Source: an uncultured Acidobacteriota bacterium (lineage in GTDB: Bacteria; Acidobacteriota; Blastocatellia; RBC074). Taken from it: a DNA stretch of 64,000 nt. Within the stretch, counting starts at the first letter, position 1, and the number at the start of each line of letters is the position of its first letter. The DNA lies in the NCBI GenBank assembly GCA_963743045.1, contig CAVUOF010000032.1, positions 69,611-133,610 of the forward strand, given 5' to 3'. Below are positions 1-64,000 of the stretch, piece after piece. The translations under genes and the position numbers were made by a program. A model generated the notes under the pieces. The model did no database searches. It was not told where the DNA came from and saw only the letters and a list, made by a program, of their open reading frames with translations.

Positions 1-312
1 ATTGCCAACTCAGCGAGCTATGGCGGCTGGTTCTCGCTTGCCCCGAAAGCTGAGATCGACAAAGACAAGCTCGATCTCTGCCTCTTCGATGTTCGATCGC
101 GGCTCGACTCCGTCCGTTACGCGCTGATGAGCCTCAACGGAAGCCATCTGCGTAGTCCACGCGTTGTCTATCAGCAGGTTGAGATGGTCATTGCGAACTC
201 GAATGAAGAGGCTCTCGTACAACTTGACGGGGACCTTGTCGGCACGCTCCCAATGCGTTTCGAAATTATTCCGGAGGCGCTGCGGGTTATCGCTCCGCCC
301 CGATTATCCTGA
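1..312 (+). CDS. Diacylglycerol/lipid kinase family protein (YegS/BmrU-like), C-terminal part; 5' end outside window
   Basis: Frame 1 is open from base 1 to the stop at 310-312. The translation (IANSASYGGWFSLAPKAEIDKDKLDLCLFD...QLDGDLVGTLPMRFEIIPEALRVIAP) resembles the C-terminal domain of DAGK-type lipid kinases. Confidence 0.6.
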   Translation: MANSASYGGWFSLAPKAEIDKDKLDLCLFDVRSRLDSVRYALMSLNGSHLRSPRVVYQQVEMVIANSNEEALVQLDGDLVGTLPMRFEIIPEALRVIAPPRLS

Positions 313-318
313 GAGGTA

Positions 319-1668
319 ATGAAGCCGATATGGGCGAAGACAGTACCAGCAGCGATTCAGATCGTTCTCGCAACTGTGAACTTCATCTGTGCATCGATCA
401 ATCTCCGGGCTGCCAGCCAGACTATGCGGGCGATTGCGGGCATGGCCGTATTTGCCGCGATCACGGCTGCAGGGCGTGGAGTCGTTCAGGGCCAGCCTCC
501 ACTCTCGAGCGCCGCTCTTTCGCCCGAAGCCGGCGTCCTAAAGCGCGAGGGCTACGCCGCCATCTACAACATGGACTACGCGGGTGCCCACACAAAGTTT
601 GAAGAGCTTCGTAGGCTCGCTCCCCGCCACCCTGCCGGTGATCTGTATCTGGCGGTGGTCGTCTGGCTCGAACATCTCAACAAGTCGCGCCGGCTGGTGA
701 CGAGCCTCTACCGCGATGAGTCGAGTTTCTTCTCGGGTGTCGAGAAATCAAAGGAGAGCTCTGAAGGCGATGCCGTCGATCCAACGGTGGATCGGGCGTT
801 CAAACAGTACGTCTCGCAGGCCAAGATCAAGGCTCTGGCCCTGGTTAATGAGGACCGCAACAATCCGGATGCGCTCTACTACCTCGGCACAGTCTACGGC
901 GTGATTGCCGGCTATGACGCTTCGATGGCGCGAAAGTTCTTCAGCGCGATGCGCAATGGCTCACGCTCGGTCGATCTGCACCAGAAGGTGATCAAGATCA
1001 ATCCGAACTATTACGACGCCTATCTTTCGGTGGGCATGTACAACTACATCGTGGCGACGCTCCCCTTCCCGCTGAAAGCACTCGCCGCGATGAGCGGTAT
1101 TCGCGGCAACAAGGAGCGCGGGATGTCACAACTCAAAATGACCATTGAAAAGGAGTCGGATGCCGCGGACGATGCGAGGGTCATACTTCTCGCGATGTAT
1201 CGGAATGAGAAGCAGTACGGACAGGCTCTCGAGCTACTCCAGAGCCTCAGTGCGAAGTATCCAGGCAGCTATCTGCTGAAGCTCGAGACCGCTTCAACAC
1301 TCGCTGATCTGGGACGCCGTGCTGAAGCGATGAAGATCTTTGAGGGATTACTTGCCGATGGCAGCGCGCGCGATGCCGGCGACCTGGTCCACTTTCAGTA
1401 TGCCGAGGCTCTGGTCGCTGAGCAGGACTACAATCACGCGGTAGAGCACTTCCTTATCGTTCCGAAGCTCGCCGGGAAGGACTCCGACCTTGCGACAATG
1501 GCCATGCTTCGGGCCGCACAGGTTTATGACCTCGCCGGAAAACGTCGGGATGCTCTGACCTACTACCAGGCAGTGCTTTCGAGGCCAAATTCGCTCGATT
1601 CGCGAGAGAAGGCGGAGTCCGGCATCAAGCAGCCTTACCGGCCTGCGACTGGAAAGAGCGCGAATTGA
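319..1668 (+). CDS. TPR-like helical-repeat protein with N-terminal hydrophobic segment
   Basis: 449-aa ORF with an N-terminal hydrophobic stretch (AAIQIVLATVNFICASI). It has repeated Ala/Tyr/Leu-rich helical units (YNMDYAGAHTKFEELRRLAP, YGQALELLQSLSAKYPGS, YNHAVEHFLIV). Family-level call only. Confidence 0.5.
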   Translation: MKPIWAKTVPAAIQIVLATVNFICASINLRAASQTMRAIAGMAVFAAITAAGRGVVQGQPPLSSAALSPEAGVLKREGYAAIYNMDYAGAHTKFEELRRLAPRHPAGDLYLAVVVWLEHLNKSRRLVTSLYRDESSFFSGVEKSKESSEGDAVDPTVDRAFKQYVSQAKIKALALVNEDRNNPDALYYLGTVYGVIAGYDASMARKFFSAMRNGSRSVDLHQKVIKINPNYYDAYLSVGMYNYIVATLPFPLKALAAMSGIRGNKERGMSQLKMTIEKESDAADDARVILLAMYRNEKQYGQALELLQSLSAKYPGSYLLKLETASTLADLGRRAEAMKIFEGLLADGSARDAGDLVHFQYAEALVAEQDYNHAVEHFLIVPKLAGKDSDLATMAMLRAAQVYDLAGKRRDALTYYQAVLSRPNSLDSREKAESGIKQPYRPATGKSAN

Positions 1669-1671
1669 ACC

Positions 1672-1752
1672 GTGGCCCTGGCTGTCCAGATGCTGCGGCA
1701 GGTTGGCAGAAGCGAATTCTTGCCGCAGGCTGGACAGCCTGCGGCACGATAT
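1672..1752. repeat. REP-like hairpin element between convergent genes
   Basis: Perfect 11-bp stem GCCGCAGGCTG-gac-CAGCCTGCGGC at 1722-1745. The same hairpin recurs at 40438-40461, 41715-41738 and 41884-41907. Confidence 0.7.
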
Positions 1753-1757
1753 AGAGT

Positions 1758-2831
1758 CTATTTTGGAGTGTGGGCCAGGGCGTCGACCTCTTCATCGGTG
1801 CGGCGTGGTTTCCCGAACAGGTAGACTATCGCGACGCTCAGAAGATAGAGGCCGACCATCGGAGCGGCGAAGATCAGCATATTGAAGGCATCAGCTGTGG
1901 GAGTCAGAACAGCCGCGATGATCATAATGATGACGATCGCATAGCGCCAGGTCCTCAAGAGCATCCGCGGCGTGATGAGTCCGATGCGTCCGAGCAGAAA
2001 TGAGATCGTCGGAATCTGAAAAACAAGGCCAAGCCCGAGCATGATCATGATGATCAGATCGAAGTAGTCGTCGGCCGTGATCAAGGTCCGGAAGCCACCT
2101 TCAGACTGCAAGCCGAGGAGGTAATTGCAGGCGGCCGGAAAGGCGATCTTATACGCGAAAGAGGCACCCAGAATGAAAAAGACGGTTCCCATCAGAATCA
2201 GCGGCAGTACGTAGCGCTTTTCGTGCCGGTAGAGGCCCGGCGCAATGAACGCCCAGATCTCGTAGAGCAGAAAGGGAACAGCAAACGCCACCGCAGCATA
2301 GAGTGCCACCTGCATCTCGAGAGTAAACGCTCCGCCAACCTTCGTGATCACAAGCTTCTCGTCTTCCGGCCCTGGTGCAACCTCTCCCTCACCGAGAACC
2401 GCATCAAGCTCTGTGTCGGCTGCGACCATCGATCGTCCCAAATACCACGCTTCAACGGTATGTGCGGTCAACTTGCCATCCGCCGCCTTGACCACTCTCA
2501 CTGGAACAGTCGTTCCGGCCGGCACTTTGAGCCCGTCGACGAGCGTGTCCTGGTTGAACGTATATTGAATCCTATCGCCTTCTTTGAGGAGGTGCCGGTT
2601 GTCCTTGGTTCCGGCGTTGCGCTGCTCCTGAAGAGCCTGGCGGATCTGGTGCTTGACCGGTATCGCGAGGAAATTGAAGATCTTGTCAGAAAAGTAGAAG
2701 CAGACAGAAAAGGCAATGGCAATTGCAATGGCCGATTGAATCAGCCGTTTTCGAAGCTCATCCAGATGCTCGAGAAACGACATCTGGAGTCCTTCGTGCT
2801 GGTTTTCATCGGGCATGAGAGGGATGTTCAA
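1758..2831 (-). CDS. tatC: Twin-arginine translocase subunit TatC (with ~90-aa insertion in first periplasmic loop)
   Basis: MSFLEHLDELRKRLIQSAIAIAIAF... is the TatC N-terminal signature. There are multiple TM segments (YEIWAFIAPGLYRHEKRYVLPLILMGTVFFILGASFAY). It lies downstream of tatA on the same strand. Confidence 0.85.
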   Translation of the reverse strand: MNIPLMPDENQHEGLQMSFLEHLDELRKRLIQSAIAIAIAFSVCFYFSDKIFNFLAIPVKHQIRQALQEQRNAGTKDNRHLLKEGDRIQYTFNQDTLVDGLKVPAGTTVPVRVVKAADGKLTAHTVEAWYLGRSMVAADTELDAVLGEGEVAPGPEDEKLVITKVGGAFTLEMQVALYAAVAFAVPFLLYEIWAFIAPGLYRHEKRYVLPLILMGTVFFILGASFAYKIAFPAACNYLLGLQSEGGFRTLITADDYFDLIIMIMLGLGLVFQIPTISFLLGRIGLITPRMLLRTWRYAIVIIMIIAAVLTPTADAFNMLIFAAPMVGLYLLSVAIVYLFGKPRRTDEEVDALAHTPK

Positions 2832-2930
2832 GCTGAGCGACCTTCCTCAGCGGCAGGCAACGACGTTGGCCGCAGGCGGAAAGGCGCGGGCAACAAATCT
2901 CCACCGGCAAAATTCCGGCGCCACCGCAAT

Positions 2931-3275
2931 CTAGATCCAGTGTTCGCTTCGTGGTGTCTCCGCGACGGCTGCGGAGCCGGCAACCGCGGGCTCGTGAGTC
3001 ACACCAGAGGAGGCTGCGTGCTCGAGCTGCGAGCTCTCTTCAGGCAAGTGGTATTCGGAGGGAGTGGAAGTGTAGCTATTCTCGGCCGTGGTGGAAGTAC
3101 GAGTCCTCTCCAGCTCGACCTCCTGTTCCCACGAACGCTTGAAGTCTTCGGATGCCCTTTTGAATTGCGACATCGCCTGGCCGAGGGACTTGCCAAGCTC
3201 GGGCAGCTTGCGCGGCCCGAAGACGATCAAGGCCACGACAAGAATCAGGAGCATTTCAGACATTCCAAGGTTCAT
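2931..3275 (-). CDS. tatA: Twin-arginine translocase TatA/TatB/TatE family protein
   Basis: MSEMLLILVVALIVFGPRKLPELGKSLGQAMSQFKRASEDFK is the canonical TM helix plus amphipathic helix. The true start may be the internal Met at about 3260. Confidence 0.8.
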   Translation of the reverse strand: MNLGMSEMLLILVVALIVFGPRKLPELGKSLGQAMSQFKRASEDFKRSWEQEVELERTRTSTTAENSYTSTPSEYHLPEESSQLEHAASSGVTHEPAVAGSAAVAETPRSEHWI

Positions 3276-3517
3276 AACTGCCTCTCTTATCGATCACAAA
3301 GTATTTGAGTTGACTATATGTCACGGCTGTTGGTCAGTCAAGATTGCGATCTTTTGCGGCGACGACTGGAACCCCCAACAAGAGAATGAGATGCACGCTC
3401 GACTCTTGGACCTTTCTAAGCCGCCGGAGGGCCTGGACCGCGGGCGTCCCGCCCGCATCTCTTCGAAACTGCCATGACCAGTCATGCGGCGGGACGCCCG
3501 CGGTCCCATCCCCAGGC

Positions 3518-4481
3518 TCAGCCGCGGGCTTTCGGGGCATGATATCCCTGACGCGCGCGGATATTCAGCTTCGGGCGGTTCAACCGAACCTCGATCGCTC
3601 GCCAGCGGCCATCGCGTCGGTCATTGCTCGGCTCGTAGGTGAGTGTGTATTGATTGCGAAGCTCTTCAACCGTAAGAGTAAATGCGTCACGAAGCTTACT
3701 GCCACCCGGGGTTCGGAAAAACCGGCCGCCCGTCTTGACGCAGAACTCCTTGAGCACCTGAGCGCCGTTGTCCTGCGACCCCGTATGGTAGAGTGCGGAA
3801 TCGCTCAAATCTACAGCGTAGACTGCAATGCCGGATGCCGTAACTCTTCGAATCGCGTCCTCAAATGAATGGCGGCTTCGTGTGTCTGCGCCATCGGAAA
3901 CCAGGAGAATCGCACGTCGCTTCTCGGAGCGCTTGCCCAGGGCAGCCGCTGCGGTGAATACTCCATCGTAAAGCGGAGTCTCGCCCTCAGCCTTAAGGTC
4001 CCAGACCTCGTCGGCGACGTCGCGCAGTTCGGTGAAGTCCTGCAGCATTCTGATCTTGCTGCCGCCGAAACTGTATATCGCCACCGCGTCTCCTTCGCGC
4101 AGCCCGTTGGCAAAACGCGCGCACGCCGCGCGCGCGAGACTCATCTTCGGCCTCCATGCTGGCGCTCGTGTCGAGCAGGATAACAGCCGAAAACGGCGTC
4201 TCCTCGAAACTGAAGCTGACAATCTTCTGCGGTACCTGGTCCTCGAGAACACTGAATTCGCTCGCCTTGAGCCCGCTGACAAAACGGTCCCGCATGTCGG
4301 TGATCGTCACATTGACGACGACCACGTTCGTTTCGACCGAAATCTTGTCGTCCTCGCCGGCCTCCTCTTCCGGCGGCCGGCCCTGCGGTTTGTCGTTGGC
4401 TTTGCGAGGTGGATCCTGAGCCTCGGCTGCGGCCAGGACAATAAAGGAGAAGAGCAGCAGCAGTGTTAACCAGTACCGCAT
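3518..4481 (-). CDS. VWA domain-containing exported protein, interrupted by one apparent frameshift near 4150
   Basis: The N-terminal part (MRYWLTLLLLFSFIVLAAAEA...AVILLDTSASM) is in ORF 3993..4715. It continues in ORF 3518..4282 (RPKMSLARAACARFANGLREGDAVAIYSFGG...LLVSDGADTRS), carrying the MIDAS-like DxSxS motif. The frames switch around 4145-4158. Confidence 0.65.
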
Positions 4482-4518
4482 TCCAGGACTACAAGCACGG
4501 ACGACCGGCTTGTTGAAC

Positions 4519-5055
4519 TCAGTTGACGTAGCTCCGAATGATCTTGACCAGCTGAATAATCTCGCTTGCCTCAACGACGACCGTTGCTGAGACAACGTGT
4601 CGCGACGTCTTCTCCATGCTCGTGTTGAGCCTCTCGCCCGTGGACTTGAGCTGTTTGAGCGCGTCGTCAAGGCTGGCCGGCGGAGACTCGAGCGGGGCCT
4701 CGTCATTGGTTCCACCGAACTCCGAGCGTATCGTCTTTGCCGATTTCTCGATCTCCTTCAGTTTCTTATCGGCAGTGTGTGCGAGATGCGAACCCGCCGT
4801 ATCCTGTGCCAGCGTGTCGACTGTCTCTTTGAGCTGGGCGGCACGTTCGACGAGCTTCTTATGCTCATCCTCTTCGCGCTTGATCTCCATTCGCTTCATG
4901 TTCTCGCGAAAAGAGTCGCCCTGATCGTCCGCGGGTGATGTGGCCTGCCCCGGGGCTACCGGACCGCGCACTTCCTGCGACCAGGCAGTCGTATTCCCAA
5001 GGACCGGGAAGGCCAGAACCAGCAGGAATGCCACGATCAGACAGAGCGCACGCAT
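4519..5055 (-). CDS. Hypothetical exported coiled-coil protein
   Basis: Signal-like N-terminus MRALCLIVAFLLVLAFPVLG, followed by charged helical sequence (KRMEIKREEDEHKKLVERAAQLKE). The ORF-track start at 5139 is a TTG; I prefer the ATG at 5055. Confidence 0.4.
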   Translation of the reverse strand: MRALCLIVAFLLVLAFPVLGNTTAWSQEVRGPVAPGQATSPADDQGDSFRENMKRMEIKREEDEHKKLVERAAQLKETVDTLAQDTAGSHLAHTADKKLKEIEKSAKTIRSEFGGTNDEAPLESPPASLDDALKQLKSTGERLNTSMEKTSRHVVSATVVVEASEIIQLVKIIRSYVN

Positions 5056-5135
5056 GAGAGAAACCTGCTCTCTTCTACCATAAATCGAGTGAGGGTTAAA
5101 GAATGAGCGAGGGGTTCGGATGATCAGCCAGCGAG

Positions 5136-5702
5136 TCAATATTCGCAGTTCAGCAATCGACGCCGGTTGTTGCCTTTGAGACTCAGATCGAGGCCAAGAA
5201 TTTTCCCGGCCAGCCCGCGAAGCACCTCATCCTCGAGCCTCCCGTTCGAGACGCTGTCGATCCATTTCTCATCATTCATAACTCCCGATATTCGCCCCTG
5301 AATATGGGCGATCACTTGAAGCTGCGAACGCTTTCCGTCGAGTGGAAGCAGACTCAACTCAAGCGTGTAGCGTCCCTGAATCCAGTAGCGCACATCACTC
5401 GCGGGAAGCGTCGCGAGGTGTTCGAGATCATCTTTCGCGGTGACGCCCTTGGTGAAGATCACATAGCGTGTGACAAGCTTTGCATCCTCAGGCTTGCTCG
5501 CTTCATCATCGATGGGAATCTTGCATGAGGAAAAAACTTCCTTCGCTATCTTGATCACCTGGTCGCGGGGTACCGCGATCGTGTAAGGATTGGGCAGCGG
5601 CGGTTCCTGCTTGGGACGATCAATCTGAATCTGTCCCTGGGCAGCCTGACTGAGGCAGGAGACTGCAAAACCCAGCCAGACAAGCCTAAGTATTGATCTC
5701 AT
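5136..5702 (-). CDS. Hypothetical exported protein
   Basis: Signal-like MRSILRLVWLGFAVSCLSQAAQG from the internal Met. No recognisable family. Confidence 0.4.
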   Translation of the reverse strand: MRSILRLVWLGFAVSCLSQAAQGQIQIDRPKQEPPLPNPYTIAVPRDQVIKIAKEVFSSCKIPIDDEASKPEDAKLVTRYVIFTKGVTAKDDLEHLATLPASDVRYWIQGRYTLELSLLPLDGKRSQLQVIAHIQGRISGVMNDEKWIDSVSNGRLEDEVLRGLAGKILGLDLSLKGNNRRRLLNCEY

Positions 5703-6087
5703 ATGGGACACGAACGAAAGTCTCGACGAGTTTTGAAATGATGACGCAATCCACAATAGCAGCAACAGTCATGGCCTTCAAGTTTTTTGTTGGCAACGAC
5801 AATGACTGACGCAGCCGGCAGTTTCCTTGTCTTAGCGTTCCACAGTGTTCTCGAGCTGAATTCTCGAACTCATTGTTAAATGAGGGGTTTACAATTATGA
5901 GACTATGTCAGACACATCTGACAGCAAAAGGGTAAGCAATAATTTCATAGCCACCCTTCCATTTTCGCGTAAGAATTACTCAACCAGAGACGATCTCTAC
6001 GGAGTGCGGCTTAGCCGGTCATAGAGCCTAAGCCCGTTATTTACAGTAGTTATCGAATACCTTGTCTTTGGCACCGGGATTGCCATA

Positions 6088-6121
<34 letters not shown>

Positions 6122-6174
6122 CTCCACTGACGGTGTCACGTGGTTACCAGGGTGAGGAAGGTAACCACATTAAC

Positions 6175-6217
6175 AGGCGCTGCAGGCATCCCACGACTGC
6201 AGCGCCTATTATTTTGT
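6175..6217 (+). terminator. Rho-independent terminator with no upstream plus-strand CDS (end of a candidate small or leader RNA)
   Basis: AGGCGCTGCAG (6175-6185), an 11-nt loop, CTGCAGCGCCT (6197-6207), then ATTATTTTGT. It is preceded by a perfect 9-bp hairpin GTGGTTACC/GGTAACCAC at 6140-6168. Confidence 0.6.
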
Positions 6218-6285
6218 CCCGATTCCATCCAATCCAGCCTTGACACCCTTCCGCGCCAACGCTATGGTGCCGCCGACATAAGCCT

Positions 6286-7404
6286 ATGCGCACCTTGAAT
6301 TTGAAACCATCGACCGTCCGAGTGGCTCTGGGAGATCGCGGCTACGATATTTCCATCGAAAGCGGTTCGCTCGTCCGCACAGGGGAGATCGCCCGGACCG
6401 CGTTGGGCAAAGCGCGGCGCATTGCCCTCTTCTCAAATGCCAGGGTCTTTGAGCTATGTGGAAAACGCGTCGAACGAAGCCTCAAGGAGGCCGGATTTCT
6501 ACCTCTCGTCCATCTTGTGAGTGACGGCGAACGCGCCAAGTCCATCAGAACTGCTGAACGCGCGTGGACGGCCCTGCTTGCAAACCGTTTTGAACGGGGC
6601 GACGCAATCCTTGCACTCGGTGGGGGCGTCGTCGGAGACTTCGCCGGATTTGTTGCCGCAACCTTTCTCCGCGGCATTCCCTACCTCCAGGTTCCAACGA
6701 CCCTCCTCGCGCAGATCGATAGCTCGGTGGGCGGCAAGACAGGGATCAATCATCCGCTCGGGAAGAATCTGATCGGAGCATTCCACCAGCCGGCGGCGGT
6801 CATCATCGACCCCTCAGTCCTCAGGACCCTGCCTCGGCGCGAGCTTCGCGCAGGGCTGTACGAAGCCCTCAAGTACGGCATCATTCGCGATGCCGAGCTA
6901 ACCGCATTCCTCAGAGACCGAATGACTCAGATCCAGGCGCTCGATCTCGACGTGCTCACAGCGATCATCACGCGGTGCTGTGAGATCAAGGCGGAGGTCG
7001 TAGCTGCAGACGAGAGAGAGGGTGGCCTCAGAAAGATCCTCAACTTCGGACATACCGTCGGTCATGCTCTCGAGGCTGTTACTGCCTTTCGCCTGCTCAA
7101 GCACGGCGAAGCGGTCGGTTATGGGATGAAGTGCGCCACTTCGATAGCTGAAAGGATTGGATTGATCGCTGCCAGCGAGGCTCTAGAAATCGTCAAGGAC
7201 GTCAATGCCATCGGACCGTTGCCTTCGATCGAGCGGCTCGCTTCGACTGAGATCACTGCCGCAATGGCACACGACAAGAAGGTGGTCCGAGGGCGTCTCT
7301 CGCTGATACTTCCGACTCGCATCGGAGATGTGGTCGTTCGCGACGACGTCGCTATGCCGGTAGTCCGCTCGGCAGTCCGCGCTCTGATCGAGGGTAAGAT
7401 GTAA
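6286..7404 (+). CDS. aroB: 3-dehydroquinate synthase
   Basis: 372 aa with GGGVVGDFAGFVAATFLRGIPYLQVPTTLLAQIDSSVGGKTGINHPLGKNLIGAFHQP and HGEAVGYGM motifs typical of AroB. Confidence 0.9.
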   Translation: MRTLNLKPSTVRVALGDRGYDISIESGSLVRTGEIARTALGKARRIALFSNARVFELCGKRVERSLKEAGFLPLVHLVSDGERAKSIRTAERAWTALLANRFERGDAILALGGGVVGDFAGFVAATFLRGIPYLQVPTTLLAQIDSSVGGKTGINHPLGKNLIGAFHQPAAVIIDPSVLRTLPRRELRAGLYEALKYGIIRDAELTAFLRDRMTQIQALDLDVLTAIITRCCEIKAEVVAADEREGGLRKILNFGHTVGHALEAVTAFRLLKHGEAVGYGMKCATSIAERIGLIAASEALEIVKDVNAIGPLPSIERLASTEITAAMAHDKKVVRGRLSLILPTRIGDVVVRDDVAMPVVRSAVRALIEGKM

Positions 7405-7414
7405 GTCGTATGAC

Positions 7415-8020
7415 ATCGTCTCTCCATCCCGCAGGGATGCAGGAGGGTAGTCAGTGCTGGCTTCGAGGCTGTCTCAAGAATTCGAGTTGTTGTCAGGGAC
7501 TAGGCAGCTTCCATTCCCGCGCACGGGACGTGCGCGAGGATATTAGCCGGTGGTGAAACCACCGGAACGAAATCGCCAAAGGAGCGTTGCGCCCTGGAGG
7601 GCCGCCGGATCAGATTTGCGCAAGCATGTAGTTGAATCCACAATGTTTATGCCTAAATTGCATTATCTGGGCTCAGGTCCTGCGCCCCTGCCGGGGCGCA
7701 ACCGTGAGGGGGGACGCATACCCGGCGGTTTCACCGCCGGCTAATTCCTCGCGCACCTTCGGTGCGCAGGAAGAGCAGGTGCCACCATCCGCGAATTTTA
7801 GACGGCCTCCTTCGCTTGCCCTTGGCTACCGTCTCGCATCCCTGCGGGATGCCCGAAGCTGGCGCCCTGTTTGAGGAGCCTTCATTTCCAACGTCCCTCT
7901 TGTTCCGAAGCGCGACCCGTCGCCGTTCGTAGGGGCGGCTCGTGAGCCGCCCTCACTTCGGCCATCCATCAGTACAGTTCCGAGAGAGGCGTGTGGGGGC
8001 GGTCGCGAGCCGCCCCTACT
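7415..8020. repeat. Mosaic of GC-rich hairpin modules (REP/REPIN-like), including a ~250-bp inverted pair
   Basis: Hairpins CATCCC-gca-GGGATG (7425-7439), GCGCAC..GTGCGC, CCGGTGGTgaaACCACCGG, GCATCCCtgcGGGATGC (7836-7852), and GGGGCGGCtcgtGAGCCGCCC-type (7931-7951, 7995-8015). The arm at 7519-7608 is roughly the reverse complement of the arm at 7681-7770. Confidence 0.7.
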
Positions 8021-8108
8021 CAGGGATCTTGTCTTATCCGGCCGCATAGTCTACGCTGAGTCACTCCCCTCACAACCTCTATCATATTTTTCCGAAGGAG
8101 GGCTCCAT

Positions 8109-8483
8109 ATGGCCAGCTTTGATGAACTCAAGCAGAAGTACAGCGCTGTCCTCGATAAGGGACACGAGGTCGGGCTGCGTGTTGACAATCTGCAGATGGA
8201 TGGTGACAAGCTCTATGTGAAGGGGGCGGTGCCGTCTGACTACGGAAAGAACCAGCTATGGGATGCAGTCAAGGCGATTGACGCGAATGCGGCCGATATT
8301 ACAGCCGACATCGCCGTGCAACCCGGACAGGTCTACACGGTCCAGTCGGGCGACTCCCTGTCAAAAATCGCCAAGCGCTTCTACGGCGATGCCAATCAGT
8401 ATCAGAAGATATTTCAGGCCAACTCAGATCAACTGTCGGATCCTGACAAGATTCAGGTAGGCCAGCAGATCAAGCTTCCATAA
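8109..8483 (+). CDS. BON/LysM domain protein (YgaU/Kbp-like)
   Basis: C-terminal LysM YTVQSGDSLSKIAKRFYGDANQYQKIFQANSDQLSDPDKIQVGQQIKLP. Good RBS (GAAGGAGG) upstream. Confidence 0.8.
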   Translation: MASFDELKQKYSAVLDKGHEVGLRVDNLQMDGDKLYVKGAVPSDYGKNQLWDAVKAIDANAADITADIAVQPGQVYTVQSGDSLSKIAKRFYGDANQYQKIFQANSDQLSDPDKIQVGQQIKLP

Positions 8484-8493
8484 AACAAAGTTA

Positions 8494-8532
8494 GCCACAA
8501 AAAACACAAAGACCTTTTGTGTTTTTTGTGGC
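8494..8532. terminator. Bidirectional intrinsic terminator between convergent genes
   Basis: GCCACAAAAAACACAAA-gacc-TTTTGTGTTTTTTGTGGC is a near-perfect 17-bp stem with A/T runs on both sides. Confidence 0.7.
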
Positions 8533-8540
8533 TCCCCTCT

Positions 8541-9590
8541 TCAGGGCATCACGATTCCAAGCTCACGGCCAAACGTAAACTGCACCCGCTTTCTCGTTCT
8601 CATCGCCTTCGAAGCCGTCTGCGATAAGGCAGTCACCAGCATCGGCATGGCGATCGTCGCGTCGCAGCGCACTGTCACCGCCCTCGCCGACCGGGCAAGC
8701 CGGCCAAAACTCTGAGCCTGATCGAAGTCCGACCCTGAATATCCGCCAAAATAGGGCCCTTCAGTGACTATCTGTACGGCATATTTGTGGCCGCGAACCT
8801 GTCCGTGAAGCAGACCGGCACTGGCTTCGCTCTGCTGGATGAAAGTCTTCGGCGTTCCCCCGCCAAAGAAGACAACCCCGGTGGAGCGGGCCTTTGCCAC
8901 TATCTGCGCGAGATCGACCACGTCCTGGATAACGTCGAACTGGAACTGATTTTTCTTCTCGATCCGGCTCAAACCTATGGATACGCCAAACGCACTGTCG
9001 GCAATCGCCGGACAGAACACTGGAACCCGTGACTTGTAAGCCGACGTCAGAATCCCGTCCTCGGTCGCAATCTCGCTGAGCTCTCTTCCCAGAAGGTGAA
9101 GAAACTCTCTCGTCGAGTAAGGATGGCTGCTGTCAAGCTGTCCGGCAAAGCCGCCGATCCATTCGTTAGCCTCGCGAAACTCTTCTTCAGATGCCAGCGT
9201 ATCGTAAATCCGATCGACCATCTGCTCCTGCAGTTGAGCATCGTCCATCTTCGGATCACCCTGGTAGTGAAAGCGTCCGAGAGTTTCGTGAAGATCGTGA
9301 AAGATGTTGGCGCCAGTGGCCACGAGGACATCGACGCAGCGATTCTTCAACAGATAGGCAATCAGCCTTCGCATGCCCGCGGGAACGAGGGCTCCGCTGA
9401 TTCCCATCATGACAATGGCGTTCTCGTGAAGCATCTGGAGCCAGATCTGGTGGGCCAGTGCAAGGTTGCGTCCCTGGAACGAAATGCCCTCCATTTTCTC
9501 GAGCAGACCGGGAACACTGCGGTCCCGGTCGATCTGGAGCGGCTGGGTGGGCTTGGTAAAGTATTTTGCGCCTTTCAGTCTTCTGATCAT
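8541..9590 (-). CDS. Deoxyhypusine synthase family protein (homospermidine-synthase-like)
   Basis: 349 aa. GISGALVPAGMRRLIAYLLKNRCVDVLVATGANIFHDLHE and FFGGGTPKTFIQQ are typical of the DHS fold. Confidence 0.8.
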   Translation of the reverse strand: MIRRLKGAKYFTKPTQPLQIDRDRSVPGLLEKMEGISFQGRNLALAHQIWLQMLHENAIVMMGISGALVPAGMRRLIAYLLKNRCVDVLVATGANIFHDLHETLGRFHYQGDPKMDDAQLQEQMVDRIYDTLASEEEFREANEWIGGFAGQLDSSHPYSTREFLHLLGRELSEIATEDGILTSAYKSRVPVFCPAIADSAFGVSIGLSRIEKKNQFQFDVIQDVVDLAQIVAKARSTGVVFFGGGTPKTFIQQSEASAGLLHGQVRGHKYAVQIVTEGPYFGGYSGSDFDQAQSFGRLARSARAVTVRCDATIAMPMLVTALSQTASKAMRTRKRVQFTFGRELGIVMP

Positions 9591-9639
9591 GTTGTGGGTT
9601 ACTGAGATGGCCCGCGCGGCCTATCCTCTCCTTTGTTCA

Positions 9640-11544
<1,905 letters not shown>

Positions 11545-11781
11545 CGTTTGAGTTAGCTGACCTCCTCGCTGGTTACCGGCTCCCCGAACTCTTCAGGATC
11601 AAATAATTGACGGGCTCTCGTTCAAACACACAGCAGCCACGGGAATCAGGACTCTGCGCACTGTTTTTGCTGATCGCAGCTACGGTAGGGCGTTTTGAAG
11701 CCGGAATGTAACAGATTGGCTCGGTAGCTGTCAAAAACTATTTTTCCCCGTGTAAGCGCCCCAGACATCACAACATAACAC

Positions 11782-11812
11782 AAAAAGGGGCAGCCCTGCT
11801 GACCCCTTTTTG
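11782..11812 (-). terminator. Hairpin terminator after FG-GAP gene copy A
   Basis: AAAAAGGGGCAG-ccctg-CTG(A)CCCCTTTTT lies 26 bp downstream of the stop at 11838. A and T runs flank both sides. Confidence 0.5.
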
Positions 11813-11837
11813 ATTGGCAGTTGGCGGCGCCCACGAG

Positions 11838-13074
11838 CTACTGGAGCGAACGCCCGTTTAGGAGGCGCGGATGAAATGCGCGGCTCAGAAAGACCGAGAC
11901 CACACCCGGATCGTTCGGTCCCGAGACCTGTGAAACATTGGTCACGGCCAGGTCTGGAACGCCATCGCGATCGAAGTCCCCCGCACCTATCGTGTAGGCG
12001 CCACCCCGGGTCATGAGATTAATCCCATCCTTGAATGTTCCATTGCCCTTGCCGAGGAGGATCGTGATTCCCTTTGCCGTGCTCTGACCAATCGAGTCGG
12101 TGCTCAGGTTGGAGACTGCGATGTCGAGAATGCCGTCAAGATCGAAGTCCGCCACTGCCAACCACAAGGGGTCTCTGCCCACGGCAGGTTGTGCTGTACG
12201 AGCAAAGGCGCCGGCGCCATTTCCAAGGAATACACTGACGGTCGCGTTGACCGAGTCCGCGCTGATCAGATCAAGATTGCCGTCGTGATTGATGTCTACC
12301 GAGAGCAGGAAATGGGGCCCGGCACCGGTTGTCAGTATGGTCCCCTCTCGAAAGGTTCCGTCGCCATTTCCAAACCGGACGGCAATTGCACTGTCGTCAA
12401 GCACGGCAATCGCGAGGTCGGCTTTGCCGTCGCCGTTGAAGTCTCCGATTGCCACTGCATGGGGACGGTGGCCCGCGTCGAAGCGCGTTCCGTTGGCAGC
12501 CGAAGCGTCGAAGAACGTGCCGTCGCCGCGGCCGATGAAGATCGAGACCAAATTGCGCTCGTCTTCGGCAACAGCGAGGTCCAAGCTTACCGTCATTGTT
12601 CAGATCACCAATGGCGACGTGATGCGGTTGGAGCGAATTGACATCGTGGCCGGCGAAGAATGTGCCGTCGCCGCGCCCGAGGAGAATGGAACAGGTTCCA
12701 ACACCATAGTTGGTGACCACGAGATCGAGGTTTCCGTCGCCGTTGAGATCGCCTGCAGCAATTGAGCTCGGGTAATCGTCTGCCTGCTGCTTGCCAATCG
12801 GATAAGTGCGGGCCCTCGAGAAGATGCCGTTGCCGCCACCAAGCCGAACCACGAGCGACGGAACATATGTACTGCCGCTCGGCTGGTAAAAGTTGGTCTG
12901 CACAAGATCAGGTATCTTGTCGTGATCGAGATCGACGACAAGCAATCCATAGGGTGTATAGACCCGGTCATTGAGCTGGGTGCGCAAATAGTCGACGCCT
13001 TGTTCTGAATGTATCGCGGGATTCAGCGCGACCGCCAGACCCACGAGGGTGAGGAGTATGTACAGCTTTCGCAC
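11838..13074 (-). CDS. FG-GAP/VCBS repeat exported protein, copy A (one frameshift near 12590)
   Basis: Signal MRKLYILLTLVGLAVALNPA. Repeated DxNxDGxxD motifs (GDLNGDGNLDLVV, GDFNGDGKADLAI, DINHDGNLDLIS, DFDLDGILDIAV, DFDRDGVPDLAV). Split between ORFs 12397..13074 and 11838..12596. Confidence 0.7.
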
Positions 13075-13218
13075 GATTCATCGCTCCAGGAAGTCGCTGT
13101 TTAAATCAGCAGACCGGAAGTGGGGGATCGCCGCGAGAGGCGACCACCGGTTGATGGCCTTGCGCAGACGGGGCCAGAACATGCGGCGGCAAGAGGACCT
13201 GTTCCGGGACGAAGGCCG
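11838..13218. repeat. Segmental duplication, copy A (pairs with 30188-31569)
   Basis: Base-by-base reading shows well over 90% identity across the whole FG-GAP gene and ~145 bp upstream. Similarity stops after ...GACGAAGGCCGCCG. Confidence 0.8.
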
Positions 13219-13398
13219 CCGCGATTCTGCCACTCTTCATCCGCCTGCGCCAGCAAATTTGCACTAACGCCCGCTAAGGATTGAGAAGCTGCGCCAGCAC
13301 AATAGGATACCTCATTGATCAAGGGTCTGATCGAATCTCATAGATCCGTTTTCGTTGCGCCGGAGTATTACTCGTGTGAATAAGCAAAGGAGACGACA

Positions 13399-13676
13399 AT
13401 GAGCACGGACATCACCGGGTATCTGGCTTCCTCGGGAAGAATTGAAACAAGCGATCTCGACTGGGAACTCGCGCGCGAGGCCGGACTGACGGACGACGAA
13501 CACTTCGCTCTTACTATTTGCGGATATTGAAAGCCAGACAATCCGGTACCTGCGCACACTGCTTCAAATGAAGATCCGCGCTCGAACCCGATATTTCCGC
13601 ATTCCTGACTACCTGGAGCTACGAAGAATTCTTTCATGGGCAGGCGGTCGGATCGTGCTCGCCAAGTGAACACTGA
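13399..13676 (+). pseudogene. N-terminal fragment of a ferritin-like diiron (ExxH) protein, frameshifted and truncated
   Basis: RBS AAGGAG, then MSTDITGYLASSGRIETSDLDWELAREAGLTDDEHFALT. Shifting frames gives YFADIESQTIRYLRTLLQMK, then ALEPDISAFLTTWSYEEFFHGQA. The sequence stops at the flanking repeat. Family call is tentative. Confidence 0.35.
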
Positions 13677-13694
13677 AGATTGTCGCGCACGGCG

Positions 13695-14015
13695 TCGCGA
13701 AGCGACAACAGAAGGTAGCCAGGGGCGAGCGAAGCGAAGCCCCTGGATAACAAGTAGACAGGACCCCCGCGTCCTGAAGGGACGCGAGACGTGACGCACC
13801 TTGCCACCCTGAAACCCGCACATTCGGGTATCACATGCCTTCCACACACAGGAGCATTCATGTGCACGTTGTCTTCAGCACCAAGAACCGAACCCCTACC
13901 CTATGGAATTCAGTACCGTTCTGGCGCCCCTCCGGGGCGCGGTCTTATTGTTAAACGATCCAGGGGCTGCGCTTCGCTTGCCCCTGGCTACCTTCTTGCA
14001 TCCCTTCGGGATGCA
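13695..14015. repeat. Inverted pair of REP-like hairpin arms flanking a transposase remnant
   Basis: Left arm ...GAAGGTAGCCAGGGGCGAGCGAAGCGAAGCCCCTGG...CGCGTCCTGAAGGGACGCG. Right arm GCGCCCCTCCGGGGCGC...CCAGGGGCTGCGCTTCGCTTGCCCCTGGCTACC..GCATCCCTTCGGGATGC. The arms are reverse complements in module order. Confidence 0.7.
13835..13900 (+). mobile_element. Remnant (first ~17 codons) of an IS200/RAYT-like Y1 (HUH) transposase
   Basis: The ATG at 13835 reads MPSTHRSIHVHVVFSTKNRTP..., the N-terminus I recall for 'HVHxVFSTKxR' IS200-like/REP-associated transposases. The reading frame then runs into the right repeat arm. Confidence 0.45.
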
Positions 14016-14081
14016 TCGCTCGTTGGAAGGTCAGCCTCGCAATTATGAAAACGACACACAACGAATGGGGCTAATTTCCGC

Positions 14082-14918
14082 TGGTAGCGGAATCTGCAGG
14101 TGACCGTTGCACAAATCTCTCTCGGGCCGGCAAAATGAGTTCCATTGAAGGTCTCACTATGGTCCTTCCTCGAGCGGCTGACCTCAGAATGTGAGTCGCA
14201 TTCCGAACTGAATCTGTCTCGGGTCCGCGGCTCCTGTAGGTGTCCCGAAGGCCCGCAGAGGTATCGCCCCCGTTCCGAAGGTCGCATTCGGAAGCTGCAG
14301 GTTCGAGCGATTGAGCAGATTGCGGTCGTTTCCGGTGACGATATTGAAAAGGCAACGCAGAGCCGTAGCTGAAGATGTAGCTCAACTGAAAGCCTGAGAC
14401 GGCTCGCCGCCAGAACGGCTCGCCCGCAACCGCGGTTGGACTCGAGAGCGAACCGCTGATCACAAGCCGGTGCTGCTGATCATTATCTGCCAACCCGCGG
14501 TCGTCGCGCAGATTGAAGTTATTCTGTGGAGTCGAGAAGAACTCGCTGATGTTGGCGAATCGGGGATCCGGCCGCCCAGGTGGGCGATTCCCTTCTGAGG
14601 AGCCTCTGCCGCTGAACCGTTGTAACATTGACATTGCGTGAGAGGATGACGTGAAGACTCCTGACGTAGACGTAGCCAACGGAGAGCGACGTCGACGAGG
14701 CAATCGCGCTCGAGCTGTAGGCTCGCCCGAATCGCGTAGGAGTTTTCGATATTCGGATCAATCGTCGTAATGCTCGCCAGCAACCCTGACGGAAAGGCCG
14801 ACGCCACACTCGGAAATACGGGTGCCCCCGGCTGTCCGAACGGCATCACCGCAACCCGGTACTTCGTGCCGTCGCGTTGCAGAGCATTTGATGTAGCACG
14901 CAGGGGAATGCGATCGTA
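14082..14918 (-). pseudogene. Decayed remnants of two TonB-dependent receptor genes (paralogs of 31772..33998 and 34029..36816)
   Basis: 14082-14168 aligns to the last ~28 codons of the 31772 gene. 14184-14918 aligns to the C-terminal ~340 codons of the 34029 gene (FGQPGAPVFPSV..., SLSVGYVYVRSLHVILSRNVNV, DNDQQHRLVISGSLSSPTAVAGEPFWRRAVSGFQLSYIFSYGS, ...ADPRQIQFGMRLTF*). The second block carries two internal deletions and several frameshifts. Confidence 0.7.
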
Positions 14919-14919
14919 A

Positions 14920-15163
14920 ACCTCTCCAACTCAAGTCGGCATCGTCACCCTGCTGCCGAGTTACTTACGCCGTCACCGGCGATGGCGGGCACTGCTGCTC
15001 TTCATTGCTGGGGCGTTAATGGTGCTCAGCGCGCGCCTCTATTCCTTCACTGCTAGTAAAAAAGAATCACCATTGGAACCGCCTTGTTTTAATCGGGGCA
15101 CTGCTGATTGCAGGCGCGCACCTGATCAATCGACGCCTGTGGCATGCTTGTTCGCATTGTTAA
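14920..15163 (+). pseudogene. C-terminal fragment of a MerC-domain-like small membrane protein (frameshifted)
   Basis: Reads ...VGIVTLLPSYLRRHRRWRALLLFIAGALMVLSARLY, then in another frame LIGALLIAGAHLINRRLWHACSHC*. It begins exactly at the homology break at 14918. Family call is from memory and weak. Confidence 0.3.
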
Positions 15164-15178
15164 TGATAAGTCTACGAA

Positions 15179-17137
15179 TCAATGTGTTGGCGAATGTGGG
15201 AGTAGCCGGGCCGAATTGAGAATAAAGGCCAGCTCAGAAGTTACATGGATGAAGGCTGCCAGCAAGGGGTTGAGCAGCCCGAAAGCCGCCAGTCCCACCC
15301 CGATGCCATCCACGATCAACGTCCCGGCAAAATTGGTCATGATAATGCGGTGACACCGCCGCGCGATTCTCAGGGTCTCGACGAATTTTAAAAGGTCATT
15401 ACCGAGCAGCATAATGTTCGCGCTCTCACGAGCCACGTCGGTTCCAGAGCCCATCGCCACACCGACGTCGGCCTGCATGAGGGCCGGCGCATCATTGATC
15501 CCGTCACCGATCATTGCAACCTTCCTCCCTGCCTCACTGAGGGCCTGGATTCGCTCGAGCTTCTGCTCCGGAAGGAGATTCGCAGCCACCTCATCGATGC
15601 CAAGCTCCTGACCAACTGCCGCGGCGATTACTTCGACATCACCGGTTAAGAGAATCGTTCGGATTCCTGCCTGGCGAAGCGCAGAGACGGCTTCTTTTGC
15701 TTCAGGCCGAAGCACATCGGCGATCCGGAACCTCCAAGCAGCCGGCCGCCGCGGGCCACGAGAATCTCTGAGGATTGATCAGCCCCTTCAGAGTTCGGGT
15801 CTCGCGGATTCACGATAATCTGTCGCTCGTGGACGAGGCTTCGATTACCAACGACGATCTCCTCTCCCCCGACCGAGCAGATGATGCCTTTGCCTGGCAA
15901 GTAATCGAAGCGCTCCGGCTCCACCACCGGGAGCGCAGCCGCGGCGGCTTTCCTTAAGATCGCAGAGGCGACGGGGTGTTCCGACGGTCTTTCGGCGATT
16001 GCTGCCGCTTCTAATAAGTGCACTCTCGGTGACGCCGTCCACAGGACAGACTGCGATGACCTCAGGCGTTCCCAGTGTCAGCGTGCCGGTCTTGTCAAGC
16101 ACGACCGTATCAATCGTGCCGAGGACCTCGAGGTAGAGCCCTCCCTTGATGATCGCGCCCTCCCGCGCCGCGCGGCCGATAGCACCAAGAATTGCCAGGG
16201 GCGTGCCAGCCGCGATTCCGCAGGCGCCTGCGACAATCACGACCGAAATCGTAGATCGCACGTCGTGAGTGACGAGCAAGGTCAGCGCAGCGCATCCGAT
16301 GGCGAAGTAGACGAGATAGCCCGCGAGCCGGTCTGCGGTCTTCTGAATCGGCGCTCGCGATTTCTCCGCGCGTTCAACTGCCTCGATAATCTTGCCGAAC
16401 GCGGTCTCGCGCCCCAGCCCCTCTGCGCGCACCTCGATGCACGCCGGATTGATTGATGGTGCCGGCGTACACCCGCGCCCCGTCAACTTCTCAACCGGAA
16501 GCGACTCGCCCGTGATCGTCGCCTGGTCAACGAAGGAATGGCCGCGCACGACTTCGCCGTCCACAGGGACGCGTGCGCCGGGCTTGACGATCACTACGTC
16601 ACCCACCTGCATCTCTTCGAGACGCACGGCGTGCGCCTCACCAGCGCGGCGCACGAGCGCCTCTCGTGGCAGCAGATCGAGTAACTCCTTCATCGCGCGC
16701 CTGCCTCGTCCGCCGACCAACCCTTCCAAAACCTCCGCGATGAGGACAAAGAAAATGATGACGAGCGCCGTAAACACTTCGGCGATCGCCAATGCGGCAC
16801 AGATGGCGATGGTCATCGAGAGCTCCATGGTCATCCTGCGCGCGAGGAGTGATGAGAAGGCTTCTTTGAAGATTGGATAGCCGCCAATCAGCGCCGCAAT
16901 GACCCCTATCAGGCTGAGATGCGAGAACGGCTGCAGCCAGAGTGCGATGATTGCGAGACCAACGAACCCGATGCGGACCAGGTCCGATAATTCCACATGA
17001 TGCTCTTCCTGGGCGCCTTCCGCCTCGTCGTGACGCTCAGCCGTGTAGGCAACTTTGGGATTGCCGGTAGAATCCGATGTCGCGTCCACCAGAGTATTCG
17101 TCTTCGTTGCTCGAGCGTGTGCCTGATTCATTAGCAA
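15179..17137 (-). CDS. Heavy-metal (P1B-type) P-type ATPase without an N-terminal HMA domain; two apparent frameshifts (~16020, ~15715)
   Basis: ORFs 15845..17137, 15646..16023 and 15179..15715 join into one ATPase with ITGESLPVEK, DKTGTLT, MIGDGINDAPAL and VAMGSGTDVA. The TM segment has VAGACGIAAGTP where CopA/ZntA have CPC. The N-terminus is His/Glu-rich (ERHDEAEGAQEEHHVE). Confidence 0.8.
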
Positions 17138-17155
17138 ACTCCGAAGCTCTGACGA

Positions 17156-17458
17156 TCATTTCATGTAGGTCTTGATCACCGCGATCAGCTCGTCGGCCGC
17201 CCGCGCGTGATCCTCTTTCGTGGCGCGACTGGCCCTGGACGCGGCCGGCTGTTTCGGATCGATGACGTGGTAGCGAATCTGCCCTTCAACGACCTCCGCC
17301 ATGAGCCCATTGATAGCCCCGCGGCAGGCCGCAATTGTCTGAAGAATCACAGTGCAGTCCTGCTCTTGTTCGAGCGCCCGCTCAACCGCCTCGACCTGGC
17401 CGCGAATGCGGCGGACACGGCTGATCAATTTCTGTTTATTCTTGATCGTATGCGCCAT
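17156..17458 (-). CDS. CsoR/RcnR/FrmR-family metal-sensing transcriptional repressor
   Basis: 100 aa. MAHTIKNKQKLISRVRRIRGQVEAVERALEQEQDCTVILQTIAACRGAINGLMAEV closely parallels E. coli RcnR (MSHTIRDKQKL...). Candidate ligand positions are H3, C35 and H64. Confidence 0.8.
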   Translation of the reverse strand: MAHTIKNKQKLISRVRRIRGQVEAVERALEQEQDCTVILQTIAACRGAINGLMAEVVEGQIRYHVIDPKQPAASRASRATKEDHARAADELIAVIKTYMK

Positions 17459-17542
17459 ACTCTGCTTCTTCTTGTCTGATGAAATAGTCTACCCAAGTAT
17501 AGTATATCACTCAATATCAGGCGTCAATCAGGAGGGTCCTTG

Positions 17543-18392
17543 CTATGGCGACTTCTCCTTTTGCGCCTCTTTGCCACCCAGCTCGAATGTAAATTTAACT
17601 GCTGCGCCAATGCGCTCCGTCGATGAAGTAAGGCCAATCGGAATGCCAATTAGAAGTTCGGCTCTCCTTCGCGATGCGCAAGACGTAGGACGGAGTGAGA
17701 CTAACCCGGGTTTCGCTCCCGCCATTCCAGCGATCGCTGCTCACTGAGATTTCGCCGATCACCCAGCCGTGCCCGGCGTGAATAGATATGCCATTGTTTG
17801 AAAAAATAGAGTTGCGCGACGCCTCCAGCACCGTCTCCAGTCGCCGATGCCCGGCGATGAACTCGATACCTGTAGTCGAGAACAGCTGGTACTCGCCCTG
17901 GCGCAGCTCGCGCGAAAGGAGCACTGAGGGCGATACGCTGTATGTTCCCTCGCCAAGTTTCCGACCCGGATCGCCAGTCGGGACGCTGGCGTCGATGGCT
18001 ACAGCAAGATGTGTGAATGGGGAGCCGACTGCGGGCCATGTGTAACGTGCGCCTATCTCAATATCGCCCATGCCTGTCATCATTGAGCCGGTCAGGTTGG
18101 AGCTGTTTACGAGATTCACAAAGGTTGAGACTTGGAGCTGATCTGATATTCCCCATTCCAACTTCTGTGTCAGGAGGGAACTGTGCAGGACGCCGTGGCT
18201 GAAATACCATCCACCGGTTGTGAGCATCATTTCATGTCGGTCCTGTGGGACGATCGAATCGGCGAATACCAGTTCCAAAGGCAGGCGCTGTTCGAGCGAC
18301 TCCGATTGACCAAAAACATGCTGCTCAGCCAGACTACAAAGGAGCAGACATAGTAAGCAGCAAAAGAAAGAATGTGACGAGATGGTCCCCAT
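17543..18392 (-). CDS. Outer-membrane beta-barrel 'transporter' family protein (MetA-pathway-like), one frameshift near 17680
   Basis: Signal-like N-terminus with alternating beta-strand pattern. The C-terminus is restored in ORF 17543..17725 (...GIPIGLTSSTERIGAAVKFTFEL). Family call is tentative. Confidence 0.45.
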
Positions 18393-18473
18393 TCAGTGAC
18401 CTCCGGACGAACGAGTGAAGCACTACAGCCTTCGGATGAAGGCTATTAGCCGATGATTTCGTTTTCCGAGGGC

Positions 18474-18839
18474 TTAAATGCGCAGGACCGAATTACGCTC
18501 GAAGGGAGCTAGGGACGGGTGGTAAGGCTTTGGGCGGCTGTCGCGTCCGTCGTTGATGAATTCCAGTGAAAAAATCGGTGCGTTCAGATTCACCGCGCCG
18601 ACTATGATCGGCGAGACAAAGGATCGCTCAGGAAGTGCGCTCGTTACCCCTGTTGCAATTGGGCAGGTCACGTCAATAGAGCCTATGGTGCAGTCTACGG
18701 CCAAATTGTGTGAGCCGGTCTTCGAGGCCTCTTCGAGATGATTGGAACAAATTGCTACGCAGCCGAGCCGCAGGCAGAGCAGACAAGCGGACAGCAATAT
18801 GGCGAGAGGCACTCTGACAGTATGTAGTTCTGGCAACAT
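18474..18839 (-). CDS. Small exported Cys-containing hypothetical protein, first gene of the metal-efflux block
   Basis: 121 aa with hydrophobic N-terminus VPLAILLSACLLCLRLGCVAICSNH and a further ..VTCPIATG.. motif. No family recognised; coding status uncertain. Confidence 0.35.
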   Translation of the reverse strand: MLPELHTVRVPLAILLSACLLCLRLGCVAICSNHLEEASKTGSHNLAVDCTIGSIDVTCPIATGVTSALPERSFVSPIIVGAVNLNAPIFSLEFINDGRDSRPKPYHPSLAPFERNSVLRI

Positions 18840-18899
18840 AAGTTCGCATCAGTATATGATCCCTGCTTTCACGTTGCCAGATCTTTGGAGAATCAGACG

Positions 18900-19183
18900 C
18901 AGCCGTATCTCTTGCCACGTTAGCTATTTTCGCTCAGCCGCTGGTAAGCCCAAGTCAACCACTCAAGCGCTATAACCGGCAATTGGTTAGATACTAGTAG
19001 TCACCTATTGCCGATGCCCTTAGACTGCCCACGCTAATCGACACCTTAATATCGGGTTAGATCGAATCGAGAGCCGATAGGTATGAGCACCGCACTGCGT
19101 GTCCTGATTGCTGACGACGAAAGGCCCGCGCGGTCGTTTCTGGCGGCGCTGCTCCGTCGCTTCGAGGATGTTGTGCTGATTGG
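18900..19183. repeat. Duplicated segment, copy A (pairs with 29690-29974): promoter region plus first ~33 codons of the LytTR regulator
   Basis: Alignable by eye at roughly 85-90% identity, including GCTATTTTCG..CAGCCGCTG.TAAGC.CAAGTCAACCACTCAAGCGCTATAAC and ATACTAGTAGTCACCTATTGCC. Confidence 0.75.
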
Positions 19184-19865
19184 TGAGGCCGAAGATGGCG
19201 CGGAAGCGATCGAGCTAATCGAACGTGACCGTCCTGACCTGGCCCTCCTCGACTTGCAGATGCCGGAGATTGATGGACTGGGTGTCGTGCGATTGCTGAA
19301 GAAGAGCCGGATGCCGCTGATTGCTTTCGTTACGGCATATGACGAATACGCTGTGCGCGCCTTCGAATTGAATGCGGTCGATTACCTGCTCAAGCCGATA
19401 GACAAGAGCCGCTTGCGCGAAACGGTCAATCGCGCTCAGGAGCGGCTGGAACGCTCCGACCTGCGAATCGAGAGCGCGGTTCGGGTGAACGCGGCCGCTG
19501 AAAGTTACGACGCGGCAAGACGAGCAGCACCGCTTGAGCGCATTCCGGTGCGCCAGAGCGACGAGATTGTGATCATACCAGTCAGGGAGATTGCCTCCGT
19601 TGTTGCCGAAAGAGAAGTCCTGCGAATCACCACAGCACAGAATCAAACCTACACGATTACCTATCGGCTGAAAGACCTTGAAGCGCGCCTGGATCCGTCG
19701 CAGTTCGTACGGATCAGTCGCGGGGCACTGGCCAATTTGGAGATGCTGCGGCGAGTCAGTCCGCTTCCGGGCGGTACTTATGTTGCAACGCTGAGTAACG
19801 GTCAATATCTCAACATCAGCCGATTGCAAGGGCGCATCCTGCGAGAGCGTTTTCTGAAGCTATAG
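19083..19865 (+). CDS. LytTR-family response regulator (receiver + LytTR DNA-binding domain)
   Basis: RVLIADDERPARSFL...DLALLDLQMPEIDGLGVV is the receiver. IPVRQSDEIVIIPVREIASVVAEREVLRITT...FVRISRGALANLEML is the LytTR domain. No histidine kinase is adjacent. Confidence 0.85.
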   Translation: MSTALRVLIADDERPARSFLAALLRRFEDVVLIGEAEDGAEAIELIERDRPDLALLDLQMPEIDGLGVVRLLKKSRMPLIAFVTAYDEYAVRAFELNAVDYLLKPIDKSRLRETVNRAQERLERSDLRIESAVRVNAAAESYDAARRAAPLERIPVRQSDEIVIIPVREIASVVAEREVLRITTAQNQTYTITYRLKDLEARLDPSQFVRISRGALANLEMLRRVSPLPGGTYVATLSNGQYLNISRLQGRILRERFLKL

Positions 19866-19944
19866 CATGCGACCTCAGGGAACGAACGAAAGAATGACCT
19901 ATATGCTACAGCGCGGTCTTGAGGCCGCGTGGGAGGAGGAATCA

Positions 19945-22464
19945 ATGACAACCAAAATGCGTTTCGTTGTGGCGGTAGCTTGTCTGCTCGGAGCGCTATC
20001 ACTTACCTGTCTGGGACAGTCGCTCTCCGCCGGTACTGTGACAGGCACAGTCACAGACCCGACTGGCGCGGTCGTGACGACTGCGACAGTGATCATTCAG
20101 AACGCGGTTACTGGCTTCCGACGGTCGACGACCACCGATAACACCGGTTCATTCCGTTTCGGCGATGTACCGCCGAATAACTATCAACTGAGTGTCTCGG
20201 CGAACGGGTTCAACACGGTCACCCAGAATCTTACGGTGCGCACATCGGTGCCGATCACGGTCAATGTCTCGCTTGCGATCGGGGGTGTCACCAACACTGT
20301 GGAGATCGCGAGTTCCGAGAGTTTAGTCGAGAGCGTTCCAATGGCGCATACCGATGTAGACCAATCACTGATTGCCCGCCTGCCTGTCCGGTCTCCGGGA
20401 TCCGGGTTGAGCGATGTGGTGGCCTTTGCCGCGCCTGGCGTTGCGGCCGACTCCAATGGGCTCTTTCATCCGCTTGGTGATCATGCGCAGACATCGATCT
20501 CATCGACAATCAGCCGATCACAGATCAGATCGAGCAAGGCCTTCTCCACGCAGCTGCCTGTCAATGCGATCCAGTCGCTTGAGGTGACTACCGGCGCCGT
20601 GCCTGGCTGAGTACGGCGACAAGACCAGTCTGATCATCAATGCGATCACGCATTCGGGCATCGGGCAGAAGCATCCGACCGGCAGCCTGCTGACCAAGTA
20701 CGGCACGTTCGGAACTCGCATACCGAGGGCACATTCGGCTTCGGGGATGCGAAAGTAGGCAACTTCATAGCCTTCAACTTTGAGGACCGCGGCCGGTTTC
20801 TTGACGCGCCGGAGATATCAGTGTTTCACGATCGCGGCACCTCGTCGAGCATCTTCGACCGCCTCGACTACAGCGTCGGCTCGAACGATACCTTCCATCT
20901 CAACGTGCTGCTGGCGCGCAACCGTTTTGAGATACCGAACACCTACGAGCAGGAGGCCCTCGGACAGGACCAGGGCCAGCAGGTGCGATCGGTCAACATC
21001 GCGCCCGGCTACGTTCACATCTTCAGTCCAACGACAATACTGACGGTCAATCCTTACTTTCGCATGGACCAGGTCTGGTACTACCCGAGCGCGAATCCAT
21101 TCTCGGATCAGACCAGACGGTCAGCCAGCAGCGACGGCTACAGAACTCGGCATCCGCGCCGACATCGCCTACACGAACGGGAGTTCACAACGCCAAGGCG
21201 GGAGTGCAGTTCTCGCACACATTCCTGACTGAGGCGTTTCAGTTTGGGATCACCGATCCGAATTTCAACGATCCTACGAGCCCCAACTTCATTCCCGGCC
21301 TGCTGCCATTCGACCTGACGCGTGGCGGGAGCCTGTTTCACGTTCAACGGCCACACCGATATCAAGCAGGTGGCGGTCTATGCGCAGGATTCGATCACCA
21401 GGGGCAACTTCACAGCCAATCTGGGACTGCGCTTCGATAACTACGCGGGCACTCAGCAAGGGACCATTTGTGGCAGCCGCGCCTCGGGGCTCGTACCTCA
21501 TTTAAAACGAACCGGGACTGTGTTGCGCGGCTCCTATAGCCGAACGTTCGAGACGCCATATAACGAAAACCTGATTCTATCGAAGCGGCCGGGGCGCAGG
21601 GCTGGGCGACGGCATACTTGGCGGTGCGAGCATTGAGAGTCTCAAGCCGGGCCAGCGACATCAATTCAATGCCGGCTTTCAGCAATGGGTTGGCAGGCAC
21701 GTTATGATCGACGCTGACTACTTCTGGAAGCGGACGCGCAACGCATACGACTTCAACGTCCTGCTCAATACGCCGATTGCTTTTCCGATCTCGTGGAACA
21801 AGTCGAAACTCGACGGGTTGGCACTGCGGGTCAATCTTATCCGACTATAAAGGGTTCACCGCATTCTTCTCGGCAGGGCACACGCGGGCGCGGTACTTCC
21901 CGCCGGAGAATGGCGGCCTCTTCTTTAACTCCGATATACCGGCAGGCGTCTTCCGCATCGACCACGACCAGGCGTTCCAGCAGACGAGCCAGGTTCAGTA
22001 CCAGTTTCACCAGTTCGGCAAGCTCCAGCCGTATGCGGCATTCAGCTGGCGCTACGACAGCGGAGTGGTTGCCGGGCCAGTTCCCGACTACGCGACCGCC
22101 CTCGGCTTCTCGCCTGATCTGCAGGCGCAGATTGGTCTCTTCTGCGGGAACGTCTTCGCGACACCCACGCAAGGTTTACGATTCGTGCACGATCCAAATC
22201 GTGGGGCGACTCGCGATTAAGATTCCGGCCGACGGAACAGCGAACGACGATCACAATCCTCCGAGGATCGCGCCGCGGCATCTATTTGATTTCAGCATGG
22301 GCACGGACAATCTGCTTCGGACAGATCACACGCGCGTGACCTTGCGGTTTACGGCAATAAACCTCACGAACAAGGAGGCGCTGTACAATTTCCTCTCGAC
22401 GTTCAGCGGGACGCACTTTGTTACCCCACGTACGTTCGCTGGACAGATAGGGATTGTTTTCTGA
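19945..22464 (+). CDS. TonB-dependent receptor with carboxypeptidase-regulatory-like N-domain; at least 6 frameshifts (possible pseudogene)
   Basis: MTTKMRFVVAVACLLGALSLTCLGQSLSAGTVTGTVTDPTGAVV...FRFGDVPPNNYQLSVSANGF. Receptor-like pieces continue through ORFs 20821.., 21204.., 21322.., 21777.. and 21793..22464. It ends ...THFVTPRTFAGQIGIVF*. Confidence 0.7.
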
Positions 22465-22481
22465 CGAGCCGGGCGGCCATC

Positions 22482-23048
22482 TTAGTGGGCGGGCCTGGCG
22501 AGAACCTGACTCAGTATTAACTGTTTGAGCGCGTCAAGGGCATCATCGGAAAACCTGAATTCGGCGGTTCCCCATTTGCCTGAGAGACGTGTGGTGTCCA
22601 GCAGCTTTTGCAGGTCTTCCGAGCCGATGTAAGCTCGGACTGATTCTGCGATCTGGTGGTTCATCTCGAAAAACTCGCTGCGGTACTCTTTGGCGCGAAT
22701 CTCAAACTGAACTGAGCTTGTCAACAAGGAGATGACATCCGCATTTCTGAATAGAGGCTCAGTCGGTCGGGTTACGACATTTCGACACGATGAGAACTCG
22801 AGCCAGAATTTCGTATTCTCGATGGGCTGCCTTCCCGGAAAGGATAGGTTGGCTCGGATGAACAGCCTTCCCGTGGCGTTCAGTGAATGTACAAGATCGC
22901 ATTCTACAGTCGTCGTGTTGTTGAGCAGGTCGTACCTGGTCTGGATTCGACAAATGCCTGGGTGCTGATCGCCCCTCAAACTGACGGGCAAGCCGACCAG
23001 TAGAATTAGGGCCGCACCCAAGGATCGTCTCATAAGCCTCTTGTTCAT
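22482..23048 (-). CDS. Hypothetical exported protein
   Basis: 188-aa ORF with signal-like MNKRLMRRSLGAALILLVGLPVSL. No family recognised. Confidence 0.4.
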   Translation of the reverse strand: MNKRLMRRSLGAALILLVGLPVSLRGDQHPGICRIQTRYDLLNNTTTVECDLVHSLNATGRLFIRANLSFPGRQPIENTKFWLEFSSCRNVVTRPTEPLFRNADVISLLTSSVQFEIRAKEYRSEFFEMNHQIAESVRAYIGSEDLQKLLDTTRLSGKWGTAEFRFSDDALDALKQLILSQVLARPAH

Positions 23049-23390
23049 TCGCTAGCCTGACTATCGAGGAATGTAAGAATGCTCAAGAGGAGAGTAGGGC
23101 ACATGCGAAAACCTGTCGATCGGTTTTCAACGGATGGATGATGCAGGCACATCAGCAGACAGAATTGTCGCGTAGGCGACCAGATGAAGATGGCAGGTCG
23201 GCAAGGCTAACATGGGAGAGCAAGGGTAGGCGCTGGCTCGCGAGCCACCGTACGGATACCCACGGACGTGAATGGACAATTCGGCTGACGGCAATATGAA
23301 TAACGGCCTTGTGTTGGGAGATCGTCTAACGGAAGCTATTTGATTTGCCTGGCTCGTATAGTAGCCGCTCGGTCTTTCAGTCTCTTCGCT

Positions 23391-23585
23391 TCATCGGCTA
23401 CTTTCTTCGATGACGATAGCGCGGCGAATGAAGGGCTCGGCTTCTGAGAGCCGGTTTGTCGCCTTGAGCAACTGGGCCAGGTTGTTAAGAATCTCTCGCT
23501 ACACTGGGATGGTCCTGGCCTGAGCTCCGTTCGTCGATAGCCAGAGCGCGGCGCATCAGGGGCTCAGCTTCGGACGGCCGTTTCG
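23391..23585 (-). pseudogene. C-terminal fragment of a TPR_10/TPR_12-type repeat protein (frameshifted, 5'-truncated)
   Basis: The minus strand reads ...AEPLMRRALAIDERSSGQDHPSVARD / ILNNLAQLLKATNRLSEAEPFIRRAIVIEESSR*, the classic 42-aa TPR_12 unit. Only about 1.5 repeats remain. Confidence 0.45.
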
Positions 23586-23589
23586 TGCC

Positions 23590-24166
23590 GTGAGGCAGCT
23601 CGTGGAGGATTTCGCACGGTACCTCTACCTGCCGCGGCTGGCCGGTCCCGAGGTGCTGGTACAGGCCATCCGTGACGGCTTGGCGCTGCTCACGTGGCAG
23701 TCAGACACGTTCGCGTACGCGGAAAGCTACGACGAGGCCACAGAGCGGTATTTAGGATTGCGCACTGGTCAGCTTCTATCGCTTTCGCCTGACAGCTTGG
23801 GGATGTTGGTCAAGGAGGTGGCGCGGAGGCAGAAGGATGGCGAGACTCCGCCCCCTTCACCCGATCCCGCTCCCGGGCCCGGTCCGGGGCCCGGACCGGG
23901 GCCCGACCCGTCCCCCCATCCGGAGCGAAAACTGCGTCGCTTCCACGGCACGGTGAGCCTCGATCCCGCTCGCGTTGGCCGTGACGCGAGTCGCATTGCC
24001 GACGAGGTGATTGCGCATCTGGCCGGTCGGGCGGGCGCGGAGGTCACGGTCACCCTCGAAATCGAAGCCAGACTTCCCGGCGGGGCCTCCGATCATGACC
24101 GTCCGTACCGTGACGGAGAACAGCCGGACATTGAAGTTCACGAGCCACGGATTCGAAACTGATTAG
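23590..24166 (+). pseudogene. C-terminal ~190 aa of a DUF499-type ATPase (defence-island R-M-like system component), 5'-truncated with one late frameshift
   Basis: LVEDFARYLYLPRLAGPEVLVQAIRDG...FHGTVSLDPARVGRDASRIADEVIAHLAGRAGAEVTVTLEIEARLPGG. After a shift it reads TVRTVTENSRTLKFTSHGFETD*. This matches the C-terminus I recall for DUF499 proteins. No N-terminal ATPase part and no partner genes are present. Confidence 0.5.
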
Positions 24167-24318
24167 TCTTTTGCTTGCTCTTAGTGGGCGCTAGCAACCG
24201 CTAAGCTATTCAAGCCGAACAAGAGGTCCTTGAGACCAACGTCGGAGATTGGTCGTCTCTTTTACCTCAGAGTGAGCTCAGCAACATTTCGATTTGGCAC
24301 GGTCAGACCGTGAGTATC

Positions 24319-27300
24319 TCAAAACACGAGTTTCAGTCCGAACTGCAGCTGTCTCGATGATCCTCTCGTTGTGGTGATCAAGCCCGCACTGCCAACCGGA
24401 CCCGTGCTGGAGAAGACGGTTCGCTGGCTTGGAATTGAAAAGTTCGGGTGGTTCAGGAAGTTGAAAACCTCGGTACGAAACTGCAGAGTAACGCCCTCCC
24501 GCAACCGAAACGACTTGTCTACTGCAAGGTCGAGCGCGATCAGCCCGGGACCGATCAAGGTGTTTCGTCCAAGGTTGCCATAGAAGCCGGGAGCAGGAAG
24601 AGCAAATGCAGCCGGGCTATAGTACCTGCTCGGGTCGCCCAGGATAGGGTTGATGCTCTGCCCGGGCACCAGGTCGGGTCGCTAGGTGATGTTCCAGCCT
24701 GGAAACGGGCTCGCGCCTGGTCGAAGCCGACTACCACTGAGAAGGGGTTGCCTGAAGCCAGGCTTGAAATAGCGTTGAGCTGCCAGCCTGCCGACAGCCA
24801 CTCAGGTCCCAGAAGTTTGGGCACTTGCGCGGTGACGTAACTCACAAAGTAGTGGCGCAGGTCATAATTCGAAAGCCCCCGCTCTTGATTCCGATTGTCG
24901 GGGTCCTGCGGGAGATCGTTGTCGCCACCCTGCGTGGTGACGATCGATGCATCGTCAATAGCCCTCGCGTACGTGTAGCTCGTGTGGAGCATGAGGTACC
25001 GGCCCGAACGGAACTCAAATGTCGTTTGGAGACCATTATAAGAAGAGATTCCGTCCGTGACCTTGTTGCGAATGCCGCTGAAGTTGGGGTTGCGAACGGT
25101 TGAATTGATCGGGAAGAACTTTCGGCCATCAGGAAGGATCGTCGGAATTGCCTGGTTCTGGTCGATCAGTCGAACCTCATGAACCCCATGCTGTCCTACA
25201 TAGGCTACGGTCAGAATCCCCCCTCTCAGGATCTCTCGCTGGATGCTCAAGTTGTAATGCAACGAGTATGGGTTGCCTGGTGTGTATGCCAGTGTGTCCA
25301 GGCGGCCGAGAACGAAGTTGGGGTTCGTCGCGACTGAAGCGGCGTTGGGGAAGCTGGGATTGCGGACGCTGCCCAGAGTATAGAAAGGCGGTTCGCGATT
25401 GGCTGCGTTTGCGTAAAAGTCAGTCCACAGTGGGTCAAAGAAGATGCCAAAGGCGCTTCGCACGCTGGTCTTTCCGTCACCGAACGGGTCCCAGGAGATT
25501 CCCACCCGGGGTGCGAAGTTGAGGTTCGAAGGATTCTTATACAACTGGCCTACCGTCGGCTTTGTATCGTGCAGAGTGTCACGCAGGTTCGCCTCCAGCC
25601 CGTCTCTCTCAGACGGCAGGCTCGTCCGCTCGTAGCGCAGCCCGAGATTGATTGTCAGGCGCCGCGAAAAATGGAAGTCGTCCTGAATGTACGCAGCGGT
25701 CATCGACTGGCTCCAGTGGCGCACCAGCTCAGATCCGGGTAGCGTCAGCTCCATAGCGAACGGAGTCGCTCTGAGGAAGCTCGCCAGCGAATTGAACTGA
25801 TAAAAGCCGTATGGAGACTGCGGGCGGCTGGTCGGCAAGTATATGTTGCGCTGGTCAAATCCGACTTTGAGCGAGTGACGCCCCACAATCCACGAGAGAT
25901 CGTCTCCCAACTGGAAGAGGTTGAGCTCGGAAAAGTTCGGTCCGAAACGACTCGGGCCCATCGAGAACAGTCCCGTGATACTGATCTGGCCGAAGGGCCG
26001 ACCGGGAAAGAATGACAGTGAGGGGTCGATTGGTCGCAGCTCATCAAAGGACTGGCTGCTGGTCGAACGATTGTAGTTAAGACGGACGTTGTTGAGCAGG
26101 CGCTCGTTAAACGTGTGAGTCATCTGGAGCGTCATGTATTGATTTCGAGATTTGGTGCTCGTCTTGATCAGCTGGAGATTGTCGGGCACCTGGACACCCG
26201 CGCTGTCATAAGTGTAGCGACCGAAGATCGAAGTCTTGTCTGAAAAGCGATGATCGACTCGTCCGGCAAAGAAGTCCTCATTGTCAGCATTGGAGCCGGA
26301 TGACAAATACTGCCCCGTGCCGTCATTAAAGTCGCGCCCATTGGGGAGAGGAACCAGAGCAAGATAGGGAGGAATCGATGGGTCAACCGAGATATGAGGG
26401 AGCCCGGGGATGTCTCCGTTTCTTGCTGCCGCGTTGGGTACAACCGCCTGATTCGTAATACCGAGGCGCTGCCTCAGACCCTCATAGCTGGCCAGGAAAA
26501 AGGTCTGGTCATGATGGATGGGGCCATCGATCAGACCCCGAACTGGTTGCGCGAAAAGTGCGGAATCTTTTGGGCTGCCGGATCGAAGAAGTTCTTGGCG
26601 TCGACTGCGCTGTTGCGGAGAAACTCGAACGCCGAGCCGTGCCACTGGTTCGTACCAGACCGGGTGACGGCGCTGATCACACCTCCGGCACTGCGCCCGT
26701 ATTCGGCGCTGTAGCCGTTGGTCAAAACGCGGAACTCCTGCAGTGTGTCGACACCCAGCAGGACTCCCGAAACGCTTCCCGGAGTATTGTTGTTCGCGTC
26801 GTTGATGTCAGCCTGGTCCAGCACAAAACTGATCTGATTGGGACGCCTTCCGCCCACCGATAGCTGCCCGCCACTGCCTGCAGAGTCAGAGGTCCTGCGC
26901 GAAGGCACGACACCCGGCTTCAAGACAGCCAGCTGTACAATATCGCGTCCGTTGAGCGGCAGTTCGCGGATGGAGTCCTTGTCCATGACGCTGGAGAGGG
27001 CAGCGCTGTCAGTTTCGACCCGGCTGACACCGCTCGTGACAACGGTCTCCGATGTTACCGTTCCGACTCTCATGGTGAACTCAAGTCTCGCCCGCTGGCC
27101 GACGGTCAGTTCGACGTTCTCCCTCGTCTCCGTTTGAAAGCCGTCATGAGAGACTGTCACATTGTAGACACCCGTAGGAAGCTGAGTGAATACATAGAAA
27201 CCGACGCTGTTGGTGTGCGTCTCGCGTGAAGCGCCAGTCAGCGGTTGCCGGACCGTAATTTGCGCGTTAACGATGATTGCTCCTGTTCCGTCGCTCACGG

Positions 27301-27394
27301 TCCCTGAGAGCTCTGCTGTGTTCTGTTGAGCCTTCACCATGACGCTCATACAGAATATCGCCGCAAGGCAGAGTGGTCGCTTGGTTCTTCTCAC
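24319..27394 (-). CDS. TonB-dependent receptor (carboxypeptidase-regulatory-like + plug + barrel); two apparent frameshifts (~26600, ~24650)
   Basis: N-terminal part in ORF 26531..27394 (signal, TGAIIVNAQITVRQ..GFYVFTQLPTGVYNVTVSHDGF, plug LPLNGRDIVQLA). Barrel in 24555..26645. C-terminus in 24319..24669, ending RQLQFGLKLVF*. Confidence 0.8.
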
Positions 27395-27530
27395 CGCTTA
27401 TCTCCCTTCGAAAAGGCAGATACATCGCCAATGCTGTTTGCAGGCTGCACCGCACCCGGGCCGGAGGATGGGGCACGACGTCCCCGCGCCAGGACAGCCT
27501 TAGGCCCATCATCCGTTCCCTCGGTCCACG

Positions 27531-28769
27531 CTACAAAGAGATGGTCAGGACGCTCAAATAGGAGTGCGGGATAGGTTGCACTTCCCATCGCATGCCCAGC
27601 CGCTGCAAGGCGGAAAGGGTGCCCGCCTGGTCGATCTGACGAAAGTAGATGTCGAATCTGCTCCAACCTGGTTGAGCCGAGTCCTGGCGAGCCTGAAACA
27701 CCAGACCCACCGTGCCATCAAGGGTCATAAGTCGGGGGTGGTTGGCATCCAGAAGGCTGGTGTCCGCTTCAATCTTTGGCGAGAAGTGGGCGCCGTTGTC
27801 ACTTGACGATGCGACATAGATACGGGACCGGTCACCCGATACCGTGCGCCAGGACGCAAAGATACGACCCTTCAGTGTCGCGAGCGACGGACCTGAGTGC
27901 GGGCATCCGTCTATCTGCCAGTTGTCCTCGGCAACACGTGACGGGGCGCCGAAGGTCGTAGCGCCGTCGGTCGAAGTAGCCACGAATATGTCACGAATGT
28001 CGTTGCCGAGAATCCCGCGCCAGGCGATATGCACCGTCCTGCCGTCGCTGAAGGCTATCTCCGGTCGACAACACGGGCAGACATTCAGCGCCACGCGGAT
28101 GCTCTTCTCAAATGACTGACCGCGATCGGTCGATCTGGCGAGATAGAGTGCGGAGGATACCTGCTTCCCCTGGCCCCGGTCACGCCCGTCCAGCCAGGCT
28201 ACGTAGACGGCCCCATCCGGGCCCACCGCCATCGTGTAAAAGGACTGCGACGCCGTGCTGGCTGGATCAACTGGAATCGGCTTGCTGAATGATTTTCCCC
28301 AGTCCATCGAGCGTGCGAGGCGGAGTGCCGAGCGCTCAGGTCCCGATTCCGCCGTCCAGAGCACATAAAATTCGTGCATGCTGCGCACGGCCATGAGTGG
28401 CATGTTTTCAGGGTGCGATGCCACCGATCCACCTTCGTTGATGCGGACTCCCTGGTCGAAGCTGTCGCCGCCATCGGAAGAGGTCTGCAGCCACAAATCC
28501 TCATCCCTGACGCGCAGGAGGAAGAGGTCTCCGGAAGCGCGGACCCCGAGTTGGGGGTAACCTCCCTTGCCGGTGACGCGCCCCTGGGACTCAAAGGTGA
28601 ATTGAGCTCCGCCGCTGTTCGCTCCGCCAACAAGAGCGCCAACAAAAGCGGATGATCCCGGAGTACAAGCCAGGACGATCGTGACCAGCAGAATCAAGGC
28701 AGATAGGACCGCTGAGTCGGAAGTCAGTTTTCTTGAGAGCAACAGTGATGATGCTGAGCATTTCTTCAT
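27531..28769 (-). CDS. BNR/sialidase-like beta-propeller protein, probable lipoprotein, with conserved CxCC...CP cysteines
   Basis: 412 aa. N-terminus ...LILLVTIVLAC|TPG is lipobox-like. Repeated SxDxGxxF/W motifs (SSDGGDSF, SMDWGKSF, STDRGQSF, STDGATTF, SSDNGAHF). Cys cluster NVCPCCRPE and IDGCPHSG. Confidence 0.6.
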   Translation of the reverse strand: MKKCSASSLLLSRKLTSDSAVLSALILLVTIVLACTPGSSAFVGALVGGANSGGAQFTFESQGRVTGKGGYPQLGVRASGDLFLLRVRDEDLWLQTSSDGGDSFDQGVRINEGGSVASHPENMPLMAVRSMHEFYVLWTAESGPERSALRLARSMDWGKSFSKPIPVDPASTASQSFYTMAVGPDGAVYVAWLDGRDRGQGKQVSSALYLARSTDRGQSFEKSIRVALNVCPCCRPEIAFSDGRTVHIAWRGILGNDIRDIFVATSTDGATTFGAPSRVAEDNWQIDGCPHSGPSLATLKGRIFASWRTVSGDRSRIYVASSSDNGAHFSPKIEADTSLLDANHPRLMTLDGTVGLVFQARQDSAQPGWSRFDIYFRQIDQAGTLSALQRLGMRWEVQPIPHSYLSVLTISL

Positions 28770-29016
28770 GACTTTGTGACCTTGTGTTCTTAACCAGTTG
28801 CTCGCGAGACATTCGAAACGTTGATCGCGGGCGTCGGCCGGTCATGCGACCTGTCCGCGGCGCTACGTTAGCTACATTGCCCCATAGACTTCGCTATCAG
28901 ACCTGTGACGTCCGGAGTCCCGAGATGTGGCTGCAAGGATTGGCCCCGCCACAAACTCCTCGCGCGCACGTGCACCGCGTCTACGGCACGCCTACGAACC
29001 GAGGTATAGAGTGATG

Positions 29017-29463
29017 TCAACTTTTTTGATCAAGTCGATTCAGGCGCGGAGGCCCGCGTGGAGAAGAGGACTCCTGGATCGGAGTCTTGTGCAGGAGGAT
29101 AGGCTGTGATTGTGTCTCGTCCCTGTTGGATAAGTCGCGTTCGTCAAATGGTGAGCGATACCCATTGCGAGCCAGCGTCTGCACGGACGCGCCCGACAAC
29201 GCTCGCTCACCTGGGCATGGCCTGGAGATTTCCGGCGTGCCGACCTGAGTATTCCTGTCCTCAAGTTGTCCCTGGACGAATGCGTGGTGTGGCAGGCAGC
29301 AACAATGGCCCGCGGTGATGCAGCATGATACCGAGCAAACATCCGAGTCGTAGACGGCGAGGGAGAGAGGAGTTGCGAGCCAGCCTGACAGGAAGAGAGC
29401 GGCCGCACAAACGGCACGCCACGATGCTTTGTTCGGGAGGCTGGGTAGCACAGGTGACCACAT
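29017..29463 (-). CDS. Exported Cys/His-cluster protein, paralog 2 (C-x3-CC-x4-HCCC-x-P-HH)
   Basis: From the ATG at 29463: MWSPVLPSLPNKASWRAVCAAALFLSGWLATPLSLA|VYDSDVCSVSCCITAGHCCCLPHHAFVQG...SRPCPG...SSPRGPP.... It is a paralog of 36946..37347 with identical motif spacing. Confidence 0.55.
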   Translation of the reverse strand: MWSPVLPSLPNKASWRAVCAAALFLSGWLATPLSLAVYDSDVCSVSCCITAGHCCCLPHHAFVQGQLEDRNTQVGTPEISRPCPGERALSGASVQTLARNGYRSPFDERDLSNRDETQSQPILLHKTPIQESSSPRGPPRLNRLDQKS

Positions 29464-29689
29464 TATCGACCTGCCGCTAGTGATATGTAAAGTTGTTTTA
29501 CGCCGAAAGTAGCGAGCGCATTCCGAGCCGGCGGGTCGTGGTGATTCCATGATTGAGTTGAGAGATGAGCAGGAGTCAAGAGTGAATTAGGTAGACCTGA
29601 AAAGCACGAAGCTGTTGTAGGAACAACACTCTGAGGTCTTGTCGAGATTCTTGCTGCCTGGCGCGAGCGGCCGAAGGACGGGTCCAGAT

Positions 29690-29974
29690 CGCCGCTGTGT
29701 CTCTTGCGATGTTGGCTATTTTCGTCAGCCGCTGATAAGCGCAAGTCAACCACTCAAGCGCTATAACAAGCAATTGGTTAAATACTAGTAGTCACCTATT
29801 GCCGCAGCACTTAGATTGCCCACGCTAATCGGCACCTTAATATCGGGGTAGATCGAATCGAGAGCCGAGAGGTATGGGCACCGCACTGCTTGTCTTGATT
29901 GCTGACTATGAACGGCCCGCGCGGTCGTTTCTGGCAGCGATGCTGCGCAGCTTCGAAGATGTTGAGCTGATTGC
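29690..29974. repeat. Duplicated segment, copy B (pairs with 18900-19183)
   Basis: Same conserved blocks as copy A. Similarity ends inside the regulator's receiver domain. Confidence 0.75.
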
Positions 29975-30005
29975 AAGCTTGACGCGGCAAGTGGGTTCAA
30001 TATGA
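29874..30005 (+). pseudogene. Truncated LytTR response-regulator remnant (43 codons)
   Basis: MGTALLVLIADYERPARSFLAAMLRSFEDVELIASLTRQVGSI* against the intact MSTALRVLIADDERPARSFLAALLRRFEDVVLIGEA.... The acidic-pocket DD is changed to DY, and the ORF stops after the homology break. Confidence 0.7.
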
Positions 30006-30138
30006 CAAGACGGGCGCGTATTTTTAGTGGGCCGGCCGCGGTGACGGATGACAGAAAGGCAGGTAGCGCACTTCGAGATCATCCCCTCGAGGGGCTACTC
30101 GCGTGGAAACGCGGTATAAGTTTCTATGCAGCTTCGAT

Positions 30139-31426
30139 CTAAGCCTGAAAACCCTTACAGAGACGACAGGATGGAGTAGCACCACGCGCTACTGGAGCGA
30201 GCGCCCGTTGAGCAGGCGTCGGATGAAATGAGCGGCTCAGAAAGACCGAGACCACACCCGGATCATTCGGTCCCGATACCTGTGAAACATTGGTCACGGC
30301 CAGGTCTGGAACGCCATCACGATCGAAGTCCCCCGCACCTATCGTGTAGGCGCCACCCCGCGTCATGAGATTGATCCCATCCTTGAATGTTCCGTCGCCC
30401 TTGCCGAGGAGGACCGTGATTCCCTTTGCCGTGCTCTGACCAATCGAGTCGGTGCTCAGGTTGGCGACTGCGATGTCGAGATTGCCATCAAGATCGAAGT
30501 CCGCCACTGCCAGCCACAAGGGGTCTCTGCCTACGGCAGGTTGTGCGGTACGAGCAAAAGCGCCGGCGCCATTTCCAAGGAATACGCTGACGGTCGCGTT
30601 GACCGAGTCCGCGCTGATCAGATCAAGATTGCCGTCGTGATTGATGTCTACGGAGAGCAGGTAATGGGGCCCGGCACCACTTGTCAGGGTAGTTCCCTCT
30701 CGAAACGTCCCGTCGCCATTTCCTAACTTGATGGCAATTGCACTGTCGTCGAGTACGGCAATCGCGAGGTCTGCTTTGCCGTCGCCATTGAAGTCTCCGA
30801 TTGCCAGCCGCATGGGGACGGTGGCCCGCGTCGAAGCGCGTTCCGTTAGCAGCCGAAGCGTCGAAGAACGTGCCATCGCCGCGGCCGATGAAGATCGAGA
30901 CTAAATTGCGCTCGTCTTCTGCGACCGCCAGGTCCATCTTACCGTCGTTATTCAGATCACCAACGGCGACGTGATGCGGCTGGAGTGAATTGAAATCGTG
31001 TCCGGCGAAGAATGTGCCATCGCCGCGCCCGAGGAGAATGGAGCAGGTTCCAACACCATAGTTGGTGACTACGAGATCGAGGTTTCCGTCACCGTTGAAA
31101 TCGCCTGCAGCAATAGAACTTGGGTAGTCGTCTGCCTGCTGCTTGCCAATGGGGTAAGTGCGGGCCCTCGAGAAGACGCCGTTGCCGCCACCAAGCCGGA
31201 CTACGAGCGAGGGAACGTATGTACTGCCGCTCGGCTGGTAAAAGTTGGTCTGCACGAGATCAGGTATCTTGTCGTGATCGAGATCGACGACAAGCAATCC
31301 GTAGGGCGTATAGACCCGGTCATTGAGCTGAGTACGCAGATAGTCGATGCCTTGTTCTGAATGTATCGCGGGATTCAGCGCGACCGCCAGACCCACGAGG
31401 GTGAGGAGTATGTAAAGCTTTCTCAC
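30139..31426 (-). CDS. FG-GAP/VCBS repeat exported protein, copy B (frameshifts near 30850 and 30215)
   Basis: Nearly identical to copy A (the first 26 residues are identical). Split between ORFs 30623..31426 and 30139..30876. A 1-nt difference near the 3' end extends the reading frame past the stop used in copy A. Confidence 0.7.
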
Positions 31427-31569
31427 GGTTTATCGCTCCAGGCAGTCACTGTTCAAGTCAGCGGACCGGTAGGGAGGTTCCCGCGAGAGGCGACCACCGG
31501 TTGTTGGCCTTGCGCAGACGGTGCCAGAACATGCGGCGGCAAGAGGACCTGTTCGGGACGAAGGCCGCC
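30188..31569. repeat. Segmental duplication, copy B (pairs with 11838-13218)
   Basis: See copy A. Confidence 0.8.
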
Positions 31570-31771
31570 GTCACTATTCTCTTTCCCGCTGAGCATGGGA
31601 CCGCCTCGTGCAGGAAGTCGGCTCAAAGATTGGTTCGCTGCCGGGCCCCGAATGGTATCCGAGTAATGCGCAAGTATTTTGAGAAGGGCAAAAGCCCTTC
31701 GTCTGTGATGCAGGTGGATCGCCGCCTCGATATTCATTCCTGGCCCGGCTGTCGGATCGTGGCCACTTGCG

Positions 31772-33998
31772 CTAGTAGTGGAACCGGTAGGTGACAGCTG
31801 CATAAATCTGTCTCGGGTCGGCATAGTGAGTGCCATTGAAGGTCTCACTGTTGTCCAACAGGAACCGCCGGTTGGCTACATTCAGCATGTGAACGGCAAT
31901 TGAGAGTTTTTCGCCCATAGCCTTTCCCAACGCCAGGTCGAAGGTCGTGTGCCCCGGAAGATGTTGGGGCGCATTGTCTCCATCGACGAAGCCCGACCCA
32001 TAGTAGACGTTGGTAGCTGCAAATGCGCTCCAGGGGAGACGGATATCCCCTCCCACGTTGAGCGTGTTGCGCTGATCATGGTCGAGGAGGAAGTAGTCGC
32101 TCGGCGGAGAGAAGTCGGTCAAGCCACCAGTCACGGCTCCCTGTCCTTCCAGTTTCAACCAGGCATAGGCCGCGTGCACTTGAGCTCGCTGAAACAGCCT
32201 TGGCGAATTGACAGTCACCTCCCACCCTCTGGCCCTGCCTCGCTCAATGGTCACCGGAAAGAAGATGTTCGAGTCGCCGAGCGCATTGTGATCGAAGAGA
32301 TTCTTCGTGCCGGTATGAAAGTAGTCTCCGTCGAGCGTCCAGCCACGAACGGGGAGTGTCAATCCGACCTGATACTCTTCGTTGCGTTCGCCGTGCAGCG
32401 GCAGAAAGGCGAAGCCCTCGTCGAGCGCGAAATCGATCACCGGGCCTTGAACGGTAGACAACGGCGGAGCCTGATAATAACGGCCATAGAATCCTCTCAG
32501 CACCAGACCTGCGCGAGGCAGACGAACCGCGACGCCCGCGCGAGGACTTCCAATGGTCTCGCTCACTCCTCCGTCGAAATGGGTCAATCGCGCGCCCAGA
32601 GTGAGAGTCAGCCAGCCGGTCGGCTTCATCTGATCCTCGAGAAAGAAGGCCTCCAGGTTCCCTGACGGCTTCTCCCTTTGGAGCAGGCTTCCTCCAGTCC
32701 CGTCGTTCGCCTGGAGACCGAAAGAGGCGGTGTCGCTCTGATAGAACGCGTAAACGCCAGCTTTTGCGCTGTGACGATTTGCTCAGCCAGCTGAGCGTCA
32801 CCTGGCCTCCGGCATAGTTCGAAAGGCGTTTCTCCTGCGGGATTATCGGGTTGTCATCGGGACCGCCAAGGAATGACGCATTGTTGAAATGCAGGAATGG
32901 AGAGACAGTCAGCAGCAGGCGCGGTGTGAGAGTTCGGACCCAGGAGAGGTTGATATACCCGTCACTCTCAATCTCGACGTCTCTGATACCGGCCGCTTGT
33001 GTCTCTGGATCGTTGGGCACCTGGTAGAAGTCGCGACGTGCTGAGGCCACCAGACGCAGTTGATCGACGGGAGTCGCGTTGAATGCCAACGAAACGAATG
33101 CCCCGATGCCGTTTCCCAAATCATGGATGACATCCGGTCCCGGGGTCGCCAATCCATAGTCGCTCCGGTTGCCGTTGAGGCTCACAAAATAGGCGAACCG
33201 CTGAGTGTGACTGGCAAAACTGACCTGGTCATTGGTCTGGTTGAAGCTGCCGTAGCTCAGCCTCAGCTCACCTTCCTGATTGCGCTCAAATCCCGACCTC
33301 GGCACGACGTTGAAGACGGCATAAGTGCGGTCGCCGTAGGCTGCCGAATAACTTCCCCGCTGCACTTCGAGGTAATCAATATCTTTCGGATCCACTTGTG
33401 GCGCCACATTGCTGGCGATATTGGTGTTCGGCACCGGAACACCGTCGATCAGCCAGCTGACCTGGTGCCCGCCGCGAACATGCAGGAGATCGTGTGTGAC
33501 ATAGGCTCCCGGAACGTAGTTGGTAATCATCGCCAGGCTGTTGCTGCGATCCGCGCCGGGCGTCCGCGCAATCCTCTCTCGTCCGATAAGAGTCGTAGGC
33601 GTTGGTGAATCCGAACCAATGAGCTCGGGCGCCTCCACGACATCGACTCCTTGCGTAACCGGAGCAATATGCATTGCAAATTCAAGGATTGGGGCATTGT
33701 CCGTGAGAACCGTCACCGGCTGCTCAATCCTGGCGAACCCGCCCGCCTCAACCGTCAGAACATACTCGCCGACGGGAACCGAACGAAAAATGAACTCGCC
33801 GTGATCATCCGTCACAACGGAAAGAACCAGTTGCGAGGTGCGCGATTGGAGGGTCACTTGAGCACCCTTTATTGCCTGCTGCTGAGGATCACGCACCAGA
33901 CCACGCACGTCGCCGAGTACAGCGGCATTCAGGTTTGAAATCATCGCGAGCAGAATGACGGCTGGCAGGATGACAAATAGCAACACCTTTCGACGCAT
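31772..33998 (-). CDS. TonB-dependent receptor (carboxypeptidase-regulatory-like N-domain); at least one frameshift (~32650-32760)
   Basis: Signal MRRKVLLFVILPAVILLAMISNLNA. GLVRDPQQQAIKGAQVTLQS..GEFIFRSVPVGEYVLTVEAGGF, then plug RTPGADRSNSLAMITNYVPG..VRGGHQVSWLIDGVP. The C-terminal ORF 31772..32629 ends YAAVTYRFHY*. Confidence 0.75.
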
Positions 33999-34028
33999 GA
34001 TACCTCCCTTCGTCGAAGCGGCTTGACC

Positions 34029-36816
34029 TCAGAATGTGAGTCGCAATCCGAATTGAATCTGCCTGGGATCTGCCGCCCCTGTGGGCGTCCCGAACGCCGG
34101 CGGCGGAATTGTCCCTGTTCCAAAGGTTGCGTTCGGGAGCTGCAGGTTGGCGCGATTGAGCAGGTTGAAGCCCTCGGCCAGCACATCGAGGCCGAATCTC
34201 TCGGTGAACCTGAAATGGCGGCTGAGTCTCATATCGAAAGAAGCAAAATCAAACCCGACGCCTGTGTTTCGGCCAACTCCGACAGGCCGGTCATTGACCG
34301 CCGTATCATTGTTACGATCGTTGCCAGTTACGATGTTGAAGGGCAAGGACGAGCCATAACTGAAGATGTAGCTCAACTGGAATCCTGACACGGCTCGCCG
34401 CCAGAATGGCTCACCGGCAGCCGCCGTTGGGCTCGACAGCGAACCGCTGATTACAAGTCGATGCCGCTGATCGTTATCCGACAGGCCCCGGTCATCGCGT
34501 AGATTGGAGTTATCCTGCGGGCCGGAAAAGAAGGCGCTTCCCGTATTATCGATCGCCTTCGAGAACGTATAGGAGAGTCTTAAGCCGGCCCAGCTCTTGA
34601 ACCTGCGATTGAGTGAGACAGTCAACCCGTTGTAGTAGGCGTCGCCTGAGCCTTCGTAGCGGCTGATGTTGGCGAAGAGAGGATCGGGACGGCCAAGATT
34701 GGCGATGCCTTTCTGCGTTGCCTCCGCCGCCGAGACGGTTGGAACATTGACGTTGCGCGAAAGAATGACGTGCAGACTCCGCACGTAGACGTACCCGACC
34801 GAGAGCGACGTCGACGAGGCAATCTCGCGCTCCACCTGGAGGCTCGCCCGCAGCGCGTTGGAATTCTCTATGTCAGGATCGATGCGCGTAATGCTGGCCA
34901 GCAACCCGGTCGGAAACGCCGGCAAAACGCTCGGGAAGATGGGTGTACCGGGCTGTCCGAACGGGATCACCGCGACCAGGTATTTCGTGCCGTCACGCTG
35001 CAGAGCATTCGATGTGGCGCGCAGGGGAATGCGATCGTAATAGGTACCATAGCTCGCACGAATGACCGTCTTGTGGTCGCCCGGCGACCAGGCGATGCCG
35101 AGACGGGGAGATATATTGTTGGTGTCTGTTTTGATCGGATCCGGCAGAAACTGCAGGTCGTAACGCAGCCCCAGATTGATCGTGAAATTCTTCAGCCGCC
35201 ATTCGTCCTGAACAAAGAACCCGACGTTTGGATTCGACTGAAACTGGCCTGGTGCTCCGAACGCCTGCTGGAAAGTTACGTACTGGCCGCGAATGAAATT
35301 GGCAAGGTTGGAGAATGTATAGACGCCCTGGAGCGCCCCGGGAAACTCGATGTCGACGCGGTTGAGCAGAAAATCGAGCCCGAATTTCAACGAGTGGGCC
35401 CCTCGACGAAGTGTCATGCTATCGACCGCCTGAATCGAGTCGATATTGCGCTCAGTGGGAGACGACGTCGCTGTGCCCATATTGGCCACACCCGATATCG
35501 AGATGGCCGGGCCGATGAGATCGTTCGGCGGAGCTCCCAGACGGCTGCGCGTGTACTGGAACCGAGCCTCGTTCATCAGTCGCGGAGAGAGAGTGGCGAC
35601 CTCGCTCAGGACTATCGATTGATCGCGACTGTCGAGTGCCGTTCCTCGGCTCACAGCATTGATTCCGCCAACGTTGCGCGCATTGAGGCTCGAAATGTCG
35701 TAGTAGCTGTAACGAGCCGAAAGCAGGTTTGCCGGGTTTATCCGATGGTCCACTCGAACAAAGACGTTGGATGTGTTGTAACCGGCCGGCGCGAGTCCGG
35801 TCTCAACTCTCGATGCGGAGTATTTGACCTGGTTGAGAATGTCATTGATGGCCAGCACGCTGGCCGGCGTTATCGTCAGGACAACTGCGTTATGAAGCCG
35901 CGTCTGCTCGAAGTTGGCAAAGATGAACGTCCGATCCCTGACTATCGGGCCTCCCCCCGTGGCTCCGTATTGCGCTTGCGTCAACGGGTCCTTCGTCCTG
36001 GCCAGAGGATTTCGCGCGTCAAAACGCTGGTTGCGCAGGAAGCCGTACAACCGGCCATGCCAGTCATTGGTTCCTGACTGCGTGACTGACATTGATGATT
36101 CCCGCAGATGCTCGCCCGTACTCGGCGATACCACCGGAAGTGATGACCTGAAACTCACGAATCACGTCCTGGCTGAAGAAGGTCGCCGGAAGATCGGCAG
36201 CATCGTCGTTGGAGGAGAGCCCATCCAGCAGAAATCCGTTGTTGATATTCCTCTGGCCGGTAACCGAGATCGCCGTGCCTGGGACTGCGGAAGTCTCGGC
36301 AAAGCGCTGGTTACTTACAGGATTTGCTCTCGTCACTCCCGGCGTCAGCGCCGCAAGGTCGAGATAATTGCGCCCGTTCAGCGGAAGCGAATCGACCTCC
36401 TTCGGGAGTATGGTCTCGGATACCTGGGTACGCGCGGTCTCTATGATCGGCGCATCCGAATGAACCTCGATTTGTTCACTGACGACGACACCCAGCTTAA
36501 TAGGAACGTCGAGCGTCTGGCCGACAGTGAGAGACAATGCGAGAACAAAGGTGGCAAATCCATCTCGTTCAGCTTTGAGTTGATAGCGTCCGACAGGCAG
36601 ATATGTAAAGCGATATCTGCCCTGGGCATCACTCGTCGTTTGCCATGTTTCGTTCTGATCAACCCTCGTCACGGTGACCGTAGCGCGGGCCACCATGGCG
36701 CCCTGCATGTCTTCGATAGTGCCGCTGAGCGTAGCCGAGGTAACGCTCTGTTGTGCTCTGGCCGTCGCAGCAGTCAAAAGGAGAAGGACTGCGAGCATGG
36801 CCAACCTGCGTCTCAT
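34029..36816 (-). CDS. TonB-dependent receptor (carboxypeptidase-regulatory-like N-domain); one frameshift (~36070-36150)
   Basis: N-terminal ORF 36064..36816 (MRRRLAMLAVLLLLTAATARAQ, GTIEDMQGAMVARATVTVT..GRYRFTYLPVGRYQLKAERDGF, LPLNGRNYLDLAAL). A 709-aa barrel ORF follows, ending ADPRQIQFGLRLTF*. Confidence 0.8.
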
Positions 36817-36945
36817 ACTCCTCCGAACTTCCTCTTTGCGTCCCCTGGGACCGCAGAGAAGTGGAGATCAGCTGAATGAGCGCTGCATGAACTGTCGCTG
36901 CACGAGCGGATTCAACTCGAGCAACCTGACAGTGTCAGCGCAAGA

Positions 36946-37347
36946 TTAGCTTTGACGGAGAGTATGGGCCGGAGGTGCTCGCGGCGATGCGATTTCGAAG
37001 CGGTCTGCCTCGTGAACTCGCCTTACCTGAGCGTGCGGGATCGCAGGCGGAGCCATCGCTTCGAATTGGTGCGAATGGTCGCCAGCGGCAGTACCAGTGA
37101 AGTTTGAGGACGAAACACCTGCAGTCGAGCAACTGCCGGGGCATGGGCGATTGAGCTCCGGATTGCGAATCTCGTCTCTGCCCGATGGGATTTCGCCCTT
37201 GACGTAAGCATGATGTGGAGAGCAACAGCAATGGCCGACGGCCACGCAGCACTCCATGGTACAGACATCAGCCTCGTAGGTTGCGAAGGCGAGAGGCGCA
37301 GACAGCCAGCCAAGCAGCAGTGCAAGTAGTGCGCTTGCAGCGCGCAA
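36946..37347 (-). CDS. Exported Cys/His-cluster protein, paralog 1 (C-x3-CC-x4-HCCC-x-P-HH), first gene of the receptor operon
   Basis: A TTG start at 37347 gives (M)RAASALLALLLGWLSAPLAFA|TYEADVCTMECCVAVGHCCCSPHHAYVKG...NRPCPG...ASPRAPP.... It lies 129 bp upstream of the receptor gene on the same strand. Confidence 0.55.
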   Translation of the reverse strand: MRAASALLALLLGWLSAPLAFATYEADVCTMECCVAVGHCCCSPHHAYVKGEIPSGRDEIRNPELNRPCPGSCSTAGVSSSNFTGTAAGDHSHQFEAMAPPAIPHAQVRRVHEADRFEIASPRAPPAHTLRQS

Positions 37348-37681
37348 ATTGAGCTTTGCTCTGGCGAAGCATTATCATGAACTTAAGTAGAGGAACTGGA
37401 CTTTGCTAGTTGCACCTTACTCCGGCGGATTGGGTCAGTCAAGCGCAATCTATTGCACCTTGTTTCCCGCCGCCGCCAAGAGAACAGCCGCTGCCGCGGC
37501 TCCAGCAATGCCACAATCCATTGACAAGTCAGCTCGCATCGGAGCATTCCGGAAGTACAACTGAACTCACGGCAGAAGATACTCAGCGTCGCCTGTCCCA
37601 TCGCCATTTAGGTTTCTCTCGCGAACGATACGCGACGTAAAGGAATGATTGACGAACACGCCCCGGAGCTGACGCCCAACG

Positions 37682-37975
37682 ATGGATGAGGATAAGGGCG
37701 AGTCTCCAACCACACCTTCGGTCCGACAGACCGTTGGCCATTACCGGATTCTGTCCACGCTCGGAAAAGGTGGGATGGGTGAGGTCTATCTCGGCGAGGA
37801 CAAGCGGCTCGGCCGCAAGGTCGCTATCAAACTGCTGCCCGCGAGATTCACGACTGACACCGGGCGCTTGAGACGCTTCGCCCAGGAATCGCGGGCCGCC
37901 TCAGCACTCAATCATCCGAACATCATACGATTCACGAGATCGGCGAGGCTGCAACGGAGCATGGGCAACCCCAAC
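37682..37975 (+). pseudogene. N-terminal fragment of a Ser/Thr protein kinase (frameshifted, 3'-truncated)
   Basis: [36 protein letters not shown]...ALNHPNII shows the Gly-loop and VAIK lysine. After a 1-nt shift it reads [12 protein letters not shown], then similarity is lost. Confidence 0.6.
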
Positions 37976-38425
37976 AGTTGCGCCGAAGTTAACCCGGGCT
38001 TTGCCGACGCGTGTGGTGTACCACGTGGCGACCGGCGACACTCCGACTTCCAGTTCGAGCGCCGTCGTCGCTCAATCGCGCGCCTTGAAGCGGTAATTCT
38101 CATCCGTTTGACCGTGTGAATGGAGATCAATGAAGCCCGGGCGCGACAACTACAGCCCGCGGGCATCAATGACTGTCTGCCCGCGGAGAGGCGAAGCGGA
38201 AATGGCCTCTATTCGCCCGCCACGGATGCCGACATTGCGGATGGCATCGAGGCTGGATCCCGGATCATCGTGCGGCCAATTGGCGAGAACGATATGGAAC
38301 ACTGGACCGGTCTGCGCAACCGTGATCCTGAGCGTCAAAGCCGTGGCTGAGCATAGAAGCAGCATCGCTCCGATCAGAAGAGCCTTTCTATTGAGCTTGA
38401 TGAGCTCTGAAGAGACACGGGTCAT
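37950..38425 (-). pseudogene. N-terminal fragment of an amidohydrolase (D-aminoacylase-like), frameshifted, 3'-truncated
   Basis: MTRVSSELIKLNRKALLIGAMLLLCS...IRNVGIRGGRIEAISASPLRGQTVIDARGL, then with frame shifts [43 protein letters not shown]. It runs into the kinase fragment head-on. Confidence 0.5.
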
Positions 38426-38510
38426 ACTTCCTCATTTGAGCGGAACAAGGTGGGATCGTGCAGGCGGTGCAGGCGCAGATGCCCGTTCTCGAGGGGAAGA
38501 AGCGGGTCGA

Positions 38511-40065
38511 TCATCTACGCTTCGCGGGTTTGCCGATGGCAATCTGAAAGATCGCGCTCTTGCCTGAAGCGTGCGGCGAGAAGAATTGGACCACGTAATC
38601 ATCGTAAAAAGTCAGGCCAGTGGCGCCGAAACCCTGACTGTAGGCCGCAAGATATATCTTCCCGCCGATGATCCCCATTCCAACTGAACCGCGCGATAGC
38701 CCCGATTGCCAAATTGATGCAAGATGGCGTTCAAATCGGCCAGAAAGAATATGGTCGCGCTGGCATCGGCGGGCAGGTCTTGTTCAAGGCCCAGGTAACC
38801 CGCCTCGGCACGAAAGTCTCCTTCCTTGAGCAGCTCCAGCGCCAATAGGTCGCTGTGCAGCACATACGCGCCAGGCCGCAAATCTTCAACCGCGTGAACG
38901 ATGAGATAGAGATGGTTGAGATGCATCCGACCGGCGCGAGGAAATCGGTCGGAATGGCTTGCATTGAGTGATAGAGCAAGTTTGAGAGTTGAGCGAAAGA
39001 AATCGGCTCGCGTGCAAACCGCCGCGTCGAGCCGCGCTTGAGGATCACCCGCCCGAGCGGCGCGCCCAAGCTTCGGCGCCGGTCAATGGTTTGAGAGCGA
39101 TCAACTCTGCGGTCGGCTCTGCAGATTGTTGAACCGGAGCGCCGTCGCGCCAGGCTCGCACTTCTTCCAAATCAAGGAGCGATGAGGCAGCGTGCATCAA
39201 GCGCATCGCCGGGTAATCAATCTCCTTAGGGGAGTAAGATGTACTTGCAAGTTTAGGGGTGCGATCCGCGCTGGCGCGGCCGGAGGCGGCGCGGCGCCCA
39301 GCCAAGCGGCACGATCGAAAACCCGACTTCGCGCTCGCTGTCGAGATCTAACAACCTATTCACTTCATGATCTACAAATCCCATGACAACGCGCGCCGGC
39401 ACGTTGAGCGCCGCGGCCACCGCCAGCAAATTGCCAAGGAGCGTGCCGTTGTCCCAACCGAAATGACGATAGGTGCGTGCCTGATATTTCCATGCATTGC
39501 GCCAGTAGATCGCCGAACAGACGATCGTCACGGGCGCGCTTGAAACAGACGGCTCTAACGCGGTCGCCTGAGCGAGCGCGCTGCGGTAATCGCCCTGACG
39601 CAATCGCCGGAGGGCGAAATCACCGGGATTGAAGTGGTAGATGCCTGCTTCGAGATCGGGCAGATCGCCGCAGACCAGATACAGCTCGGTCTCGTAGAGG
39701 GCTCCCGTGCACGATGCCGCGCGGAAAAGGATCTCGCCAACCGGATACGTCTTTCGCCTGGTGATTCCAGCGGAATAAAACAGAATTCGCGCAAGGTCCT
39801 TCAGATCGGGTATTACTTCTTGTTGCGGAGCGACAACCGTGGTGGAGATCGCATCGAGAGCGGCGATATCCGATAAGGGCTCCGATAAAGGCTGCAACGA
39901 GGGCATGACGCTGGGGAGCGGGATCGGATCGAGGGTGGAATAGACCTTGAACGGCATCGGCCGGTTCGGCCAATCGAGGAAGTGAGCGTTTTCGTGCACG
40001 CTTCGATACGAATGCTTTGTGCCATCGTGATATGCCCAAGCAGCCTCGAGGTCCCGATTAACCAT
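38511..40065 (-). CDS. Two-domain SagB/ThcOx-type nitroreductase-family protein; at least 3 frameshifts
   Basis: N-terminal half intact (39253..40065: AWAYHDGTKHSY...FRAASCTGALYETELYLV..WRNAWKYQARTYRHFGWDNG). The second half is spread over ORFs 39045.., 38731.. and 38612... A further frame ends GIIGGKIYLAAYSQGFGATGLTFYDDYVVQFFSP...GKPAKRR*. Confidence 0.65.
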
Positions 40066-40293
40066 GGCTATCCTCCCAAAAACCTGAGGCTAACTCTGAA
40101 GCCGTCTCCGATTCCAATCGGAGTGGTTACCCAAAGAGGTCATGTCCAGGTTTCATCTATCAATCTTCCACAATGGGTGCCAGATCATAAGCTCAAGTGC
40201 TGCCCAAGGGAGCAATTGGGAGGGCGGCGACTTGTCTCCGCTTTTGCGTTAGTTAGTGGAGCACTTCATTTACAGCCCATTTCTCCTTCATGC

Positions 40294-40476
40294 GCAGCGT
40301 CGATAAGTCGCCGAGACACCTCTGGGCTTATGTTCGAGTGCTCAGATGCACCGGAATCGGTGCCGCAGACTGTCCAGTCTGCGGCGGCCTTCGCTACTGC
40401 ACCATCCAAAGGATATCGGGGCCTAATCTCGAGTGCTGCCGCAGGCTGGACAGCCTGCGGCACGATTGCGGTCTGC
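40294..40476 (+). repeat. ~180-bp two-hairpin REP-like unit (single copy)
   Basis: GCAGCGTCGATAAGTCG...TTATGTTCGAGTGCTCAG...GCCGCAGACTGtccCAGTCTGCGGC...GCCGCAGGCTGgacCAGCCTGCGGCACGATTGCGGTCTGC. Same unit and same orientation as at 41571-41945. Confidence 0.75.
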
Positions 40477-41107
40477 GGCAGCCCCTACAGGCGCCCCTGC
40501 AAAACAGACCCGGTTTTTTTGCCAGCAGTTAGGCTCCATCGCAAGCTCCATTTCAGAAACCGCAGAAATAGGAGTCCCTGACCAACGCCGAAGCACAAGC
40601 TGATCAGGACGTGGGAAACGCCGGTGTGTAAGCCGGACAATCAACCCGGCCAAATAGCCTCGCAACTCCTCAATCGAAACATCGCCCGGCAGATCGACGT
40701 CGTCACCCAGTTCGATCTGGCTGAGTACCCATCCCAATTGCGCAGGCGTCAGCCCCTTGTCCTTGGTCACCGCTGCGCTGAGCGCACTCTCTAACTGGTA
40801 GCCAGCCAACTCCAATGCACGTACGTCTACGAGGTCACGTATTTCCGAGCGCGATAAGAGCGCGCAGAGTTTGTTAGCCATAATCTCCTGCGGCGGGTCG
40901 ACACGAATGCCATTGATTAGCCGCTTGTCCGGCGCCACTTGCATGACGTATTCACGGGCCAGGTCGATGGTCACCGTCATGTGCTCCTCCATGTCCCAGA
41001 TGAAAGCCGACCAGCGCAGCACCACCAGTGAGAAAGAAGCGGTCGTCGCGCCGAAAGAAAGCGCGCAGGAAATCCTGTTGCAAGGCGCTTAGTTGGTGGT
41101 TAGCCAA
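40423..41107 (-). pseudogene. Degraded AbiEii/AbiGii-type nucleotidyltransferase toxin remnant
   Basis: N-terminal frame: LSALQQDFLRAFFRRDDRFFLTGGAALVGFHLGH.... C-terminal frame: MTVTIDLAREYVMQVAPDKRLINGIRVDPPQEIMANKLCALLSRSEIRDLVDVRAL...KDKGLTPAQLGWVL. The central ~50-70 aa expected for the family appear to be missing, and the ORF tail runs into the repeat. Confidence 0.5.
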
Positions 41108-41409
41108 GCAACCCTTCCTTCCGCCAGTGACCAAACAAGAATTCCCAGAAGCCCCGCCGCCGCCCAAGCTGTGGTGCCAGAGCCGGCCAGCGGCGCCATG
41201 CTTCGGCCGGGGAAATGAAGAGCCAGACATCGGTGTCGCGCGCCTCACGCAGCAGCTTTGCCAAGAGCCGGTTCTGCTCCGGCGATTGAAGCGGTCTCCA
41301 ACCGGAGGCGGAATTGGCGCACCGTCATCGGCTCGTCCCACAGAAAGTAGGGTATTTCGTCGGGGCCGCTGAGATTCGTGGAGAGCCGTGCTCCGGGATT
41401 AGCGTGCAT
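41100..41409 (-). CDS. Small partner ORF of the nucleotidyltransferase (antitoxin-like), one frameshift near 41285
   Basis: MHANPGARLSTNLSGPDEIPYFLWDEPMTVRQFRLRLETAS, then after a shift EQNRLLAKLLREARDTDVWLFISPAEAWRRWPALAPQLGRRRGFWEFLFGHWRKEGLLG*. Its stop overlaps the putative TTG start of the downstream gene. Confidence 0.4.
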
Positions 41410-41570
41410 GATGTCTCCGCCCCTCAAATGTTTGTTGCTCCGCGTCGTGATCTGTGAGATTTCGGGATGATTATAGCAAGTACCGGCTCCCAGCTGGCCT
41501 TGGAACGTGTTGACTCGGCAATTTCGCTCGCTACCCCAGCGTCTTGCGAGACCATTTCTGCTTCATGACA

Positions 41571-41945
41571 GCAGCGTCGATAGGCTCGATGAGACAACCT
41601 CCTGCCTTATGTTCGAATGCTCAGACGCACCGGAATCGTGCCGCAGACTGTCCAGTCTGCGGCGGCCTTCGCTACTGCACCATCAAAGGATATCGGGCGT
41701 GGTCACGAAGTGCTGCCGCAGGCTGGACAGCCTGCGGCGCAGCAGCGTCGATAAGTCGAGAGACAATCTCCCGCCCTATGTTCGAGTGCTCAGTCGCACT
41801 GGAATCGTGCCGCAGACTGTCCAGTCTGCGGCGCCCTTCGCTACTGCACCCTCCAGGATTATCGGGCCTGGTCTCTGAGTGCTGCCGCAGGCTGGACAGC
41901 CTGCGGCACGATTGCGGTCTGCAGTAACCTTCGCTACTGCCCTCA
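41571..41945 (+). repeat. Two tandem copies of the ~170-200-bp two-hairpin REP-like unit
   Basis: Units at 41571-41738 and 41739-41945. Each contains GCCGCAGACTGtccCAGTCTGCGGC and GCCGCAGGCTGgacCAGCCTGCGGC. Confidence 0.75.
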
Positions 41946-42124
41946 GTTGGACAAAGCCGGATTCTCTTCAGATCCGGCCCGAGAGGTAATGAGTCTGCAA
42001 CAACGTCAGTACGTTCGCGAGCGTCTGGGTCAGGGGTTCGATTCAAAATTGACGAAGCAATGGTGGTGAGAGCAGCACGCGGGACGCGTGCGGTCCCAGG
42101 CTGCCCCAATTTCAGCGAGGAAGG

Positions 42125-43330
42125 CTAGTAGATAATCGTGAAGCCGTTGGTGTCGTCGCTGACCACCGCCGCGAGACCAAATACCGGAACTCCAGGAGCT
42201 GAACCGCGCTCACCTACGGGCTTGCCGAGCTCATCAAAGACCTGCCAGGCGAGCGAGCCTCCTTTACGGAATGCAGTTCCTTCGGTCCACACGAGGATTG
42301 TCTGGCCATGACTGTCTAAAGCCAGCACCGGATGTTTGCGCTCGCCGTTGCCACCGGCGGGTGCGATAGGGCCCGTCAAAAACTTGCCCTTCGCGTCGAG
42401 CTCTGCATAGTAGACCTGGCCCTTTGTCTCCCAGGCTGCGAGCAGGCCCTTAGTTCCCTGCGCCATAGAAGTTGTGCTCATCGGGCACGTGTCGAGGTCC
42501 CATCTATCCAGCCGCTGACCGCTGAACTTCTGACCATGATCGGTTGAGCTGAGGAGAAACATGTCCCGGTGAGTATTCTCTGTAGCAGCACGATAGATGA
42601 AACGCACCTCGCCATCCTTCTCGACGAAGCCACGCATCCCGCAGCAACCGCATGCTCCGGTATCGTCATCCAGTGCCGGTACCTCGCGCTCAAACGTCTT
42701 GCCCTCATCATTCGAGCGAGCCAGCCAGACGCGCCGATGCAGCTCGCCCTCGGATGAGCCACTTCCATGCCACGCAACGAAGACGCGACCCTGGCTGTCC
42801 GCCGCTACGGTGCCGCCGCCGTCGAGCCCTGCCGCAAACTGCATGACGTTGCGTTCGGCTTCGAAGGCAGTGCGGCCGTCATTGAGCCGCGCGTAGAGCA
42901 TCGGTGCTGCATCCTTCGGTCCCTTCGGAGTGGCCGTGTTTGACCCCATCCATGCAACATGCACCCGGCCCGAAGGGCTTATGGCAATTTGAGGACCACG
43001 GATTGTGCCTGATGCGATCGCGCTCCCAGCCTGGCTGTTGACGCGCAGCGCAGGTGAAAACTCACGCTCTCCCGGCGCGAGTCGCACATAGGAGATGTTG
43101 CTCGCCGCAGGCTCACCGCTCAAATAGATGACATGCACCAACCCGTGCGAGTCCTTGATCGCCTGCGGCTGAATTCCGCCATTTGGTACCCGGAGGAGGT
43201 TGACCCTCGGAGCAGGCACCTTCCCGGCCGTCTGTGAGTCTCGGGTCGCGTGTACCGACCAAAGCGAGACCGCTACCACCGTCATCAGCAGAACTGCAAT
43301 CGTCAATCGCCTTAACATAATCAATCTCAC
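42125..43330 (-). CDS. BNR/sialidase-like beta-propeller protein with CxCC...CP cysteines (paralog of 27531..28769)
   Basis: 401 aa with an N-terminal TM/signal. Contains RSNDEGKTFE, SSTDHGQKF, GACGCCGMRG and LDTCPMST. The cysteines sit at the same relative positions as in the 27.5-kb paralog. Confidence 0.6.
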   Translation of the reverse strand: MRLIMLRRLTIAVLLMTVVAVSLWSVHATRDSQTAGKVPAPRVNLLRVPNGGIQPQAIKDSHGLVHVIYLSGEPAASNISYVRLAPGEREFSPALRVNSQAGSAIASGTIRGPQIAISPSGRVHVAWMGSNTATPKGPKDAAPMLYARLNDGRTAFEAERNVMQFAAGLDGGGTVAADSQGRVFVAWHGSGSSEGELHRRVWLARSNDEGKTFEREVPALDDDTGACGCCGMRGFVEKDGEVRFIYRAATENTHRDMFLLSSTDHGQKFSGQRLDRWDLDTCPMSTTSMAQGTKGLLAAWETKGQVYYAELDAKGKFLTGPIAPAGGNGERKHPVLALDSHGQTILVWTEGTAFRKGGSLAWQVFDELGKPVGERGSAPGVPVFGLAAVVSDDTNGFTIIY

Positions 43331-44911
43331 TGCATATCACCCGGCCGGAATCGCAGAAAGATGCGAAACGATACCGGGCTCTGACCGTAGACCGGGTCCA
43401 GCTCCCTGGGCTTGTGATAGAGAGTCATATCGCTGCCTATCCCAAAACGTATCGCACGCGTCGAGACTACATCACGAACGCCGCCGAAGGTGAACTCGCC
43501 GACTCGAAATGCCCGGTTGAGAATCGCCGGACACGGATCGTTGCTCCCCGGAGGCGGGGGCGGAAGATGGTGCTTCTCGACCGGAAGACCCTTCACGAAG
43601 AAAGGTATCGGAGGCGGGGGAGGCGGTTTGGAGCCGGGTGGTACGAGCTGGCATCCCGCCACACCGGGCCGGCCCCATATGTTCTCGGCGAGGAGCGCCG
43701 TCTTATCCACCAGCTCGAGCCTCGTATAGAGATGGTTCTTTTCAATGAAGTTGAGCGTCGATTCAAAGAGATACGAGTTGGTATTGCCGAAGCTGTCGTG
43801 ATCTCTGCCCCAGACGAGCGTGCTCGCCCAGCTTCCACGCCGGAAAGGGCCGGTTGTAAGCAATCGACGCGGTCTTGCGCTCAAAGTTCAAATTGTAGAG
43901 CGTCTCGGGATGCACGAGGTGACCGAATGAAAATTGGATCGCCCAATTCGGCGTGGGTGTAAACCAGGCTCGAAAGCTGTATGAGTCGAGTTTGCCAAGA
44001 TCGATGCCGAGCCGATCCTCGTCCGGCTCTGCTCCATGAAACAGTGAGCCTTCGAATTTGAAGAGTCCTGCCGTGACTCCGGCCGTGACCACGCCGTGCG
44101 TAATGTGAGTAGCATCCTGCCAGTGATGGCTGATCGGAGCCGCCGGATTCTCGCTCGCCGAAGCGCGATGCATGAATGCCGTCGGACCGAGAGCAGGCTC
44201 GCCCACGGGACCACCGTAGAACTGCACTGAGACACGCTCTGAGAGCGGGATGGTGTACATGGCAGCCAGTTCCATGAACACGTCGTGAGGATGCTGAGCA
44301 TCGATGATTCCCTGCTTGCGGTAAGTCTCACCCGTCTGAAAGAGCAGCGGGAAGCCGCCGTGCGGCGCTGTCAGAGGCTCAGCCGAAAGCATCGCGCGGA
44401 GCATAAGCTGGCCCGGCCCCACCTTGTGCTCGGCCATCCCCATGAACCAGTTCTCCGACTCGGCCTTCCCCACGCCGCGCGGTCCGCCCTGATTCGAATA
44501 TCCGACCTTGAGATCCATATGGAGCATGATGCTCCAGCCACCGGGCATGAAATGCCACATCGGCACGTTGGTCGAAGCGGGCTGAAGGGACGTACCGGAC
44601 CCGATTGCCTGCATTGCGCGAAACGGGCCGCCCGTTACCGTAGCCAGCATCATCATCTGATGGCCGCCCATCGTCATGTGACCTGAATGATCGGCACTGC
44701 CATCGGAGTGATCCATCCCTTCGTGATCGACTGGCTCACTCTTGTCGGCCTTGTCCTTGTCATCCTTGTCTGAGCCGTCACCCTTCTGCTCTTTCGTCGG
44801 CTTCTGCTGACCAGGATCGCCAGCCTGAGACTCCTGGGCAAGCACGGGTAATGCCGCAAAGAGCAGCAACGCGAGGATCGGAGCTATGAGGATTTTGATA
44901 GTCGCTTTCAC
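43327..44911 (-). CDS. Outer-membrane beta-barrel protein with His/Met-rich N-terminal region; one frameshift near 43870
   Basis: Signal MKATIKILIAPILALLLFAALPVLAQ. Metal-ligand-rich HEGMDHSDGSADHSGHMTMGGHQMMM. Conserved-looking GFPLLFQTGETYRKQGIIDAQHPHDVFMELA. It continues in ORF 43327..43884, ending FRIFLRFRPGDMQ*. Confidence 0.6.
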
Positions 44912-46620
44912 CTACAGATTGCCTCGCCTCGCTTCATCGAGAATGTAGTCACAGGCTCGAGCTGTGAGCGCCATCATCGTCAGCGTCGGATTCTGGCAGC
45001 CAATCGAAGTGAAGCAGGCACCATCGGTAACGAAGAGGTTCTTCACATCCCATGCCTGATTCCGTTTGTTGAGCACCGAGGTCTTCGCGTCAGTCCCCAT
45101 TCGCGCCGTGCCGACCTCGTGAATACAGAAACCCGGCGGGGCCAGCGTGTTGTTGACAAAGTAGGTCCTGAAGCCGGCCGCGTCCACCATCTCCCTGATG
45201 GTCTCGAGCATATCTTTGGCCATGGCGGCCTCATTGGGCCCATGCTTACATTCGACGTGCAGCACGGGAATCCCCATGCATCGACCTTCGACATATCGAG
45301 ACTCACGCGATTGTCGAAGCTCGGAAGCATCTCACCCCAGGCGCCCAACCAGAAGCCGACTTCTTTTCGGGCATCCCTGACGAACCTCTTGTATTGCGGT
45401 CCGAAGCCGGGTATCGAGTTCGCATGCGAGTAGTCAAGCCCCTGCGCGCTGTTGCCCTGCATGCCGTAGCCGCGAATAAAATCCTTGTGCTTATCCCAGA
45501 CGTTCCGGAACTTGGGAACGTAGATGCCGTTGGCTCTGCCATCCGAAAAGTCGTATTCACTCCCTTGAAGCACGGGCACGACTACCCGGAGGCGCTCACC
45601 GAGTAGATATGATCCATCAGGTAGTGGCCGAGCGTGCCTGAACTATTCCCGAGACCTGCGGGATGTATTCGCGACTTCGAATTGAGCAGAACCCGAGTCG
45701 ACTCGAGAGTCGAGGCACAAAGGACGATCACCTTGCCCGACTCCTCGTAATCGCGCTTCGTCAGCTGATCGATTACTCGTACGCCCTTTGCCTTGCCAGT
45801 ATTCGGGTCGACGACAATTTCACGGACGATTGAGTTGGGCCGAAGAGTCATCCGGCCGGTCCGTGCGGCGGCGGGCAACGTCGAGCCGGGACTGCTGTAA
45901 TACGAGGAGGTCGAGCAGCCTCGATCACAGTGGCCGCAGTAATGGCATGCGGCTCGCCCCTGGTGCGGCTTCGTCAGTATCGCGGCGCGGCCAATGACTA
46001 CTTTGCGTTTCTCGAACTTCGATTCGACCGCGCGCTTGAGAATCCGCTCGCCGCAGGTCATGGCCATCGGTGGAAGGAACCTGCTGTCGGGAAGCTGCGG
46101 CAGATTCTCGTATGACCCGGAAATCCCGACAAAGTCCTCGACCTTGTCGTAGTACGGCTCCAGATCGCGGTAGCCGATCGGCCAGTCATCTCCGACGCCG
46201 TCGCGGCTTGCCGCCTTGAATTCATAGTCCGACAGCCTGTAGGACTGGCGCCCCCAGACAACCGAACGCCCGCCCACCTGCCGCGATCGAATCCACCAGA
46301 AGGGCTTCTCTTCAGGTGTTGTGTAGGGATTGTCTATGTCGTCTACGAAGAGATGATGGCCGTACTCATTGGCGGCATAGCAGCGGCTTTGAATCGGCTG
46401 CCGCTCCTTGAAGATCGTCGAGGGCTCAACCAGGCCCCGGTATTTCACTTCGTATGGCCAGGTGTGCTCGCCGAAAGTCCTTCTCCGGGTCGAGTTGGCG
46501 GCCCGCCTCGAGCACCAGCACCCTCATGCCGCCTTCGGTGAGCACTTTGGCCGCCCAGCCGCCGGTTGCGCCGGAGCCGACGACTATTGCGTCGTAATTC
46601 GAGGTTTGCGCTCTACCCAT
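44912..46620 (-). CDS. GMC-family FAD oxidoreductase; at least 3 frameshifts
   Basis: N-terminus [32 protein letters not shown] (46426..46620). Middle parts in 45582..46448 and 45043..45579. C-terminus HEVGTARMG...[29 protein letters not shown] (44912..45277). Confidence 0.75.
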
Positions 46621-47299
46621 ACTCTTAGCCGGCAGGATGAGGGCTTCTTCGGGCGATTCAGAAGTTGAAGTATCCCGGTCCCACTTTCAGTACCATGCAA
46701 CCACGCCCGTGGGAAACTGTGCGCCAGGACAACAGCCAGTATAGTATGCGAAAGCGACACCGTGAAGAGATTAGGATGGCGCTGGAAGAGGCGGCACCAG
46801 ACGAACCCAATGATCCCGGTCAGGAGTGCCAGAGGCGGATTCGGCAAGTGCAAGAAGGCAAAGACCCCAGCCGATGCGAGTGCAGCGGTACGCGGGTTGC
46901 GGAAAGACCTGAGACATTCGCTGGAGAACAAAGTCCTGAAGAGCATATTGCTGGACGAGAGCCCAGAAGAAGATCCATGGAAAGCGCCTCGTCTCCCAAT
47001 CCTCTATCGGACGCAGCGTGCCGAGAAGCCAGCCTGTTCCCGCTAAGACAATGAAGACGATGACGGTCGCGGTGCCTACCTCAAAGACTGACTCGAGGAG
47101 ATTGTCGGCGCGAAAGCCCAGGCCGCGAGCCCCGTCTGCGTGGGTGAAGTTTGAGGCTGCTACGAAGAGGATGCCTCCACCAATGACCGTCCAGAGCGCT
47201 CCCGGAAAGCTGCCCTGCCAGATCCGACATGTAGCTCTCGAGTAGGAACGCGAAGCCGGCAACTTCGAGAAGCGCGATGGTTTTGCGGTCAAGTGCCAT
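46584..47299 (-). CDS. CPBP-family (CAAX/Abi) intramembrane glutamic protease; 2-3 frameshifts, 3' end uncertain
   Basis: Pieces [40 protein letters not shown] and [51 protein letters not shown] sit in three frames. The EExxxR-like and FxxxH motifs are typical of the CPBP family. Confidence 0.55.
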
Positions 47300-47353
47300 G
47301 AGCCCATGATACACGCCCAACCGAGCTAAGGGTAAAGACTCTCCAAGGCAATT

Positions 47354-47470
47354 GTAGGGGCAGGGCTTGTCCCTGCCCGCCCGGCGCCGTCTGGCGCCGG
47401 TAATCAGGCGCAGACGCGGAACTTACCCGCGCCGGACGGCGCGGGACGGGCAGGGACAAGCCGCTGCCCC
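47354..47470. repeat. REPIN-like inverted doublet (GGGCAGGG family)
   Basis: GGGGCAGGGcttgTCCCTGCCC + CCGGCGCCgtctGGCGCCGG, a 26-nt centre, then CCGCGCCggacGGCGCGG + GGGCAGGGACAAGCCGCTGCCCC. Confidence 0.75.
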
Positions 47471-47507
47471 CAATTTGCTCCTTAGCTGATAAGCAGGTTG
47501 CAGAGGA

Positions 47508-48311
47508 TTAGACGAGGACGAGGTCGATGCCGTAGCCGGTGACGGCTGCGCGAAACTTCTCCGGCAATTGAGTGTCACTCAAAACCATATCGATATCCTG
47601 CAGCGAAGCGATCCGGGAGAGACTCGTTTTGCCAAACTTACTCGAGTCGGCAACGAGAATCTTCTGGCGCGCTATTCGGAGCATCGCCTGATTGACTCGC
47701 GACTCTTCGAGATTGGGCGTGCTCAGGCCAAAAGTGAGATCGCAGCCATCCGCCGCGATGAACAATTTATCTGCACTCAGATGGCCAAGCATCTCTTCCG
47801 CAAAGTGGCCGACCACGGAAAACGAATTCTCCCTTAGCACTCCACCCAGGAGGATGACCCTCACACCGCGAACACCGACAAGCTCCTTCGCGATATTCAG
47901 ACCGTTGGTGATTACCTGAACGTTGTGCCTGCCCTTCATTCGACTCGCGATCTCCTGCGTCGTGCTGCCGGAATCGAGGATGATCGTCTCCCCGTCCTTG
48001 ATCATCGCCGCGGCAGCTGCCCCGATCCGCTTCTTCTCTTCGACGTGAGTCTTAACACGCTGCCTGAGAGAGGGCTCGACGCTGATCACATCCGCGGGAA
48101 CCGCGCCGCCGTGGCCCTTGTGCACGAGCCCCCGCTGGTGGAGCTGCTTGAGATCGTTGCGAATGGTGACTTCAGATGTCTGGAAGCGATTGCTGAGCTC
48201 TCTGACTCGGACCTGTCCGTGCTCCCGCAGCAGCGTCAGGATCGCCGCGCGACGCTCTTCAACCAGCATCGACACTCCTATCGCATGGGAGCCACTTGTG
48301 CTTAGTTTCAT
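47508..48311 (-). CDS. DeoR/GlpR-family transcriptional regulator
   Basis: MLVEERRAAILTLLREHGQVRVRELSNRFQTSEVTIRNDLKQL is the HTH region, followed by a DeoR C-terminal sugar-phosphate sensor domain. The real start is probably the Met at about 48269. Confidence 0.8.
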   Translation of the reverse strand: MKLSTSGSHAIGVSMLVEERRAAILTLLREHGQVRVRELSNRFQTSEVTIRNDLKQLHQRGLVHKGHGGAVPADVISVEPSLRQRVKTHVEEKKRIGAAAAAMIKDGETIILDSGSTTQEIASRMKGRHNVQVITNGLNIAKELVGVRGVRVILLGGVLRENSFSVVGHFAEEMLGHLSADKLFIAADGCDLTFGLSTPNLEESRVNQAMLRIARQKILVADSSKFGKTSLSRIASLQDIDMVLSDTQLPEKFRAAVTGYGIDLVLV

Positions 48312-48467
48312 GGAGATACCTCAACGGCTCGTGAGGTTTCGTTTCCAATCGAATGCTTACGTTCGGTTTCGCTACTCGTCGAAGTATAGCTTTAGCGAAA
48401 GATTCTTTGCAAACAGAAAAGTGCTACGTCAGAAGGACGTCGCGACGAGAGCCACCGGGTGCTTTGC

Positions 48468-48497
48468 TTGACCCGGAGGTCAGCACGAGTCTATAAG
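48468..48497 (+). promoter_or_regulatory. Candidate sigma-70-type promoter for pgi
   Basis: TTGACC (48468-48473), an 18-nt spacer, TATAAG (48492-48497), about 37 bp upstream of the pgi ATG. Confidence 0.35.
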
Positions 48498-48533
48498 GTT
48501 TGAAGGCTTTCGACCAGACGCTGAGGATCCAAA

Positions 48534-50102
48534 ATGAGCAATCCGTGGCAGCAATTCGAAAATAGCGTGTGCCTGATACCTTCCGTCGATCTCATGCTCG
48601 ACATCTCGCACATGGCTTTTGAGTCGGATTTCTTCGAACGGATGAAGCCGAAGATCGAGAGCGCGTTCAAGGCCATGGCCGAGCTTGAGCGCGGGGCCAT
48701 CGCCAATCCTGACGAAAAACGAATGGTCGGCCACTACTGGCTGCGCGCGCCTCAGCTCGCACCAACCGCTGAGATCAGCAGAGAGATCGAAGAGACAGTC
48801 TCCCGGATCAAGTCGTTTGCCGCCGATGTCCATGCAGGAAGGGTGCGGCCGCCCAACGCCGATCGATTCACGCAGCTCATCTCGATAGGGATTGGCGGGT
48901 CGGCGCTGGGTCCGATGTTCGTTCATGACGCACTCGGGAATGCGGCGCTGGATTCGATGTCGGTCTCGTTCATCGACAACACCGATCCCGACGGAATCGA
49001 GCGCGTACTCAGGAACATCGGGCCGCGACTAAATCAGACACTCTGCGTAGTGATCAGCAAGAGCGGGAGCACACCGGAGCCTCGCAATGGCCTCATTTGT
49101 GCCTCTGCCGCTCTGAGAGATGCGGGCCTCGACTTTGCCAGGCAGGCCGTGGCGGTGACTGGCGAAGGATCACAGCTCGACCAGCAGGCTGCCGCCGAGG
49201 GATGGCTGGCGAGGTTTCCGATGTGGGACTGGGTAGGTGGCCGGACCAGCGAGTTCAGCGCCGTTGGCCTCGTACCGGCGGCTCTCCAGGGCCTCGACGT
49301 GGATAGTCTGCTGGCAGGCGCCGCGGCATGCGACGAGGCGACGAGAATACCGGAGGTCGAGCGCAATCCGAGCGCTTTGCTGGCACTCATGTGGTATCAC
49401 GCGACGGACGGCCGCGGCCTCAAGGATATGGTGGTTCTGCCGTACAAGGACCGCCTGCTGCTCTTCAGCCGCTACCTGCAGCAGCTCGTCATGGAATCCC
49501 TGGGGAAGAGGCTCAATCTGAAGGGTGAACGGGTCGATCAGGGGATCGCTGTCTACGGCAACAAGGGATCGACCGATCAGCATGCTTACGTGCAGCAGCT
49601 TCGGGATGGAGTCAACAACTTCTTCGTGACCTTCATTCGTGTTCTTGAATCGGGAGGAACGGGGCTCCAGGTCGAACCGGGAGTGACGCCCGGTGACTAC
49701 CTGCATGGCTTCCTGCTGGGAACGCGAGCAGCGCTCTTCGAGAACGGTCGTCAATCAATCACCATCACCATCCCTCGGGTCGATGCGCGGAGTCTTGGCG
49801 CGCTGATCGCGCTCTTTGAGCGAGCGGTCGGATTCTACGCATCCCTCATCGGCATCAACGCCTACCATCAGCCGGGCGTCGAGGCGGGAAAGAAGGCTGC
49901 GGCGGCAGTTCTGGCACTGCAGAGCCGAGTCGTTTCGGCGCTCAGCTCAGAAGGACGTACAGCTCAGCAGATCGCCTCAGCAATCTCAGGAGAGACGTCT
50001 CCCGCGACTGTCTTCTATCTGCTCGAGCATCTCGCATCGAATGGCCGGGCGAGAGTAGTCTCTCCGGGACTGCCTGGGGCAAAAACCTTTGCATCGGTAT
50101 AG
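48534..50102 (+). CDS. pgi: Glucose-6-phosphate isomerase
   Basis: 522 aa, intact. Contains [26 protein letters not shown] and [15 protein letters not shown]. Confidence 0.9.
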
Positions 50103-50114
50103 CCGAATTCGCTG

Positions 50115-51644
50115 ATGAGGTTTCCAAGGTCAAGCGGAGTCCTCCTTCACCCGACCTCGCTACCGGGGCGTTTCGGCATGGGCGATCTTGGTAAGGAGGC
50201 CTATCGTTTCGCCGACTTTCTCGCGGCATCGAAGCAGCGCATCTGGCAAGTGCTGCCGCTCACACCAACCGGCTACGGCAATTCTCCGTATCAATCTCCT
50301 TCCGCTTTTGCCGGCAATCCGTTGCTGATCAGCCTCGACAGCCTGCTTGACGAAGGTCTCCTGGAACGAGGGGATCTGCCGGAGCTTCCCGATTCGAATC
50401 CCGGCGAGGCTGCCTTTGAAGAGGCGGCAGCATACAAGCTGCCGCTTTTGCGGCGCGCTTATGAGCGGTTTCACTCTCGAGGCCAGGCATCCGACTTCCT
50501 GGAGTGGACATCCCGGGAGAAGGGATGGCTCGATGACTACTCGCTCTATTTCGCTCTTAAGCAGGCGCATGGCGATCGCGTCTGGACTGAATGGGAGTCC
50601 GGCGTAGCGGCGCGCGATCCTGTGGCAATGACGAAATGGCGGGCCAGGCTCGCGGATGAGATCGAGGGCATCGCAAATTCGAGCAATTCATCTTCTTTCG
50701 CCAGTGGAATCGGCTGAAGACCTACTGCCGGGATCGCGGCATCTGCATGTTCGGCGATCTTCCAATCTATGTAGCGCACGATAGCGCCGATGTCTGGTCA
50801 CATCCTGACCTGTTTTGCCTGGATGCCGAGGGGCAGCCGACATCTGTCGCCGGCGTGCCCCCGGACTATTTCAGCGCTACGGGGCAGTTGTGGGGAAACC
50901 CGATATACAACTGGTCGAAGATGTCAGCGGACGGCTTCAAATGGTGGATTGAGCGAATTCATCAAACGCTCGGCGTGGTGGACATCATTCGGCTCGACCA
51001 CTTCCGAGGGATCGAGGCCTATTGGGAGGTGCCTGCCGGTGAGACCACGGCAGTCAAGGGGAAGTGGGTTAAGGGGCCGGGTGCTTCGCTCCTGGCGGCG
51101 GCGGAGCGGGTGCTCGGAGAGTTGCCGATAGTCGCAGAGAATCTCGGAGTGATTACACCTGAAGTAGAAGCGATTCGAGGGCAGTTCAGCTTTCCGGGTA
51201 TGGCCGTGCTCCAATTCGCTTTCGGTAACGACGCTCAGGCTTCGAGCTTTCGACCTCACAATTACGATCGGAATCTGGTGGCTTATACCGGGACTCACGA
51301 CAACGACACGACAGTCGGATGGTGGCGGAGCTCGGGAAGCCAGGCTAGTACGAGGACGGAGGAGGATATTCGCAAGGAACGTGAGACTGCTCGGTGAGTA
51401 TCTCAACCTGGATGGACGGGAGGAACAGATCAGCTGGGCGTTCATTCGCGCAGTGATGGCGTCGGTGGCCGATACGGTTGTCATTCCGCTGCAGGATATT
51501 CTTCTCTCTCGATAACGCGAGCACGAATGAACCTGCCGGGCTCCGCCGGAGGCAGCAATTGGCGATGGCGGTTTCGGGCGGGAGATGATAACTCCGGAGA
51601 TCACGCATAAGCTGGCTGAGCTCACCACGCTGTACGGCCGCTAG
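50115..51644 (+). CDS. malQ: 4-alpha-glucanotransferase (amylomaltase); at least 2 frameshifts (~50700, ~51400-51500)
   Basis: RSSGVLLHPTSLPGRFGMGDLG..., WQVLPLTPTGYGNSPYQSPSAFAGNPLLISL, GDLPIYVAHDSADVW, IRLDHFRGI and YTGTHDNDT. The tail ends ...LAELTTLYGR* at 51644. Confidence 0.85.
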
Positions 51645-51651
51645 CAAGAGT

Positions 51652-51782
51652 TACCCGCGCCCTTCGGCACGGGCGGGCAGGGACAAGCCCTGCCCCTACA
51701 TATGTCTCGACAATGTGGCACTTCGCGATGACCTTGTAGGGGCAGGGCTTGTCCCTGCCCGCCCGCGCCGTCCGGCGACGGT
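51652..51782. repeat. REPIN-like inverted doublet (GGGCAGGG family)
   Basis: GGGCAGGGACAAGCCCTGCCCCTACA, a 38-nt centre, then TGTAGGGGCAGGGCTTGTCCCTGCCC. Flanked by CCCGCGCC../..GCGCCGTCCGGCG hairpin halves. Confidence 0.75.
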
Positions 51783-51866
51783 GAATGTCTTTCCAAGTTG
51801 GTCGCCTTCAACTAATATTCGCAGGCTGTTCTACCATTCCTGAAGAGAGACGGGAGACCCGCTCAG

Positions 51867-53588
51867 ATGCCGAACATCCAGCTGAGTTTTATCGATTACC
51901 TGATCCTCGCAGTCTACTTCGCCTTCGTTCTTGGAATCGGCTGGGCGCTCAAGCGCTACATGAAGAGCAGCAGCGACTTCTTTCTCTCCGGCCGCTCGAT
52001 CCCGGCCTGGATCACCGGCCTGGCCTTCATCTCGGCCAATCTCGGCGCGCAGGAAGTCATCGGCATGGGCGCCTCCGGCGCGAAGTACGGAATCATGACC
52101 AGCCACTTCTACTGGGTCGGCGCGATTCCGGCGATGGTCTTCGTCGGCATCTTCATGATGCCGTTTTACTACGGCTCGCAAGTCCGCTCGGTGCCCGAGT
52201 ATCTCAAAGCTCCGGTTCGACGAAAAGACCCGCGGCTTCAACGCGATCTCCTTCGCCGTGATGACCGTCTTCTCCTCCGGCATCTCGCTGTATGCGATGG
52301 GACTGCTGCTCGACGACGCTGCTCGGATTGGGACTTTCACTTCAGCATCTTAGTGTCGGCCGTGATCGTGCTGGTTTATATCTTCCTCGGCGGCCTCACC
52401 TCGGCGATCTACAACGAAGTGCTGCAGTTCTTTCTGATCGTGTTCGGCTTTGCTGCCGCTGGTGTTCCTCGGCCTGCGGGACGCCGGCGGCTGGGCGGCC
52501 TGCACAAGCGCCTCACGACTGTCGCTACCTCGAATGGTTTCGCCGCCGGTGCCTGGTCTCATTCCTGGGACATCTTAGGCTCAGCTTCGGCAAACCCGAT
52601 GGGCGTCGAATGGTTCGGTATGGTGATGGGCCTGGGCTTTGTCCTCTCCTTCGGCTACTGGTGCACCGACTTTCTGTCGTGCAGCGGGCCATGGCAGCCG
52701 ACTCGATGTCGGCCGCGCGCCGGACGCCGCTCATCGCCGCCATCCCCAAGATGTTCTTCCCGTTCCTCGTCATCCTGCCGGGCATGATCGCGATCGCCTT
52801 GACGTACAACAGTCGGCCAAAGCGGATTTCGCAATCTGCCCAAGAAGCCCGACGGCAGCGTTCAACTACGATCTTGCCATTCCGACTCATGCTCGGCCAT
52901 TACTTCCCCAGCGGAATGCTCGGCATCGGCCTCACCGCGCTGATGGCCACCTTCATGTCGGGCATGGCCGGCAACGTCACGGCGTTCAACACCGTTTGGA
53001 CCTACGACATTTATCAGGCCTACATCAAACCGACGTGCCAGCGACCAGCACTACTTTGGATGGGCCGGATGGCGACGGTCTTCGGCATCGCGCTCTCGGT
53101 GGCGGCGGCGTACGTGGCGCACGCAGTTCAACAACATCATGGACATGCTGCAGCTGGTATTCGCGTTCGTCAACGCGCCGCTGTTCGCGACATTCCTGCT
53201 CGGAATGTTCTGGAAGCGAACGACCGGCCACGGAGCTTTCTTCGGCTTGCTTTCGGGCACGATTGCTGCGGCCATCCACCACGGCTTGTCGCTTCCTGCT
53301 GGTGCGCGGTACGGCATCAAAGGAGGTTGGATCGCACCTCACTATCCTACCCGAGCGAAATGGCTCAGAACTTCTGGACGGCAATCTGCGCATGGACCAC
53401 TTGCTTCATCGTCACGATCGTGGTCAGCCTCATGACCAAGCCACGTGACGAGAAAGAGCTCGTCGGACTGGTCTACTCGCTCACGGAGAAGCCGCACGAT
53501 GACGCAACGAACGTGGTATCAACGGCCGGTCACGCTGGGCGTGGTCGTGCTCGTGATGGCCGTGGCGCTGAACATCATCTTCTGGTAA
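51867..53588 (+). CDS. Sodium:solute symporter (SSS/SGLT-like, probably sugar/galactose); roughly 9-10 frameshifts
   Basis: MPNIQLSFIDYLILAVYFAFVLGIGWALKRYMKSSSDFFLSGRSIPAWITGLAFISANLGAQEVIGM.... Family-typical pieces (FHFSILVSAVIVLVYIFLGGLTSAIYNEVLQFF, AARRTPLIAAIPKMFFPFLVILPGMIA, GMLGIGLTALMATFMSGMAGNVTAFNTVWTYDIY, MLQLVFAFVNAPLFATFLLGMFWKR) alternate among all three frames. Confidence 0.8.
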
Positions 53589-53599
53589 GGGGAGGCTGC

Positions 53600-53923
53600 A
53601 TGGGGCTGGACATACGACTGCCGATTGGACTCCTGTTTTCGATCTTCGGAATTCTGCTGCTCGCTTATGGACTCGTTAGGCCGGCTGAGACTCAGAAGTC
53701 ACTCGGCCTCAACGTCAATCTCGAGTGGGGCGCGGCGATGCTCGTCTTCGGCGCTGTCATGCTTTTCTTGGGTGGCGAGGTCACACTGCGGCTCGACGAC
53801 GCCCACCGGACGAGCTCCACGAAAAATGATCGAGCCCTCCGCAATTCAGGAAGAGTTCAGCGAACTCTTTGGAAGCCCATCACGAGTCTTCCGGGCGCCC
53901 GGCAGGGTCAATCTGATTGGTGA
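53600..53923 (+). CDS. Small two-TM membrane protein downstream of the symporter (3' end uncertain)
   Basis: RBS AAGGGGAGG, then [59 protein letters not shown].... The open frame overlaps the galK start, so the true stop may have been lost to an indel. Confidence 0.35.
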
Positions 53924-54985
53924 ACACACCGACTACAACGACAGGTTTTGTCATGCCGGCGGCAATTGAGTTTGCGACGTTGATTGCCGCGGCGCCGCGG
54001 CTCGACCGACGCCTCGTGGTTCGATCCGAAGCCTTCGCGGATCAGATCGATGTCGACCTCGATCATCTCCCCACTCTGCCCAGGAAACACTGGAGCGATT
54101 ACGTTCTCGGCGTAGCACACCTGCTGGAACTTAGCGGGCTCAAACTCACTGGAGCCAATCTGCTCGTCCGGAGCGACCTGCCGATCGGAGGCGGTCTCAG
54201 CTCGTCAGCGGCGATCGAGATTGCCACGGCCCTGGCGCTGCTCGGGGTGTCGGAATAGCAGCTGGACCGGCTCACAATTGCCAGAATCGGGCAGCGCGCC
54301 GAAGCTGAGGCAGCCGGCGCTCGCGTCGGAGATCATGGATCAGTTTGTTTCCTGCTTCGGTGTCCGTGGCCACGCACTGGCGCTCGATTGCCGCTCCCTG
54401 GAGTTCGAGGCCGTGCCGATTCCTGCCGACGTCGCGCTTGTCATTTGCAACACCATCGTCAGGCATGCGCTGAGCGGTGGCGAATATAACCAACGAAGGG
54501 CCGACTGCGAAGAGGGAGTGCAGGCAATGCAGGCTGTTCTTCCCGGGATCACGGCGCTGCGCGACGTGACTATGCGAGATTTGGAAGAGCATCGCGAGCT
54601 CGTCTCGGAGAGAGTCTACCGCCGCTGCCGGCATGTGATCAGCGAGAACGCGCGCGTGGGTAAGGCGGCCGAGGCACTGCATCGTGGCGATCTATCTGCC
54701 TTCGGCCAGTTGATGGCCAAATCACATCACAGCCTTCGCGACGACTATGAGGTGTCGTGCCCGGAGTTGGATGTCATGGTCGAAGCTGCGCAGCAGATCG
54801 ATGGCTGCCTGGGCTCACGCATGACCGGCGGAGGCTTTGGTGGGTGCACCGTCAATATTGTCTCGGCAGACGCCGTGAGTTCGTTTCGAGATCAAATGAG
54901 CCGGGAATACAGCCAGGCGACTGGGAGGATTCCTGAGATATATGTCTCGGCGGCGGCTGAGCACGCGGGTGAGTTGCGCATATGA
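53826..54985 (+). CDS. galK: Galactokinase; two frameshifts (~53940, ~54260-54330)
   Basis: [39 protein letters not shown], then [12 protein letters not shown]...[16 protein letters not shown], then ...[17 protein letters not shown]. These are the GHMP kinase motifs. Confidence 0.85.
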
Positions 54986-56004
54986 CCGAATTGAACCTCA
55001 GGCCACACAGGAGATTCAATCCGCTCACGCGCGAGTGGGTTCTTGTATCACCACATCGCACAGATCGGCCGTGGCTGGGCCAGGTGGAGAAGACTATCGC
55101 CGCGCATCTGCCGAGCTATGATCCCCAATGTTACCTCTGCCCTGGCAATGCCCGCGCCGGAGGTGCCCGGAACCCTGAGTACGAGTCGACTTTTGTGTTC
55201 GACAACGATTTTGCAGCGCTGCTTCCAGATACCTCGCAGGCGCAGTCGAGTGAGAAAGAATTGTTGATCGCAAAGAGCGAGCAGGGAGTCTGCCGGGTCG
55301 TCTGCTTCTCTCCCGACCATAGTCTGACGATCTCGCTCATGCCTCTGCCCGAGATCAAGCGCGTGGTGGATGTTTGGGCGCAGCAGACAAACGATCTCGG
55401 ATCGCTTTCATCGATCAACTACGTTCAAGTCTTCGAGAATCGTGGCGAGTTGATGGGCGCCAGCAATCCGCATCCACACTGCCAAATATGGGCGAGCTCG
55501 AGCATTCCGAACGAAGTGTCGAAGGAGCACGCCTCACTACAGGACTACCATGCGAGGCATGATGCCGATCTACTGGGGGACTACCTGGCGCTGGAGTTGG
55601 AAAAAGGCGAGCGAATAGTTTGCGAAAATCACTGGTTTGTGACGCTCGTACCCTTCTGGGCGGTCTGGCCTTTTGAAACGATTGTCATCAGCCGCCGCCG
55701 AGTGGCATCGCTTGAAGAGCTCGACGAGAGTGAACGGGAGGGCCTGGCGGACATTCTCAAGCGAACCACAACACGGTATGACAAGTTATTTGAGGTGTCA
55801 TTCCCTTATACGATGGGCTTTCACCAGCGGCCGAGCGACGGAGGAGCCCACGAATCGTGGAGGCTTCATGGCCACTACTATCCGCCGCTGCTGCGCTCGG
55901 CCACGATACGCAAGTTTATGGTTGGGTACGAGATGCTGGCGACGCCTCAGCGTGACATAACCCCGGAGGTCGCGGCGGCACGTCTCCGCGAGACGGCTAC
56001 TTAA
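54982..56004 (+). CDS. galT: Galactose-1-phosphate uridylyltransferase
   Basis: 340 aa, intact. Contains [28 protein letters not shown] and the [11 protein letters not shown] His-Pro-His motif. Its start overlaps the galK stop. Confidence 0.9.
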
Positions 56005-56016
56005 AGATAGTCTGTT

Positions 56017-56222
56017 TCGCATCCAGAAGGGATGCAGGAAGGTGGCCAGAGGCAGCGCATCGCTGTCTCAAGGGAGGGCGGCGAACGGCTCGGTATGGAG
56101 TGCGGCGACCTGTCGCCGCTTTGCGTTACCTAGTACAGCGCTGAGATTCACAGGCGCATTTTTTTCATCACTGCACTACGTAAATCAAAAGCGGCGACAA
56201 GTCGCCGCACTCCATACTGAGC
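56017..56222. repeat. REP/REPIN-like element (GCGGCGAC hairpin family plus GCATCC..GGATGC hairpin)
   Basis: GCATCCagaaGGGATGC. GGTATGGAGTGCGGCGACctGTCGCCGC is inverted against GCGGCGACaaGTCGCCGCACTCCATAC around a ~70-nt centre. A related half-site lies at 40214-40250. Confidence 0.7.
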
Positions 56223-56338
56223 ATGTCGGGCTCAATGCGATTCACGGACGTGCCGTGGTATGTTATACCGTCTGATCGGGAGTAGTTGCAATCGATCATC
56301 GTTGCGCGCGTTAACAACAAAAAGAAGCGAGTGAGGAA

Positions 56339-57088
56339 ATGACGAAAGTTGTGCTGCTGCGACATGGCCAGAGTACATGGAATCTTGAAAACCGATTTAC
56401 AGGCTGGACCGATGTCGACTTGACCGATCAGGGACGCGAAGAGGCAAAACAATCCGGCCTGCTGCTCAAAACGGGTGGCTTCGGGTTCGATATTGCATTC
56501 ACCTCGGTACTCCGGCGGGCGATCCGAACGCTCTGGATCGCGCTCGACGAACTCGACGAGATGTGGATTCCGGTGGAGCACTCGTGGCGCCTGAATGAAC
56601 GCCATTACGGTGCACTCCAGGGACTGAACAAGGCCGAAACGGCCGCCAAATATGGCGACGAACAGGTACACATCTGGCGACGCAGTTACGACGTCAGGCC
56701 GCCTGCGCTTGAAAAGAGCGATTCGAGATTCCCCGGCAAAGATCCGCGCTATGCGGGTCTGAGCGAAGGCGAGCTACCGGCAACGGAATGCCTGCAGGAT
56801 ACGGTGGAACGTTTTCTACCCTATTGGCATGAGACGATCGCACCGTCAATTCTATCGGGACGAAGAGTAATCATTGCAGCGCACGGCAATTCACTGAGGG
56901 CGCTGGTCAAGTACCTTGATGATGTCTCGGACGAGGAGATCGTCAGCTTAAACATTCCGACGGGGGTTCCGCTCGTCTATGAGCTCGATGAAAAACTGAA
57001 GCCTCTGAAGCACTACTATCTTGGTGATCAGGATGCGATAGCCAGAGCGATGCAGGAAGTAGCAAATCAGGGCAAAGCCAGGAAGTAG
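56339..57088 (+). CDS. gpmA: 2,3-bisphosphoglycerate-dependent phosphoglycerate mutase
   Basis: [38 protein letters not shown] and [10 protein letters not shown]. Confidence 0.9.
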
Positions 57089-57559
57089 ATGGCAATCGAA
57101 CCTCCGAACCTGTCAATCAGTACCGATGATCCGGCTTCTCCCGAATGCCGTGAGCTGATCAACCAACTCGACAGCTATCTTTCTTCGCTGTATCCGGCCG
57201 AGAGCAACCATCTGCTGTCCGTCGATGATCTCTCCCAGCCTAGTGTCACTTTCCTGACGGCGCGCGTCGGAACCGAGGTTGTCGGGTGCGCTGCATTGGT
57301 CAATTGCGAGAATTATGCCGAGCTCAAGCGCCTGTACGTTCTCCCTGACTATCGAGGCTTGAAGATCGGCCGCCACCTCCTCAACGAGCTCGAGACCCGA
57401 GTGAAGGCATCAGGCCTCAAGGTGGCGCGGCTCGAAACGGGAGTCTCTCAACCAGAAGTCCTGTCGCTTTGTGAGACGGCTGGTTACCGGCAGTGCGGAC
57501 CATTTGGAAGTTATTGCGACGACCCGCTGAGCATATTCATGGAAAAGAGCCTGAACTAG
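57089..57559 (+). CDS. GNAT-family N-acetyltransferase
   Basis: 156 aa. The acetyl-CoA motif region is LKRLYVLPDYRGLKIGRHLLNELE. Confidence 0.75.
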   Translation: MAIEPPNLSISTDDPASPECRELINQLDSYLSSLYPAESNHLLSVDDLSQPSVTFLTARVGTEVVGCAALVNCENYAELKRLYVLPDYRGLKIGRHLLNELETRVKASGLKVARLETGVSQPEVLSLCETAGYRQCGPFGSYCDDPLSIFMEKSLN

Positions 57560-57590
57560 CCGGCCCCGTCAGCGTAAGGAGTTTCGAAAC

Positions 57591-59639
57591 ATGCGAAGAA
57601 GAGTTGAGTACCTGCCTGCTATCCTCTGTTTGGTTTCCCTGTTGTCTCTAAGCGCGACGGCACAAACACGGCGCGCCACCGATGCCTCCGTCGATCAGAC
57701 TCTGAATCTCCTCTCGTCAACACAAACATTCAGAGAGGTTGCGGTCTCTCCCGACGGATCGCGAGTAGCCTGGGTCGAAGCCGTTCAGGAAGCCAACAAG
57801 GCTTCGATGCATTCAGTGATCTACGTCGCCGACCTCAAGTCCGGCGGAACGAAGCCACGCAGAATCACCGCGGCAAAGGGACGTGAAGCGATTACGGAGA
57901 ACAGTCTGACATGGTCGCCTGACTCGAAGTTCCTCGCTTTCCTTTCAGACCACGGCAAAGCGGATCAGATGGAGCTCTACATCGCTCCTGCTGACGGCGG
58001 AAGCGCGAAGAGGTTAACGGACCTGACGGGATTTCTCGCCGATCCGCGATGGTCGCCCGATGGAAAGACAATCGCAATTCTTTTTACGGAGAATGCGCCC
58101 CGCGCGGCGGGCCCGCTTCAGCCGGCGACGATCGAGACGGGAATGATAGAGGATCATATCTTTGAGCAACGGCTGACGCTCGTCGATGTCACTTCCGGGC
58201 GCTCGCGACAGATCTCTCCTTCTGATCTCTACGTTTACGAATACGACTGGGCGCCTGACAGTCAGAGCTTTGCGGCAATTGCGGCTCACGGCTCGGGCGA
58301 TAACAACTGGTACATCGCCGAGGTCTATACGATCCCCGTAGCAGGTGGAGGGGCAAGGTCCATTCTCAAGCCGAACATGCAGATTGCTGTGCCTCGGTGG
58401 TCACCCGATGGCAGGACCATCGCGTTTATTGGCGGCCTGATGAGCGACGAGCAGGTTATTGGGGGAGACATCTTCACTATTCCTGCAGCAGGCGGTGAGC
58501 CTCGCAACGTCACTCCTCGAATGACCCTTTCGGCGAGCTGGTTGGCATGGTCACCTGGGTCACCTGCGGGTGACGAAATCCTCTTCACCGCTCATACACA
58601 GGGCGCCAGCGGCATTGCCTCGGTAAAGGCTCAAGGCGGCGAGGTCTCGGTTCGCTGGACCGGCGCGGAGGCAGTAGCCGCCGAATCGATCATCGCCGGG
58701 CCGTCGATCTCGTGCTCCAAAGACAAGCTGATGTGTGCCGCGATTCGGCAGTCTTTTCAGGATCCGCCCGAAGTCTGGGCAGGCCCGGTGGGCCAATGGA
58801 GAGCGATCACGCATGCCAATGCCAATCTGAAACCGGTGTGGGGTGAAGCGAGGAGCATGCACTGGGAAAACGATGGCTTGAGAGTGCAGGGCTGGCTGGT
58901 CTTCCCGCGAAATTATGATCCTGCGCGCCGCTATCCAATGATAGTCTCGGTCCATGGAGGTCCATCGAGCTCACGGCAATCCACCTGGCCGCAAACCTTC
59001 TTCGATATGACCGTGCTCTCGAAGGAAGGCTATTTTGTGTTCTTTCCGAATCCGCGAGGAAGCTACGGCCAGGGCGAGGAATTCACGCGAGGAAACGTCA
59101 AGGACTTCGGCTATGGAGACCTTCGTGATATCAATGCCGGAGTGGAACAGATAGTCAAAACCATGCCGATCGACAATGACCGCATCGGCATTACCGGCTG
59201 GAGCTATGGCGGCTACATGACGATGTGGACGGTGACCCAGACCAACAGGTATCGAGCCGCAGTCGCCGGCGCCGGCATTGCGAACTGGCAGAGCTACTAC
59301 GGTCAGAATGGCATTGACCAGTGGATGATTCCGTTCTTTGGGGCTTCGGTTTACGATGATCCTTCAGTCTATGCGAAGAGCGCGCCGATAACCTTCATCA
59401 AGAATGTCAAGACACCAACGCTAATCCTGGTTGGAGATCGGGACATCGAGTGCCCAACGCCTCAGTCATATGAGTTCTGGCATGCATTGAAGACGCTGGG
59501 AGTGAAGAATCAGTTTGTGGTCTACGAGAATGAAGGGCACAGGATCGCTAAGTGGGATCACAGAGTTGACATCATGAAGCGGACCGTTGCCTGGTTCGAC
59601 GAGCTGCTTTCTGGCAGCCAGGCATCGACGGAGCGCTGA
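57591..59639 (+). CDS. S9-family serine peptidase (prolyl oligopeptidase/acylaminoacyl-peptidase-like) with N-terminal beta-propeller
   Basis: 682 aa, intact, with a signal peptide. Repeated SPDG motifs (VSPDGSRVAW, WSPDSKFLAF, WSPDGKTIAI, WSPDGRTIAF). Nucleophile elbow GWSYGGYMT, and the GDRD / EGH catalytic region. Confidence 0.85.
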   Translation: MRRRVEYLPAILCLVSLLSLSATAQTRRATDASVDQTLNLLSSTQTFREVAVSPDGSRVAWVEAVQEANKASMHSVIYVADLKSGGTKPRRITAAKGREAITENSLTWSPDSKFLAFLSDHGKADQMELYIAPADGGSAKRLTDLTGFLADPRWSPDGKTIAILFTENAPRAAGPLQPATIETGMIEDHIFEQRLTLVDVTSGRSRQISPSDLYVYEYDWAPDSQSFAAIAAHGSGDNNWYIAEVYTIPVAGGGARSILKPNMQIAVPRWSPDGRTIAFIGGLMSDEQVIGGDIFTIPAAGGEPRNVTPRMTLSASWLAWSPGSPAGDEILFTAHTQGASGIASVKAQGGEVSVRWTGAEAVAAESIIAGPSISCSKDKLMCAAIRQSFQDPPEVWAGPVGQWRAITHANANLKPVWGEARSMHWENDGLRVQGWLVFPRNYDPARRYPMIVSVHGGPSSSRQSTWPQTFFDMTVLSKEGYFVFFPNPRGSYGQGEEFTRGNVKDFGYGDLRDINAGVEQIVKTMPIDNDRIGITGWSYGGYMTMWTVTQTNRYRAAVAGAGIANWQSYYGQNGIDQWMIPFFGASVYDDPSVYAKSAPITFIKNVKTPTLILVGDRDIECPTPQSYEFWHALKTLGVKNQFVVYENEGHRIAKWDHRVDIMKRTVAWFDELLSGSQASTER

Positions 59640-59702
59640 GACTGGGTTCTCAATTTCCATCTCGCAGATCTGAATCATGCTGCGAGTGTGTGAGGTCGAA
59701 TC

Positions 59703-60446
59703 ATGTACATAAGAAGAGTTCTGAGTCTCTTGTTCTTGACTGTTGTGGTCATGGCCCAGTCACCAGATCCACCGCTGGGTGAAGCTCGGCTCAGTATTCA
59801 CACGCTCCTTCGCGAAGACATCTTTGCCGGACTTCTATCAAATGACATGACGCGATTTGAAAGGGGCGAAAGGAATATCCAGCTGTTGCTGCAGCAGCGG
59901 CCTGCGGCGCGGTCCAACGTGCTCGCCTGGCAAGCTCTGTCAAACCTTTACCGGGCTGTGCTCGCCTATGAAAATAATCGCTCAAGCGAGTTTCAGGAAA
60001 AGTACCAGGCGGCAGTCAATCTCTTTGCTCAGGCTCAGAAGCTCGGGCCTGAGGACGGAGGCGTCGCTGCGCTTGTGGGCGGAAGCTACGTAACTTTAAC
60101 TGATCGACTGCCAAAGGAGAATCGTGCGGCGGGCTGGTCGCAGGCATACGACGCCTACCACGTGCTTTGGAAGCAACAGGAAGCAATGCTCGACAAACTG
60201 CCTGTGCACATACGAGGGGAGCTGCTCGCCGGTCTGGCTCAGTCTGCGCAACGGACTGGTCGAGCTGAAGAAGCAGCGAAGCATGTTGATCGAATTCTTG
60301 AAGTGATGCGTGATACGCCTTATGAAGGTGTCGCCAGGCAATGGAAGAAGAACCCGAACGCCGCCGGGAGCAGCAGTATTGCATGTATGACATGCCATGA
60401 GCCTGGCCGGCTCGCCGCGAGACTGGTTGTTCTCAACGCGAAATAG
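59703..60446 (+). CDS. Exported helical-repeat protein with a C-terminal CxxCH motif
   Basis: Signal MYIRRVLSLLFLTVVVMAQS. Helical, TPR-like composition. C-terminal ...SSSIACMTCHEPGRL. Confidence 0.45.
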   Translation: MYIRRVLSLLFLTVVVMAQSPDPPLGEARLSIHTLLREDIFAGLLSNDMTRFERGERNIQLLLQQRPAARSNVLAWQALSNLYRAVLAYENNRSSEFQEKYQAAVNLFAQAQKLGPEDGGVAALVGGSYVTLTDRLPKENRAAGWSQAYDAYHVLWKQQEAMLDKLPVHIRGELLAGLAQSAQRTGRAEEAAKHVDRILEVMRDTPYEGVARQWKKNPNAAGSSSIACMTCHEPGRLAARLVVLNAK

Positions 60447-60473
60447 CGGGCGGGCAAGAACCGGCTGTCTCCG

Positions 60474-60697
60474 CGCATCCCGCAGGGATGCGAAGGTAGC
60501 CAGGGGCAAGCGAAGCGCAGCCCCTGGAAAGCTCGACGAAAAGAGGCGACGCGCCCTGAAGGGGCGCGAGACCGCAGTCTATCAAGTTGCTAGGTCTCGC
60601 GTCCCTCCAGGACGAGTCTCTCTTTGGCGGCTGATTCCAGGGGCTGCGCTTCGGCTTTGCTTGCCCCTGGCTACCATCTCGCATCCCTCACGGGATG
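60474..60697. repeat. Complete REPIN-like inverted doublet with short palindromic centre
   Basis: GCATCCCgcaGGGATGC + CCAGGGGCAAGCGAAGCGCAGCCCCTGG + GCGCCCTgaaGGGGCGC, centre GAGACC..GGTCTC, then the same modules in reverse-complement order, ending GCATCCCtcacGGGATG. Confidence 0.8.
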
Positions 60698-60709
60698 TTG
60701 AGGGTACAA

Positions 60710-62935
60710 CTAGAAGAGTCTTCCGAGAGAGAAGTAGAACTTGCCGCGACCACCTTCTCCCCATGCACCCCCCACAAACAGCGGCCCGAATCGAGTCTCC
60801 ATCAGCAAGCCGCTCGTGCCACTCACATTCAGCGACGCATCTCTCCAGCGATTGAAAGTGCTACCCATGTCGAACCAACCACCGGCGAAGATGCTGCCGC
60901 CCAGAAATGGCGGAAGGCGATAGAGCCGCCGCATATAGCCGACCTCTCCAAAGAGGTAGTCATCGCCGCGCAGCTCATCGCGTCCGAAGCCGCCGAGCTT
61001 GAAGAGACCGCCAAGCGTGAATTGCTGCAGCGGCCCCGCATGGTCGCCAAATGTCGTTCCGCCACCACCCCTGACCATGGCGACATTCTTGTCAGCGAAG
61101 ATATATGAATAGCTGGCTACGGTTTCTCCCTGTGGATACGCGTCGTTCGAGTCCGGACTCTTGAAGAAGTAGTTGAAGTTGCTTCGAATGACCAGCCCTC
61201 GAGTCGGAAACTGAGGACTATTCTGTCCGAAGTAGTTGTAGCGGATCGAGTAGGCGCTCAGCGTACCGCTTGGCTCGCCGAAGATTGGGTCTCCCACTTG
61301 CAGCTTCGCTGATTGGTGACCCACGTTGAAACCCGTCCTGAGTTCGCTCCTGGAATTGATGATGTAGCCGAGATCGACGCCGATCAAGGCCGTGTTCTGC
61401 CGGTATTCAGCCTGCTTCTTCCCGTCGAAGAACAGGCTTCTTTTGGTTTGCCCAATCGAGCCTTGACCGGAAACAAAGAATTTCGTTTCACCCAGTGGTC
61501 GAAAGTACTCGGTCCCCAGGTACAAGCTCGATCCAAGACTGAAGTCCGTTCGCCACTCCGCACCGTGACGTCCAATATCATAAAAGGTCAGGCGCCCTCG
61601 CAGATTGACGTTCGTGTCGTCAGTGTTGGAGTTGTCAATCTGTATCCCCAGATCAAGGAATGGCGGCCCATAGGTCTTCTCGTAACCGTGAATGATAAGA
61701 CCCGGCTTGCCATTCTCAGTGGTCCAGCCGTAGTCGAGGCTCTCAAACCGCCCAGTTCCCCGAATCCGCGTCAGCTTCTTTTCAAGCGCCGCTGTATCGA
61801 TCGGTTGGCCAACAAATGGCTGAAGCTCTTCGCTGACTGACTTCTCGATGGCGGGCGGCATTCCTTCGATTTTTACGAACGTGGGAGCAGGCACGTCAGT
61901 GCGGATGCGAGAGCGCCGGTCTGCAAGGTAGGCCTGCCATTCCGGCTCACTGACCGAAAAGTTCTGCAGCAGAAGCGCCTTCTGCTCGGCACCCTTGTAG
62001 CCGAGATCAGCAATCGCGGCCCCAGACTTGAAGTCGAGGACGTTGTATTTCTCGAGGTCCGGCGAAATCAGGAGATCCGCCAGTCGCAGATTCCGTCGGA
62101 TGCTCTCCATGGACGAGACACTACTCGTCTGGCTGAGAACCGCAAAAAGATTGTTGACCGACTCTTTGTCGCCAAGCGGAGTACCGATGTCGACGCCGAT
62201 GACGATGTTTGAGCCCATATCTTTGACGACATCCGTCGGTACGTTGTTGAGCGCCGCCCCATCGGCCAACAGCCTGCCATTGACTTCTACAGGCGAGAAG
62301 ACGCCGGGAATGGACATCGTTGCGCGAAGCGCCCTTGAGAGTGAGCCATCCTTGAAGACGACGGGCTCAGCGGCTACAAGGTCGGTTGCCACGCACCGGA
62401 AAGGGATCGGAAAATTGTCGAAGCTGCCGACATTGTCATAAGGCAGCGTCAAACGATCAAAGAGCAGCCCGACGTCGTGACCCGGATTGATGCCCGTCGG
62501 GAGCTGGATCCCATGTCGCAATCCAAGCGAGAATGGACCTGGGATGTAGAGACGGTCTTCCTTTCGGCGATAACTCAGATCCTTGAAGGCAGTGTAACCT
62601 CGCAAGAGAACATCCCAATCGAGCGTTGTCACCAGCTGGCGGATCTCGGCCGGACTCCTGCCCGTCGCATACATCGCACCAATCAAGCCTCCCATACTCG
62701 TCCCGGCGACGTAGTCGACAGGAATCCGATGCTCCTCGAACCATTGGAGCACTCCGATATGGGCGAACCCGCGCGCTCCACCTCCGCTTAAGGCGACCCC
62801 GATCCGGGGGCGCACCTTTGTAGTCCCCTGACTCAAGGACCTCGTCGGCGCAGCCACGAAGGCCAATACCATACAGATAACGACGGCCAGGCCTCTCAGT
62901 GCACCAATGGGAGACCGTCGACAGAACTTGATCAT
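60710..62935 (-). CDS. Patatin-like phospholipase fused to an Omp85/surface-antigen beta-barrel (PlpD-like)
   Basis: 741 aa, intact. Contains GVALSGGGARGFAHIGVLQWF, GTSMGG (GxSxG) and DGA. The C-terminal barrel ends GKFYFSLGRLF*. Confidence 0.8.
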   Translation of the reverse strand: MIKFCRRSPIGALRGLAVVICMVLAFVAAPTRSLSQGTTKVRPRIGVALSGGGARGFAHIGVLQWFEEHRIPVDYVAGTSMGGLIGAMYATGRSPAEIRQLVTTLDWDVLLRGYTAFKDLSYRRKEDRLYIPGPFSLGLRHGIQLPTGINPGHDVGLLFDRLTLPYDNVGSFDNFPIPFRCVATDLVAAEPVVFKDGSLSRALRATMSIPGVFSPVEVNGRLLADGAALNNVPTDVVKDMGSNIVIGVDIGTPLGDKESVNNLFAVLSQTSSVSSMESIRRNLRLADLLISPDLEKYNVLDFKSGAAIADLGYKGAEQKALLLQNFSVSEPEWQAYLADRRSRIRTDVPAPTFVKIEGMPPAIEKSVSEELQPFVGQPIDTAALEKKLTRIRGTGRFESLDYGWTTENGKPGLIIHGYEKTYGPPFLDLGIQIDNSNTDDTNVNLRGRLTFYDIGRHGAEWRTDFSLGSSLYLGTEYFRPLGETKFFVSGQGSIGQTKRSLFFDGKKQAEYRQNTALIGVDLGYIINSRSELRTGFNVGHQSAKLQVGDPIFGEPSGTLSAYSIRYNYFGQNSPQFPTRGLVIRSNFNYFFKSPDSNDAYPQGETVASYSYIFADKNVAMVRGGGGTTFGDHAGPLQQFTLGGLFKLGGFGRDELRGDDYLFGEVGYMRRLYRLPPFLGGSIFAGGWFDMGSTFNRWRDASLNVSGTSGLLMETRFGPLFVGGAWGEGGRGKFYFSLGRLF

Positions 62936-63011
62936 TTACCCATCTCCTCTCTCGATTGAGATTCAACCCGTCTGCGCCCGCCAGGTTGCTGGCGGGCGCA
63001 GACGGCTTGTC

Positions 63012-63722
63012 TTAGCTGGATTCAGCCCCGTCTTCTGCCGAGAGAAGCCGGTATACGACTCCCGCGAGAGCGGCACCAATAATGGGTGCAACCCAGAAGA
63101 GCCATAGCTGCGAAAGCGCCCAGCCGCCAGCGAAGATCGCCGGGCCGGTGCTCCGGGCAGGATTAACGGAGGTATTGGTCACCGGAATACTGATCAGGTG
63201 AATGAGTGTCAGGCCGAGACCGATGGCGATCGGCGCAAAGCCTTTTGGTGCGCGCCGGTCGGTCGACCCGAGGATGATTATCAAAAACATGAAGGTGAAG
63301 ACGATCTCAGCTACGAAGCAGGCAAGCAGCGAATATTTTCCGGGTGAGTGATCCGCATAGCCATTGCTCGCAAAGCCTCCGGCCAGAGAAAAGCCATCCT
63401 TGCCACTCGCAATCAGATAGAGAACGAATGCACCGCCAACCGCTCCGAGTACCTGGGCTATGATGTAAGGCAGAACGTCCGAAGGCGGACATCGCTTCCC
63501 CACGCACAGTCCGACGGTTACGGCCGGATTGAAATGACCGCCCGAAACGTGGCCAACTGCGTAGGCCATGGTCAGGACGGTCAAGCCAAACGCGAACGCA
63601 ACTCCCACGAAACCGATACCTAAATCGGGAAATGCTGCTGCCAGGACCGCACTACCACAGCCACCCAGCACCAACCAGAATGTTCCGAGAAATTCTGCAC
63701 CCGCTCGATTGACCAGTGACAT
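63012..63722 (-). CDS. aqpZ: Aquaporin Z
   Basis: [26 protein letters not shown]..., with two NPA boxes ([13 protein letters not shown]). The start is taken at the internal Met. Confidence 0.9.
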
Positions 63723-64000
63723 GAAATCCTCCTGTGATTGTGGATACCAACGACTATTGGGTGTTGCCTGTTTTGCCTGACCGATGTGCATCGGAGGCCA
63801 GTTTTAAAAGCATGTCGTTTTGTCTTTACAATTGGCGGCGGATTGCTCAAATAACGTTCGCCCAAAGTTGCTGCCAGCTAAGTCGCCTGGTGAGAGCTCC
63901 AAAGATGCTCGTGTTCAGACGCTTGACGCCTGCAAGGCTGCGAAAGGCGGGAAGGGACGCCTCTCGAGCGATACTGCCTGCGGTAGTAGTACAGCCGCAC

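Follow-up and report, generated by a model that had tools for sequence, protein, structure and literature searches.

The window studied here, a stretch of 64,000 nucleotides from a contig of an uncultured Acidobacteriota bacterium, raises the question of whether the many interrupted reading frames between positions 3518 and 54985 are broken in the organism itself or only in its assembled sequence. A first-pass annotation had counted about 40 such disruptions, and had favoured consensus errors over relaxed selection. We mapped the breaks by aligning intact orthologue ORFs of related genomes to the window, using a custom-written, frameshift-aware dynamic programming aligner for protein-to-DNA comparison. 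This aligner replaced the chaining of plain tblastn HSPs, which counted too few breaks in dense patches; orthologue-guided alignment also took the place of a codon-usage Viterbi frame tracer, which found many switches but called the most fragmented regions non-coding. The named nearest proteins belong to Pyrinomonadaceae/Blastocatellia, and an Rfam search of the window returned no matches.

The orthologue alignments place 57 frame breaks in 3518-54985, and other evidence adds about 6 (24676 and 26532 in a receptor, 46464 in a GMC oxidoreductase, 41286 in an antitoxin-like gene, ~54258 in galK, and at least one in a CPBP protease). With a count of ~60, the earlier figure was too low; the breaks are nevertheless present in the sequence where they had been claimed, as all seven sites singled out beforehand have an aligned counterpart within 16 nt (4150 at 4151, 10565 at 10563-10567, 11298 at 11306-11308, 12590 at 12583, 15715 at 15731, 16020 at 16021, and 52206 at 52206-52211).

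On the minus strand, the VWA-domain gene (3521-4523) contains a single break at ~4151, an extra base that four orthologues place as a +1 at 4151-4154, and speA (arginine decarboxylase, 9643-11544) contains two, an extra base at 10563-10567 and a missing base at 11306-11308, positions on which alignments to five orthologue proteins and to DNA from four orthologues (75-77% identical) agree. The first speA junction had been attributed to one G too many in the GGG at 10565-10567: the break is there, but the intact orthologues have the GGG as well, and the extra base aligns at 10563. Of two FG-GAP paralogues on the same strand, copy A (11841-13077) has an extra base at ~12583 relative to copy B, and copy B (30142-31429) has one at ~30807 relative to copy A; the frame is thus broken at a different site in each, the other copy being in frame at that site, and in the DNA alignment of the two (93% identity) a 1-nt indel falls exactly where copy A switches frame. 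For VWA (one) and speA (two) the counts agree with those given before, and both FG-GAP copies had been listed as disrupted. The P-type (E1-E2) ATPase (15200-17155, minus strand), for which two breaks had been reported, is indeed disrupted but has four (15731, 16021, 16442, 16485), placed alike by most of six homologues, including one paralogue from the same genome. A conserved gene of unassigned family (17573-18359, minus strand) has one break at 17669 relative to an orthologue 66% identical.

All four TonB-type receptors are disrupted, as had been stated, with 14, 2, 1 and 1 breaks against an earlier count of 1 to at least 6 each. The first (19969-22461, plus strand; CarboxypepD_reg and OMP_b-brl_4 domains) carries its ~14 breaks from 20495 to 22176, and after read-through is 63% identical to its orthologue in the relative G013. 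In the second (24322-27403, minus strand) a split Pfam profile reveals breaks at ~26532 and 24676, positions 1-45, 47-723 and 725-838 of PF25183 being spread across three frames. The remaining two, also on the minus strand, have one break each, at 32780 (31775-33974; orthologue 58% identical) and at 36087, an extra T (34032-36840). Farther along the minus strand, five single-base deletions (38676, 38926, 39069, 39242, 39294) interrupt a nitroreductase-domain gene (38514-40065), one break at ~41286 a small antitoxin-like gene (41103-41385), and three (45269, 45583, 46464) the GMC oxidoreductase (44915-46596). The CPBP (Rce1-like) protease (46584-47325, minus strand) has at least one break near 46900, an approximate position obtained from the Pfam domain and the N-terminal ORF lying in different frames. 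On the plus strand, malQ (GH77, 50106-51641) has four breaks (50668, 51395, 51505, 51581), with profile positions 1-169 and 171-461 falling in different frames; the SSF sodium:solute symporter (51846-53588) has 14 single-base indels (10 insertions, 4 deletions) from 52211 to 53506; and galK (53823-54973) has three (53943, ~54258, 54331). The lower bounds set earlier for the nitroreductase-like and GMC genes (at least three each) and for malQ (at least two) stand, as does the disruption of the CPBP gene, while the symporter and galK are disrupted as claimed but with more breaks than the about 10 and 2 proposed. The genes listed as intact (aroB, DHS, tatC, pgi, galT, a gpmA-like gene, the S9 peptidase and patatin-Omp85) are so.

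The mention of real truncations nearby was also correct. A C-terminal TonB-type receptor remnant (14187-14927, minus strand), which has ~3 breaks of its own (14578, 14616, 14705), matches only residues 720-1056 of its orthologues and is 80-83% identical in DNA to positions 34007-35040 of the window; IS-like, AbiEii and toxin-antitoxin fragments lie at 37-41 kb. These losses are structural and genuine and have to be distinguished from the 1-nt breaks; their presence in the same window means that a small proportion of the breaks could be real as well. They also lend some support to the idea of genuine pseudogenisation, in which relaxed selection or genome decay would have truly inactivated the listed genes by frameshift mutations, as does the clustering of breaks in transporters, receptors and catabolic genes, which are possibly dispensable. 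Such decay is, in our estimate, very improbable, and the nature of the indels is one argument against it. In orthologue DNA alignments the frame-breaking indels are all of 1 nt, rarely 2 nt, whereas the remaining ones (3, 3, 3, 3, 6 and 24 nt) are multiples of 3 and leave the frame unchanged. Nonsense codons are absent among 40 events found genome-wide, and the window offers just two candidates, one ambiguous and one within a truncated fragment.

Slippage does not account for most of the inserted bases either. Breaks had been described as often located at short homopolymers, but 31 of 105 events (30%) have a run of 3 or more no farther than 4 nt away, versus 23% of random positions (p = 0.09), which is chance level. 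In DNA alignments, the inserted base differs from both neighbours in 8 of 10 symporter insertions and in about 8 of the 12 insertions of the rpoB gene discussed below, which fits random read-error insertions and not replication slippage. Because homopolymers, a bias towards which would be expected of nanopore-type errors only, are not enriched above chance and most inserted bases are unlike both neighbours, the error profile is of the random-indel type, not of the homopolymer type. Insertions exceed deletions (66 vs 39); the proovframe preprint (10.1101/2021.08.23.457338) describes raw-read error profiles in which insertions likewise outnumber deletions.

If the genes had long been free of selection, their proteins should have drifted; the read-through products show no excess divergence, in line with the earlier remark that protein similarity is undamaged, with no accumulated stops or substitutions. 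Once read through, the symporter comes to exactly 567 aa, the length of the family, and hundreds of intact proteins of 567 aa match it from end to end (100% coverage), with identities reaching 89%; it is 79-82% identical to three orthologues and 74% to a fourth, these four being 74-85% identical among themselves. Likewise, read-through speA is 79-84% identical to its orthologues (77-88% among orthologues), and the nitroreductase-like protein 67-72% identical to two orthologues (70% between these two). An intact symporter allele from the same species, sought among 5.8 billion proteins, was not found, the best match being 89% identical. Orthologue alignments also bear on programmed recoding, by which ribosomal frameshifting or transcriptional slippage would restore the frames in vivo. 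Apart from the fact that +1 and -1 shifts occur at all, nothing speaks for it: a single gene has as many as 14 shifts, in both directions, the sites have no slippery motif in common, and each of the sites is in frame in the orthologues. We regard recoding as effectively refuted by these alignments, its probability being next to nil.

Are the breaks peculiar to this window? Orthologue ORFs from 400 kb of the relative G005 were aligned to the entire genome, and those with 55% identity or more were taken as conserved. Of 80 conserved genes lying outside the window, 31 (39%) are broken; the 40 events, spread over 14 contigs, occur in 96.9 kb (0.41/kb), and the affected genes include rpoN, hflX, ppk1, glgC, PFOR, ubiB and fdhA, which speaks against genuine pseudogenisation. 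The same procedure applied to 18 other relatives gave only 8 events in ~134 kb (0.06/kb or less), most of them close to the N-termini of the query ORFs; another relative, G007 (82% complete, 30 contigs), gave 1.8 events/kb. An index of ORF length in 2-kb bins (median longest ORF <250 aa in 20% of G000 bins vs 9% for G005) marked G000 as the more fragmented of these two genomes, but was too blunt for mapping patches genome-wide.

The most telling case is rpoB, which carries 11 one-base insertions and one two-base insertion within 1.3 kb (C22:142635-143932). The gene is single-copy, every match falling at C22:140553-144843 and no second copy being present in the genome, and in G005, G003 and G011 it is one uninterrupted frame (1461-1485 aa). 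Its first 2.1 kb are clean, and so is the adjoining 4.3-kb rpoC. Because an essential gene elsewhere in the genome has the same defect, the breaks in the window are almost certainly assembly mistakes and not signs of decaying genes.

The distribution of breaks within the window is far from random (χ2 = 116, df = 26, p = 2e-13; variance/mean 2.2 in 500-nt bins). The clustering noted in the first-pass annotation is therefore real, but it is not by gene: the patches are regional and cross gene borders. Four hot patches can be recognized in the window, at 14.6-16.5, 20.5-22.2, 38.7-39.3 and 50.7-54.3 kb. The last one (50668-54331) takes in the 3' half of malQ, the entire symporter and the 5' half of galK, so that malQ and galK are affected in one half only, the other half of each being clean, a further point against pseudogenisation; it is flanked by the intact pgi (48546-50099, plus strand) and galT (54982-55989, plus strand). 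The sequence from galT to 64 kb is likewise clean, as is 4.2-10.5 kb. Hot patches are 0.6-3.7 kb long and contain ~6-8 indels per kb over a genome-wide background of ~0.4 per kb, which makes some genes look riddled while adjoining ones look clean. In some patches the direction of the indels is oddly uniform (12 insertions out of 12 in rpoB, 5 deletions out of 5 in the nitroreductase-like gene). A search of the sequence for a cause of this more than 10-fold patchiness revealed no GC shift and no symporter paralogue, and nothing measurable that accounts for the patches. Collapse of paralogues, which had been suggested as a source of the errors, does not explain the worst gene, because no paralogue of the symporter with 65% or more DNA identity is present in the genome; for this gene we rule it out as the cause of clustering.

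A composite origin is conceivable, in which most breaks are assembly errors, while the hot patches mark segments that are heterogeneous in the population or carried by some strains (flexible islands). Several patches do lie in functions that are typically accessory (a TonB-type receptor, the malQ-SSF-galK sugar-uptake cluster, a metal ATPase), and localised intra-population heterogeneity can impede consensus polishing (proovframe preprint, 10.1101/2021.08.23.457338). However, one hot patch is inside rpoB, a core and not an accessory gene, and the borders of the patches ignore those of genes. We find this origin unlikely, though less so than pseudogenisation; if it were true, the way in which errors are distributed over the assembly would indirectly chart the microdiversity hot spots of an uncultured, Pyrinomonadaceae-like acidobacterium.

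Taken together, the genome-wide occurrence of breaks, the hit in rpoB and the ordinary divergence of the read-through proteins firmly support the earlier preference for consensus errors. Judging from sequence comparison, the breaks are very probably residual errors, single bases wrongly inserted into or lost from the consensus of an error-rich metagenome-assembled genome, and not a biological feature; the organism itself most likely has these genes intact. With 4.78 Mb in 33 contigs and yet a marker completeness of 78%, the assembly looks like one of the long-read type. An error background of ~0.4 per kb would extend across the genome, with local hot patches on top of it, possibly at spots where consensus building or polishing had read support too sparse or too heterogeneous. 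The result is a data-quality warning only: errors split ~40% of those conserved genes of this genome that were tested, and whatever is built on the assembly before polishing or frame correction, be it gene calls, pseudogene counts, completeness estimates or pangenome or dN/dS analyses, is to be regarded as unreliable. Reports of split or truncated genes, and any finding that rests on ORF boundaries, should be re-read with caution for this assembly, and the same data-quality caution applies to the relative G007.

These observations can be compared with two kinds of known systems. In pseudogene-rich decaying genomes, such as those of Mycobacterium leprae or of recent host-restricted lineages, many genes are interrupted by frameshifts, as here. 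In genomes of the M. leprae type there are also nonsense codons, larger deletions and a raised level of non-synonymous change, and the essential genes are intact; none of this applies in the present case. Frameshift-causing indel errors have reportedly been described by Watson and Warr in 2019 (Nat Biotechnol) for long-read assemblies, and are said to have been treated by Arumugam et al. in 2019 (Microbiome) for long-read (meta)genome assemblies. Our data differ from typical residual nanopore errors in that the indels are not concentrated in homopolymers, and from long-read assembly errors in general in being strongly patchy, with a more than 10-fold local excess. In other respects the resemblance to long-read (meta)genome assemblies is close: single-base indels, with insertions in the majority, cut well-conserved genes into collinear ORF pieces throughout the genome, marker completeness is lowered despite few, long contigs, and the breaks can be corrected by alignment to orthologous proteins, as is done by proovframe (10.1101/2021.08.23.457338), a protein-guided corrector for frameshift-causing indel errors in such assemblies.

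When the coding strands of the window were scanned with Pfam profiles in three frames, with stops read as X, single families were found to pass from one frame to another at adjoining profile positions. As an example, positions 1-45, 47-723 and 725-838 of PF25183 fall in three separate frames of the receptor gene at 24322-27403, and positions 1-169 and 171-461 of GH77 in two frames of malQ; the matches of speA, galK, GMC, both FG-GAP copies and the symporter are likewise split. The breaks, frame-shifting indels of 1-2 nt, were placed by aligning the intact orthologue ORFs of related genomes to the window with a purpose-written protein-to-DNA aligner that permits 1-2-nt frame shifts. This alignment placed 57 breaks; about six more are indicated by other evidence (24676 and 26532 in the receptor, 46464 in GMC, 41286, a third site in galK, and at least one in CPBP), giving approximately 60 across 51.5 kb. 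The first-pass annotation, which had counted about 40 frame disruptions, was thus right as to their existence and too low as to their number. All seven sites it named were confirmed with an offset of at most 16 nt, and the genes it regarded as intact (aroB, DHS, tatC, pgi, galT, the gpmA-like gene, the S9 peptidase and patatin-Omp85) are all free of breaks.

The assembly consists of 33 contigs totalling 4.78 Mb (GC 58%), with a marker completeness of 78% and a contamination of 2%. Very few, long contigs together with low completeness usually mark a long-read assembly in which indel errors have split the genes. The nearest named proteins belong to Pyrinomonadaceae/Blastocatellia (Acidobacteriota), while the closest genomes compared are of other genera, with DNA identities of only 65-77%. 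A single homopolymer run of 28 nt occurs in the whole assembly, the second-longest being of 8 nt.

We have examined the genome-wide frequency of breaks by aligning the ORFs of 400 kb of a related genome, G005, against the entire assembly. Of 80 conserved genes lying outside the window, 31 contain breaks, rpoN, hflX, ppk1, glgC, PFOR, ubiB and fdhA among them, with 40 events in 96.9 kb (0.41/kb) distributed over 14 contigs. The same procedure applied as a control to 18 other relatives yielded at most 0.06/kb, mostly close to the N-termini of the query ORFs; G007, a relative whose assembly profile resembles that of the genome under study (82% complete, 30 contigs), gave 1.8 breaks/kb in its sampled genes. 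The essential gene rpoB, present in one copy, is a single open frame of 1461-1485 aa in the related genomes G005, G003 and G011. Here it carries 11 1-nt insertions and one 2-nt insertion, all within positions 142635-143932 of contig C22; there are no breaks in its initial 2.1 kb nor in the adjoining rpoC (1457 aa, 87% identical), and the read-through RpoB, the product after frame correction, is 86% identical to that of G005. This is exactly the kind of local stretch dense in breaks, or hot patch, that is seen in the window, in a gene that the cell cannot lose. The same defect is present in a worse form in G007, whose rpoB has 15 or more frame breaks (L063, G007:C24:166843-171291).

The alternative, that the breaks are genuine and reflect relaxed selection, is at odds with the read-through proteins, which match orthologues as closely as orthologues match one another. 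Read-through speA is 79-84% identical to its orthologues (mutually 77-88%), the nitroreductase-like protein 67-72% (mutually 70%), and the symporter shares 79-82% identity with three of its orthologues and 74% with another (the four mutually 74-85%). The read-through symporter has 567 aa, the modal length of the family, and can be aligned from end to end with hundreds of intact proteins, at identities up to 89%. With respect to the orthologues, frame-breaking indels are of 1 nt, rarely 2 nt; since the remainder are of 3, 3, 3, 3, 6 and 24 nt, selection has filtered the real indels and not the 1-nt ones. No nonsense codons occur among the 40 genome-wide events, and only two doubtful cases in the window. 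The two FG-GAP copies change frame at differing sites, at each of which the opposite copy is in frame.

Genuine degradation does occur in the window. In a segmental duplication, the region at 11.8-14.9 kb duplicates part of 30.2-36.8 kb and retains only the C-terminal third of a receptor (11831-14919 versus 29685-35040; FG-GAP genes 93%, receptor C-terminal pieces 80-83% identical); to it also belongs a 290-bp piece at 18894-19182, 89% identical to 29685-29973. A multi-copy IS-like gene and an AbiEii-type pair are present as fragments at 37-41 kb. These receptor, IS-like and AbiEii-type losses are structural truncations, apart from the 1-nt breaks, and leave the verdict on the latter unchanged. 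Overall, the genome-wide breaks, rpoB, the lack of relaxed selection, the indel sizes, the scarcity of nonsense codons and the FG-GAP pair, as independent lines of evidence, support the consensus errors already favoured in the first-pass annotation: judging from sequence comparisons, the breaks are very probably errors of the assembly consensus. As such they would be an artefact and no biological feature, and the sole value of finding them is as a caution about this assembly.

Breaks are spread over the genes far less evenly than a uniform rate would give (chi2 = 116, df = 26, p = 2e-13; variance/mean = 2.2 in 500-nt bins). Clustering by gene, as originally proposed, is therefore correct as to the clustering, but the clusters are regional: the patch at 50668-54331 starts in the middle of malQ, spans the symporter (14 breaks) and stops in the middle of galK, and the flanking pgi and galT have no breaks. 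Further hot patches are found at 14.6-16.5 kb, at 38.7-39.3 kb and, with 14 breaks, at 20.5-22.2 kb. Away from the patches the background in the window is approximately 0.4 breaks per kb, and the local excess in them is more than 10-fold. GC content is flat across the window, with no shift to account for the patches, and no paralogue of the symporter was found in the genome. In some patches the indels are all of one sign (rpoB, 12/12 insertions; nitroreductase-like gene, 5/5 deletions). The patchiness may plausibly be due to dips in coverage or to heterogeneity among strains.

The sole repeat within a patch is a GC-rich palindromic element of about 135 bp at 51646-51783, between malQ and the symporter, which looks REP- or MITE-like; it has 393 blastn hits on both strands of the genome and is also found in the relatives G009 and G013. 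A second repeat, about 300 bp long and flanked by palindromic arms, lies at 7459-7779 and has 89 blastn hits in the genome, the top copies being 85-91% identical. A different element of 150 nt, at 6066-6218 (+) between the VWA operon and aroB, is single-copy here; at least 12 relatives from other genera carry it at 84-90% identity, often as 2-5 copies in one genome. It has a strong predicted fold (−72.5 kcal/mol, z = −4.4), a 3' GC hairpin followed by a U-run resembling an intrinsic terminator, and no match in Rfam even at E≤1, and is a candidate for a conserved small RNA, as yet unclassified, in this acidobacterial family.

The notion that the breaks fall often at short homopolymers did not hold: 31 of the 105 events have a run of at least 3 within ±4 nt, versus 23% of random positions in the same genes (p = 0.09), and none of the 105 coincides with a run of 5 or longer. 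At GGG 10565-10567, an example given in the first-pass annotation, intact orthologues also carry GGG, and the extra base aligns at 10563. In the symporter, whose DNA was aligned to two intact genes found on short contigs of metagenomes (identity to the closer one 84%), there are 10 insertions and 4 deletions, each of one base, and 8 of the 10 inserted bases are unlike both neighbours. Altogether there are 66 extra versus 39 missing bases, in a random-looking sequence context. In raw reads of one long-read chemistry insertions are severalfold above deletions, and consensus polishing of metagenomes is hampered by low abundance and localised population heterogeneity (proovframe preprint, 10.1101/2021.08.23.457338); the indel profile of this genome fits both these raw-read errors and these limits of polishing.

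Follow-up and report, generated by a model that had tools for sequence, protein, structure and literature searches.

A likely case of duplication, differential loss and recombination in a receptor and FG-GAP gene block of a soil acidobacterium

Introduction

Gene conversion, or concerted evolution, between bacterial paralogues gives rise to mosaic alleles of surface proteins. A recent survey has addressed such conversion between paralogues in M. tuberculosis (PMC13061034). Segmental duplication in bacteria, followed by the erosion of pseudogenes under deletional bias, is likewise described (Kuo & Ochman 2009, PMC2817411; Kuo & Ochman 2010, PMC2916853; Danneels et al. 2018, PMC6054270).

Here we consider two loci, A and B, in a window of 64,000 nucleotides (the whole stretch of DNA analysed) from the Blastocatellia genome of a soil acidobacterium, a metagenome assembly that is 78% complete; both loci lie deep in a 212-kb contig, C32. 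As in deletional-bias erosion, a redundant copy has been lost piecemeal at locus A, mostly through deletions of 0.1 to >2 kb with scant or no microhomology at their junctions, and gene fragments remain between intact neighbours. Unlike in those cases, the ancestral site would here be the eroded one, with the receptors surviving at the other, the FG-GAP gene appears to be retained in both copies under purifying selection, and the host is free-living, with no ongoing genome reduction. The likeness to gene conversion between paralogues lies in the sharp, alternating A-type and B-type tracts in the receptor gene of relatives, and in paralogues that are more alike within a lineage than positional orthologues are between lineages; nothing, however, marks the remnant at locus A as a programmed donor cassette. 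A decayed element at locus A is also reminiscent of REP sequences with their RAYT (an IS200-like Y1 transposase), in that a Y1_Tnp gene, of which a full copy stands on contig C22, lies between inverted REP arms, and in that REP pairs are dispersed at intergenic sites between convergent genes; in contrast, the locus A copy holds only ~21 transposase codons. Finally, the indel errors of long-read or low-coverage metagenome assemblies resemble the 1-2-base breaks seen here in essential genes, which are patchy and absent from relatives, but such errors explain single-base shifts only, and account neither for the duplication nor for the deletions, which measure from 126 bp to >2 kb. The case is probably one of ordinary duplication, differential loss and paralogue recombination, as part of genome turnover, and its significance is mainly for the annotation of this genome.

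Results

In a self-BLAST of the window, five colinear matches (Table 1), at E values from 1e-18 down to 0, connect locus A (11831-14919) to locus B (30182-35040). Two colinear multi-gene stretches thus share one replicon at a similarity far above chance, and the block is present exactly twice in the assembled genome, both times on C32. This map and its junctions, which are direct observations, bear out much of a sequence-only reading of the same DNA, in which locus A mirrored locus B (we find 80-93% identity), with an FG-GAP gene and upstream region more than 90% identical, a receptor 2 reduced to its last ~28 codons with a mutated stop, and a receptor 1 reduced to its C-terminal ~240 codons with two in-frame deletions and frameshifts; our counts are 27 codons for the former and, for the latter, 242 codons, losses of 126 and 147 bp and four indels. 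That reading also separated the pieces by 0.85 kb holding a gene fragment and REP arms, and had the homology break at 14918 abut a further gene fragment. The spacer measures 854 bp (13222-14075), from the FG-GAP upstream region to the receptor 2 tail, and the break, at 14919/14920, adjoins a plus-strand gene for a MerC-like membrane protein of some 143 aa, of which the last 76 residues are left.

Table 1. Features of loci A and B and the self-BLAST matches between them (positions in the window)
Feature	Position	Strand	Counterpart in locus B	Details
FG-GAP copy A	11838..13074	-		411 aa with one extra base (~12582-12585) ignored; signal peptide; repeated FG-GAP_3
FG-GAP upstream region, copy A	13075..13221	-	31427-31570	~88% identical
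Ferritin-like (desaturase-like) 5' remnant, locus A	13222..13646	+		First ~84 codons, with the region upstream; ATG 13400; truncated; two frameshifts
Decayed REP/RAYT unit	13690..14015	.		Inverted REP arms around first ~21 codons of IS200-like Y1 transposase; ATG ~13835
Receptor 2 tail, locus A	14076..14165	-		Last 27 codons; stop TAG -> CAG; receptor 2 deletion junction 14164/14165
Receptor 1 remnant (R1'), locus A	14184..14919	-		242 codons aligned to B; stop TGA 14184-14186 retained
MerC-like small membrane protein fragment	14920..15161	+		C-terminal ~76 residues; cut at 14919/14920; frameshift in A6 run
FG-GAP copy B	30139..31426	-		428 aa with one extra base at 30807 ignored
Ferritin-like 3' remnant, locus B	31571..31761	+		Last ~63 codons; 86.5% identical to L025 2314-2504
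Receptor 2, locus B	31772..33998	-		TonB-dependent receptor: CarboxypepD_reg, Plug, barrel; one frameshift between 32244 and 32629
Receptor 1, locus B	34029..36816	-		CarboxypepD_reg and OMP_b-brl_4; one extra base ~36088
Match 1, FG-GAP and upstream	11831-13221		30182-31570	93.0% over 1393 bp
Match 2, receptor 2 tail	14076-14165		31767-31856	82.2%
Match 3, receptor 1	14164-14322		34007-34167	82.6%
Match 4, receptor 1	14320-14547		34312-34538	80.3%
Match 5, receptor 1	14545-14919		34662-35040	81.3%

Bar one frameshift per gene, locus B encodes TonB-dependent receptors with a CarboxypepD_reg domain, a plug, a full barrel and a C-terminal aromatic residue, and the positional orthologue of its receptor 1 on contig L053 is intact (928 aa). 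No such receptor is left at locus A, which holds ~242 barrel codons of receptor 1 with two hairpins missing and 27 codons of receptor 2. R1' lacks two segments, one of 126 bp beyond 14548 and one of 147 bp beyond 14323; both lengths are multiples of three, and both segments are present in relatives and in 120/120 database homologues. Four small indels (-2, -1, -1 and +1) lie at about 14706, 14616, 14581 and 14351; at four in 0.73 kb they exceed the mean error density of this assembly (~0.4-0.6 per kb), and rpoB has equally dense clusters. The MerC-like fragment beyond the break matches the C-terminal halves of open frames of 134-155 aa in relatives, among them a 143-aa example with a CAIHC motif.

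The FG-GAP gene fared differently. Copy A, earlier called intact-looking, is split as assembled into two ORFs (12397-13074 and 11838-12596) by its one extra base; dropping one base restores the 411-aa frame, and the gene is intact at 411 aa on L025, a sister contig of 8.3 kb from a different metagenome sample (JGI 3300054979; 2% diverged, orthologous dS 0.05-0.10). Repeated β-propeller units of the FG-GAP/VCBS type stand above the Pfam cut-off in all four ORF pieces of the two copies (PF13517 at 62-111 bits, PF01839 at 50-62 bits). Between the copies dS is 0.22, pS 0.19 and dN/dS 0.09, values from which both genes are probably functional and kept under purifying selection. The shared upstream region of copy A (13075-13221) ends at the endpoint of an 837-bp deletion in locus B, and L025 is continuous over this boundary; a sigma-70 and terminator scan of 11700-15300 was uninformative on this region. 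As an opposite-strand gene once lay between them, transcription of the FG-GAP gene would be independent of the receptors; the gene should not be seen as just the end of a receptor operon, and it survives without receptors.

That opposite-strand gene is found in pieces at both loci. Rather than unrelated inserted material, as the 854 bp had been read, locus A has here the 5' third of an ancestral ferritin-like gene, followed by a decayed REP/RAYT relic. Read in three frames, the gene remnant has 67-69% amino acid identity to the N-terminus of relatives' genes of 280-287 aa, a full-length one of which gives a weak PF03405 match. The gene is intact in L025 (287 aa), compared with which this genome lacks 573 bp (junction 13628-13646) and carries small indels of +1 at 13577 and -2 at 13517. 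At locus B, the stretch earlier taken for an intergenic spacer (31571-31761) is the 3' remnant of the same gene, with small indels and with differences distributed 12:8:13 over the codon positions (dN/dS 0.53). A sensitive search of B 31571-31766 against A 13222-14075 returned zero similarity, because the deletions in the two loci are complementary. As for the relic, its REP arms match >100 places in the genome and its structure is identical in L025, while a complete RAYT of 148 aa (PF01797, E 2e-21) lies at ~C22:166927-167375, its two flanking arms corresponding to 13691-13898 and 13921-14015.

The states of the relatives, again directly observed, allow the events to be polarised, as the sequence-only reading had proposed. 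A contig of a distant relative, P0002, carries the complete block in the order R1 (928 aa), R2 (740), FG-GAP (440), speA (635), deoxyhypusine synthase (DHS), LysM, with both receptors intact, and on L029 (~80% nucleotide identity), which was the one further close contig recovered in a metagenome scan with the FG-GAP protein, FG-GAP adjoins speA. L025 reproduces the junctions 13221/13222 and 14164/14165, the REP relic, the receptor 2 deletion and its CAG codon, yet its R1' is an open frame of at least 593 codons (it ends at the contig edge) with neither the two internal deletions nor the truncation, and its speA is intact (634 aa). Complete genes thus stood ancestrally at site A, as seen in the P0002 block and in the open R1' and whole ferritin-like gene of L025. 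The GTDB relatives (family-level, ~68% nucleotide identity) have a receptor 1 orthologue, and the R1-R2-FG-GAP order was not found among them; their synteny is no help in polarising, as unrelated genes lie between speA and a P-type ATPase gene. We had also entertained that locus A was a partial duplicate which never held complete receptors, a candidate ruled out by L025 and P0002.

Discussion

We consider it likely that a single ancestral block gave rise to both loci through duplication, differential loss and recombination, with locus A, which neighbours speA and the deoxyhypusine synthase gene, as the ancestral site, because the distant relative has intact R1-R2-FG-GAP-speA-DHS there, and with locus B as the copy that holds both receptors. 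The direction of the duplication is read from gene order in two relatives. The proposal of duplication followed by deletion-driven loss is supported in that these appear to be true paralogous copies of which A has had its receptors deleted, in an order polarised by relatives. The ancestral block would have comprised receptor 1, receptor 2, the ferritin-like gene on the opposite strand, and FG-GAP with its own upstream region. At locus A, we infer, a single deletion would first have removed receptor 2, and a REP/RAYT element would have landed behind its tail, both before the split from the L025 population. In this lineage only, a second deletion may then have fused the central part of receptor 1 to that of a divergent MerC-like gene, after which the deletions of 126 and 147 bp would have taken β-hairpins out of R1', and one of 573 bp would have shortened the ferritin-like gene by two thirds; locus B would separately have lost 837 bp of its own ferritin-like copy. 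The deletion junctions at locus A have 0-5 bp of microhomology.

Could a simpler history suffice, in which the 3' part of the block was duplicated once and recently, and the receptors at A have been neutral pseudogenes throughout, with no recombination? Parts of the locus do look this way: the receptor 2 tail is neutral in appearance (differences 4:5:5 by codon position, 82% identity, i.e. 18% diverged), as is the ferritin-like remnant of B with its dN/dS, and the divergence of both is near the pS of FG-GAP. R1', on the other hand, is not what neutral decay after a single duplication would leave. Its differences from B fall 21:12:101 over the codon positions, with a dN/dS of 0.07 and no stops in B's register, and its pS of 0.54 is ~3x that of FG-GAP; L025 has its frame open, and in a distant relative the receptors at site A are complete. 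To this are added the sharp mosaic tracts of relatives, and paralogues whose mutual distance is smaller than that between B and its L053 orthologue, so that we regard the simpler history as quite unlikely. The substitution pattern of R1' fits instead the recent inactivation of a diverged functional allele.

Together, a third-position-biased R1' and the mosaic tracts of relatives point to ectopic recombination (gene conversion) between loci A and B. Indeed, the informative sites of L025 run, in order, as B-type, 26 A-type, at least 48 B-type and again A-type, with sharp boundaries at L025 861/864, 960/972 and 1674/1680, though L025 could be a chimeric contig, and the mosaicism of its R1' might conceivably stem from the assembly itself. 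In a four-way comparison, L053 shows further mosaic patches, and the odd one out is sometimes this genome's A copy and sometimes its B copy. Within the lineage, paralogues are closer (dS 0.25 for L025 R1' versus B, 0.22 for FG-GAP A versus B) than are B and its positional L053 orthologue (0.36). Gene conversion between the loci would explain why divergence is uneven and why the receptor alleles are mosaic. A reading of the R1' and FG-GAP divergence (dS 0.95 versus 0.22) as two duplication ages was dropped, given the patchwork of outliers in the four-way comparison. An alternative for the two internal deletions is that the B-type tract of L025 (972-1674), which spans both deletion sites, marks a repair by conversion in L025 instead.

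Perhaps locus A is no biological entity at all, and an assembly chimera or collapse between paralogues or strains has brought together truncated receptor pieces that occur in no single cell? The source is a metagenome assembly, 78% complete and with many consensus errors, and the junctions 14919/14920, 14548, 14323 and 13628-13646 were seen in this one assembly and in no other public contig found. For the junctions common to both, however, the chimera that the sequence-only reading allowed for is contradicted by the independent contig L025, which, from another sample, repeats the receptor 2 junction, the REP/RAYT relic and the A/B boundary at 13221. There was little for an assembler to collapse on, as A and B have no exact run longer than 66 bp in common within the FG-GAP segment, and identity falls to ~81% in the receptor pieces. 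Moreover, R1' is not a copy of B, from which it differs at 19% of sites, and both flanks of each junction lie deep within the 212-kb contig. A chimera is, in our judgement, improbable, above all for the junctions that L025 repeats.

Equally improbable is that the frameshifts in FG-GAP A and B, receptor 1, receptor 2 and speA are real, and both loci dead. Frameshifts do amount to ~0.6 per kb of conserved coding sequence in the window, and several lie outside homopolymers. Yet broken essential genes are directly seen in this assembly: where FG-GAP A, FG-GAP B and receptors 1 and 2 of locus B have one frameshift each and speA two, the single-copy rpoB has at least three, secA one and a parC-like gene at least four, whilst rpoC, gyrA, ileS and dnaE are clean. 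The broken genes, furthermore, have dN/dS values of 0.05-0.09 and no stops once single bases are removed, and every checkable shift is missing from the nearest relatives (those at 12582, 11309, 10563 and 36088, in FG-GAP A, speA and receptor 1 of B, are absent from L025, L026 and L053). Because rpoB, secA and speA are broken too, we take the single-base shifts in FG-GAP A and B, the B receptors and speA to be, most likely, consensus errors of the assembly rather than decay.

Least probable of all is that the A remnants and B receptors form a donor/acceptor pair for recurrent gene conversion, also with alleles of other strains, by which a TonB-dependent receptor at the cell surface would have its barrel and loop segments shuffled, the mosaic alleles of L025, L053 and this genome's B copy would be the products, and soil Acidobacteriota would have a cassette-like diversification of a receptor exposed to phages or toxins.

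For duplication, differential loss and recombination, the preferred reading, the consequences are ones of annotation. The stretches 14076-14919, 13400-13646, 31571-31761 and 14920-15161 are relics, not to be annotated as genes, and FG-GAP A and B, receptors 1 and 2 of B and speA are probably best treated as intact despite their frameshifts. Third-position bias and a sister contig, as used here, can separate true erosion from assembly noise in a metagenome-assembled genome. Exact-protein look-ups of the junction-spanning ORF 14071-14703, the L025 FG-GAP protein, the B leader, the BNR propeller and the LytTR regulator returned no match, and Rfam gave no RNA family in the window. Beside locus B, self-BLAST also picked up a second duplicated piece, in which 29685-29973 (+) copies 18894-19182 at 88.6% over 290 bp; it comprises intergenic sequence and the opening ~33 codons of a LytTR response regulator gene, with the DD of the receiver domain aligned to DY.

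Two copies of one gene block

Self-comparison of the window aligned locus A (11831-14919) with locus B (30182-35040, its receptors reaching 36816) in five colinear pieces, and a search of the whole assembly (4.78 Mb in 33 contigs, the window being C32:69611-133610) recovered only these two copies of the block. The sequence-only reading had described this matching, and its coordinates, correctly in all but one respect. The FG-GAP β-propeller gene (identified by Pfam) and 145 bp upstream are indeed more than 90% identical between loci, yet the copy in A, held to look intact, is split in the given sequence. Receptor 2 (R2) is cut in A to a short tail, as had been proposed, of 27 codons with its stop changed from TAG to CAG; and receptor 1 (R1) persists as the C-terminal remnant that had been recognised, with two in-frame deletions and with frameshifts, here counted as four small indels.

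Features of loci A and B and of the sequence between their homologous pieces
Feature	Locus A	Locus B	Description
Piece 1	11831-13221	30182-31570	93.0% identical over 1393 bp
Piece 2	14076-14165	31767-31856	82.2% identical
Piece 3	14164-14322	34007-34167	82.6% identical
Piece 4	14320-14547	34312-34538	80.3% identical
Piece 5	14545-14919	34662-35040	81.3% identical
R2		31772-33998	TonB-dependent receptor; CarboxypepD_reg, Plug and barrel domains (Pfam)
R1		34029-36816	TonB-dependent receptor; CarboxypepD_reg, Plug and barrel domains (Pfam)
FG-GAP ORF pieces	12397-13074 and 11838-12596	30623-31426 and 30139-30876	Frame split
Component 1	ATG at 13400		Upstream region, ribosome-binding site and first ~84 codons of ferritin-like gene; two frameshifts
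Component 2	13690-14015		REP/RAYT relic
Component 3			~60 bp of unique sequence

Locus A as the ancestral site

A contig from a sister population (L025; JGI, 8296 bp), found through an exact match to the deoxyhypusine synthase protein of the window (8541-9590), is 97.9% identical to the present genome over 13646-8266, with orthologous dS of 0.05-0.10. At its left end a receptor ORF stays open over 593 codons as far as the contig end; it is followed by the same junction of R1 stop and R2 tail as in locus A (TAG to CAG included) and by the REP/RAYT relic as in A. Beyond these lie three intact genes, namely the ferritin-like one (287 aa, opposite strand), FG-GAP (411 aa) and speA (634 aa), and lastly the gene for deoxyhypusine synthase. 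A distant relative, retrieved with the translation of the R1 remnant, has the order R1 (928 aa), R2 (740 aa), FG-GAP (440 aa), speA, deoxyhypusine synthase, LysM protein, and in another relative (L029, ~80% identical) FG-GAP immediately precedes speA. These gene orders indicate that locus A is the ancestral site of the block, and between them the three contigs polarise the events, as had been expected of a comparison with related genomes. Locus B is present in a further relative (L053, ~90% identical), where R1 (928 aa, intact) and R2 are accompanied by the leader and by a longer ferritin-like piece (residues 113-286).

Deletions at both loci

The 854 bp between pieces 1 and 2 of locus A (13222-14075; components 1-3) had been taken for inserted, unrelated material. 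Comparison with L025 shows instead that it reflects two complementary deletions in an ancestral ferritin-like gene, plus a REP element. Relative to L025, the present genome lacks 573 bp of this gene (junction 13628-13646), which encodes 280-287 aa in relatives and is weakly desaturase-like (PF03405). Its last 63 codons in L025 (2314-2504) are 86.5% identical to B 31571-31761, which had looked like B's own spacer, with differences of 12:8:13 by codon position and a dN/dS of 0.53. Locus B has thus lost 837 bp of the gene (L025 2505-3341), and the A/B homology break at 13221/31570 is where that deletion ends.

The homology break near 14918 does adjoin a gene fragment, as the earlier reading had it: right of 14919 lies a truncated MerC-like membrane protein gene (~143 aa in full, + strand), of which the C-terminal half is left. 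At the 14919/14920 junction two genes of divergent orientation therefore seem to be joined within their coding regions, which would match the scar expected of one deletion that removed the 5' part of each together with the DNA separating them. Compared with L025, the present genome is without everything upstream of R1 codon ~690 and without two internal R1 segments of 126 and 147 bp.

Probable recombination between the loci

At A/B-informative sites, L025 runs from B-type through 26 consecutive A-type sites (864-960) to at least 48 B-type sites (972-1674), and is then A-type to the R2 junction. In a four-way comparison with L053, our locus B is the outlier at ~34990-34860 and 34140-34070, and our locus A at ~34550-34370. 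Paralogues within the lineage of L025 and the present genome are also closer (dS 0.25 for the 3' part of R1 in L025 against B, 0.22 for FG-GAP A against B) than B is to its positional orthologue in L053 (dS 0.36). Taken together, these tracts, patches and distances indicate repeated recombination between A and B, probably also with alleles of other strains, and hence a mosaic receptor gene whose copies evolve in concert; the L025 mosaic lies on a single short contig, which could be chimeric.

Such exchange offers another explanation of the two internal R1 segments, namely that L025 was repaired by conversion, and its B-type tract does span both sites. However, both segments are present in all 120 best database homologues, in the relatives and in L053, and each holds two predicted barrel strands, such that loss in the present genome is the simpler reading.

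In the R1 patches 34860-34990 and 34070-34140, our locus B differs by 25-28% from A, L025 and L053, which agree mutually at 88-97%; it appears to have imported diverged sequence there.

Signs of selection before decay

FG-GAP A and B differ with a dS of 0.22, a dN of 0.02 and a dN/dS of 0.09 (14% at third positions); purifying selection has thus acted on both copies since their separation. The gene has kept its own 145-bp upstream region at both loci and is conserved at A without the receptors, which makes it a unit of its own rather than the end of the receptor operon. The R2 tails differ at 4:5:5 sites by codon position. Read in the register of B, the R1 remnant shows differences of 21:12:101, zero stop codons, a dS of 0.95 and a dN/dS of 0.07. 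This divergence would have arisen while both copies encoded working proteins, and not through decay, which makes the inactivation recent by comparison; nor is a dS of 0.95 the mark of a clean older duplication.

Frameshifts and assembly quality

With one base taken out of each copy (A ~12582-12585; B 30807), the FG-GAP frames are restored to 411 and 428 codons. In locus B both receptors contain one frameshift apiece, and the window has likewise split genes for a third receptor (24555-27394), a P-type ATPase and a sodium:solute symporter, besides speA, which is in three pieces. In our reading the single-base shifts are consensus errors that occur in patches of the assembly, since rpoB (C22:143000-143480; three or more frame switches inside 0.5 kb), secA (C28:23644-23690; one) and a parC-like gene (C19:30863-33239; at least four) are also broken, and since every shift that could be checked (FG-GAP A 12582, speA 11309 and 10563, the latter in two contigs, and R1 B 36088) was missing from independent contigs of close relatives. 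With rpoC, gyrA, ileS and dnaE clean, consensus quality is very uneven, and pseudogene calls in this assembly should all be verified in relatives or reads. The completeness score is merely 78%, although the contigs are long.

The four indels of the R1 remnant (-2, -1, -1, +1; sum -3) and the two of the ferritin-like fragment are ~10 times denser than the background in conserved genes, which is some 0.4-0.6 frameshifts per kb. They may represent real decay or errors, as clusters this dense are also present in rpoB.

Around the FG-GAP A frameshift, a ~90-bp patch (12555-12643) accounts for 16 of the differences seen between A, B and L025, part specific to the present genome, part to L025, and some sites differing in all three; it is either a local cluster of consensus errors or a small recombined patch. 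The receptor gene after the LytTR regulator (19867-22464, + strand) is broken into four or more ORF pieces (19867-20610, 20821-21228, 21322-21636, 21793-22464), beyond the one frameshift per gene of the other receptors, and could be either a true pseudogene or a patch dense in errors. Receptors of L053 (ENA ERZ25039557 contig_62254, 1633-5359 and 12874-14033) are also split into several ORFs; this is probably another error-prone long-read assembly, whose gene calls need the same caution.

Proposed order of events

We propose that the block, originally at the speA site, gave rise by duplication to a copy at a second site, and that the two copies then exchanged sequence. Locus A would have lost R2 by a single deletion at a 3-bp microhomology (GGA) and acquired the REP/RAYT element between convergent gene ends, both presumably before the split from L025; B would then have lost 837 bp of the ferritin-like gene. 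In the present lineage, A would finally have lost the 5' part of R1, the leader and the 5' part of the MerC-like gene, next two R1 hairpins, and after these two thirds of the ferritin-like gene; the junctions that only this genome shows come from one assembly. Loss from a redundant copy fits bacterial deletional bias (PMC2817411, PMC2916853, PMC6054270). The case is one of ordinary processes: segmental duplication, redundant-copy loss, gene conversion between paralogues, REP/RAYT insertion and assembly indel errors. Less expected are the position of the eroded copy at the ancestral site and the mosaic receptor alleles, neither being new in kind.

Other elements

In the relic at 13690-14015, inverted REP arms enclose the start (~21 codons) of an IS200-like Y1 transposase gene. 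REP arms occur more than 100 times, dispersed, in this Blastocatellia genome (in the window also at 7810-7858 and 60469-60697), which encodes at least one full RAYT: 148 aa, PF01797, ORF ~166927-167375 on C22, between inverted arms (unit C22:166783-167765). By the source names on homologues, the host belongs to Blastocatellia and probably lies near Pyrinomonadaceae.

A second duplicated piece (18894-19182 and 29685-29973, 88.6% identical) comprises the opening ~33 codons of the LytTR response regulator together with the intergenic region, flanked by divergent genes, ahead of it; the copy beside B is truncated and has DY in place of the regulator's DD, which suggests further patchwork rearrangement around receptor operons.

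Upstream of speA, a ~45-bp element (11699-11744, minus strand) is 87-91% identical in two family-level relatives (G008 and G010), whose DNA on either side otherwise shares about 70-75% identity. It coincides with the region's best sigma-70-like site (TTGACA-18-TACATT with TG, 11734-11705), and is probably a conserved speA promoter or leader.

Follow-up and report, generated by a model that had tools for sequence, protein, structure and literature searches.

A probable decayed REPtron-like unit: the stub of an IS200-like transposase gene between inverted three-hairpin arms in an Acidobacteriota contig

We analysed a 64,000-nt stretch of DNA from an uncultured Acidobacteriota bacterium (hereafter the window, to which all coordinates refer) and find at 13692–14014 a 323-nt element in which two inverted arms of ~100 nt, with three hairpins apiece, enclose the first codons of a Y1 transposase gene. 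This element is very probably (we put the probability at about 0.85) a dead copy of a gene-bearing unit, shortened by internal deletion, i.e. a decayed REPtron-like unit. The first-pass annotation, which had read the site as the relic of a Y1-transposase-driven repeat system, is therefore supported with corrections. The intact unit would comprise a gene for a 148-aa IS200-like Y1 (HUH) transposase of subclass 1.2, framed by inverted three-hairpin arms of ~100 nt. The features of the element and of the two other loci in the window that share its modules are as follows.

7424–7852, no strand assigned: third module locus, outer H1-GTAG...CTAC-H1', resembling a collapsed 'double-foot' element
13692–13790, forward strand: left arm, i.e. 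H1, linker, foot, H2, 21-nt spacer, H3 and then AGAC
13692–13706: H1 of the left arm, stem GTCGC/GCGAC, loop GAA
13715–13718: GTAG foot of the left arm
13719–13746: H2 of the left arm, stem CCAGGGGC/GCCCCTGG, with GCGAAGC inside a 12-nt loop
13768–13786: H3 of the left arm, followed by AGAC
13791–13834, forward strand: 44-nt leader from H3 to the start codon; ACCCG-cacatt-CGGGT forms a small hairpin at 13814–13829
13835–13897, forward strand: transposase stub, codons 1–21 of a Y1 (HUH) gene (MPSTHRSIHVHVVFSTKNRTP), strand β-1 region
13898–13923, forward strand: deletion junction of 26 nt, without clear homology
13924–14014, reverse strand: right arm, an inverted copy of the left arm
13924–13940: H3' of the right arm, followed by the spacer toward H2'
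13960–13987: H2' of the right arm, of the CCAGGGGC...GCCCCTGG type
13988–13991: foot complement CTAC of the right arm, followed by the linker
13998–14014: H1' of the right arm, GCATCCC-ttc-GGGATGC
60469–60697, no strand assigned: gene-less, REPIN-like doublet, two arms back to back around a centre of ~21 nt

The open reading frame at 13835–13954 encodes 39 aa (MPSTHRSIHVHVVFSTKNRTPTLWNSVPFWRPSGARSYC; stop at 13952–13954) and reaches into H3' of the right arm, in agreement with the first-pass annotation, which had an ATG at 13835 opening a transposase-like peptide and the frame running into the right arm. Eighteen of the 21 residues of the stub (86%) are identical to one intact relative (P0123; BLASTP E = 3e-11), and the identity begins exactly at the initiator methionine of the family. 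With a profile of 120 relatives, searched with all filters off against the 2336 six-frame segments of the window, the stub is the sole match (E = 7.9e-8, profile positions 1–25; next best E = 6). At the DNA level, 38–49 positions are identical to intact genes over the first 63 nt, counted from the ATG, and the identity ends there, and the family profile detects no second fragment of the transposase gene in the six frames of the window. This indicates that codons 1–21 survive and that the rest of the gene is absent from the window. Both the IS200-like Y1 N-terminus and the almost complete deletion of the gene, as first proposed, are thus confirmed: the two arms are kept together with the 44-nt leader and codons 1–21, and ~125 codons are missing, including the HUH region (~residue 55) and the catalytic tyrosine region (~residue 115). 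The catalytic tyrosine motif YIaxQeEHH is absent from all six frames of the window. With neither HUH motif nor catalytic tyrosine left, the stub locus encodes no enzyme; it is an enzyme-less remnant that has lost its catalytic parts. The H-V-H triad of the stub, initially regarded as a Y1 hallmark, aligns to strand β-1 of the ISDra2-type transposase 2FYX, away from the HUH position, and is thus distinct from the catalytic HUH motif.

Judged by these alignments, the stub is a homologous fragment of PF01797 relatives, short of a domain-length member. Searches with the peptide alone were uninformative because just ~21 residues are homologous: the 39-aa peptide has no match in Pfam or NCBIfam; the PDB gives one unrelated match only (7JTZ_B, GLO3; E = 0.24); a word-index protein search gives one candidate and no match; and phmmer against 1.84 billion protein representatives gives two multi-stretch matches that look spurious. 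The way into the family was a tblastn search of the peptide against plasmids, with a weak match (E = 0.9) on a Persicobacter plasmid to a 150-aa ORF that carries PF01797 over its full length (4.9e-26) as well as NCBIfam transpos_IS200. A degenerate DNA pattern for HVHVVFSTKNR identified seven loci with intact genes of 139–150 aa in metagenome contigs, and the genes of two of them (L013 and L015) begin with MPSTHLSLHVHVVFSTKNR. A search from one metagenome gene returned 1577 relatives, the best 120 of which have 146–202 aa (mostly 148) and all carry PF01797. PF01797 genes with the N-terminus of the stub, the existence of which the first-pass annotation had proposed to check, are therefore found at the seven metagenome loci and among these 120 relatives.

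The relatives score above the cut-off of NCBIfam NF033573 transpos_IS200. Their consensus contains the HUH motif DHVHLL (~residues 54–59), WQDGYG and the tyrosine motif YIaxQeEHH (~residues 114–122), and DHVHLL aligns to the HUH position (DYVHLL) of 2FYX (homology E = 4.8e-5). Intact relatives have DH[IV]H, WQ, YIxNQxEHH, ~148 aa and a C-terminal tail; by motifs and length they are assigned to TnpAY1 subclass 1.2 of Quentin et al. 2018, for which the motifs DH[IV]H, WQ and YIKNQKEHH and a median of 148 aa are given (PMC6006769, Table 1). They lack Y---NP, the tyrosine motif of class 2 RAYTs (PMC6006769), and have the class 1 signature YIaxQeEHH instead. Subclass 1.2 was described as IS200-related, without IS properties, with 'REP: no', with low copy number (1.7 on average, with 36% identity among copies) and mainly from Cyanobacteria and Bacteroidetes (PMC6006769). 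The Persicobacter homologue belongs to Bacteroidota, a phylum on that list, and the source names of subclass 1.2-type relatives also include Acidobacteriota, Verrucomicrobiota and Planctomycetota.

Reading inward, each arm consists of H1, a linker, a GTAG foot abutting H2, a ~20-nt spacer and H3. The core arms (13692–13748 and 13958–14014) have 57 nt, are 84% complementary and lie 209 nt apart, so the opposite orientation of the arms originally described is correct; their length, given there as ~95 bp, is about 100 nt, an extent (13692–13790 and 13924–14014) defined by alignment with four other arms in the window. H1 in the window arms has a 5–7-bp stem and a GAA-type loop, H3 has the form CGCGyCC-TGAA-GGrCGCG followed by AGAC, and GTAG immediately adjoins the CCAGGGGC stem, as it also does in L017 and L019. 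Three module patterns have 8, 5 and 2 matches in the window versus 0.34, 0.00 and 0.00 expected from shuffles, and five H2 copies with up to three mismatches are distributed over three loci. As single-stranded DNA, the 336-nt region folds at −98.7 kcal/mol versus −54.4 ± 4.1 when shuffled (z = −10.9). The loops are of GAA type when the arms are read on the inward-reading strand. The heptamer GCGAAGC is an unusually stable DNA mini-hairpin, and its presence together with the GAA-type loops fits a putative DNA-level role of the arms.

We then compared the surroundings of intact genes. All 12 intact loci inspected (L001, L013–L020 and L024–L026, i.e. Acidobacteriota-type metagenome contigs and one Bacteroidota plasmid) have the order H1-[T/G]TAG-H2-spacer-H3-gene-H3'-H2'-CTA[A/C]-H1' with inverted ends, and the fuller outer motif is H1, then GGA[A/T]A[T/G]TAG, then H2. 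The gap between H3 and the ATG is roughly 9–65 nt. It had been asked whether intact copies are flanked by the same modules: the architecture is the same, whereas the exact stems and feet are not, the foot being TTAG in most relatives and GTAG in the window and in L017 and L019. An intact gene with exactly the GTAG-CCAGGGGC arms of the window was not found among the loci recovered, and viral contigs have no match to the H2 pattern or to the N-terminal coding pattern. The stems vary among elements, even between both ends of one element, yet remain paired. When 36 arms are aligned, 96.7% of the H1 cells are paired and both sides vary at each of the five H1 pairs; the H1 covariation score of 0.73 compares with 0.25 after shuffling and no more than 0.10 after the partner is slid. 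H2 has perfect 7–8-bp stems in at least eight different sequences, and TAGC is invariant in the alignment. H1 and H2 are thus structurally conserved.

The arrangement resembles that of the REPtrons of E. coli and Pseudomonas, RAYT/TnpA-REP genes between inverted REPs with dispersed REP/BIME/REPIN doublets (PMC2817692, PMC3116915, PMC3333891), in that (i) inverted palindromes enclose a small gene for a Y1 HUH protein; (ii) the main hairpin has a G/T-TAG tetranucleotide (TTAG in most relatives) as its 5' foot; (iii) inverted gene-less doublets fold into one long hairpin, as in REPINs; and (iv) the gene occupies the same site in four samples (L020–L023). Inverted palindromes flanking the gene, a mark of RAYTs, are found at 12 of 12 intact loci and at the stub locus, and the GT[AG]G 5' foot of RAYT/TnpA-REP systems is found in the window arms and in L017 and L019. 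By contrast, REPtrons have a class 2 protein (Y---NP), a single REP of 20–40 nt and a high genome-wide repeat copy number, whereas here the protein is of class 1 (YIxxQxEHH), each arm strings together three hairpins over ~100 nt, and three loci are seen in the 64 kb available. The original proposal of a Y1-driven REP/REPIN system thus holds for the arrangement (inverted arms, foot and doublets) and fails for a canonical RAYT, the protein being IS200-like and of subclass 1.2. Subclass 1.2 is recorded as 'REP: no' in PMC6006769, whereas every member inspected here has inverted three-hairpin arms. The automatic REP search of that study looked for a GT[AG]G foot (PMC6006769); the TTAG foot lies outside this pattern, which may be the reason why no REP was recorded.

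By analogy with REP/RAYT and IS200/IS605 biochemistry, the protein may recognize the H2 hairpin and its 5' [G/T]TAG foot in single-stranded DNA, with H1 and H3 as putative accessory hairpins, and may cut and rejoin DNA at the footed hairpin. These steps are modelled on the published biochemistry of E. coli TnpA-REP and IS608 (PMC3333891, PMC3479197); hairpin recognition and cleavage by a subclass 1.2 protein are putative here, and the subclass is listed as REP-less in PMC6006769. Because the arms are inverted, the recognized strand would differ at the two ends, as in the REPtron/BIME arrangement and not in IS200. Gene-less arms (e.g. 60469–60697) would be non-autonomous and dependent on an intact copy elsewhere, and the stub locus would represent one route from gene-bearing unit to doublet by internal deletion.

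Modules occur at three loci only within the window (7424–7852, 13692–14014 and 60469–60697). The doublet at 60469–60697 folds as a single long hairpin (−97.3 kcal/mol, z = −13.9) and is polymorphic in a ~95% identical contig (L027). Gene-less inverted doublets with a short spacer that form one hairpin, as REPINs do, are present there and at seven other loci (L002, L004, L006, L007 and L010–L012). The locus at 7424–7852 is broken at the CTTCG of an H2 loop by a ~350-nt insert (about 7458–7808) that itself bears a TTAG-type doublet with feet at 7543 (forward strand) and 7744 (reverse strand). When one genome per species was scanned with the H2 sequence, exact matches were obtained at 11 loci, six of them in one MAG; the sources are Acidobacteriota MAGs, Pyrinomonadaceae among them, and two bins with other labels. 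These loci, mostly doublets, have the repeat alone in common with the window, and their flanking genes are different. None of the 11 has a Y1 gene or fragment within 8 kb, so among the copies seen only the stub locus retains any part of the gene. Its interior of 133 nt with gene remains makes it an intermediate form between gene-bearing unit and doublet. Gene-less doublets are dispersed across genomes and outnumber gene copies among the loci seen. Copy number is modest, with three loci in 64 kb and six exact H2 matches in the best MAG. To link the element to the 'abundant hairpin repeats' of the window, as was done at first, was an overreach: the link extends to the three module-sharing loci only, and the other hairpin families of the window (GCCGCAGGCTGGACAGCCTGCGGC; GTAGGGGCAGGGCTTGTCCCTGCCC; GGCGACnTGTCGCCGC) have different sequences and showed no link to the transposase gene.

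A duplication within the window allows the history of the site to be traced in part. The segment at 11.8–14.9 kb is a diverged duplicate of that at 30.2–35.0 kb; both contain an FG-GAP protein gene and a TonB-dependent receptor gene, the latter being a pseudogene in the first copy (11.8–14.9 kb). Positions 13628–13657 match 31732–31761 and 14076–14165 match 31767–31856. The 418 nt in between (13658–14075), which include the 323-nt element, have no counterpart in the paralogous segment, which suggests that the element arrived after the duplication. From this comparison, the element probably reached its site, just 3' of the stop codon of the receptor gene, after the segment had been duplicated. 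Positions 13222–13627 likewise have no counterpart in the paralogue; the element lies in an intergenic region that is scrambled relative to it, so that 'insertion' is likely, not clean. No target duplication was identified at 13692–14014; a 15-nt candidate at the insertion site was dropped, with just 8 of 15 positions identical. The genome collection contains no close relative that covers the 8–23 kb region, and exact look-ups of proteins encoded in the window yielded no recorded location.

One alternative, possible although rather unlikely, is that the stub already lay in a non-autonomous doublet when it was inserted, i.e. that a MITE-like deletion derivative was mobilized in trans. The intact, symmetric arms around a nearly vanished gene, the gene-less doublets with the same arms at non-homologous sites of other genomes and the one locus that differs between ~95% identical contigs are all consistent with this. 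Deletion-derived MITEs also keep their ends, lose their coding sequence and presumably use a transposase in trans, as here. However, no second interior (leader, stub and junction) is present in the window or in the 26 fetched loci, a small sample. MITEs differ in having simple terminal inverted repeats and a DDE enzyme, whereas the ends here are hairpin arrays that would be read as single strands, and no target-site duplication was identified for the element.

A classical IS200-type insertion sequence, in which arms and gene form an autonomous self-copying unit and the locus is a decayed IS copy, appears improbable to us. The proteins do score above the transpos_IS200 cut-off and fall into class 1 of PMC6006769; a homologous Y1 HUH enzyme and hairpin ends are also found in IS200/IS605 elements (e.g. 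IS608 and ISDra2), with which the unit here would share a single-strand DNA mechanism. The stub-bearing locus is, moreover, extra relative to the paralogue, which means that whatever unit arrived here brought at least some of the gene with it. In IS200/IS605, however, the elements are multi-copy and the subterminal hairpins lie on the same (top) strand so that the ends are not inverted, whereas the ends here are inverted in 12 of 12 loci. Furthermore, subclass 1.2 is on record as having few copies (mean 1.7) with 36% identity to one another and as lacking IS properties (PMC6006769), one relative (P0164) has the same two metabolic genes as its neighbours in four samples, and doublets without a gene are commoner than gene copies among the loci seen. 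IS200/IS605 elements often carry tnpB; none was seen at the loci here.

The arms also resemble an RNA motif in Rfam. Read outward, the outer H2/H1 module matches RF01687 (Acido-Lenti-1), the model of which (hairpin, GGCUAA, linker, UUC-loop hairpin) corresponds to H2'-CTAA-H1'; its Koribacter seed sequence has an H3-like hairpin upstream, as in the arms. Scores in the window are 36.4 bits at 13693–13746 (reverse strand), 34.7 at 7722–7766 (forward) and 23.2 at 13983–14013 (forward), all below the gathering cut-off of 37 bits, and the cut-off is exceeded beside four intact genes (L019, 42.4; L018, 39.7; L017, 39.1; L015, 38.3 bits). Divergent pairs of matches flank the gene in each of L013, L015, L017, L018 and L026 and also the stub, and 13 of the 14 matches found across 59 kb of loci are situated at the end of a Y1 gene. 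In Weinberg et al. 2010 (PMC2864571), Acido-Lenti-1 is a candidate sRNA that would act in trans, with no function assigned, 'sometimes near group II introns', and its covariation led to the rating 'probably RNA'; according to a 2026 preprint its function is still unknown, and genome papers still annotate it as ncRNA. Within the incomplete coverage of the papers searched, we found no link of Acido-Lenti-1 to a transposase or to repeats.

It is very doubtful that the arms are primarily structured RNA genes or regulatory elements (i.e. the Acido-Lenti-1 sRNA), or terminators, with an incidental transposase neighbour. That a covariance model matches them, that the family was judged 'probably RNA' by Weinberg et al. 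2010 (PMC2864571) and that the element lies just 3' of the receptor gene speak for such a role. Covariation is, however, equally expected of DNA hairpins read by HUH enzymes; the matches come as divergent pairs bracketing a Y1 gene or the stub (13 of 14 at a gene end in 59 kb); and the doublets have spread to unrelated sites and genomes. An RNA role could coexist with a DNA role of the arms. Finally, a chance ORF with an accidental likeness to transposases in GC-rich palindromic DNA is effectively refuted, for although the peptide-only searches gave no relevant match, 18 of 21 residues are identical from the initiator methionine onward, E is 7.9e-8 against 6 for the next best six-frame segment, and the stub is correctly placed and oriented between arms of the kind that flank intact genes.

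For the decayed, internally deleted unit preferred here, the stub itself is ordinary, being another decayed mobile-element gene. The wider interest is that an IS200-like subclass recorded without repeats carries conserved, covarying inverted hairpin arms, gene-less copies of which are dispersed elsewhere. Evenly balanced, in our judgement, is the broader proposal that (i) subclass 1.2 proteins are the enzyme partner of a conserved three-hairpin repeat system in Acidobacteriota, Bacteroidota and other source-named phyla; (ii) Acido-Lenti-1 is its terminal DNA module and not an sRNA gene; and (iii) 13692–14014 records the step from unit to REPIN-like doublet by internal deletion. A REP/RAYT-style arrangement would then belong to the IS200 branch itself and form a bridge from insertion sequences to domesticated REP systems; an origin of REPINs from an IS200-like ancestor has been proposed. 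The proposal also offers a concrete account of Acido-Lenti-1, which has been without a known function since 2010, and defines the [G/T]TAG-footed H2 with H1 and H3 as a candidate substrate for a 148-aa protein.

Some smaller observations concern the edges of these elements. The centre (7640–7680) of the doublet inserted at the third module locus encodes MFMPKLHYL, which is faintly like the family N-terminus and was dropped without profile support. A 16-nt identity between 14069–14084 (ggctaatttccgctgg) and the right end of L013 was considered as a second element end and dropped; since the sequence from 14076 onward is homologous to the 3' end of the receptor gene in the paralogue, ~8 nt of this identity are unexplained. 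The 3' breakpoint of the deletion can be placed only approximately, around the 26-nt junction (13898–13923). Intact genes end in ...ctg tgg gac tga (L018) or ...ttg tgg tga/tag (L013/L015), and the junction sequence 'cta tgg aat tca' might, as a conjecture, represent the final codons of the gene (LW[D]*) with the stop mutated.

Comparison of window 60446-60700 with the corresponding interval (10767-11340) of L027, a metagenomic locus (JGI Ga0418691_40986) that is syntenic with window 49.9-63.9 kb at ∼95% identity, reveals ∼320 additional bases in L027, which make up a second doublet (i.e. two inverted arms back to back without a gene). The repeat locus is therefore variable between close relatives. 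An insert of ∼320-350 nt with a whole doublet inside was found in hairpin loops at three loci:

window 7424-7852 (locus): loop insert at CTTCG in the loop of the second hairpin (H2) of a GTAG element
L027, 10975-11294: loop insert, likewise at CTTCG within a GTAG element's H2 loop
L006 (a further fetched locus), 7389-7715: loop insert, 89% identical to the window copy; the loop belongs to a different REP (GGGCAGGGACAAG...)

The insert is bounded by AGGCTGTCTCAA(A/G)AATT...AATTTT(G/T)AGAC(A/G)G(T/C)CT and has the appearance of a small mobile element with REP hairpin loops as its target. Some element ends carry three to four tandem copies of H1 or H1 + H2 modules, which shows that the arms can expand locally:

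L004, 6805-6900: tandem modules
L012, 3110-3290: tandem modules
L013, upstream of the gene: tandem modules

In three relatives (L013, L015 and L025), the type I restriction-modification gene hsdM lies directly downstream of the intact Y1 unit (i.e. an IS200-like Y1 transposase gene between inverted arms), and in L025 hsdR also lies directly upstream. An intact 148-aa transposase (P0164) is identical in four separate samples (L020-L023), and in each it lies between an aminotransferase gene and an aldehyde dehydrogenase gene that do not change from sample to sample. Its gene looks like a single-copy, stably inherited gene rather than a jumping IS.

The window also contains other hairpin repeat families. 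A different GTAG-footed REP (GTAGGGGCAGGGCTTGTCCCTGCCC) forms doublets at 47343-47481 and 51653-51782 and at 3668-3761 of L024; L024, a 5-Mb metagenome contig with a Y1 gene of its own, shares the identical 25-mer. Both strands of the 47.3-kb doublet match the Rfam mraW RNA (RF01746), with sub-threshold scores of 38-40 bits (cut-off 50). Two further families lack a GTAG/TTAG foot, are unrelated in sequence to the arms of the Y1 stub and include some copies that form inverted doublets:

1715-1767, 40355-40483 and 41633-41929: GCCGCAGGCTGGACAGCCTGCGGC family (seven copies)
40219-40261 and 56088-56222: GGCGAC(n)TGTCGCCGC family

Window 11831-14919 and 30182-35040 form a segmental duplication (81-96% identity) containing an FG-GAP repeat protein gene, which in both copies reads as two overlapping ORFs, and a TonB-dependent receptor gene. 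The receptor in the first copy has lost ∼2.1 kb, with nothing to match 31856-34024, and a TAG to CAG change has removed its stop codon. Adjoining this decayed receptor, a P-type ATPase at 15179-17137 (minus strand) reads as three ORFs (15179-15715, 15646-16023 and 15845-17137) that overlap and differ in frame, and may be another pseudogene.

Follow-up and report, generated by a model that had tools for sequence, protein, structure and literature searches.

A conserved leader–propeller–receptor cassette in Acidobacteriota, headed by a candidate metal-sensing arrest peptide

The minus strand of the window (the whole 64-kb stretch of DNA analysed here) carries a small exported Cys/His-rich ORF, a CPCC β-propeller gene and a TonB-dependent receptor gene, in that order, and this three-gene unit is a genuine, conserved cassette (Table 1). 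In its architecture the first gene, leader 2, looks like a copper-sensing, ribosome-stalling peptide of the CruR/CutF type. We consider it rather probable that a metal-sensing, and probably copper-sensing, arrest-peptide uORF controls the expression of a TonB-dependent metal importer and a periplasmic propeller.

Much of an earlier, sequence-only reading of this region was reproduced, including the leader and its Cys/His cluster, the propeller ORF with both of its Cys motifs, the gap that separates the two genes and the common direction of all three; the term ‘leader’ is apt for the first gene. An alternative ATG at 29550 would extend leader 2 to 177 aa. The view that no plus-strand gene lies within the unit holds in so far as we looked for support for the plus-strand ORFs as genes and found none, although mechanical ORF calls do exist on that strand, one of which (76 aa, 28784–29014) occupies the leader–propeller spacer. 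Upstream of leader 2, a duplicated, divergent regulatory segment had been proposed. We found no duplicated segment, the DNA similarity of the two leader regions in the window being limited to the coding Cys motif (57 nt, 75%), and the FG-GAP gene that lies upstream is not divergent.

Table 1. Positions of the cassette genes, their motifs and related copies within the window.
Feature	Position	Strand	Remarks
Leader 2	29017..29463	−	Small exported Cys/His-rich uORF, 148 aa; from ORF list
N-proximal Cys7/His3 cluster (aa 43–60)	29284..29337	−	Directly after hydrophobic export segment
RPCPG (aa 81–85)	29209..29223	−	Contains Cys83, invariant in 44 aligned leaders
RGPP (aa 136–139)	29047..29058	−	Putative ribosome-arrest motif, 9 residues ahead of stop
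Leader–propeller spacer	28770..29016	−	247 nt, leader stop to propeller start; candidate attenuation/anti-termination site
CPCC β-propeller gene, repaired extent	27391..28769	−	ORF as sequenced 27531..28769, 412 aa
NVCPCC (aa 229–234)	28068..28085	−	Invariant C-x-C-C; two propeller alignments
GCPH (aa 288–291)	27897..27908	−	Fourth invariant Cys, then His; two propeller alignments
GTGA	27391..27394	−	Propeller TGA overlapping receptor GTG, after frameshift repair
TonB-dependent receptor	24319..27394	−	CarboxypepD_reg + Plug + OMP_b-brl_4 barrel; three frames as sequenced
FG-GAP gene	30139–31426		Upstream of leader 2 and co-directional with it
Leader paralog 1	36946..37347	−	CTMECCVAVGHCCCSPHH, CPGSC, RAPP 7 aa ahead of stop; heads second receptor gene
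Second TonB-dependent receptor, TBDR-B	34029..36816	−	Split over two frames; follows leader paralog 1 after 129 nt
Distant propeller paralog	42125..43330	−	24% identity; keeps C-x-C-C (GACGCCG), C-P-M and K-H-P

The receptor, taken earlier for a single gene, lies in three reading frames as sequenced (26531–27394, 24555–26645 and 24319–24669), the frame being shifted by the loss of one nucleotide near 26545 and again near 24690. The propeller ORF loses its C-terminus to a 1-nt deletion near 27596; the conserved C-terminal sequence GHAMGSATYP...LFVAWTEG...ARGRR continues in a different frame that ends with a TGA at 27391–27393. Interruption of two of the three genes, by three breaks in total, and the loss of one Cys of the CxxxC site from leader 2 would fit a decaying pseudogene cluster in this genome, in which the frameshifts are real and function has been lost. 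We regard such decay as unlikely. Each of the breaks is the loss of a single nucleotide from a short homopolymer (GGGGG to GGGG once, CC to C twice), the genes are otherwise undamaged and have 68–78% identity to intact orthologues across the breaks, and many unrelated genes over 19.8–46.5 kb of the window are split in the same style, as is typical of long-read consensus error. We therefore conclude that the three frameshifts are probably assembly errors. A receptor on the related contig L081 is split in similar fashion.

Once the frameshifts are repaired, the propeller TGA overlaps the receptor GTG (27392–27394), so that the 136-bp gap previously placed between these genes is an artefact; the overlap indicates that translation of the two is coupled. 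Independent gene calls gave the same gene order, with propeller and receptor overlapping, and orthologues of the pair overlap or abut in loci L001, L003, L004, L081 and L082.

The cassette was found in soil Acidobacteriota and marine Nitrospinota. In other genomes, a same-strand TonB-dependent receptor adjoins the propeller in 67 of 74 assessable loci, lying upstream of it in 44 and downstream in 23, and in 55 of 65 such loci the ORF at the head is small, exported and rich in Cys/His, with an xPP tail at its C-terminus. The tail motif is rare, being present in only 86 of the 10 431 ORFs with 60 aa or more in these loci (63 of the 86 also have at least four Cys), and ORFs that have both the tail and Cys are located nearly always at cassette heads. 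Co-occurrence of the families exceeds chance by far in Acidobacteriota and likewise in Nitrospinota, in agreement with the dedicated, co-transcribed unit proposed from the sequence. Terminators between the genes had been named as an argument against such a unit; no terminator-like sites above shuffled expectation were found between the three genes.

In leader 2 a hydrophobic stretch, WRAVCAAALFLSGWLATPLSLA, lies immediately N-terminal to the Cys cluster, and a hydrophobicity scan detected such an N-terminal segment in 76 leader relatives. The cluster itself, CSVSCCITAGHCCCLPHH, is kept as DVCxMECCxAxGHCCC in loci L001–L004 and in leader 1. Most relatives have C-x3-4-C at the place homologous to CPGSC of leader 1; leader 2 retains only the first Cys of this CxxxC site (RPCPGER), plus the extra cluster. 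Across the family the C-terminal motif reads R[A/G/P]PP and lies 1–11 aa from the stop. The first Pro of PP follows the invariant Cys at a distance of 51–56 aa in 38 of 38 acidobacterial leaders (55 residues from Cys83 in leader 2), and the final Cys of CxxxC is 49–51 aa ahead of the Arg of the tail motif; in the Nitrospinota leader L052, the one leader counted by hand, the Cys of DCGG is 54 aa ahead of PP. A distance that is fixed despite a mean column identity of ∼19% among the aligned leaders is what one would expect of a nascent-chain ruler rather than of a folded domain.

The same observations bear on whether the leader could instead be a working metal chaperone or buffer, periplasmic or anchored in the inner membrane, that relays metal among receptor, propeller and an inner-membrane transporter and is not a cis regulator. 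Its export signal and many Cys/His ligands would suit this role, as would the fact that it always neighbours transport genes and that the stretch beyond RGPP in leader 2 (9–11 residues) is longer than in most relatives. We nevertheless doubt that it is a chaperone. Between the motifs there is almost no sequence conservation, whereas the Cys-to-PP distance varies by no more than 5 residues; RxPP, the tail sequence, is prone to arrest and strongly avoided (PMC12992588); and CruR was undetected in proteomes, while CutF is rapidly degraded (PMC9426467, PMC9973294). Far less probable still is a precursor of a ribosomally made Cys-rich metallophore, modified by the propeller and re-imported in its metal-loaded form by the receptor, even though a Cys-dense peptide does lie beside an importer and an enzyme-like fold of unassigned role. 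The N-terminus of the leader is an export signal and not a recognition leader, conservation falls on the C-terminal RxPP and the fixed spacing rather than on a core peptide, the Cys motifs differ radically from clade to clade, and the inspected neighbourhoods contain no maturase, protease or exporter genes.

Neither leader 2 nor leader 1 matched a Pfam or NCBIfam family, and PF11162 (DUF2946) was not hit even at E 0.1. It was also absent from 117 profile relatives of the leader, none of which carries a precomputed Pfam domain. Sub-threshold, full-length DUF2946 matches were obtained for six of 44 leaders (best E 0.0026), that of the L076 leader scoring 17.8 bits over profile positions 6–117 of 117, with the gathering score at 23.7 bits; DUF2946 was the top family by number of members matched. 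As there is no threshold match in the window leaders or in the 117 relatives, homology of the leaders to DUF2946 is unproven.

CruR combines a CXXC motif with a C-terminal RAPP at fixed spacing (C93 to P141, 48 residues) and is first in a TBDT operon that has a 162-nt spacer and whose expression is repressed by copper; RAPP is essential (PMC9426467). Ribosome arrest by CruR has been demonstrated in vitro, no motifs arrest more strongly than RAPP and RGPP, and uORFs with these motifs are reported to be overrepresented in front of genes related to Cu or, in Gram-negative phyla, to TonB (PMC12992588). In the Bordetella pertussis operon, CruR–CrtA(BfrG)–CrpH(Bp2921), a DUF2946 uORF with a Cys motif and RAPP-type tail also comes first, and the three-gene layout with a TonB-dependent transporter is common to both systems (PMC9426467, PMC12914433), as is a long spacer (of 247 and 129 nt in the window); CrtA is an importer of chelated copper (PMC12914433). 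The two differ in several respects, however. The window leaders are below the PF11162 threshold and far richer in Cys (CxxxCCxxxxHCCC plus CxxxC, as against a single CXXC), and their Cys-to-Pro distance exceeds that of CruR. A CPCC propeller, placed between leader and receptor, occurs instead of the PepSY_TM protein, and the window receptor, with CarboxypepD_reg and OMP_b-brl_4, is of a different subfamily from CrtA.

CutF, the DUF2946 protein of Rhodobacter capsulatus cutFOG, carries a Sec signal and a CxxxC motif, ends in a PPP tail and senses periplasmic copper via its nascent chain (PMC9973294; 10.1101/2025.02.05.636593). The cassette leaders are like it in export signal and Pro-rich C-terminus and, in leader 1 and most relatives, in a Cys pair of this type; relatives from Bryobacterales and Nitrospinota come closer to CutF still, with QRPPP and DPPP tails and short spacers. 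Whereas CutF induces a detoxifying multicopper oxidase in response to copper, the window leader precedes an importer and a propeller, and we therefore expect the opposite logic. In the ApdA, ApdP, ApcA and SecM class, too, the gene ahead of the regulated one encodes a small secretory protein with a C-terminal RAPP/RGPP, but those characterised monitor protein export, not metal, and are without conserved Cys/His ligands. The composition of the unit had been taken as undescribed. This is so for the propeller partner and for a leader of multi-Cys type, which are the new elements, but a leader-first TonB operon is already published as CruR/CutF (PMC9426467, PMC9973294, PMC12992588).

Gene order, conservation, motifs, spacing and coupling are read directly from the sequences, and from these we infer arrest, the direction of regulation, the identity of the metal and the role of the propeller. 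We propose that the leader is a regulatory uORF of the CruR/CutF type and not a structural protein. It would be exported co-translationally, bearing thiol and imidazole metal ligands, and the RGPP at its end would stall the ribosome. With the ribosome at RGPP, Cys83 would be ∼55 residues from the peptidyl-transferase centre, and hence presumably just outside the exit tunnel, with the N-proximal Cys7/His3 cluster ∼80–95 residues out. Metal loading of these ligands would set the duration of the stall, which would in turn decide the expression of the downstream propeller and receptor genes; by analogy with CruR, low metal would lead to stalling and expression, and metal binding to release and shut-off of the importer. 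The receptor would import metal, most likely copper, free or chelated, over the outer membrane with TonB energy. The propeller, presumably periplasmic, either membrane-anchored or lipidated, and translationally coupled to the receptor, would accept, reduce or release the imported metal at its Cys3 plus Cys-Pro-His/Asp/Glu site, taking the slot held by the PepSY_TM protein in proteobacterial cruR–crtA operons. As a counterpoint to copper, Cys-rich sensors might be equally suited to Zn, Cd or other thiophilic metals.

The spacer in which attenuation or anti-termination might act showed no significant fold (z −0.15), no match in an Rfam scan and no C-over-G bias, and it contains no visible Rho site or SD-masking stem-loop like that of CutF. 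Its sequence is poorly conserved with relatives. Spacers between leader and next gene span 14 to 658 nt across loci, a range that would allow for different mechanisms in different clades.

The propeller matched BNR_2 weakly (33.2 bits; cut-off 31.4), and four Asp-box-like repeats of the form SxDxGxxF/W are visible in its alignment. The predicted structure of the orthologue P0005 (pLDDT 86.5) consists of a long N-terminal helix followed by a propeller, for which the top Foldseek matches were sialidases (E 1e-10 to 1e-12). This weak similarity in sequence and fold, together with the CarboxypepD_reg N-terminal domain of the acidobacterial receptor, typical of SusC-like transporters, could point to a glycan-type nutrient locus in which the propeller, as a sialidase-like hydrolase, works with a SusC-like receptor, the small ORF being incidental. 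We think this very improbable, because identity to the sialidases is just 10–17%, with TM-scores of only 0.4–0.58, the Cys4 site that defines the subfamily is missing from multi-domain BNR relatives, the propeller and uORF in Nitrospinota accompany receptors of siderophore or haem-like subfamilies, and in the inspected neighbourhoods neither SusD nor any other glycan gene adjoins the cassette. The Cys4 site, CxCC plus the fourth Cys in (G/A)CP(H/D/E), is present in 89 of 95 single-domain propeller representatives, and the CPCC motif is retained in Nitrospinota. The four cysteines could also form plain disulfides or a structural Zn site.

The propeller had been called a lipoprotein on the basis of a near-lipobox, V-L-A-C (Cys35). 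Cys is missing from this position in the closest orthologues (P0003, P0005, P0007 and others), among which the feature is not conserved; lipobox-like SC or SSC sequences are present in Nitrospinota homologues. The substrate capture or redox role suggested earlier is plausible. In Bacteroides, β-propellers encoded beside TonB-dependent transporters, BtuG (B12) and XusB/DUF4374 (enterobactin), serve in ligand capture; both are lipoproteins exposed on the surface of Bacteroidota and lack a Cys cluster, and we know of no sequence relationship between either of them and the CPCC propeller. CopG (DUF411) is an exported protein with a C-x-C-C motif that is tied to copper handling; its fold is small and thioredoxin-like, not a propeller, and the likeness is in the motif only. 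The CPCC propeller is a hitherto undescribed partner of a TonB-dependent transporter.

The three receptor pieces jointly cover OMP_b-brl_4 profile positions 1–45, 47–723 and 745–838, and summed over them the domain matches were Plug 1.9e-05, OMP_b-brl_4 2.3e-121 and TonB_dep_Rec_b-barrel 6e-07, as expected for the plug and 22-strand barrel of a TonB-dependent receptor. Unbroken orthologues of 1025–1050 aa are found in L001, L003, L004 and L082. An NCBIfam scan of the receptors gave weak generic TBDR matches only, with no hit to a copper-receptor model such as OprC/NosA TIGR01778, and among 17 orthologues of the window receptor no Cys is conserved, with a few His and one Met that are; this comparison with copper TBDTs was made through family models and conserved residues. 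The inspected neighbourhoods contained no PCuAC, Sco, CopC, MCO or PepSY_TM gene.

More tentatively, sequence comparison raises the possibility that the propeller is an unrecognised periplasmic metal acceptor or reductase and an obligate partner of TonB import, and that the leaders are a deep branch of sensors. If so, CPCCRP...(G/A)CP(H/D/E) would be a new Cys3+Cys/His cluster on a sialidase-like scaffold, for copper or another thiophilic metal, and the propeller would replace the PepSY_TM component in metal import by Acidobacteriota and Nitrospinota. The multi-Cys RGPP/RAPP/RPPP/DPPP leaders would then be Pfam-invisible nascent-chain metal sensors with a ∼53-residue ruler.

The paralog of leader 2 mentioned in the earlier reading is indeed present in the window, at the head of TBDR-B. 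In other Acidobacteriota, orthologues of TBDR-B (46–50% identity) have a CPCC propeller as the next gene.

All three elements that the sequence-only reading had placed at 24319-29463 on the minus strand are present: a small exported Cys/His-rich upstream ORF (uORF; leader 2), a CPCC beta-propeller and a TonB-dependent receptor (listed in the table below). Only leader 2 is an intact gene, however, as the propeller and receptor genes are interrupted as sequenced. The receptor, taken earlier for a single gene, consists of three overlapping pieces in different frames, which match positions 1-45, 47-723 and 745-838 of the OMP_b-brl_4 profile. Alignment of the propeller with its homologues showed that its C-terminus is lost as sequenced; the segment GHAxGSATYP...LFVAWTE...ARGR is encoded in another frame, which runs to a TGA at 27391-27393. 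The three breaks, for which the nature of the change was established in detail, are all 1-nt deletions in short homopolymers: GGGGG has become GGGG near 26545, and one C of CC is missing both near 24690 and near 27596. Because the same kind of split affects many unrelated genes from 19.8 to 46.5 kb, and the receptor of one related contig, we read the cassette breaks as probable consensus errors rather than biology. The window assembly seems to be an indel-prone, long-read one, whose gene boundaries are not to be trusted without repair. Once the propeller frame is repaired, the 136-nt gap previously reported between propeller and receptor disappears, and the propeller TGA overlaps the receptor GTG (GTGA). 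This overlap suggests that the two genes are translationally coupled, like their intact orthologues. The practical lesson is that gaps and gene boundaries can be faked by indel-prone assemblies.

Positions of the features discussed, in the window and in propeller loci of other genomes
Feature	Sequence	Position	Strand	Remarks
Split receptor gene	window	19867-22464		
Pro/Gly ORF	window	23590-24162	plus	just past the 3' end of the cassette receptor
TonB-dependent receptor of the cassette	window	24319-27394	minus	three pieces
CPCC propeller ORF	window	27531-28769	minus	412 aa as sequenced
Leader 2	window	29017-29463	minus	148 aa
Sigma70-like site	window	29462-29491	minus	TTTACA-18-GATAAT
Split FG-GAP protein gene	window	30139-31426	minus	
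Split receptor gene	window	31772-33998	minus	
Second cassette	window	34029-37347	minus	leader 1, 129 nt, receptor
Receptor of second cassette	window	34029-36816	minus	two frames
Leader 1 (leader paralog 1)	window	36946-37347	minus	RAPP tail
Split gene	window	38612-40065		
Distant propeller paralog	window	42125-43330	minus	GACGCCG, DTCPMS, KHP
His/Met-rich protein gene	window	43327-44911	minus	two frames
Split gene	window	44912-46448		
Tandem uORFs	L042	6047-6960		
Tandem uORFs	L044	5970-6924		
Tandem uORFs	L046	5960-6890		
Tandem uORFs	L060	5995-6896		
Cassette without receptor	L075	9098-14766		uORF, propeller, TonB-like, ExbB, two ExbD
Second RGPP-type uORF	L076	4509-4889		
uORF	L076	6440-6865		

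We then asked how widely this arrangement is conserved. A word-indexed search returned more than 1,200 relatives of the propeller, nearly all of them unnamed or annotated as 'sialidase family protein'. A genome scan with a single propeller protein found no relatives; when run with an alignment-based profile on one genome for each species, the scan gave 80 propeller loci, whose neighbours were tested by tblastn and ORF scans. In the close clade, in which propellers are 47-69% identical, an orthologous receptor (55-80% identity) lies directly downstream in 24/24 loci, all of them from Blastocatellia, Bryobacterales and Terriglobia except for a 1.1-kb contig labelled Chloroflexota (L024). Next to distant acidobacterial propellers the receptor lies directly upstream, not downstream, and in the Nitrospinota loci, seemingly empty at first, the receptors that occupy the same position belong to other subfamilies. 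Co-occurrence, by which the sequence-only reading had proposed to judge the trio, goes beyond chance: an adjacent co-directional receptor is found in 67 of the 74 assessable propeller loci, as against no more than about a dozen further receptor genes in ~1.3 Mb of flanks. We conclude that the cassette is real and conserved. In one Nitrospinae genome (L075), what comes after the uORF and propeller is not a receptor but TonB-like, ExbB and two ExbD genes, a gene order that is a further link of the propeller to TonB-energised transport.

The cysteine motifs NVCPCC and GCPH lie in the propeller ORF where they had been reported. The ORF has a weak BNR_2 match, Pfam gives weak BNR families only across the family, no NCBIfam model matches, and a PDB sequence profile finds marginal sialidase matches only. 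An AlphaFold model of the orthologue P0005, built on a 72-sequence alignment, is confident (pLDDT 86.5, pTM 0.81) and shows a helix at the N-terminus and then a beta-propeller, whose Foldseek neighbours are generic sialidase-like propellers (TM-scores 0.4-0.58, 10-17% identity). Two other domain assignments were disregarded: Tli3, marginal in one homologue (28.2 bits, cut-off 27), in which no stretch passes alone, and Zn_ribbon, a sub-threshold match.

An exhaustive profile search placed 1,688 clusters in the propeller family at E <= 1e-30. Among its top 150 matches, C-x-C-C is present in 89 of the 95 single-domain proteins and absent from the 32 multi-domain BNR giants; every one of the 89 motif carriers has a fourth Cys 40-80 residues further on, in the context (G/A)-C-P-(H/D/E). 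The motif is kept by Nitrospinota propellers (ICPCCRP, NGCAHSGP, DANHP) and by the propeller paralog in the window, which is 24% identical. This would be a new protein family: clustered at 50% identity, its top matches comprise at least about 90 clusters with the invariant four-cysteine site, and it is tied to TonB-dependent import. The ligand-type residue that comes after Cys-Pro argues for a putative metal site rather than mere disulfides. Because the propeller is constantly paired with a uORF rich in metal ligands, whatever the receptor subfamily, we assign it a putative role in handling the imported metal; if this holds, the family offers a concrete candidate for the step still missing from metal hand-over in the periplasm. 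Its designation as a lipoprotein finds no support among the closest orthologues, which have no Cys where the window copy has a near-lipobox, VLAC; Nitrospinota homologues, by contrast, look lipidated.

Leader 2 has a hydrophobic N-terminal segment, followed by CSVSCCITAGHCCCLPHH, RPCPG and, near its end, RGPP; the public record has a longer, 177-aa form starting at 29550. A single-sequence homologue search returned the query alone, and relatives were located via genomic position and motif, by scanning the loci for Cys-dense small ORFs. Such a gene heads nearly every cassette, with sequences that differ greatly between clades. Leaders of the window clade (Blastocatellia and relatives) have the Cys/His motif DVCxMECCxAxGHCCC and a RAPP or RGPP tail, many Bryobacterales leaders have MxCCRRxxxHxCCKK and QRPPP, others LPACCRRNGKHHC and QKRGPP, and the His-rich Nitrospinota leaders LHCLL...CPH...DCGG and DPPP or DHPP. 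Common to all clades are a hydrophobic N-terminus, Cys/His ligands and a C-terminal (R/D/H)xPP 1-11 residues before the stop. The tail motif together with at least four Cys occurs in 63 of the 10,431 ORFs in the loci, nearly all at cassette heads.

The leader alignment, with 19% mean column identity, has only three invariant columns, one Cys and two Pro. The invariant Cys precedes the first Pro by 51-56 residues in every one of the 38 acidobacterial sequences, and the local C-x3-4-C motif has its last Cys 49-51 residues ahead of the Arg. A hand count in one Nitrospinota leader (L052) puts the DCGG Cys 54 residues ahead of PP. We regard this apparent Cys-to-PP ruler as the strongest signal in the family. 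In some Terriglobales (L042, L044, L046 and L060), two tandem RGPP-type uORFs (LPACCRRNG[KAV]HHC ... QKRGPP) precede a receptor-propeller pair, and in L076 a second RGPP-type uORF lies ~1.5 kb upstream of the other.

How bacteria acquire copper across the outer membrane is poorly understood and, to our knowledge, cruR-crtA-crpH of Proteobacteria is the only characterised uORF-controlled importer operon. The CruR gene is the first in this operon (cruR-bfrG-bp2921), 162 nt ahead of the TonB-dependent transporter, and CruR needs RAPP for expression and CXXC for repression by copper (PMC9426467). Its arrest was demonstrated in vitro, the most robust arrest motifs being RAPP and RGPP, and small secretory RAPP/RGPP uORFs were reported to be enriched upstream of TonB-related and Cu-related genes in Gram-negative phyla (PMC12992588). 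BfrG/CrtA is an importer of chelated copper, with a PepSY_TM protein after it in >75% of loci and cruR ahead in >40% (PMC12914433). CutF, which combines a Sec signal and CxxxC with a PPP tail, makes translation of the following gene respond to copper in the periplasm (PMC9973294; 10.1101/2025.02.05.636593).

The cassette leaders have the same architecture as CruR and CutF; the two in the window end in exactly RGPP (leader 2) and RAPP (leader 1), with spacers of 247 nt and 129 nt, respectively, after them. Neither leader has a Pfam match, and none of 117 profile-search relatives has any Pfam domain. DUF2946 (PF11162), the family of CruR and CutF, gave sub-threshold full-length matches in 6/44 leader relatives, and is still the family matched by the largest number of members. 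Profile scores thus do not make the leaders members of DUF2946; we therefore claim for them a putative likeness to CruR and CutF in working, not common descent, and they are a divergent, multi-Cys variant that current profiles fail to see. If this reading holds, nascent-peptide metal sensing, with ligands at a fixed distance from the arrest motif, also occurs in Acidobacteriota and Nitrospinota, two phyla of high abundance in soil or ocean that are difficult to study, and leader sequences of this regulatory principle are missed by current domain models. The sequence-only reading knew of no described system composed like this cassette. Two of its three parts, uORF and TonB-dependent transporter, match the recently described arrangement, but for the CPCC propeller partner we found no description in the papers searched: none of them mentions propeller or BNR, and sialidase, looked for in part of them, and Acidobacteria are absent as well.

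CruR control is Rho-dependent, and CutF acts by unmasking a ribosome-binding site. Because spacer lengths span 14-658 nt across clades, both modes may occur among them. The spacer between leader 2 and the propeller folds no better than its shuffles, shows little conservation when aligned with five relatives, and has no C-over-G bias, a crude indicator of Rho sites. No Rfam family or tRNA was found within the window; terminator-like sites were at the shuffled-background level, and promoter-like sites numbered 4, compared with 2.0 +/- 1.4 in shuffles. A sigma70-like site overlaps the presumed leader 2 ATG at 29463 and was not relied on; if real, either leader 2 starts further downstream or the transcript is leaderless or a different one. 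The duplicated divergent regulatory segment proposed upstream of leader 2 dissolved on inspection: a repeat search and blastn of the leader regions found only 57 shared nt, inside the coding Cys motif, and the upstream gene is co-directional. We favour CruR logic for the cassette, in which metal would shut expression off, because the downstream genes encode an importer.

The receptor orthologue alignment is not informative on ligand residues, with few conserved His and Met and no conserved Cys, and no copper-specific genes were found in the cassette neighbourhoods inspected. Copper is our best guess for the imported metal, because of the CruR/CutF precedents, the thiol-rich ligands and the coupling of the propeller paralog to a His/Met-rich protein. 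The GTG of this paralog overlaps the stop of the upstream gene, whose product has no Pfam or PDB relative; its N-terminus is rich in His and Met (HEGMDHSDGSADHSGHMTMGGHQMMM) and recalls copper-binding tracts.

The second cassette in the window has no adjoining propeller. Orthologues of its receptor in other Acidobacteriota (46-50% identity) have a CPCC propeller after them in L042, L044, L046, L058, L060, L074 and L076. The plus-strand ORF past the receptor of the first cassette has no Pfam match and encodes a Pro/Gly dipeptide tract (PDPAPGPGPGPGPGPDPSPHP). Receptor genes are unusually dense in this region, with at least four TonB-dependent receptors of the CarboxypepD_reg type within ~17 kb (19867-36816), and the co-directional minus-strand block at 24.3-37.3 kb comprises three receptors, two leaders, the FG-GAP protein and the propeller.

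Follow-up and report, generated by a model that had tools for sequence, protein, structure and literature searches.

Organization of the locus

The region analysed here, a 64,000-nt window of contig CAVUOF010000032.1 from a soil acidobacterium of the Blastocatellia type, contains on its minus strand a block of four genes in the order leader, R1, R2 and FG-GAP (Table 1). The original prediction had placed the genes in this order, with R2 located 30 nt after R1 and a 345-nt gap between R2 and the FG-GAP gene. Order, strand, positions and both distances were borne out, but none of the genes is a continuous open reading frame in the window, and two boundaries, the start of the leader and the stop of the FG-GAP gene, have to be moved.

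Table 1. Coordinates of the gene block, its regulatory features and related regions in the 64,000-nt window.
Feature	Position	Strand	Description
Leader 1	36946..37378	-	small exported Cys-rich protein; 143 aa by read-through
Sensor cluster CTMECCVAVGHCCC	37222..37263	-	C-x3-CC-x4-HCCC, directly after export signal
RAPP codons	36970..36981	-	putative ribosome-arrest motif, 7 residues before stop
Leader-R1 spacer	36817..36945	-	129 nt; hairpins; R1 ribosome-binding site GGAGGAG at 3' end
R1	34029..36816	-	Oar-like TonB-dependent transporter; CarboxypepD_reg + OMP_b-brl_4; 928 aa read through
R2	31772..33998	-	classical TonB-dependent transporter; CarboxypepD_reg, Plug, TonB_dep_Rec_b-barrel; 741 aa read through
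R2 to FG-GAP gap	31427..31771	-	345 nt; hairpin within
FG-GAP copy A	30189..31426	-	exported seven-bladed FG-GAP/VCBS beta-propeller; 411 aa read through
Second cassette	24555..29550	-	leader 2 with RGPP, BNR-like propeller, R3; directly downstream of block
Decayed receptor remnants	14076..14927	-	R1 (aa 371-489, 541-608, 665-709) and R2 (C-terminal 27 aa); upstream of copy B
FG-GAP copy B	11838..13074	-	extra base near 12585

Each of the four genes is interrupted by one or two single-base indels. In the leader, the frame is broken by an extra T within TTT (37346-37348), so that the real start is the ATG at 37378, the TTG at 37347 being merely the first in-frame start after the shift. R1 has one extra base near 36093, and R2 has one in an AAA near 32784. 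Extra bases near 30806 and 30218 shift the frame of the FG-GAP gene, so that its real stop is at 30189-30191 and not at 30139. Frameshifts also affect rpoB, secA, uvrA and a parC-like gene in this assembly, and the indel rate, read as assembly error, is ca. 0.4-0.7 per kb. The host genome is rated 78% 'complete', yet consists of only 33 contigs. Finally, the read-through products of the leader, R1, R2 and FG-GAP genes match intact metagenome relatives in length (143, 928, 741 and 411 aa versus 143, 928, 740 and 411 aa, respectively). We therefore conclude that the broken frames are assembly errors.

Two receptors behind one leader

R1 shares the architecture of Oar-type TonB-dependent transporters (PF25183 OMP_b-brl_4 and CarboxypepD_reg; E 8e-128); no solved structure was found for it by sequence search. 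Intact R1 orthologs are 61-71% identical, and the leader precedes them in most loci whose contigs reach far enough. Because R2 follows R1 after only 30 nt and has its own ribosome-binding site (GGGAGG), the two genes are almost certainly co-transcribed. The same pair, coding for 928 and then 740 aa and separated by 23 nt, is present in metagenome contig P0010. Two receptors behind one Cys-rich leader had been thought unusual. This view is not supported, since in six other loci (L030, L035, L052, L055, L056 and L057) the leader and R1 are accompanied by a second receptor without an intervening leader. Orthologs of R2 in loci L076-L078 (65-72% identity) are each immediately preceded by a leader of their own that had not been called as a gene.

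The FG-GAP gene is separable from the receptors

Intact relatives of the FG-GAP protein are 95% (P0009, 411 aa), 87% (P0011, 411 aa), 86% (P0010, 440 aa) and 83% (P0012, 408 aa) identical to it. An AF2 model (pLDDT 80, pTM 0.81) gave CRTAC1, integrin alpha and PVL lectin as best Foldseek matches; it has a generic integrin/lectin propeller look, with no evident metal site. The protein, which contains FG-GAP_3 repeats, matches these seven-bladed propellers (integrin alpha head, CRTAC1, fungal PVL lectin) in predicted fold with a Foldseek probability of 1.0 and is, at ca. 400 aa, the size of PVL, but sequence identity to the matched structures is only 10-22%. Unlike them, it is bacterial, exported and encoded beside putatively metal-regulated transporters.

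The predicted duplicate at 11.8-14.9 kb exists. Positions 30182-31570 and 11831-13221 are 93% identical, the 144 nt of the gap closest to the FG-GAP gene (31427-31570) being 88% identical in copy B. Copy B is followed by genes for arginine decarboxylase and deoxyhypusine synthase, and the R1 and R2 remnants upstream of it (80-82% identity) adjoin a P1B heavy-metal ATPase gene. Comparison of the two FG-GAP copies yielded a dN/dS of 0.08 at a dS of 0.23, i.e., strong purifying selection.

The original prediction took the genes to behave as one unit and named a promoter and terminator in the gap, together with lack of synteny, as evidence that would speak against it. The outcome is mixed. A simple scan of the gap revealed neither a sigma-70 promoter nor a terminator, and there was no Rfam match; synteny is restricted to very close relatives, R1-R2-FG-GAP or R2-FG-GAP adjacency being observed in three metagenome contigs (P0010, P0129 and L060). 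The trio was also copied together, but in the copy the receptors then decayed while the FG-GAP gene stayed under purifying selection. In its strong form, the idea holds that everything from the leader through the FG-GAP gene is obligate, with the propeller capturing substrate for R1 and R2 and being co-transcribed with them under leader control. The shared direction of the genes, the joint duplication, the lack of a canonical promoter or terminator in the gap and the three syntenic contigs agree with this. So does the position of the FG-GAP gene, equivalent to that of the BNR-like propeller in sister cassettes (a propeller occupies this slot in ca. 20 cassettes), and so does its nearest ortholog outside the lineage (locus L059, 83% identical), which lies in a different operon between a CutF-like gene and OEP. 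The CutF-like gene is small and Cys-rich, ends with a PP motif and by inspection has the features that define this class (see below). We nevertheless consider an obligate unit unlikely: copy B is preserved beside decayed receptors; 86 further genomes of the family yielded no FG-GAP ortholog, although the members examined have leader-R1; the operon that houses the ortholog in L059 is a different one; the distance between R2 and the FG-GAP gene is long and variable (267, 300, 345 and 1180 nt); and a hairpin, GAAGGGC-TTTT-GCCCTTC at 31700-31683, with no T-run behind it, follows R2. We regard the FG-GAP gene as a loosely attached, lineage-specific passenger. It is probably a recent addition that supplies an exported accessory protein in place of the BNR-like propeller, probably has its own promoter within the ca. 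144 conserved nt upstream, and could function without adjoining receptors; any role it has in uptake would be accessory.

The leader family

In relatives examined, the small Cys-rich gene lies directly upstream of R1 orthologs, in agreement with its predicted role as the gene heading the operon. Its product has no Pfam or NCBIfam match (for Pfam, even at E<=10) and belongs to a compact Blastocatellia family of 223 clusters that lacks a Pfam model; an intact 143-aa member (P0001) is 73% identical to leader 1 over the full length. The N-terminus resembles an export signal, with a basic stretch followed by a hydrophobic segment, and this signal/anchor segment is unusually conserved, including a GW motif. 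Among 38 homologs, four Cys residues of the sensor cluster are invariant and the other two, as well as Gly-His, are at least 90% conserved, while at the other end of the protein the R and both P residues of RAPP are invariant and the A nearly so. Between the two motifs, sequence conservation is low but the length is fixed: of 36 locus ORFs, 34 have RAPP 83-86 residues after the His, and two lack the motif. In 84 database representatives, the cluster-to-motif distance is 80-88 residues (mode 84), the motif is RAPP (66), RGPP (15) or RSPP (3), and 0-15 residues separate RAPP from the stop. A second Cys pair precedes RAPP by about 50-54 residues.

C outnumbers G (C/G up to 1.9) in a stretch that covers the 3' end of the leader ORF. 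Spacers equivalent to the one between leader and R1 are ca. 110-290 nt long in 15 related loci. Folding energies of the spacer are unexceptional, and a conserved RNA structure could not be demonstrated among related loci because their sequences are too divergent to align.

Leader-BNR-R3 cassettes orthologous to the second cassette are present in four loci (L031, L034, L041 and L044). In three genomes (L045, L047 and L051), the leader family heads operons containing DJ-1, MbnP, MbnH and transporter genes, which points to copper. A CusF/SCO1 gene near L078, cobW with a CDF transporter near L076 and, in the window, the P1B ATPase gene beside copy B add to this link, but there are zinc contexts as well. 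Judging mainly by gene neighbourhoods in other genomes, copper is probably the metal sensed.

Comparison with known arrest peptides

The leader was compared with three known systems. CruR is the small product of the first gene in the CruR (Bp2923, DUF2946)-BfrG-Bp2921 locus of Bordetella pertussis and regulates a TonB-dependent transporter in a copper-dependent manner (Roy et al. 2022, PMC9426467). The protein combines an export signal with a CXXC motif and, at conserved spacing, a C-terminal RAPP; a 162-bp spacer follows. The leader resembles it in its export signal, in a Cys-based metal motif with RAPP at a fixed distance, and in a long structured spacer before a TonB-dependent transporter gene, and homologs of both families head MbnPH operons. 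In contrast to CruR, it has no DUF2946 (PF11162) match. Its sensor, C-x3-CC-x4-HCCC, is separated from RAPP by 83-86 residues and is joined by the second Cys pair, whereas the CXXC of CruR is at 45 residues. The host belongs to the Acidobacteriota and not the Proteobacteria, the transporters are of the CarboxypepD_reg/Oar type, and beta-propellers are found instead of a PepSY_TM partner.

CutF-like proteins, named after CutF of the Rhodobacter capsulatus cutFOG operon (Ozturk et al. 2023, PMC9973294), are by definition shorter than 150 aa, carry a signal peptide and a Cys/His motif, have a PP motif among their last 15 residues and are followed within 1 kb by a gene on the same strand. The leader has all of these features. 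The long distance from sensor to arrest motif fits extracytoplasmic sensing, as proposed for CutF. Here, however, the downstream genes code for transporters and not a multicopper oxidase, the spacer exceeds 100 nt, and a conserved stem-loop masking the ribosome-binding site is not demonstrable. Acidobacteriota are not mentioned in the main text of that paper.

RAPP and RGPP rank as the strongest arrest motifs, and small secretory proteins carrying them are enriched upstream of genes for TonB-dependent receptors (Fujiwara et al. 2025, PMC12992588). Leader 1 with RAPP and leader 2 with RGPP, both putative arrest sequences near the C-terminus, resemble this 'TonB-related' uORF class; unlike ApdA, ApdP and ApcA, they show no linkage to genes for Sec or YidC.

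Proposed function of the block

Based on these results, we propose, with a probability of roughly 60%, that the block is an operon for outer-membrane uptake in an acidobacterium of the Blastocatellia type, regulated by a metal, most likely copper, headed by a CruR/CutF-class leader and with a loosely attached FG-GAP gene. The ca. 143-aa leader would act as an exported nascent-chain sensor. During its translation and export, the Cys/His cluster, which precedes RAPP by 83-86 residues, would already have left the ribosome, and probably the Sec channel too, at the time the ribosome pauses on RAPP. Metal bound to this cluster, or to the second Cys pair, may alter the duration of the stall, and the length of the stall would decide whether transcription or translation continues through the spacer into R1 and R2. 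R2-type receptors, which carry their own leader in other genomes, would here have been joined behind R1 without one, so that an Oar-like and a classical receptor would both be under leader control. Because the leader departs from both CruR and CutF in sensor motif and spacing, the mechanism is argued by analogy; arrest at RAPP, the identity of the metal and the direction of regulation are inferred.

The leader product could instead be a mature periplasmic or secreted metal binder, a chaperone or a metallophore-like carrier passed to the receptors, and not a regulator. A dense invariant Cys/His cluster behind an export signal, the conserved GW-containing segment and the constant proximity of transporters would suit such a protein. 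Its variable yet length-constant portion from the cluster to the C-terminus would not, and RAPP/RGPP near the C-terminus is a hallmark of arrest peptides that is otherwise avoided in proteomes (PMC12992588); CruR, moreover, is reported to be poorly structured and short-lived (PMC9426467). We thus regard a pure metal binder as improbable. Metal-binding and regulatory roles of the leader are not mutually exclusive.

That the block consists of decaying pseudogenes with real frameshifts is very unlikely, even though all of its long genes are frameshifted, true decay is seen nearby in the receptor remnants at 14.1-14.9 kb, and several gene stumps are present in the window. The same sort of shift affects rpoB and secA, which are essential and single-copy; FG-GAP copies A and B are shifted at different sites and are nevertheless under purifying selection; the block genes contain no in-frame stops or deletions, and their read-through products equal intact relatives in length; and two of the five indels are in short AAA or TTT runs. 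A SusC-style carbohydrate or peptide uptake locus without a metal component, suggested by the CarboxypepD_reg N-terminal domains typical of SusC/Oar-type transporters, the likeness of the FG-GAP model to GlcNAc-binding PVL lectins and the BNR/sialidase-like propeller of sister cassettes, is just as implausible, since the block has no SusD, glycoside hydrolase or regulator and matches TIGR04056 weakly, over 66 residues, while the sensor chemistry of the leader is thiolate-rich and its family heads MbnPH operons.

Gene Order and Reading Frames of the Block

Gene order, strand and the existence of a second, duplicated copy, as given in the original prediction, were confirmed, but none of the genes of the block is present as an uninterrupted ORF, each being frameshifted. 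Removal of single bases yields products of 143, 928, 741 and 411 aa for the leader, the two TonB-dependent receptors (R1 and R2) and the FG-GAP protein, respectively. The repaired leader 1 is 73% identical to an intact metagenome protein of 143 aa (P0001), the FG-GAP protein is 95% and 87% identical to two intact metagenome proteins of 411 aa each (P0009 and P0011), and an intact receptor pair of 928 and 740 aa, matching the read-through sizes of R1 and R2, is encoded on the metagenome contig that carries P0010. The block's FG-GAP gene (copy A) and the second one (copy B) are shifted at different places, and they differ by 15, 5 and 59 changes at codon positions 1, 2 and 3, respectively (dN 0.019, dS 0.23, dN/dS 0.08). 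In the same assembly (4.78 Mb, 33 contigs, marker completeness of 78%, ca. 0.4-0.7 indels per kb), rpoB contains at least two frame changes, secA is in two pieces, and frame changes also affect uvrA and a parC-like gene; rpoC is intact, as is gyrA. We conclude that the frameshifts in the block are assembly errors. Real pseudogenisation was rejected on account of the shifted rpoB and secA, the lengths of intact relatives and the low dN/dS.

The frameshifted essential and housekeeping genes of this genome (G000) are located at C22:140553-144843 (rpoB), C28:22089-24495 (secA), C19:30863-33239 and C31:102842-105603. Because such genes are affected, "broken gene", "gene stump" or pseudogene observations from other parts of this genome need the same caution and may be artefacts.

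Features of the block, its duplicate and neighbouring repeats (positions in the window)
Feature	Position	Strand	Remark
Leader 1	37347-36946	-	Small Cys-rich ORF; actual start ATG 37378
Leader 1 shift	37346-37348	-	TTT, one extra T
R1	36816-34029	-	CarboxypepD_reg, OMP_b-brl_4 (E 8e-128)
R1 shift	near 36093	-	Splits reading frame
R2	33998-31772	-	CarboxypepD_reg, Plug (E 2e-10), TonB_dep_Rec_b-barrel (E 6e-21)
R2 shift	near 32784	-	At AAA run
Gap between R2 and FG-GAP	345 nt	-	Precedes FG-GAP start at 31426
Gap hairpin	31700-31683		GAAGGGC-TTTT-GCCCTTC
FG-GAP copy A	start 31426, actual stop 30189-30191	-	FG-GAP_3 repeats
FG-GAP copy A shifts	near 30806; second extra base near 30218	-	Split frame, move stop
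Leader 2	29550-29017	-	Second copy of leader family in genome
Duplicated stretch, copy A	30182-31570		93% identical to copy B stretch
Duplicated stretch, copy B	11831-13221		93% identical to copy A stretch
R1/R2 remnants	14076-14927		80-82% identity
Spacer, R2 remnant to FG-GAP copy B	13222-14075		ca. 855 bp, missing from copy A
290-bp direct repeat, first copy	29685-29973		Between FG-GAP copy A and leader 2
290-bp direct repeat, second copy	18894-19182		Covers first ca. 100 nt of LytTR response-regulator gene (start 19083)

A Family of Leaders Heading Transporter Operons

The leader has no match among Pfam or NCBIfam models. Neither of its two copies in the genome, both of which lie inside the window, scores against PF11162 (DUF2946) at E<=10, and nothing at either leader was revealed when the whole genome was searched in six frames with this model. 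A pattern scan with one genome per species returned 31 loci, whose labels are nearly all Blastocatellia or Acidobacteriota, and only 223 clusters, almost always ca. 140 aa in length, were recovered from 1.84 billion representatives by profile search.

The N-terminus of the family is basic and is followed by a hydrophobic segment, roughly RLRA..ALLALLLGWL..SLA; the export signal was called by inspection from these two features. Immediately past the hydrophobic segment lies a conserved cluster, D-x-C-x-M-x-CC-x3-GHCCC, and the C-terminus carries a conserved (S/P)PRAPP, whose RAPP has an invariant R, P and P. The distance from the His residue to RAPP is 83-86 residues in 34 of the 34 locus ORFs that have both motifs, and 80-88 (mode 84) in 84 database representatives, the intervening sequence being poorly conserved. 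The putative arrest motif is RAPP in 66 of these representatives, RGPP in 15 and RSPP in three. Most members have a second, CPxxC-like Cys pair, about 50-54 residues ahead of RAPP. The tail from the motif to the stop codon is 1-14 residues long in the loci, 0-15 in the representatives and 7 in leader 1, and each of the two leader ORFs of the window has a C>G-rich stretch at its 3' end.

A transporter, or a propeller and a transporter, follows the leader in 26 of the 31 genome loci, three of which have DJ-1 and MbnPH genes ahead of the transporter; in the remaining loci either the contig end is reached or no transporter is shown. The spacer between the leader and the next gene is ca. 110-290 nt long in related loci.

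These features resemble those of published metal-sensing leaders. CruR of Bordetella pertussis has an export signal, a CXXC motif, RAPP three residues from its end with a conserved spacing, and a 162-bp spacer behind it; copper sensed by the nascent chain relieves arrest and brings about Rho-dependent termination ahead of the transporter gene (PMC9426467). Like CruR, the leader ends in RAPP a few residues from the stop codon and opens an operon that has a long intergenic spacer and a TonB-dependent transporter. Unlike CruR, it lacks a PF11162 match, and its C-x3-CC-x4-HCCC cluster lies at 83-86 residues, whereas the CXXC of CruR lies ca. 45 residues before RAPP. The operational definition of CutF-like proteins (PMC9973294) also describes the leader: a length below 150 aa, an N-terminal export signal, a Cys/His motif, PP among the final 15 residues and, less than 1 kb away, a gene on the same strand (R1, 129 nt downstream). 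Among arrest motifs, RAPP and RGPP are the most robust, and proteomes avoid them (Fujiwara et al. 2025, PMC12992588); the same study found both over-represented close to the C-terminus of small secretory proteins whose genes lie upstream of those for TonB-dependent receptors. We conclude that the leaders form a new sequence family of probable regulators, whose kind is already described but whose phylum is new. Metal-sensing arrest-peptide leaders (CruR, CutF), a class discovered only recently, would thereby extend to Acidobacteriota, with a family that has no Pfam model and whose sensor motif and sensor-to-arrest spacing are unlike the known ones. Abundant soil bacteria that are hard to grow have very large sets of TonB-dependent transporters, and the family may offer a testable way into how these are regulated and which of them handle copper.

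In a tree of 36 leaders, in which the window leaders are unplaced, members group by genome lineage and not by the type of the downstream receptor, and one clade (support 100/100) mixes leaders from R1 cassettes, BNR-R3 cassettes and others, a pattern suggestive of concerted evolution or of duplications that recurred within lineages. Leaders directly upstream of R2-type receptors are uncalled in the source annotations in three cases out of three (L076:1075-1611, L077:4549-5079 and L078:7421-7861). The family is probably under-annotated, gene callers routinely missing it.

Proposed Mechanism and Sensing Geometry

Several mechanistic points are put forward by analogy: ribosome arrest, the identity of the metal, the direction in which regulation works, whether control is Rho-dependent or translational, and any part played by the FG-GAP protein. 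According to the figures used for CutF, the ribosome tunnel shields ca. 30 residues, and crossing the membrane takes ca. 17 (PMC9973294). Since the Cys cluster is 83-86 residues away from the arrest site, it would already be beyond the Sec channel at the time of arrest, and the second Cys pair, at ca. 50-54 residues, would be near the channel exit. Such a geometry would fit periplasmic metal sensing of the CutF-like kind better than the cytoplasmic sensing proposed for CruR.

RNA structure in the spacer between the leader and R1 was also sought. Eleven of 16 extracted spacers were aligned (47% mean identity) and RNAalifold returned no structure for them, single-sequence folds were not exceptional (z of -1.7 and +0.1), and Rfam gave nothing in the 28-38 kb part of the window.

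Receptors and Cassette Architectures

Both R1 and R2 have the plug and barrel domains of TonB-dependent transporters; in R1, a plug-type motif, INVVTQSGTN, is present once the frameshift is removed. R2 starts 30 nt past the R1 stop codon, with a GGGAGG ribosome-binding site ahead of it. When the larger fragment of either receptor was scanned against NCBIfam, only weak, generic TonB-dependent transporter matches were obtained, and none to TIGR01778 (OprC/NosA-type copper transporters). TIGR04056 (SusC) matched at E 1e-3 over 66 residues only and the block contains no SusD-like gene, on which grounds a SusC/SusD-type locus was rejected. Among solved structures, R1 and the BNR-like propeller protein had no match, and R2 had a weak transporter match only.

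Searches of the leader loci with window proteins (tblastn) revealed four layouts. In the first, the leader is followed by an R1-type receptor and a BNR-like propeller (for example, L036, L037, L040, L046, L049, L058, L009, L013 and L014). In the second, a second receptor is inserted between R1 and the propeller (L030, L035, L052, L055, L056 and L057). In the third, the leader precedes a BNR-like propeller and an R3-type receptor (L031, L034, L041 and L044), as in cassette 2 of the window at 29550-24555, to which these loci are 60-80% identical. The fourth consists of nothing but a leader and an R2-type receptor. A pair of receptors behind a single leader, thought unusual when the block was first described, is therefore a recurrent layout, and we conclude that tandem receptors are ordinary for this module. 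The true R2 orthologs (L076, L077 and L078; 65-72% identity) each have their own leader directly upstream; in the window and on the P0010 contig, R2 lies 23-30 nt behind R1 without one.

Identity of the Metal

In three related loci (L045, 8959-15783; L047; L051) the leader heads genes for DJ-1/PfpI, MbnP (with cytochrome c), MbnH (CCP_MauG) and a TonB-dependent transporter, in that order. MbnPH genes are associated with copper, and these operons are of the copper-acquisition type. MbnPH is also listed among the partners of DUF2946 (PMC9426467). One R2 ortholog (L078) is near a CusF/SCO1/redoxin gene, and in the window a P1B heavy-metal ATPase gene adjoins FG-GAP copy B. Another R2 ortholog (L076) is near cobW and a CDF transporter gene, a context of the zinc type. 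Because of the MbnPH operons, the CusF/SCO1 neighbour and the P1B ATPase, copper appears to be the best guess, even though a zinc-type context is also seen.

The FG-GAP Gene and Its History

The FG-GAP gene encodes an exported protein of 411 aa with two FG-GAP_3 matches (E 4e-26 and 4e-30). Its AF2 model (pLDDT 80, pTM 0.81), for which CRTAC1, integrin alpha and PVL lectin are the best Foldseek matches, is that of a predicted seven-bladed FG-GAP/VCBS beta-propeller. Neither 30 relatives nor the 86 other family genomes yielded an ortholog; the best matches there are ca. 45% identical, over repeats of much larger proteins. A metagenome scan revealed only one further close FG-GAP locus, on a 2-kb contig.

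Four close orthologs from metagenomes could be compared for their contexts. On the 18-kb P0010 contig, genes for a GMC oxidoreductase, a 526-aa protein and a 392-aa protein are followed by a 778-nt gap, the 928-aa and 740-aa receptors, FG-GAP, arginine decarboxylase and deoxyhypusine synthase. On the P0129 contig, an R2 ortholog (87% identical) precedes FG-GAP by a 267-nt gap, and in L060 the order is the R2 3' end, a 1.18-kb spacer, FG-GAP and arginine decarboxylase. In L059 (829-4145), FG-GAP (83% identical) lies 128 nt behind a gene for a 134-aa TM/Cys-rich protein and is followed by an OEP outer-membrane efflux/TolC-like gene; the 134-aa protein, which contains CPSFC, CFCCCSH and a C-terminal HPPRFWV, is CutF-like by operational criteria. 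Since FG-GAP is found twice behind leaders of the metal-sensor type, a link of this gene to metal handling is plausible.

In the window, GMC, barrel and propeller genes lie upstream of cassette 1 (47-42 kb), and arginine decarboxylase and deoxyhypusine synthase genes lie downstream of FG-GAP copy B. Judged from the order, sizes and domains of its genes, the P0010 contig seems to preserve the ancestral layout, before duplication. The segment from the middle of R1 to the FG-GAP stop codon appears to have been duplicated in this genome, with ca. 15 kb, including cassette 2 and the ATPase gene, between the two copies. The receptor parts of copy B would then have decayed to fragments, and FG-GAP copy B has stayed under purifying selection; divergence of the receptor remnants (18-20%) is close to the FG-GAP dS. 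Both FG-GAP copies are preceded by 144 nt that are 88% identical between them.

The genes had been argued to behave as one unit, the FG-GAP gene travelling with receptor remnants in the duplicate. FG-GAP was indeed physically carried with the receptors, but it is a lineage-specific, separable gene, a loose and recent addition, and the receptors of copy B are decayed. A promoter and terminator in the gap between R2 and FG-GAP, which would have spoken against a single unit, were not found by consensus scan, matches of which were at chance level. The gap does contain a hairpin, which is followed by no T-run and, in L060, has one stem base that differs without compensation. FG-GAP very likely has its own promoter.

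Pfam gave no match for a 159-aa ORF in the spacer between the R2 remnant and FG-GAP copy B. Of this spacer, the proximal 424 bp are common to L060 (94% identity), and the distal half bears no relation to L060. The two copies of the 290-bp direct repeat (88.6% identity) flank a ca. 10.5-kb segment with cassette 2, and the repeat looks like a rearrangement scar.

A Possible Metal-Uptake Module

Blastocatellia may possess a so far undescribed outer-membrane metal-uptake module that combines an arrest-peptide leader, one or two transporters and an interchangeable propeller, although we consider this unlikely, at perhaps one chance in five. In such a module, a Cys-cluster RAPP arrest peptide would sense periplasmic copper with a sensor that lies ca. 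84 residues away from the arrest site; the leader would control one or two TonB-dependent transporters, Oar-type or classical; and an exported beta-propeller, either BNR-like with a Cys site or of the FG-GAP type, would capture the metal or its carrier for the transporter. If so, the FG-GAP gene would recently have been swapped into the propeller position. The earlier interpretation of the block holds as far as a regulator-like leader at the head of the operon and an FG-GAP gene that travelled with the receptors are concerned, but not in a special receptor pair or a firmly attached FG-GAP gene.

Several MAG records with these cassettes (L036, L046, L049, L050 and L051) are titled "Heliomicrobium sp.", otherwise the name of a Bacillota genus. 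On acidobacterial cassettes with outer-membrane transporters, such titles are probably a naming collision.
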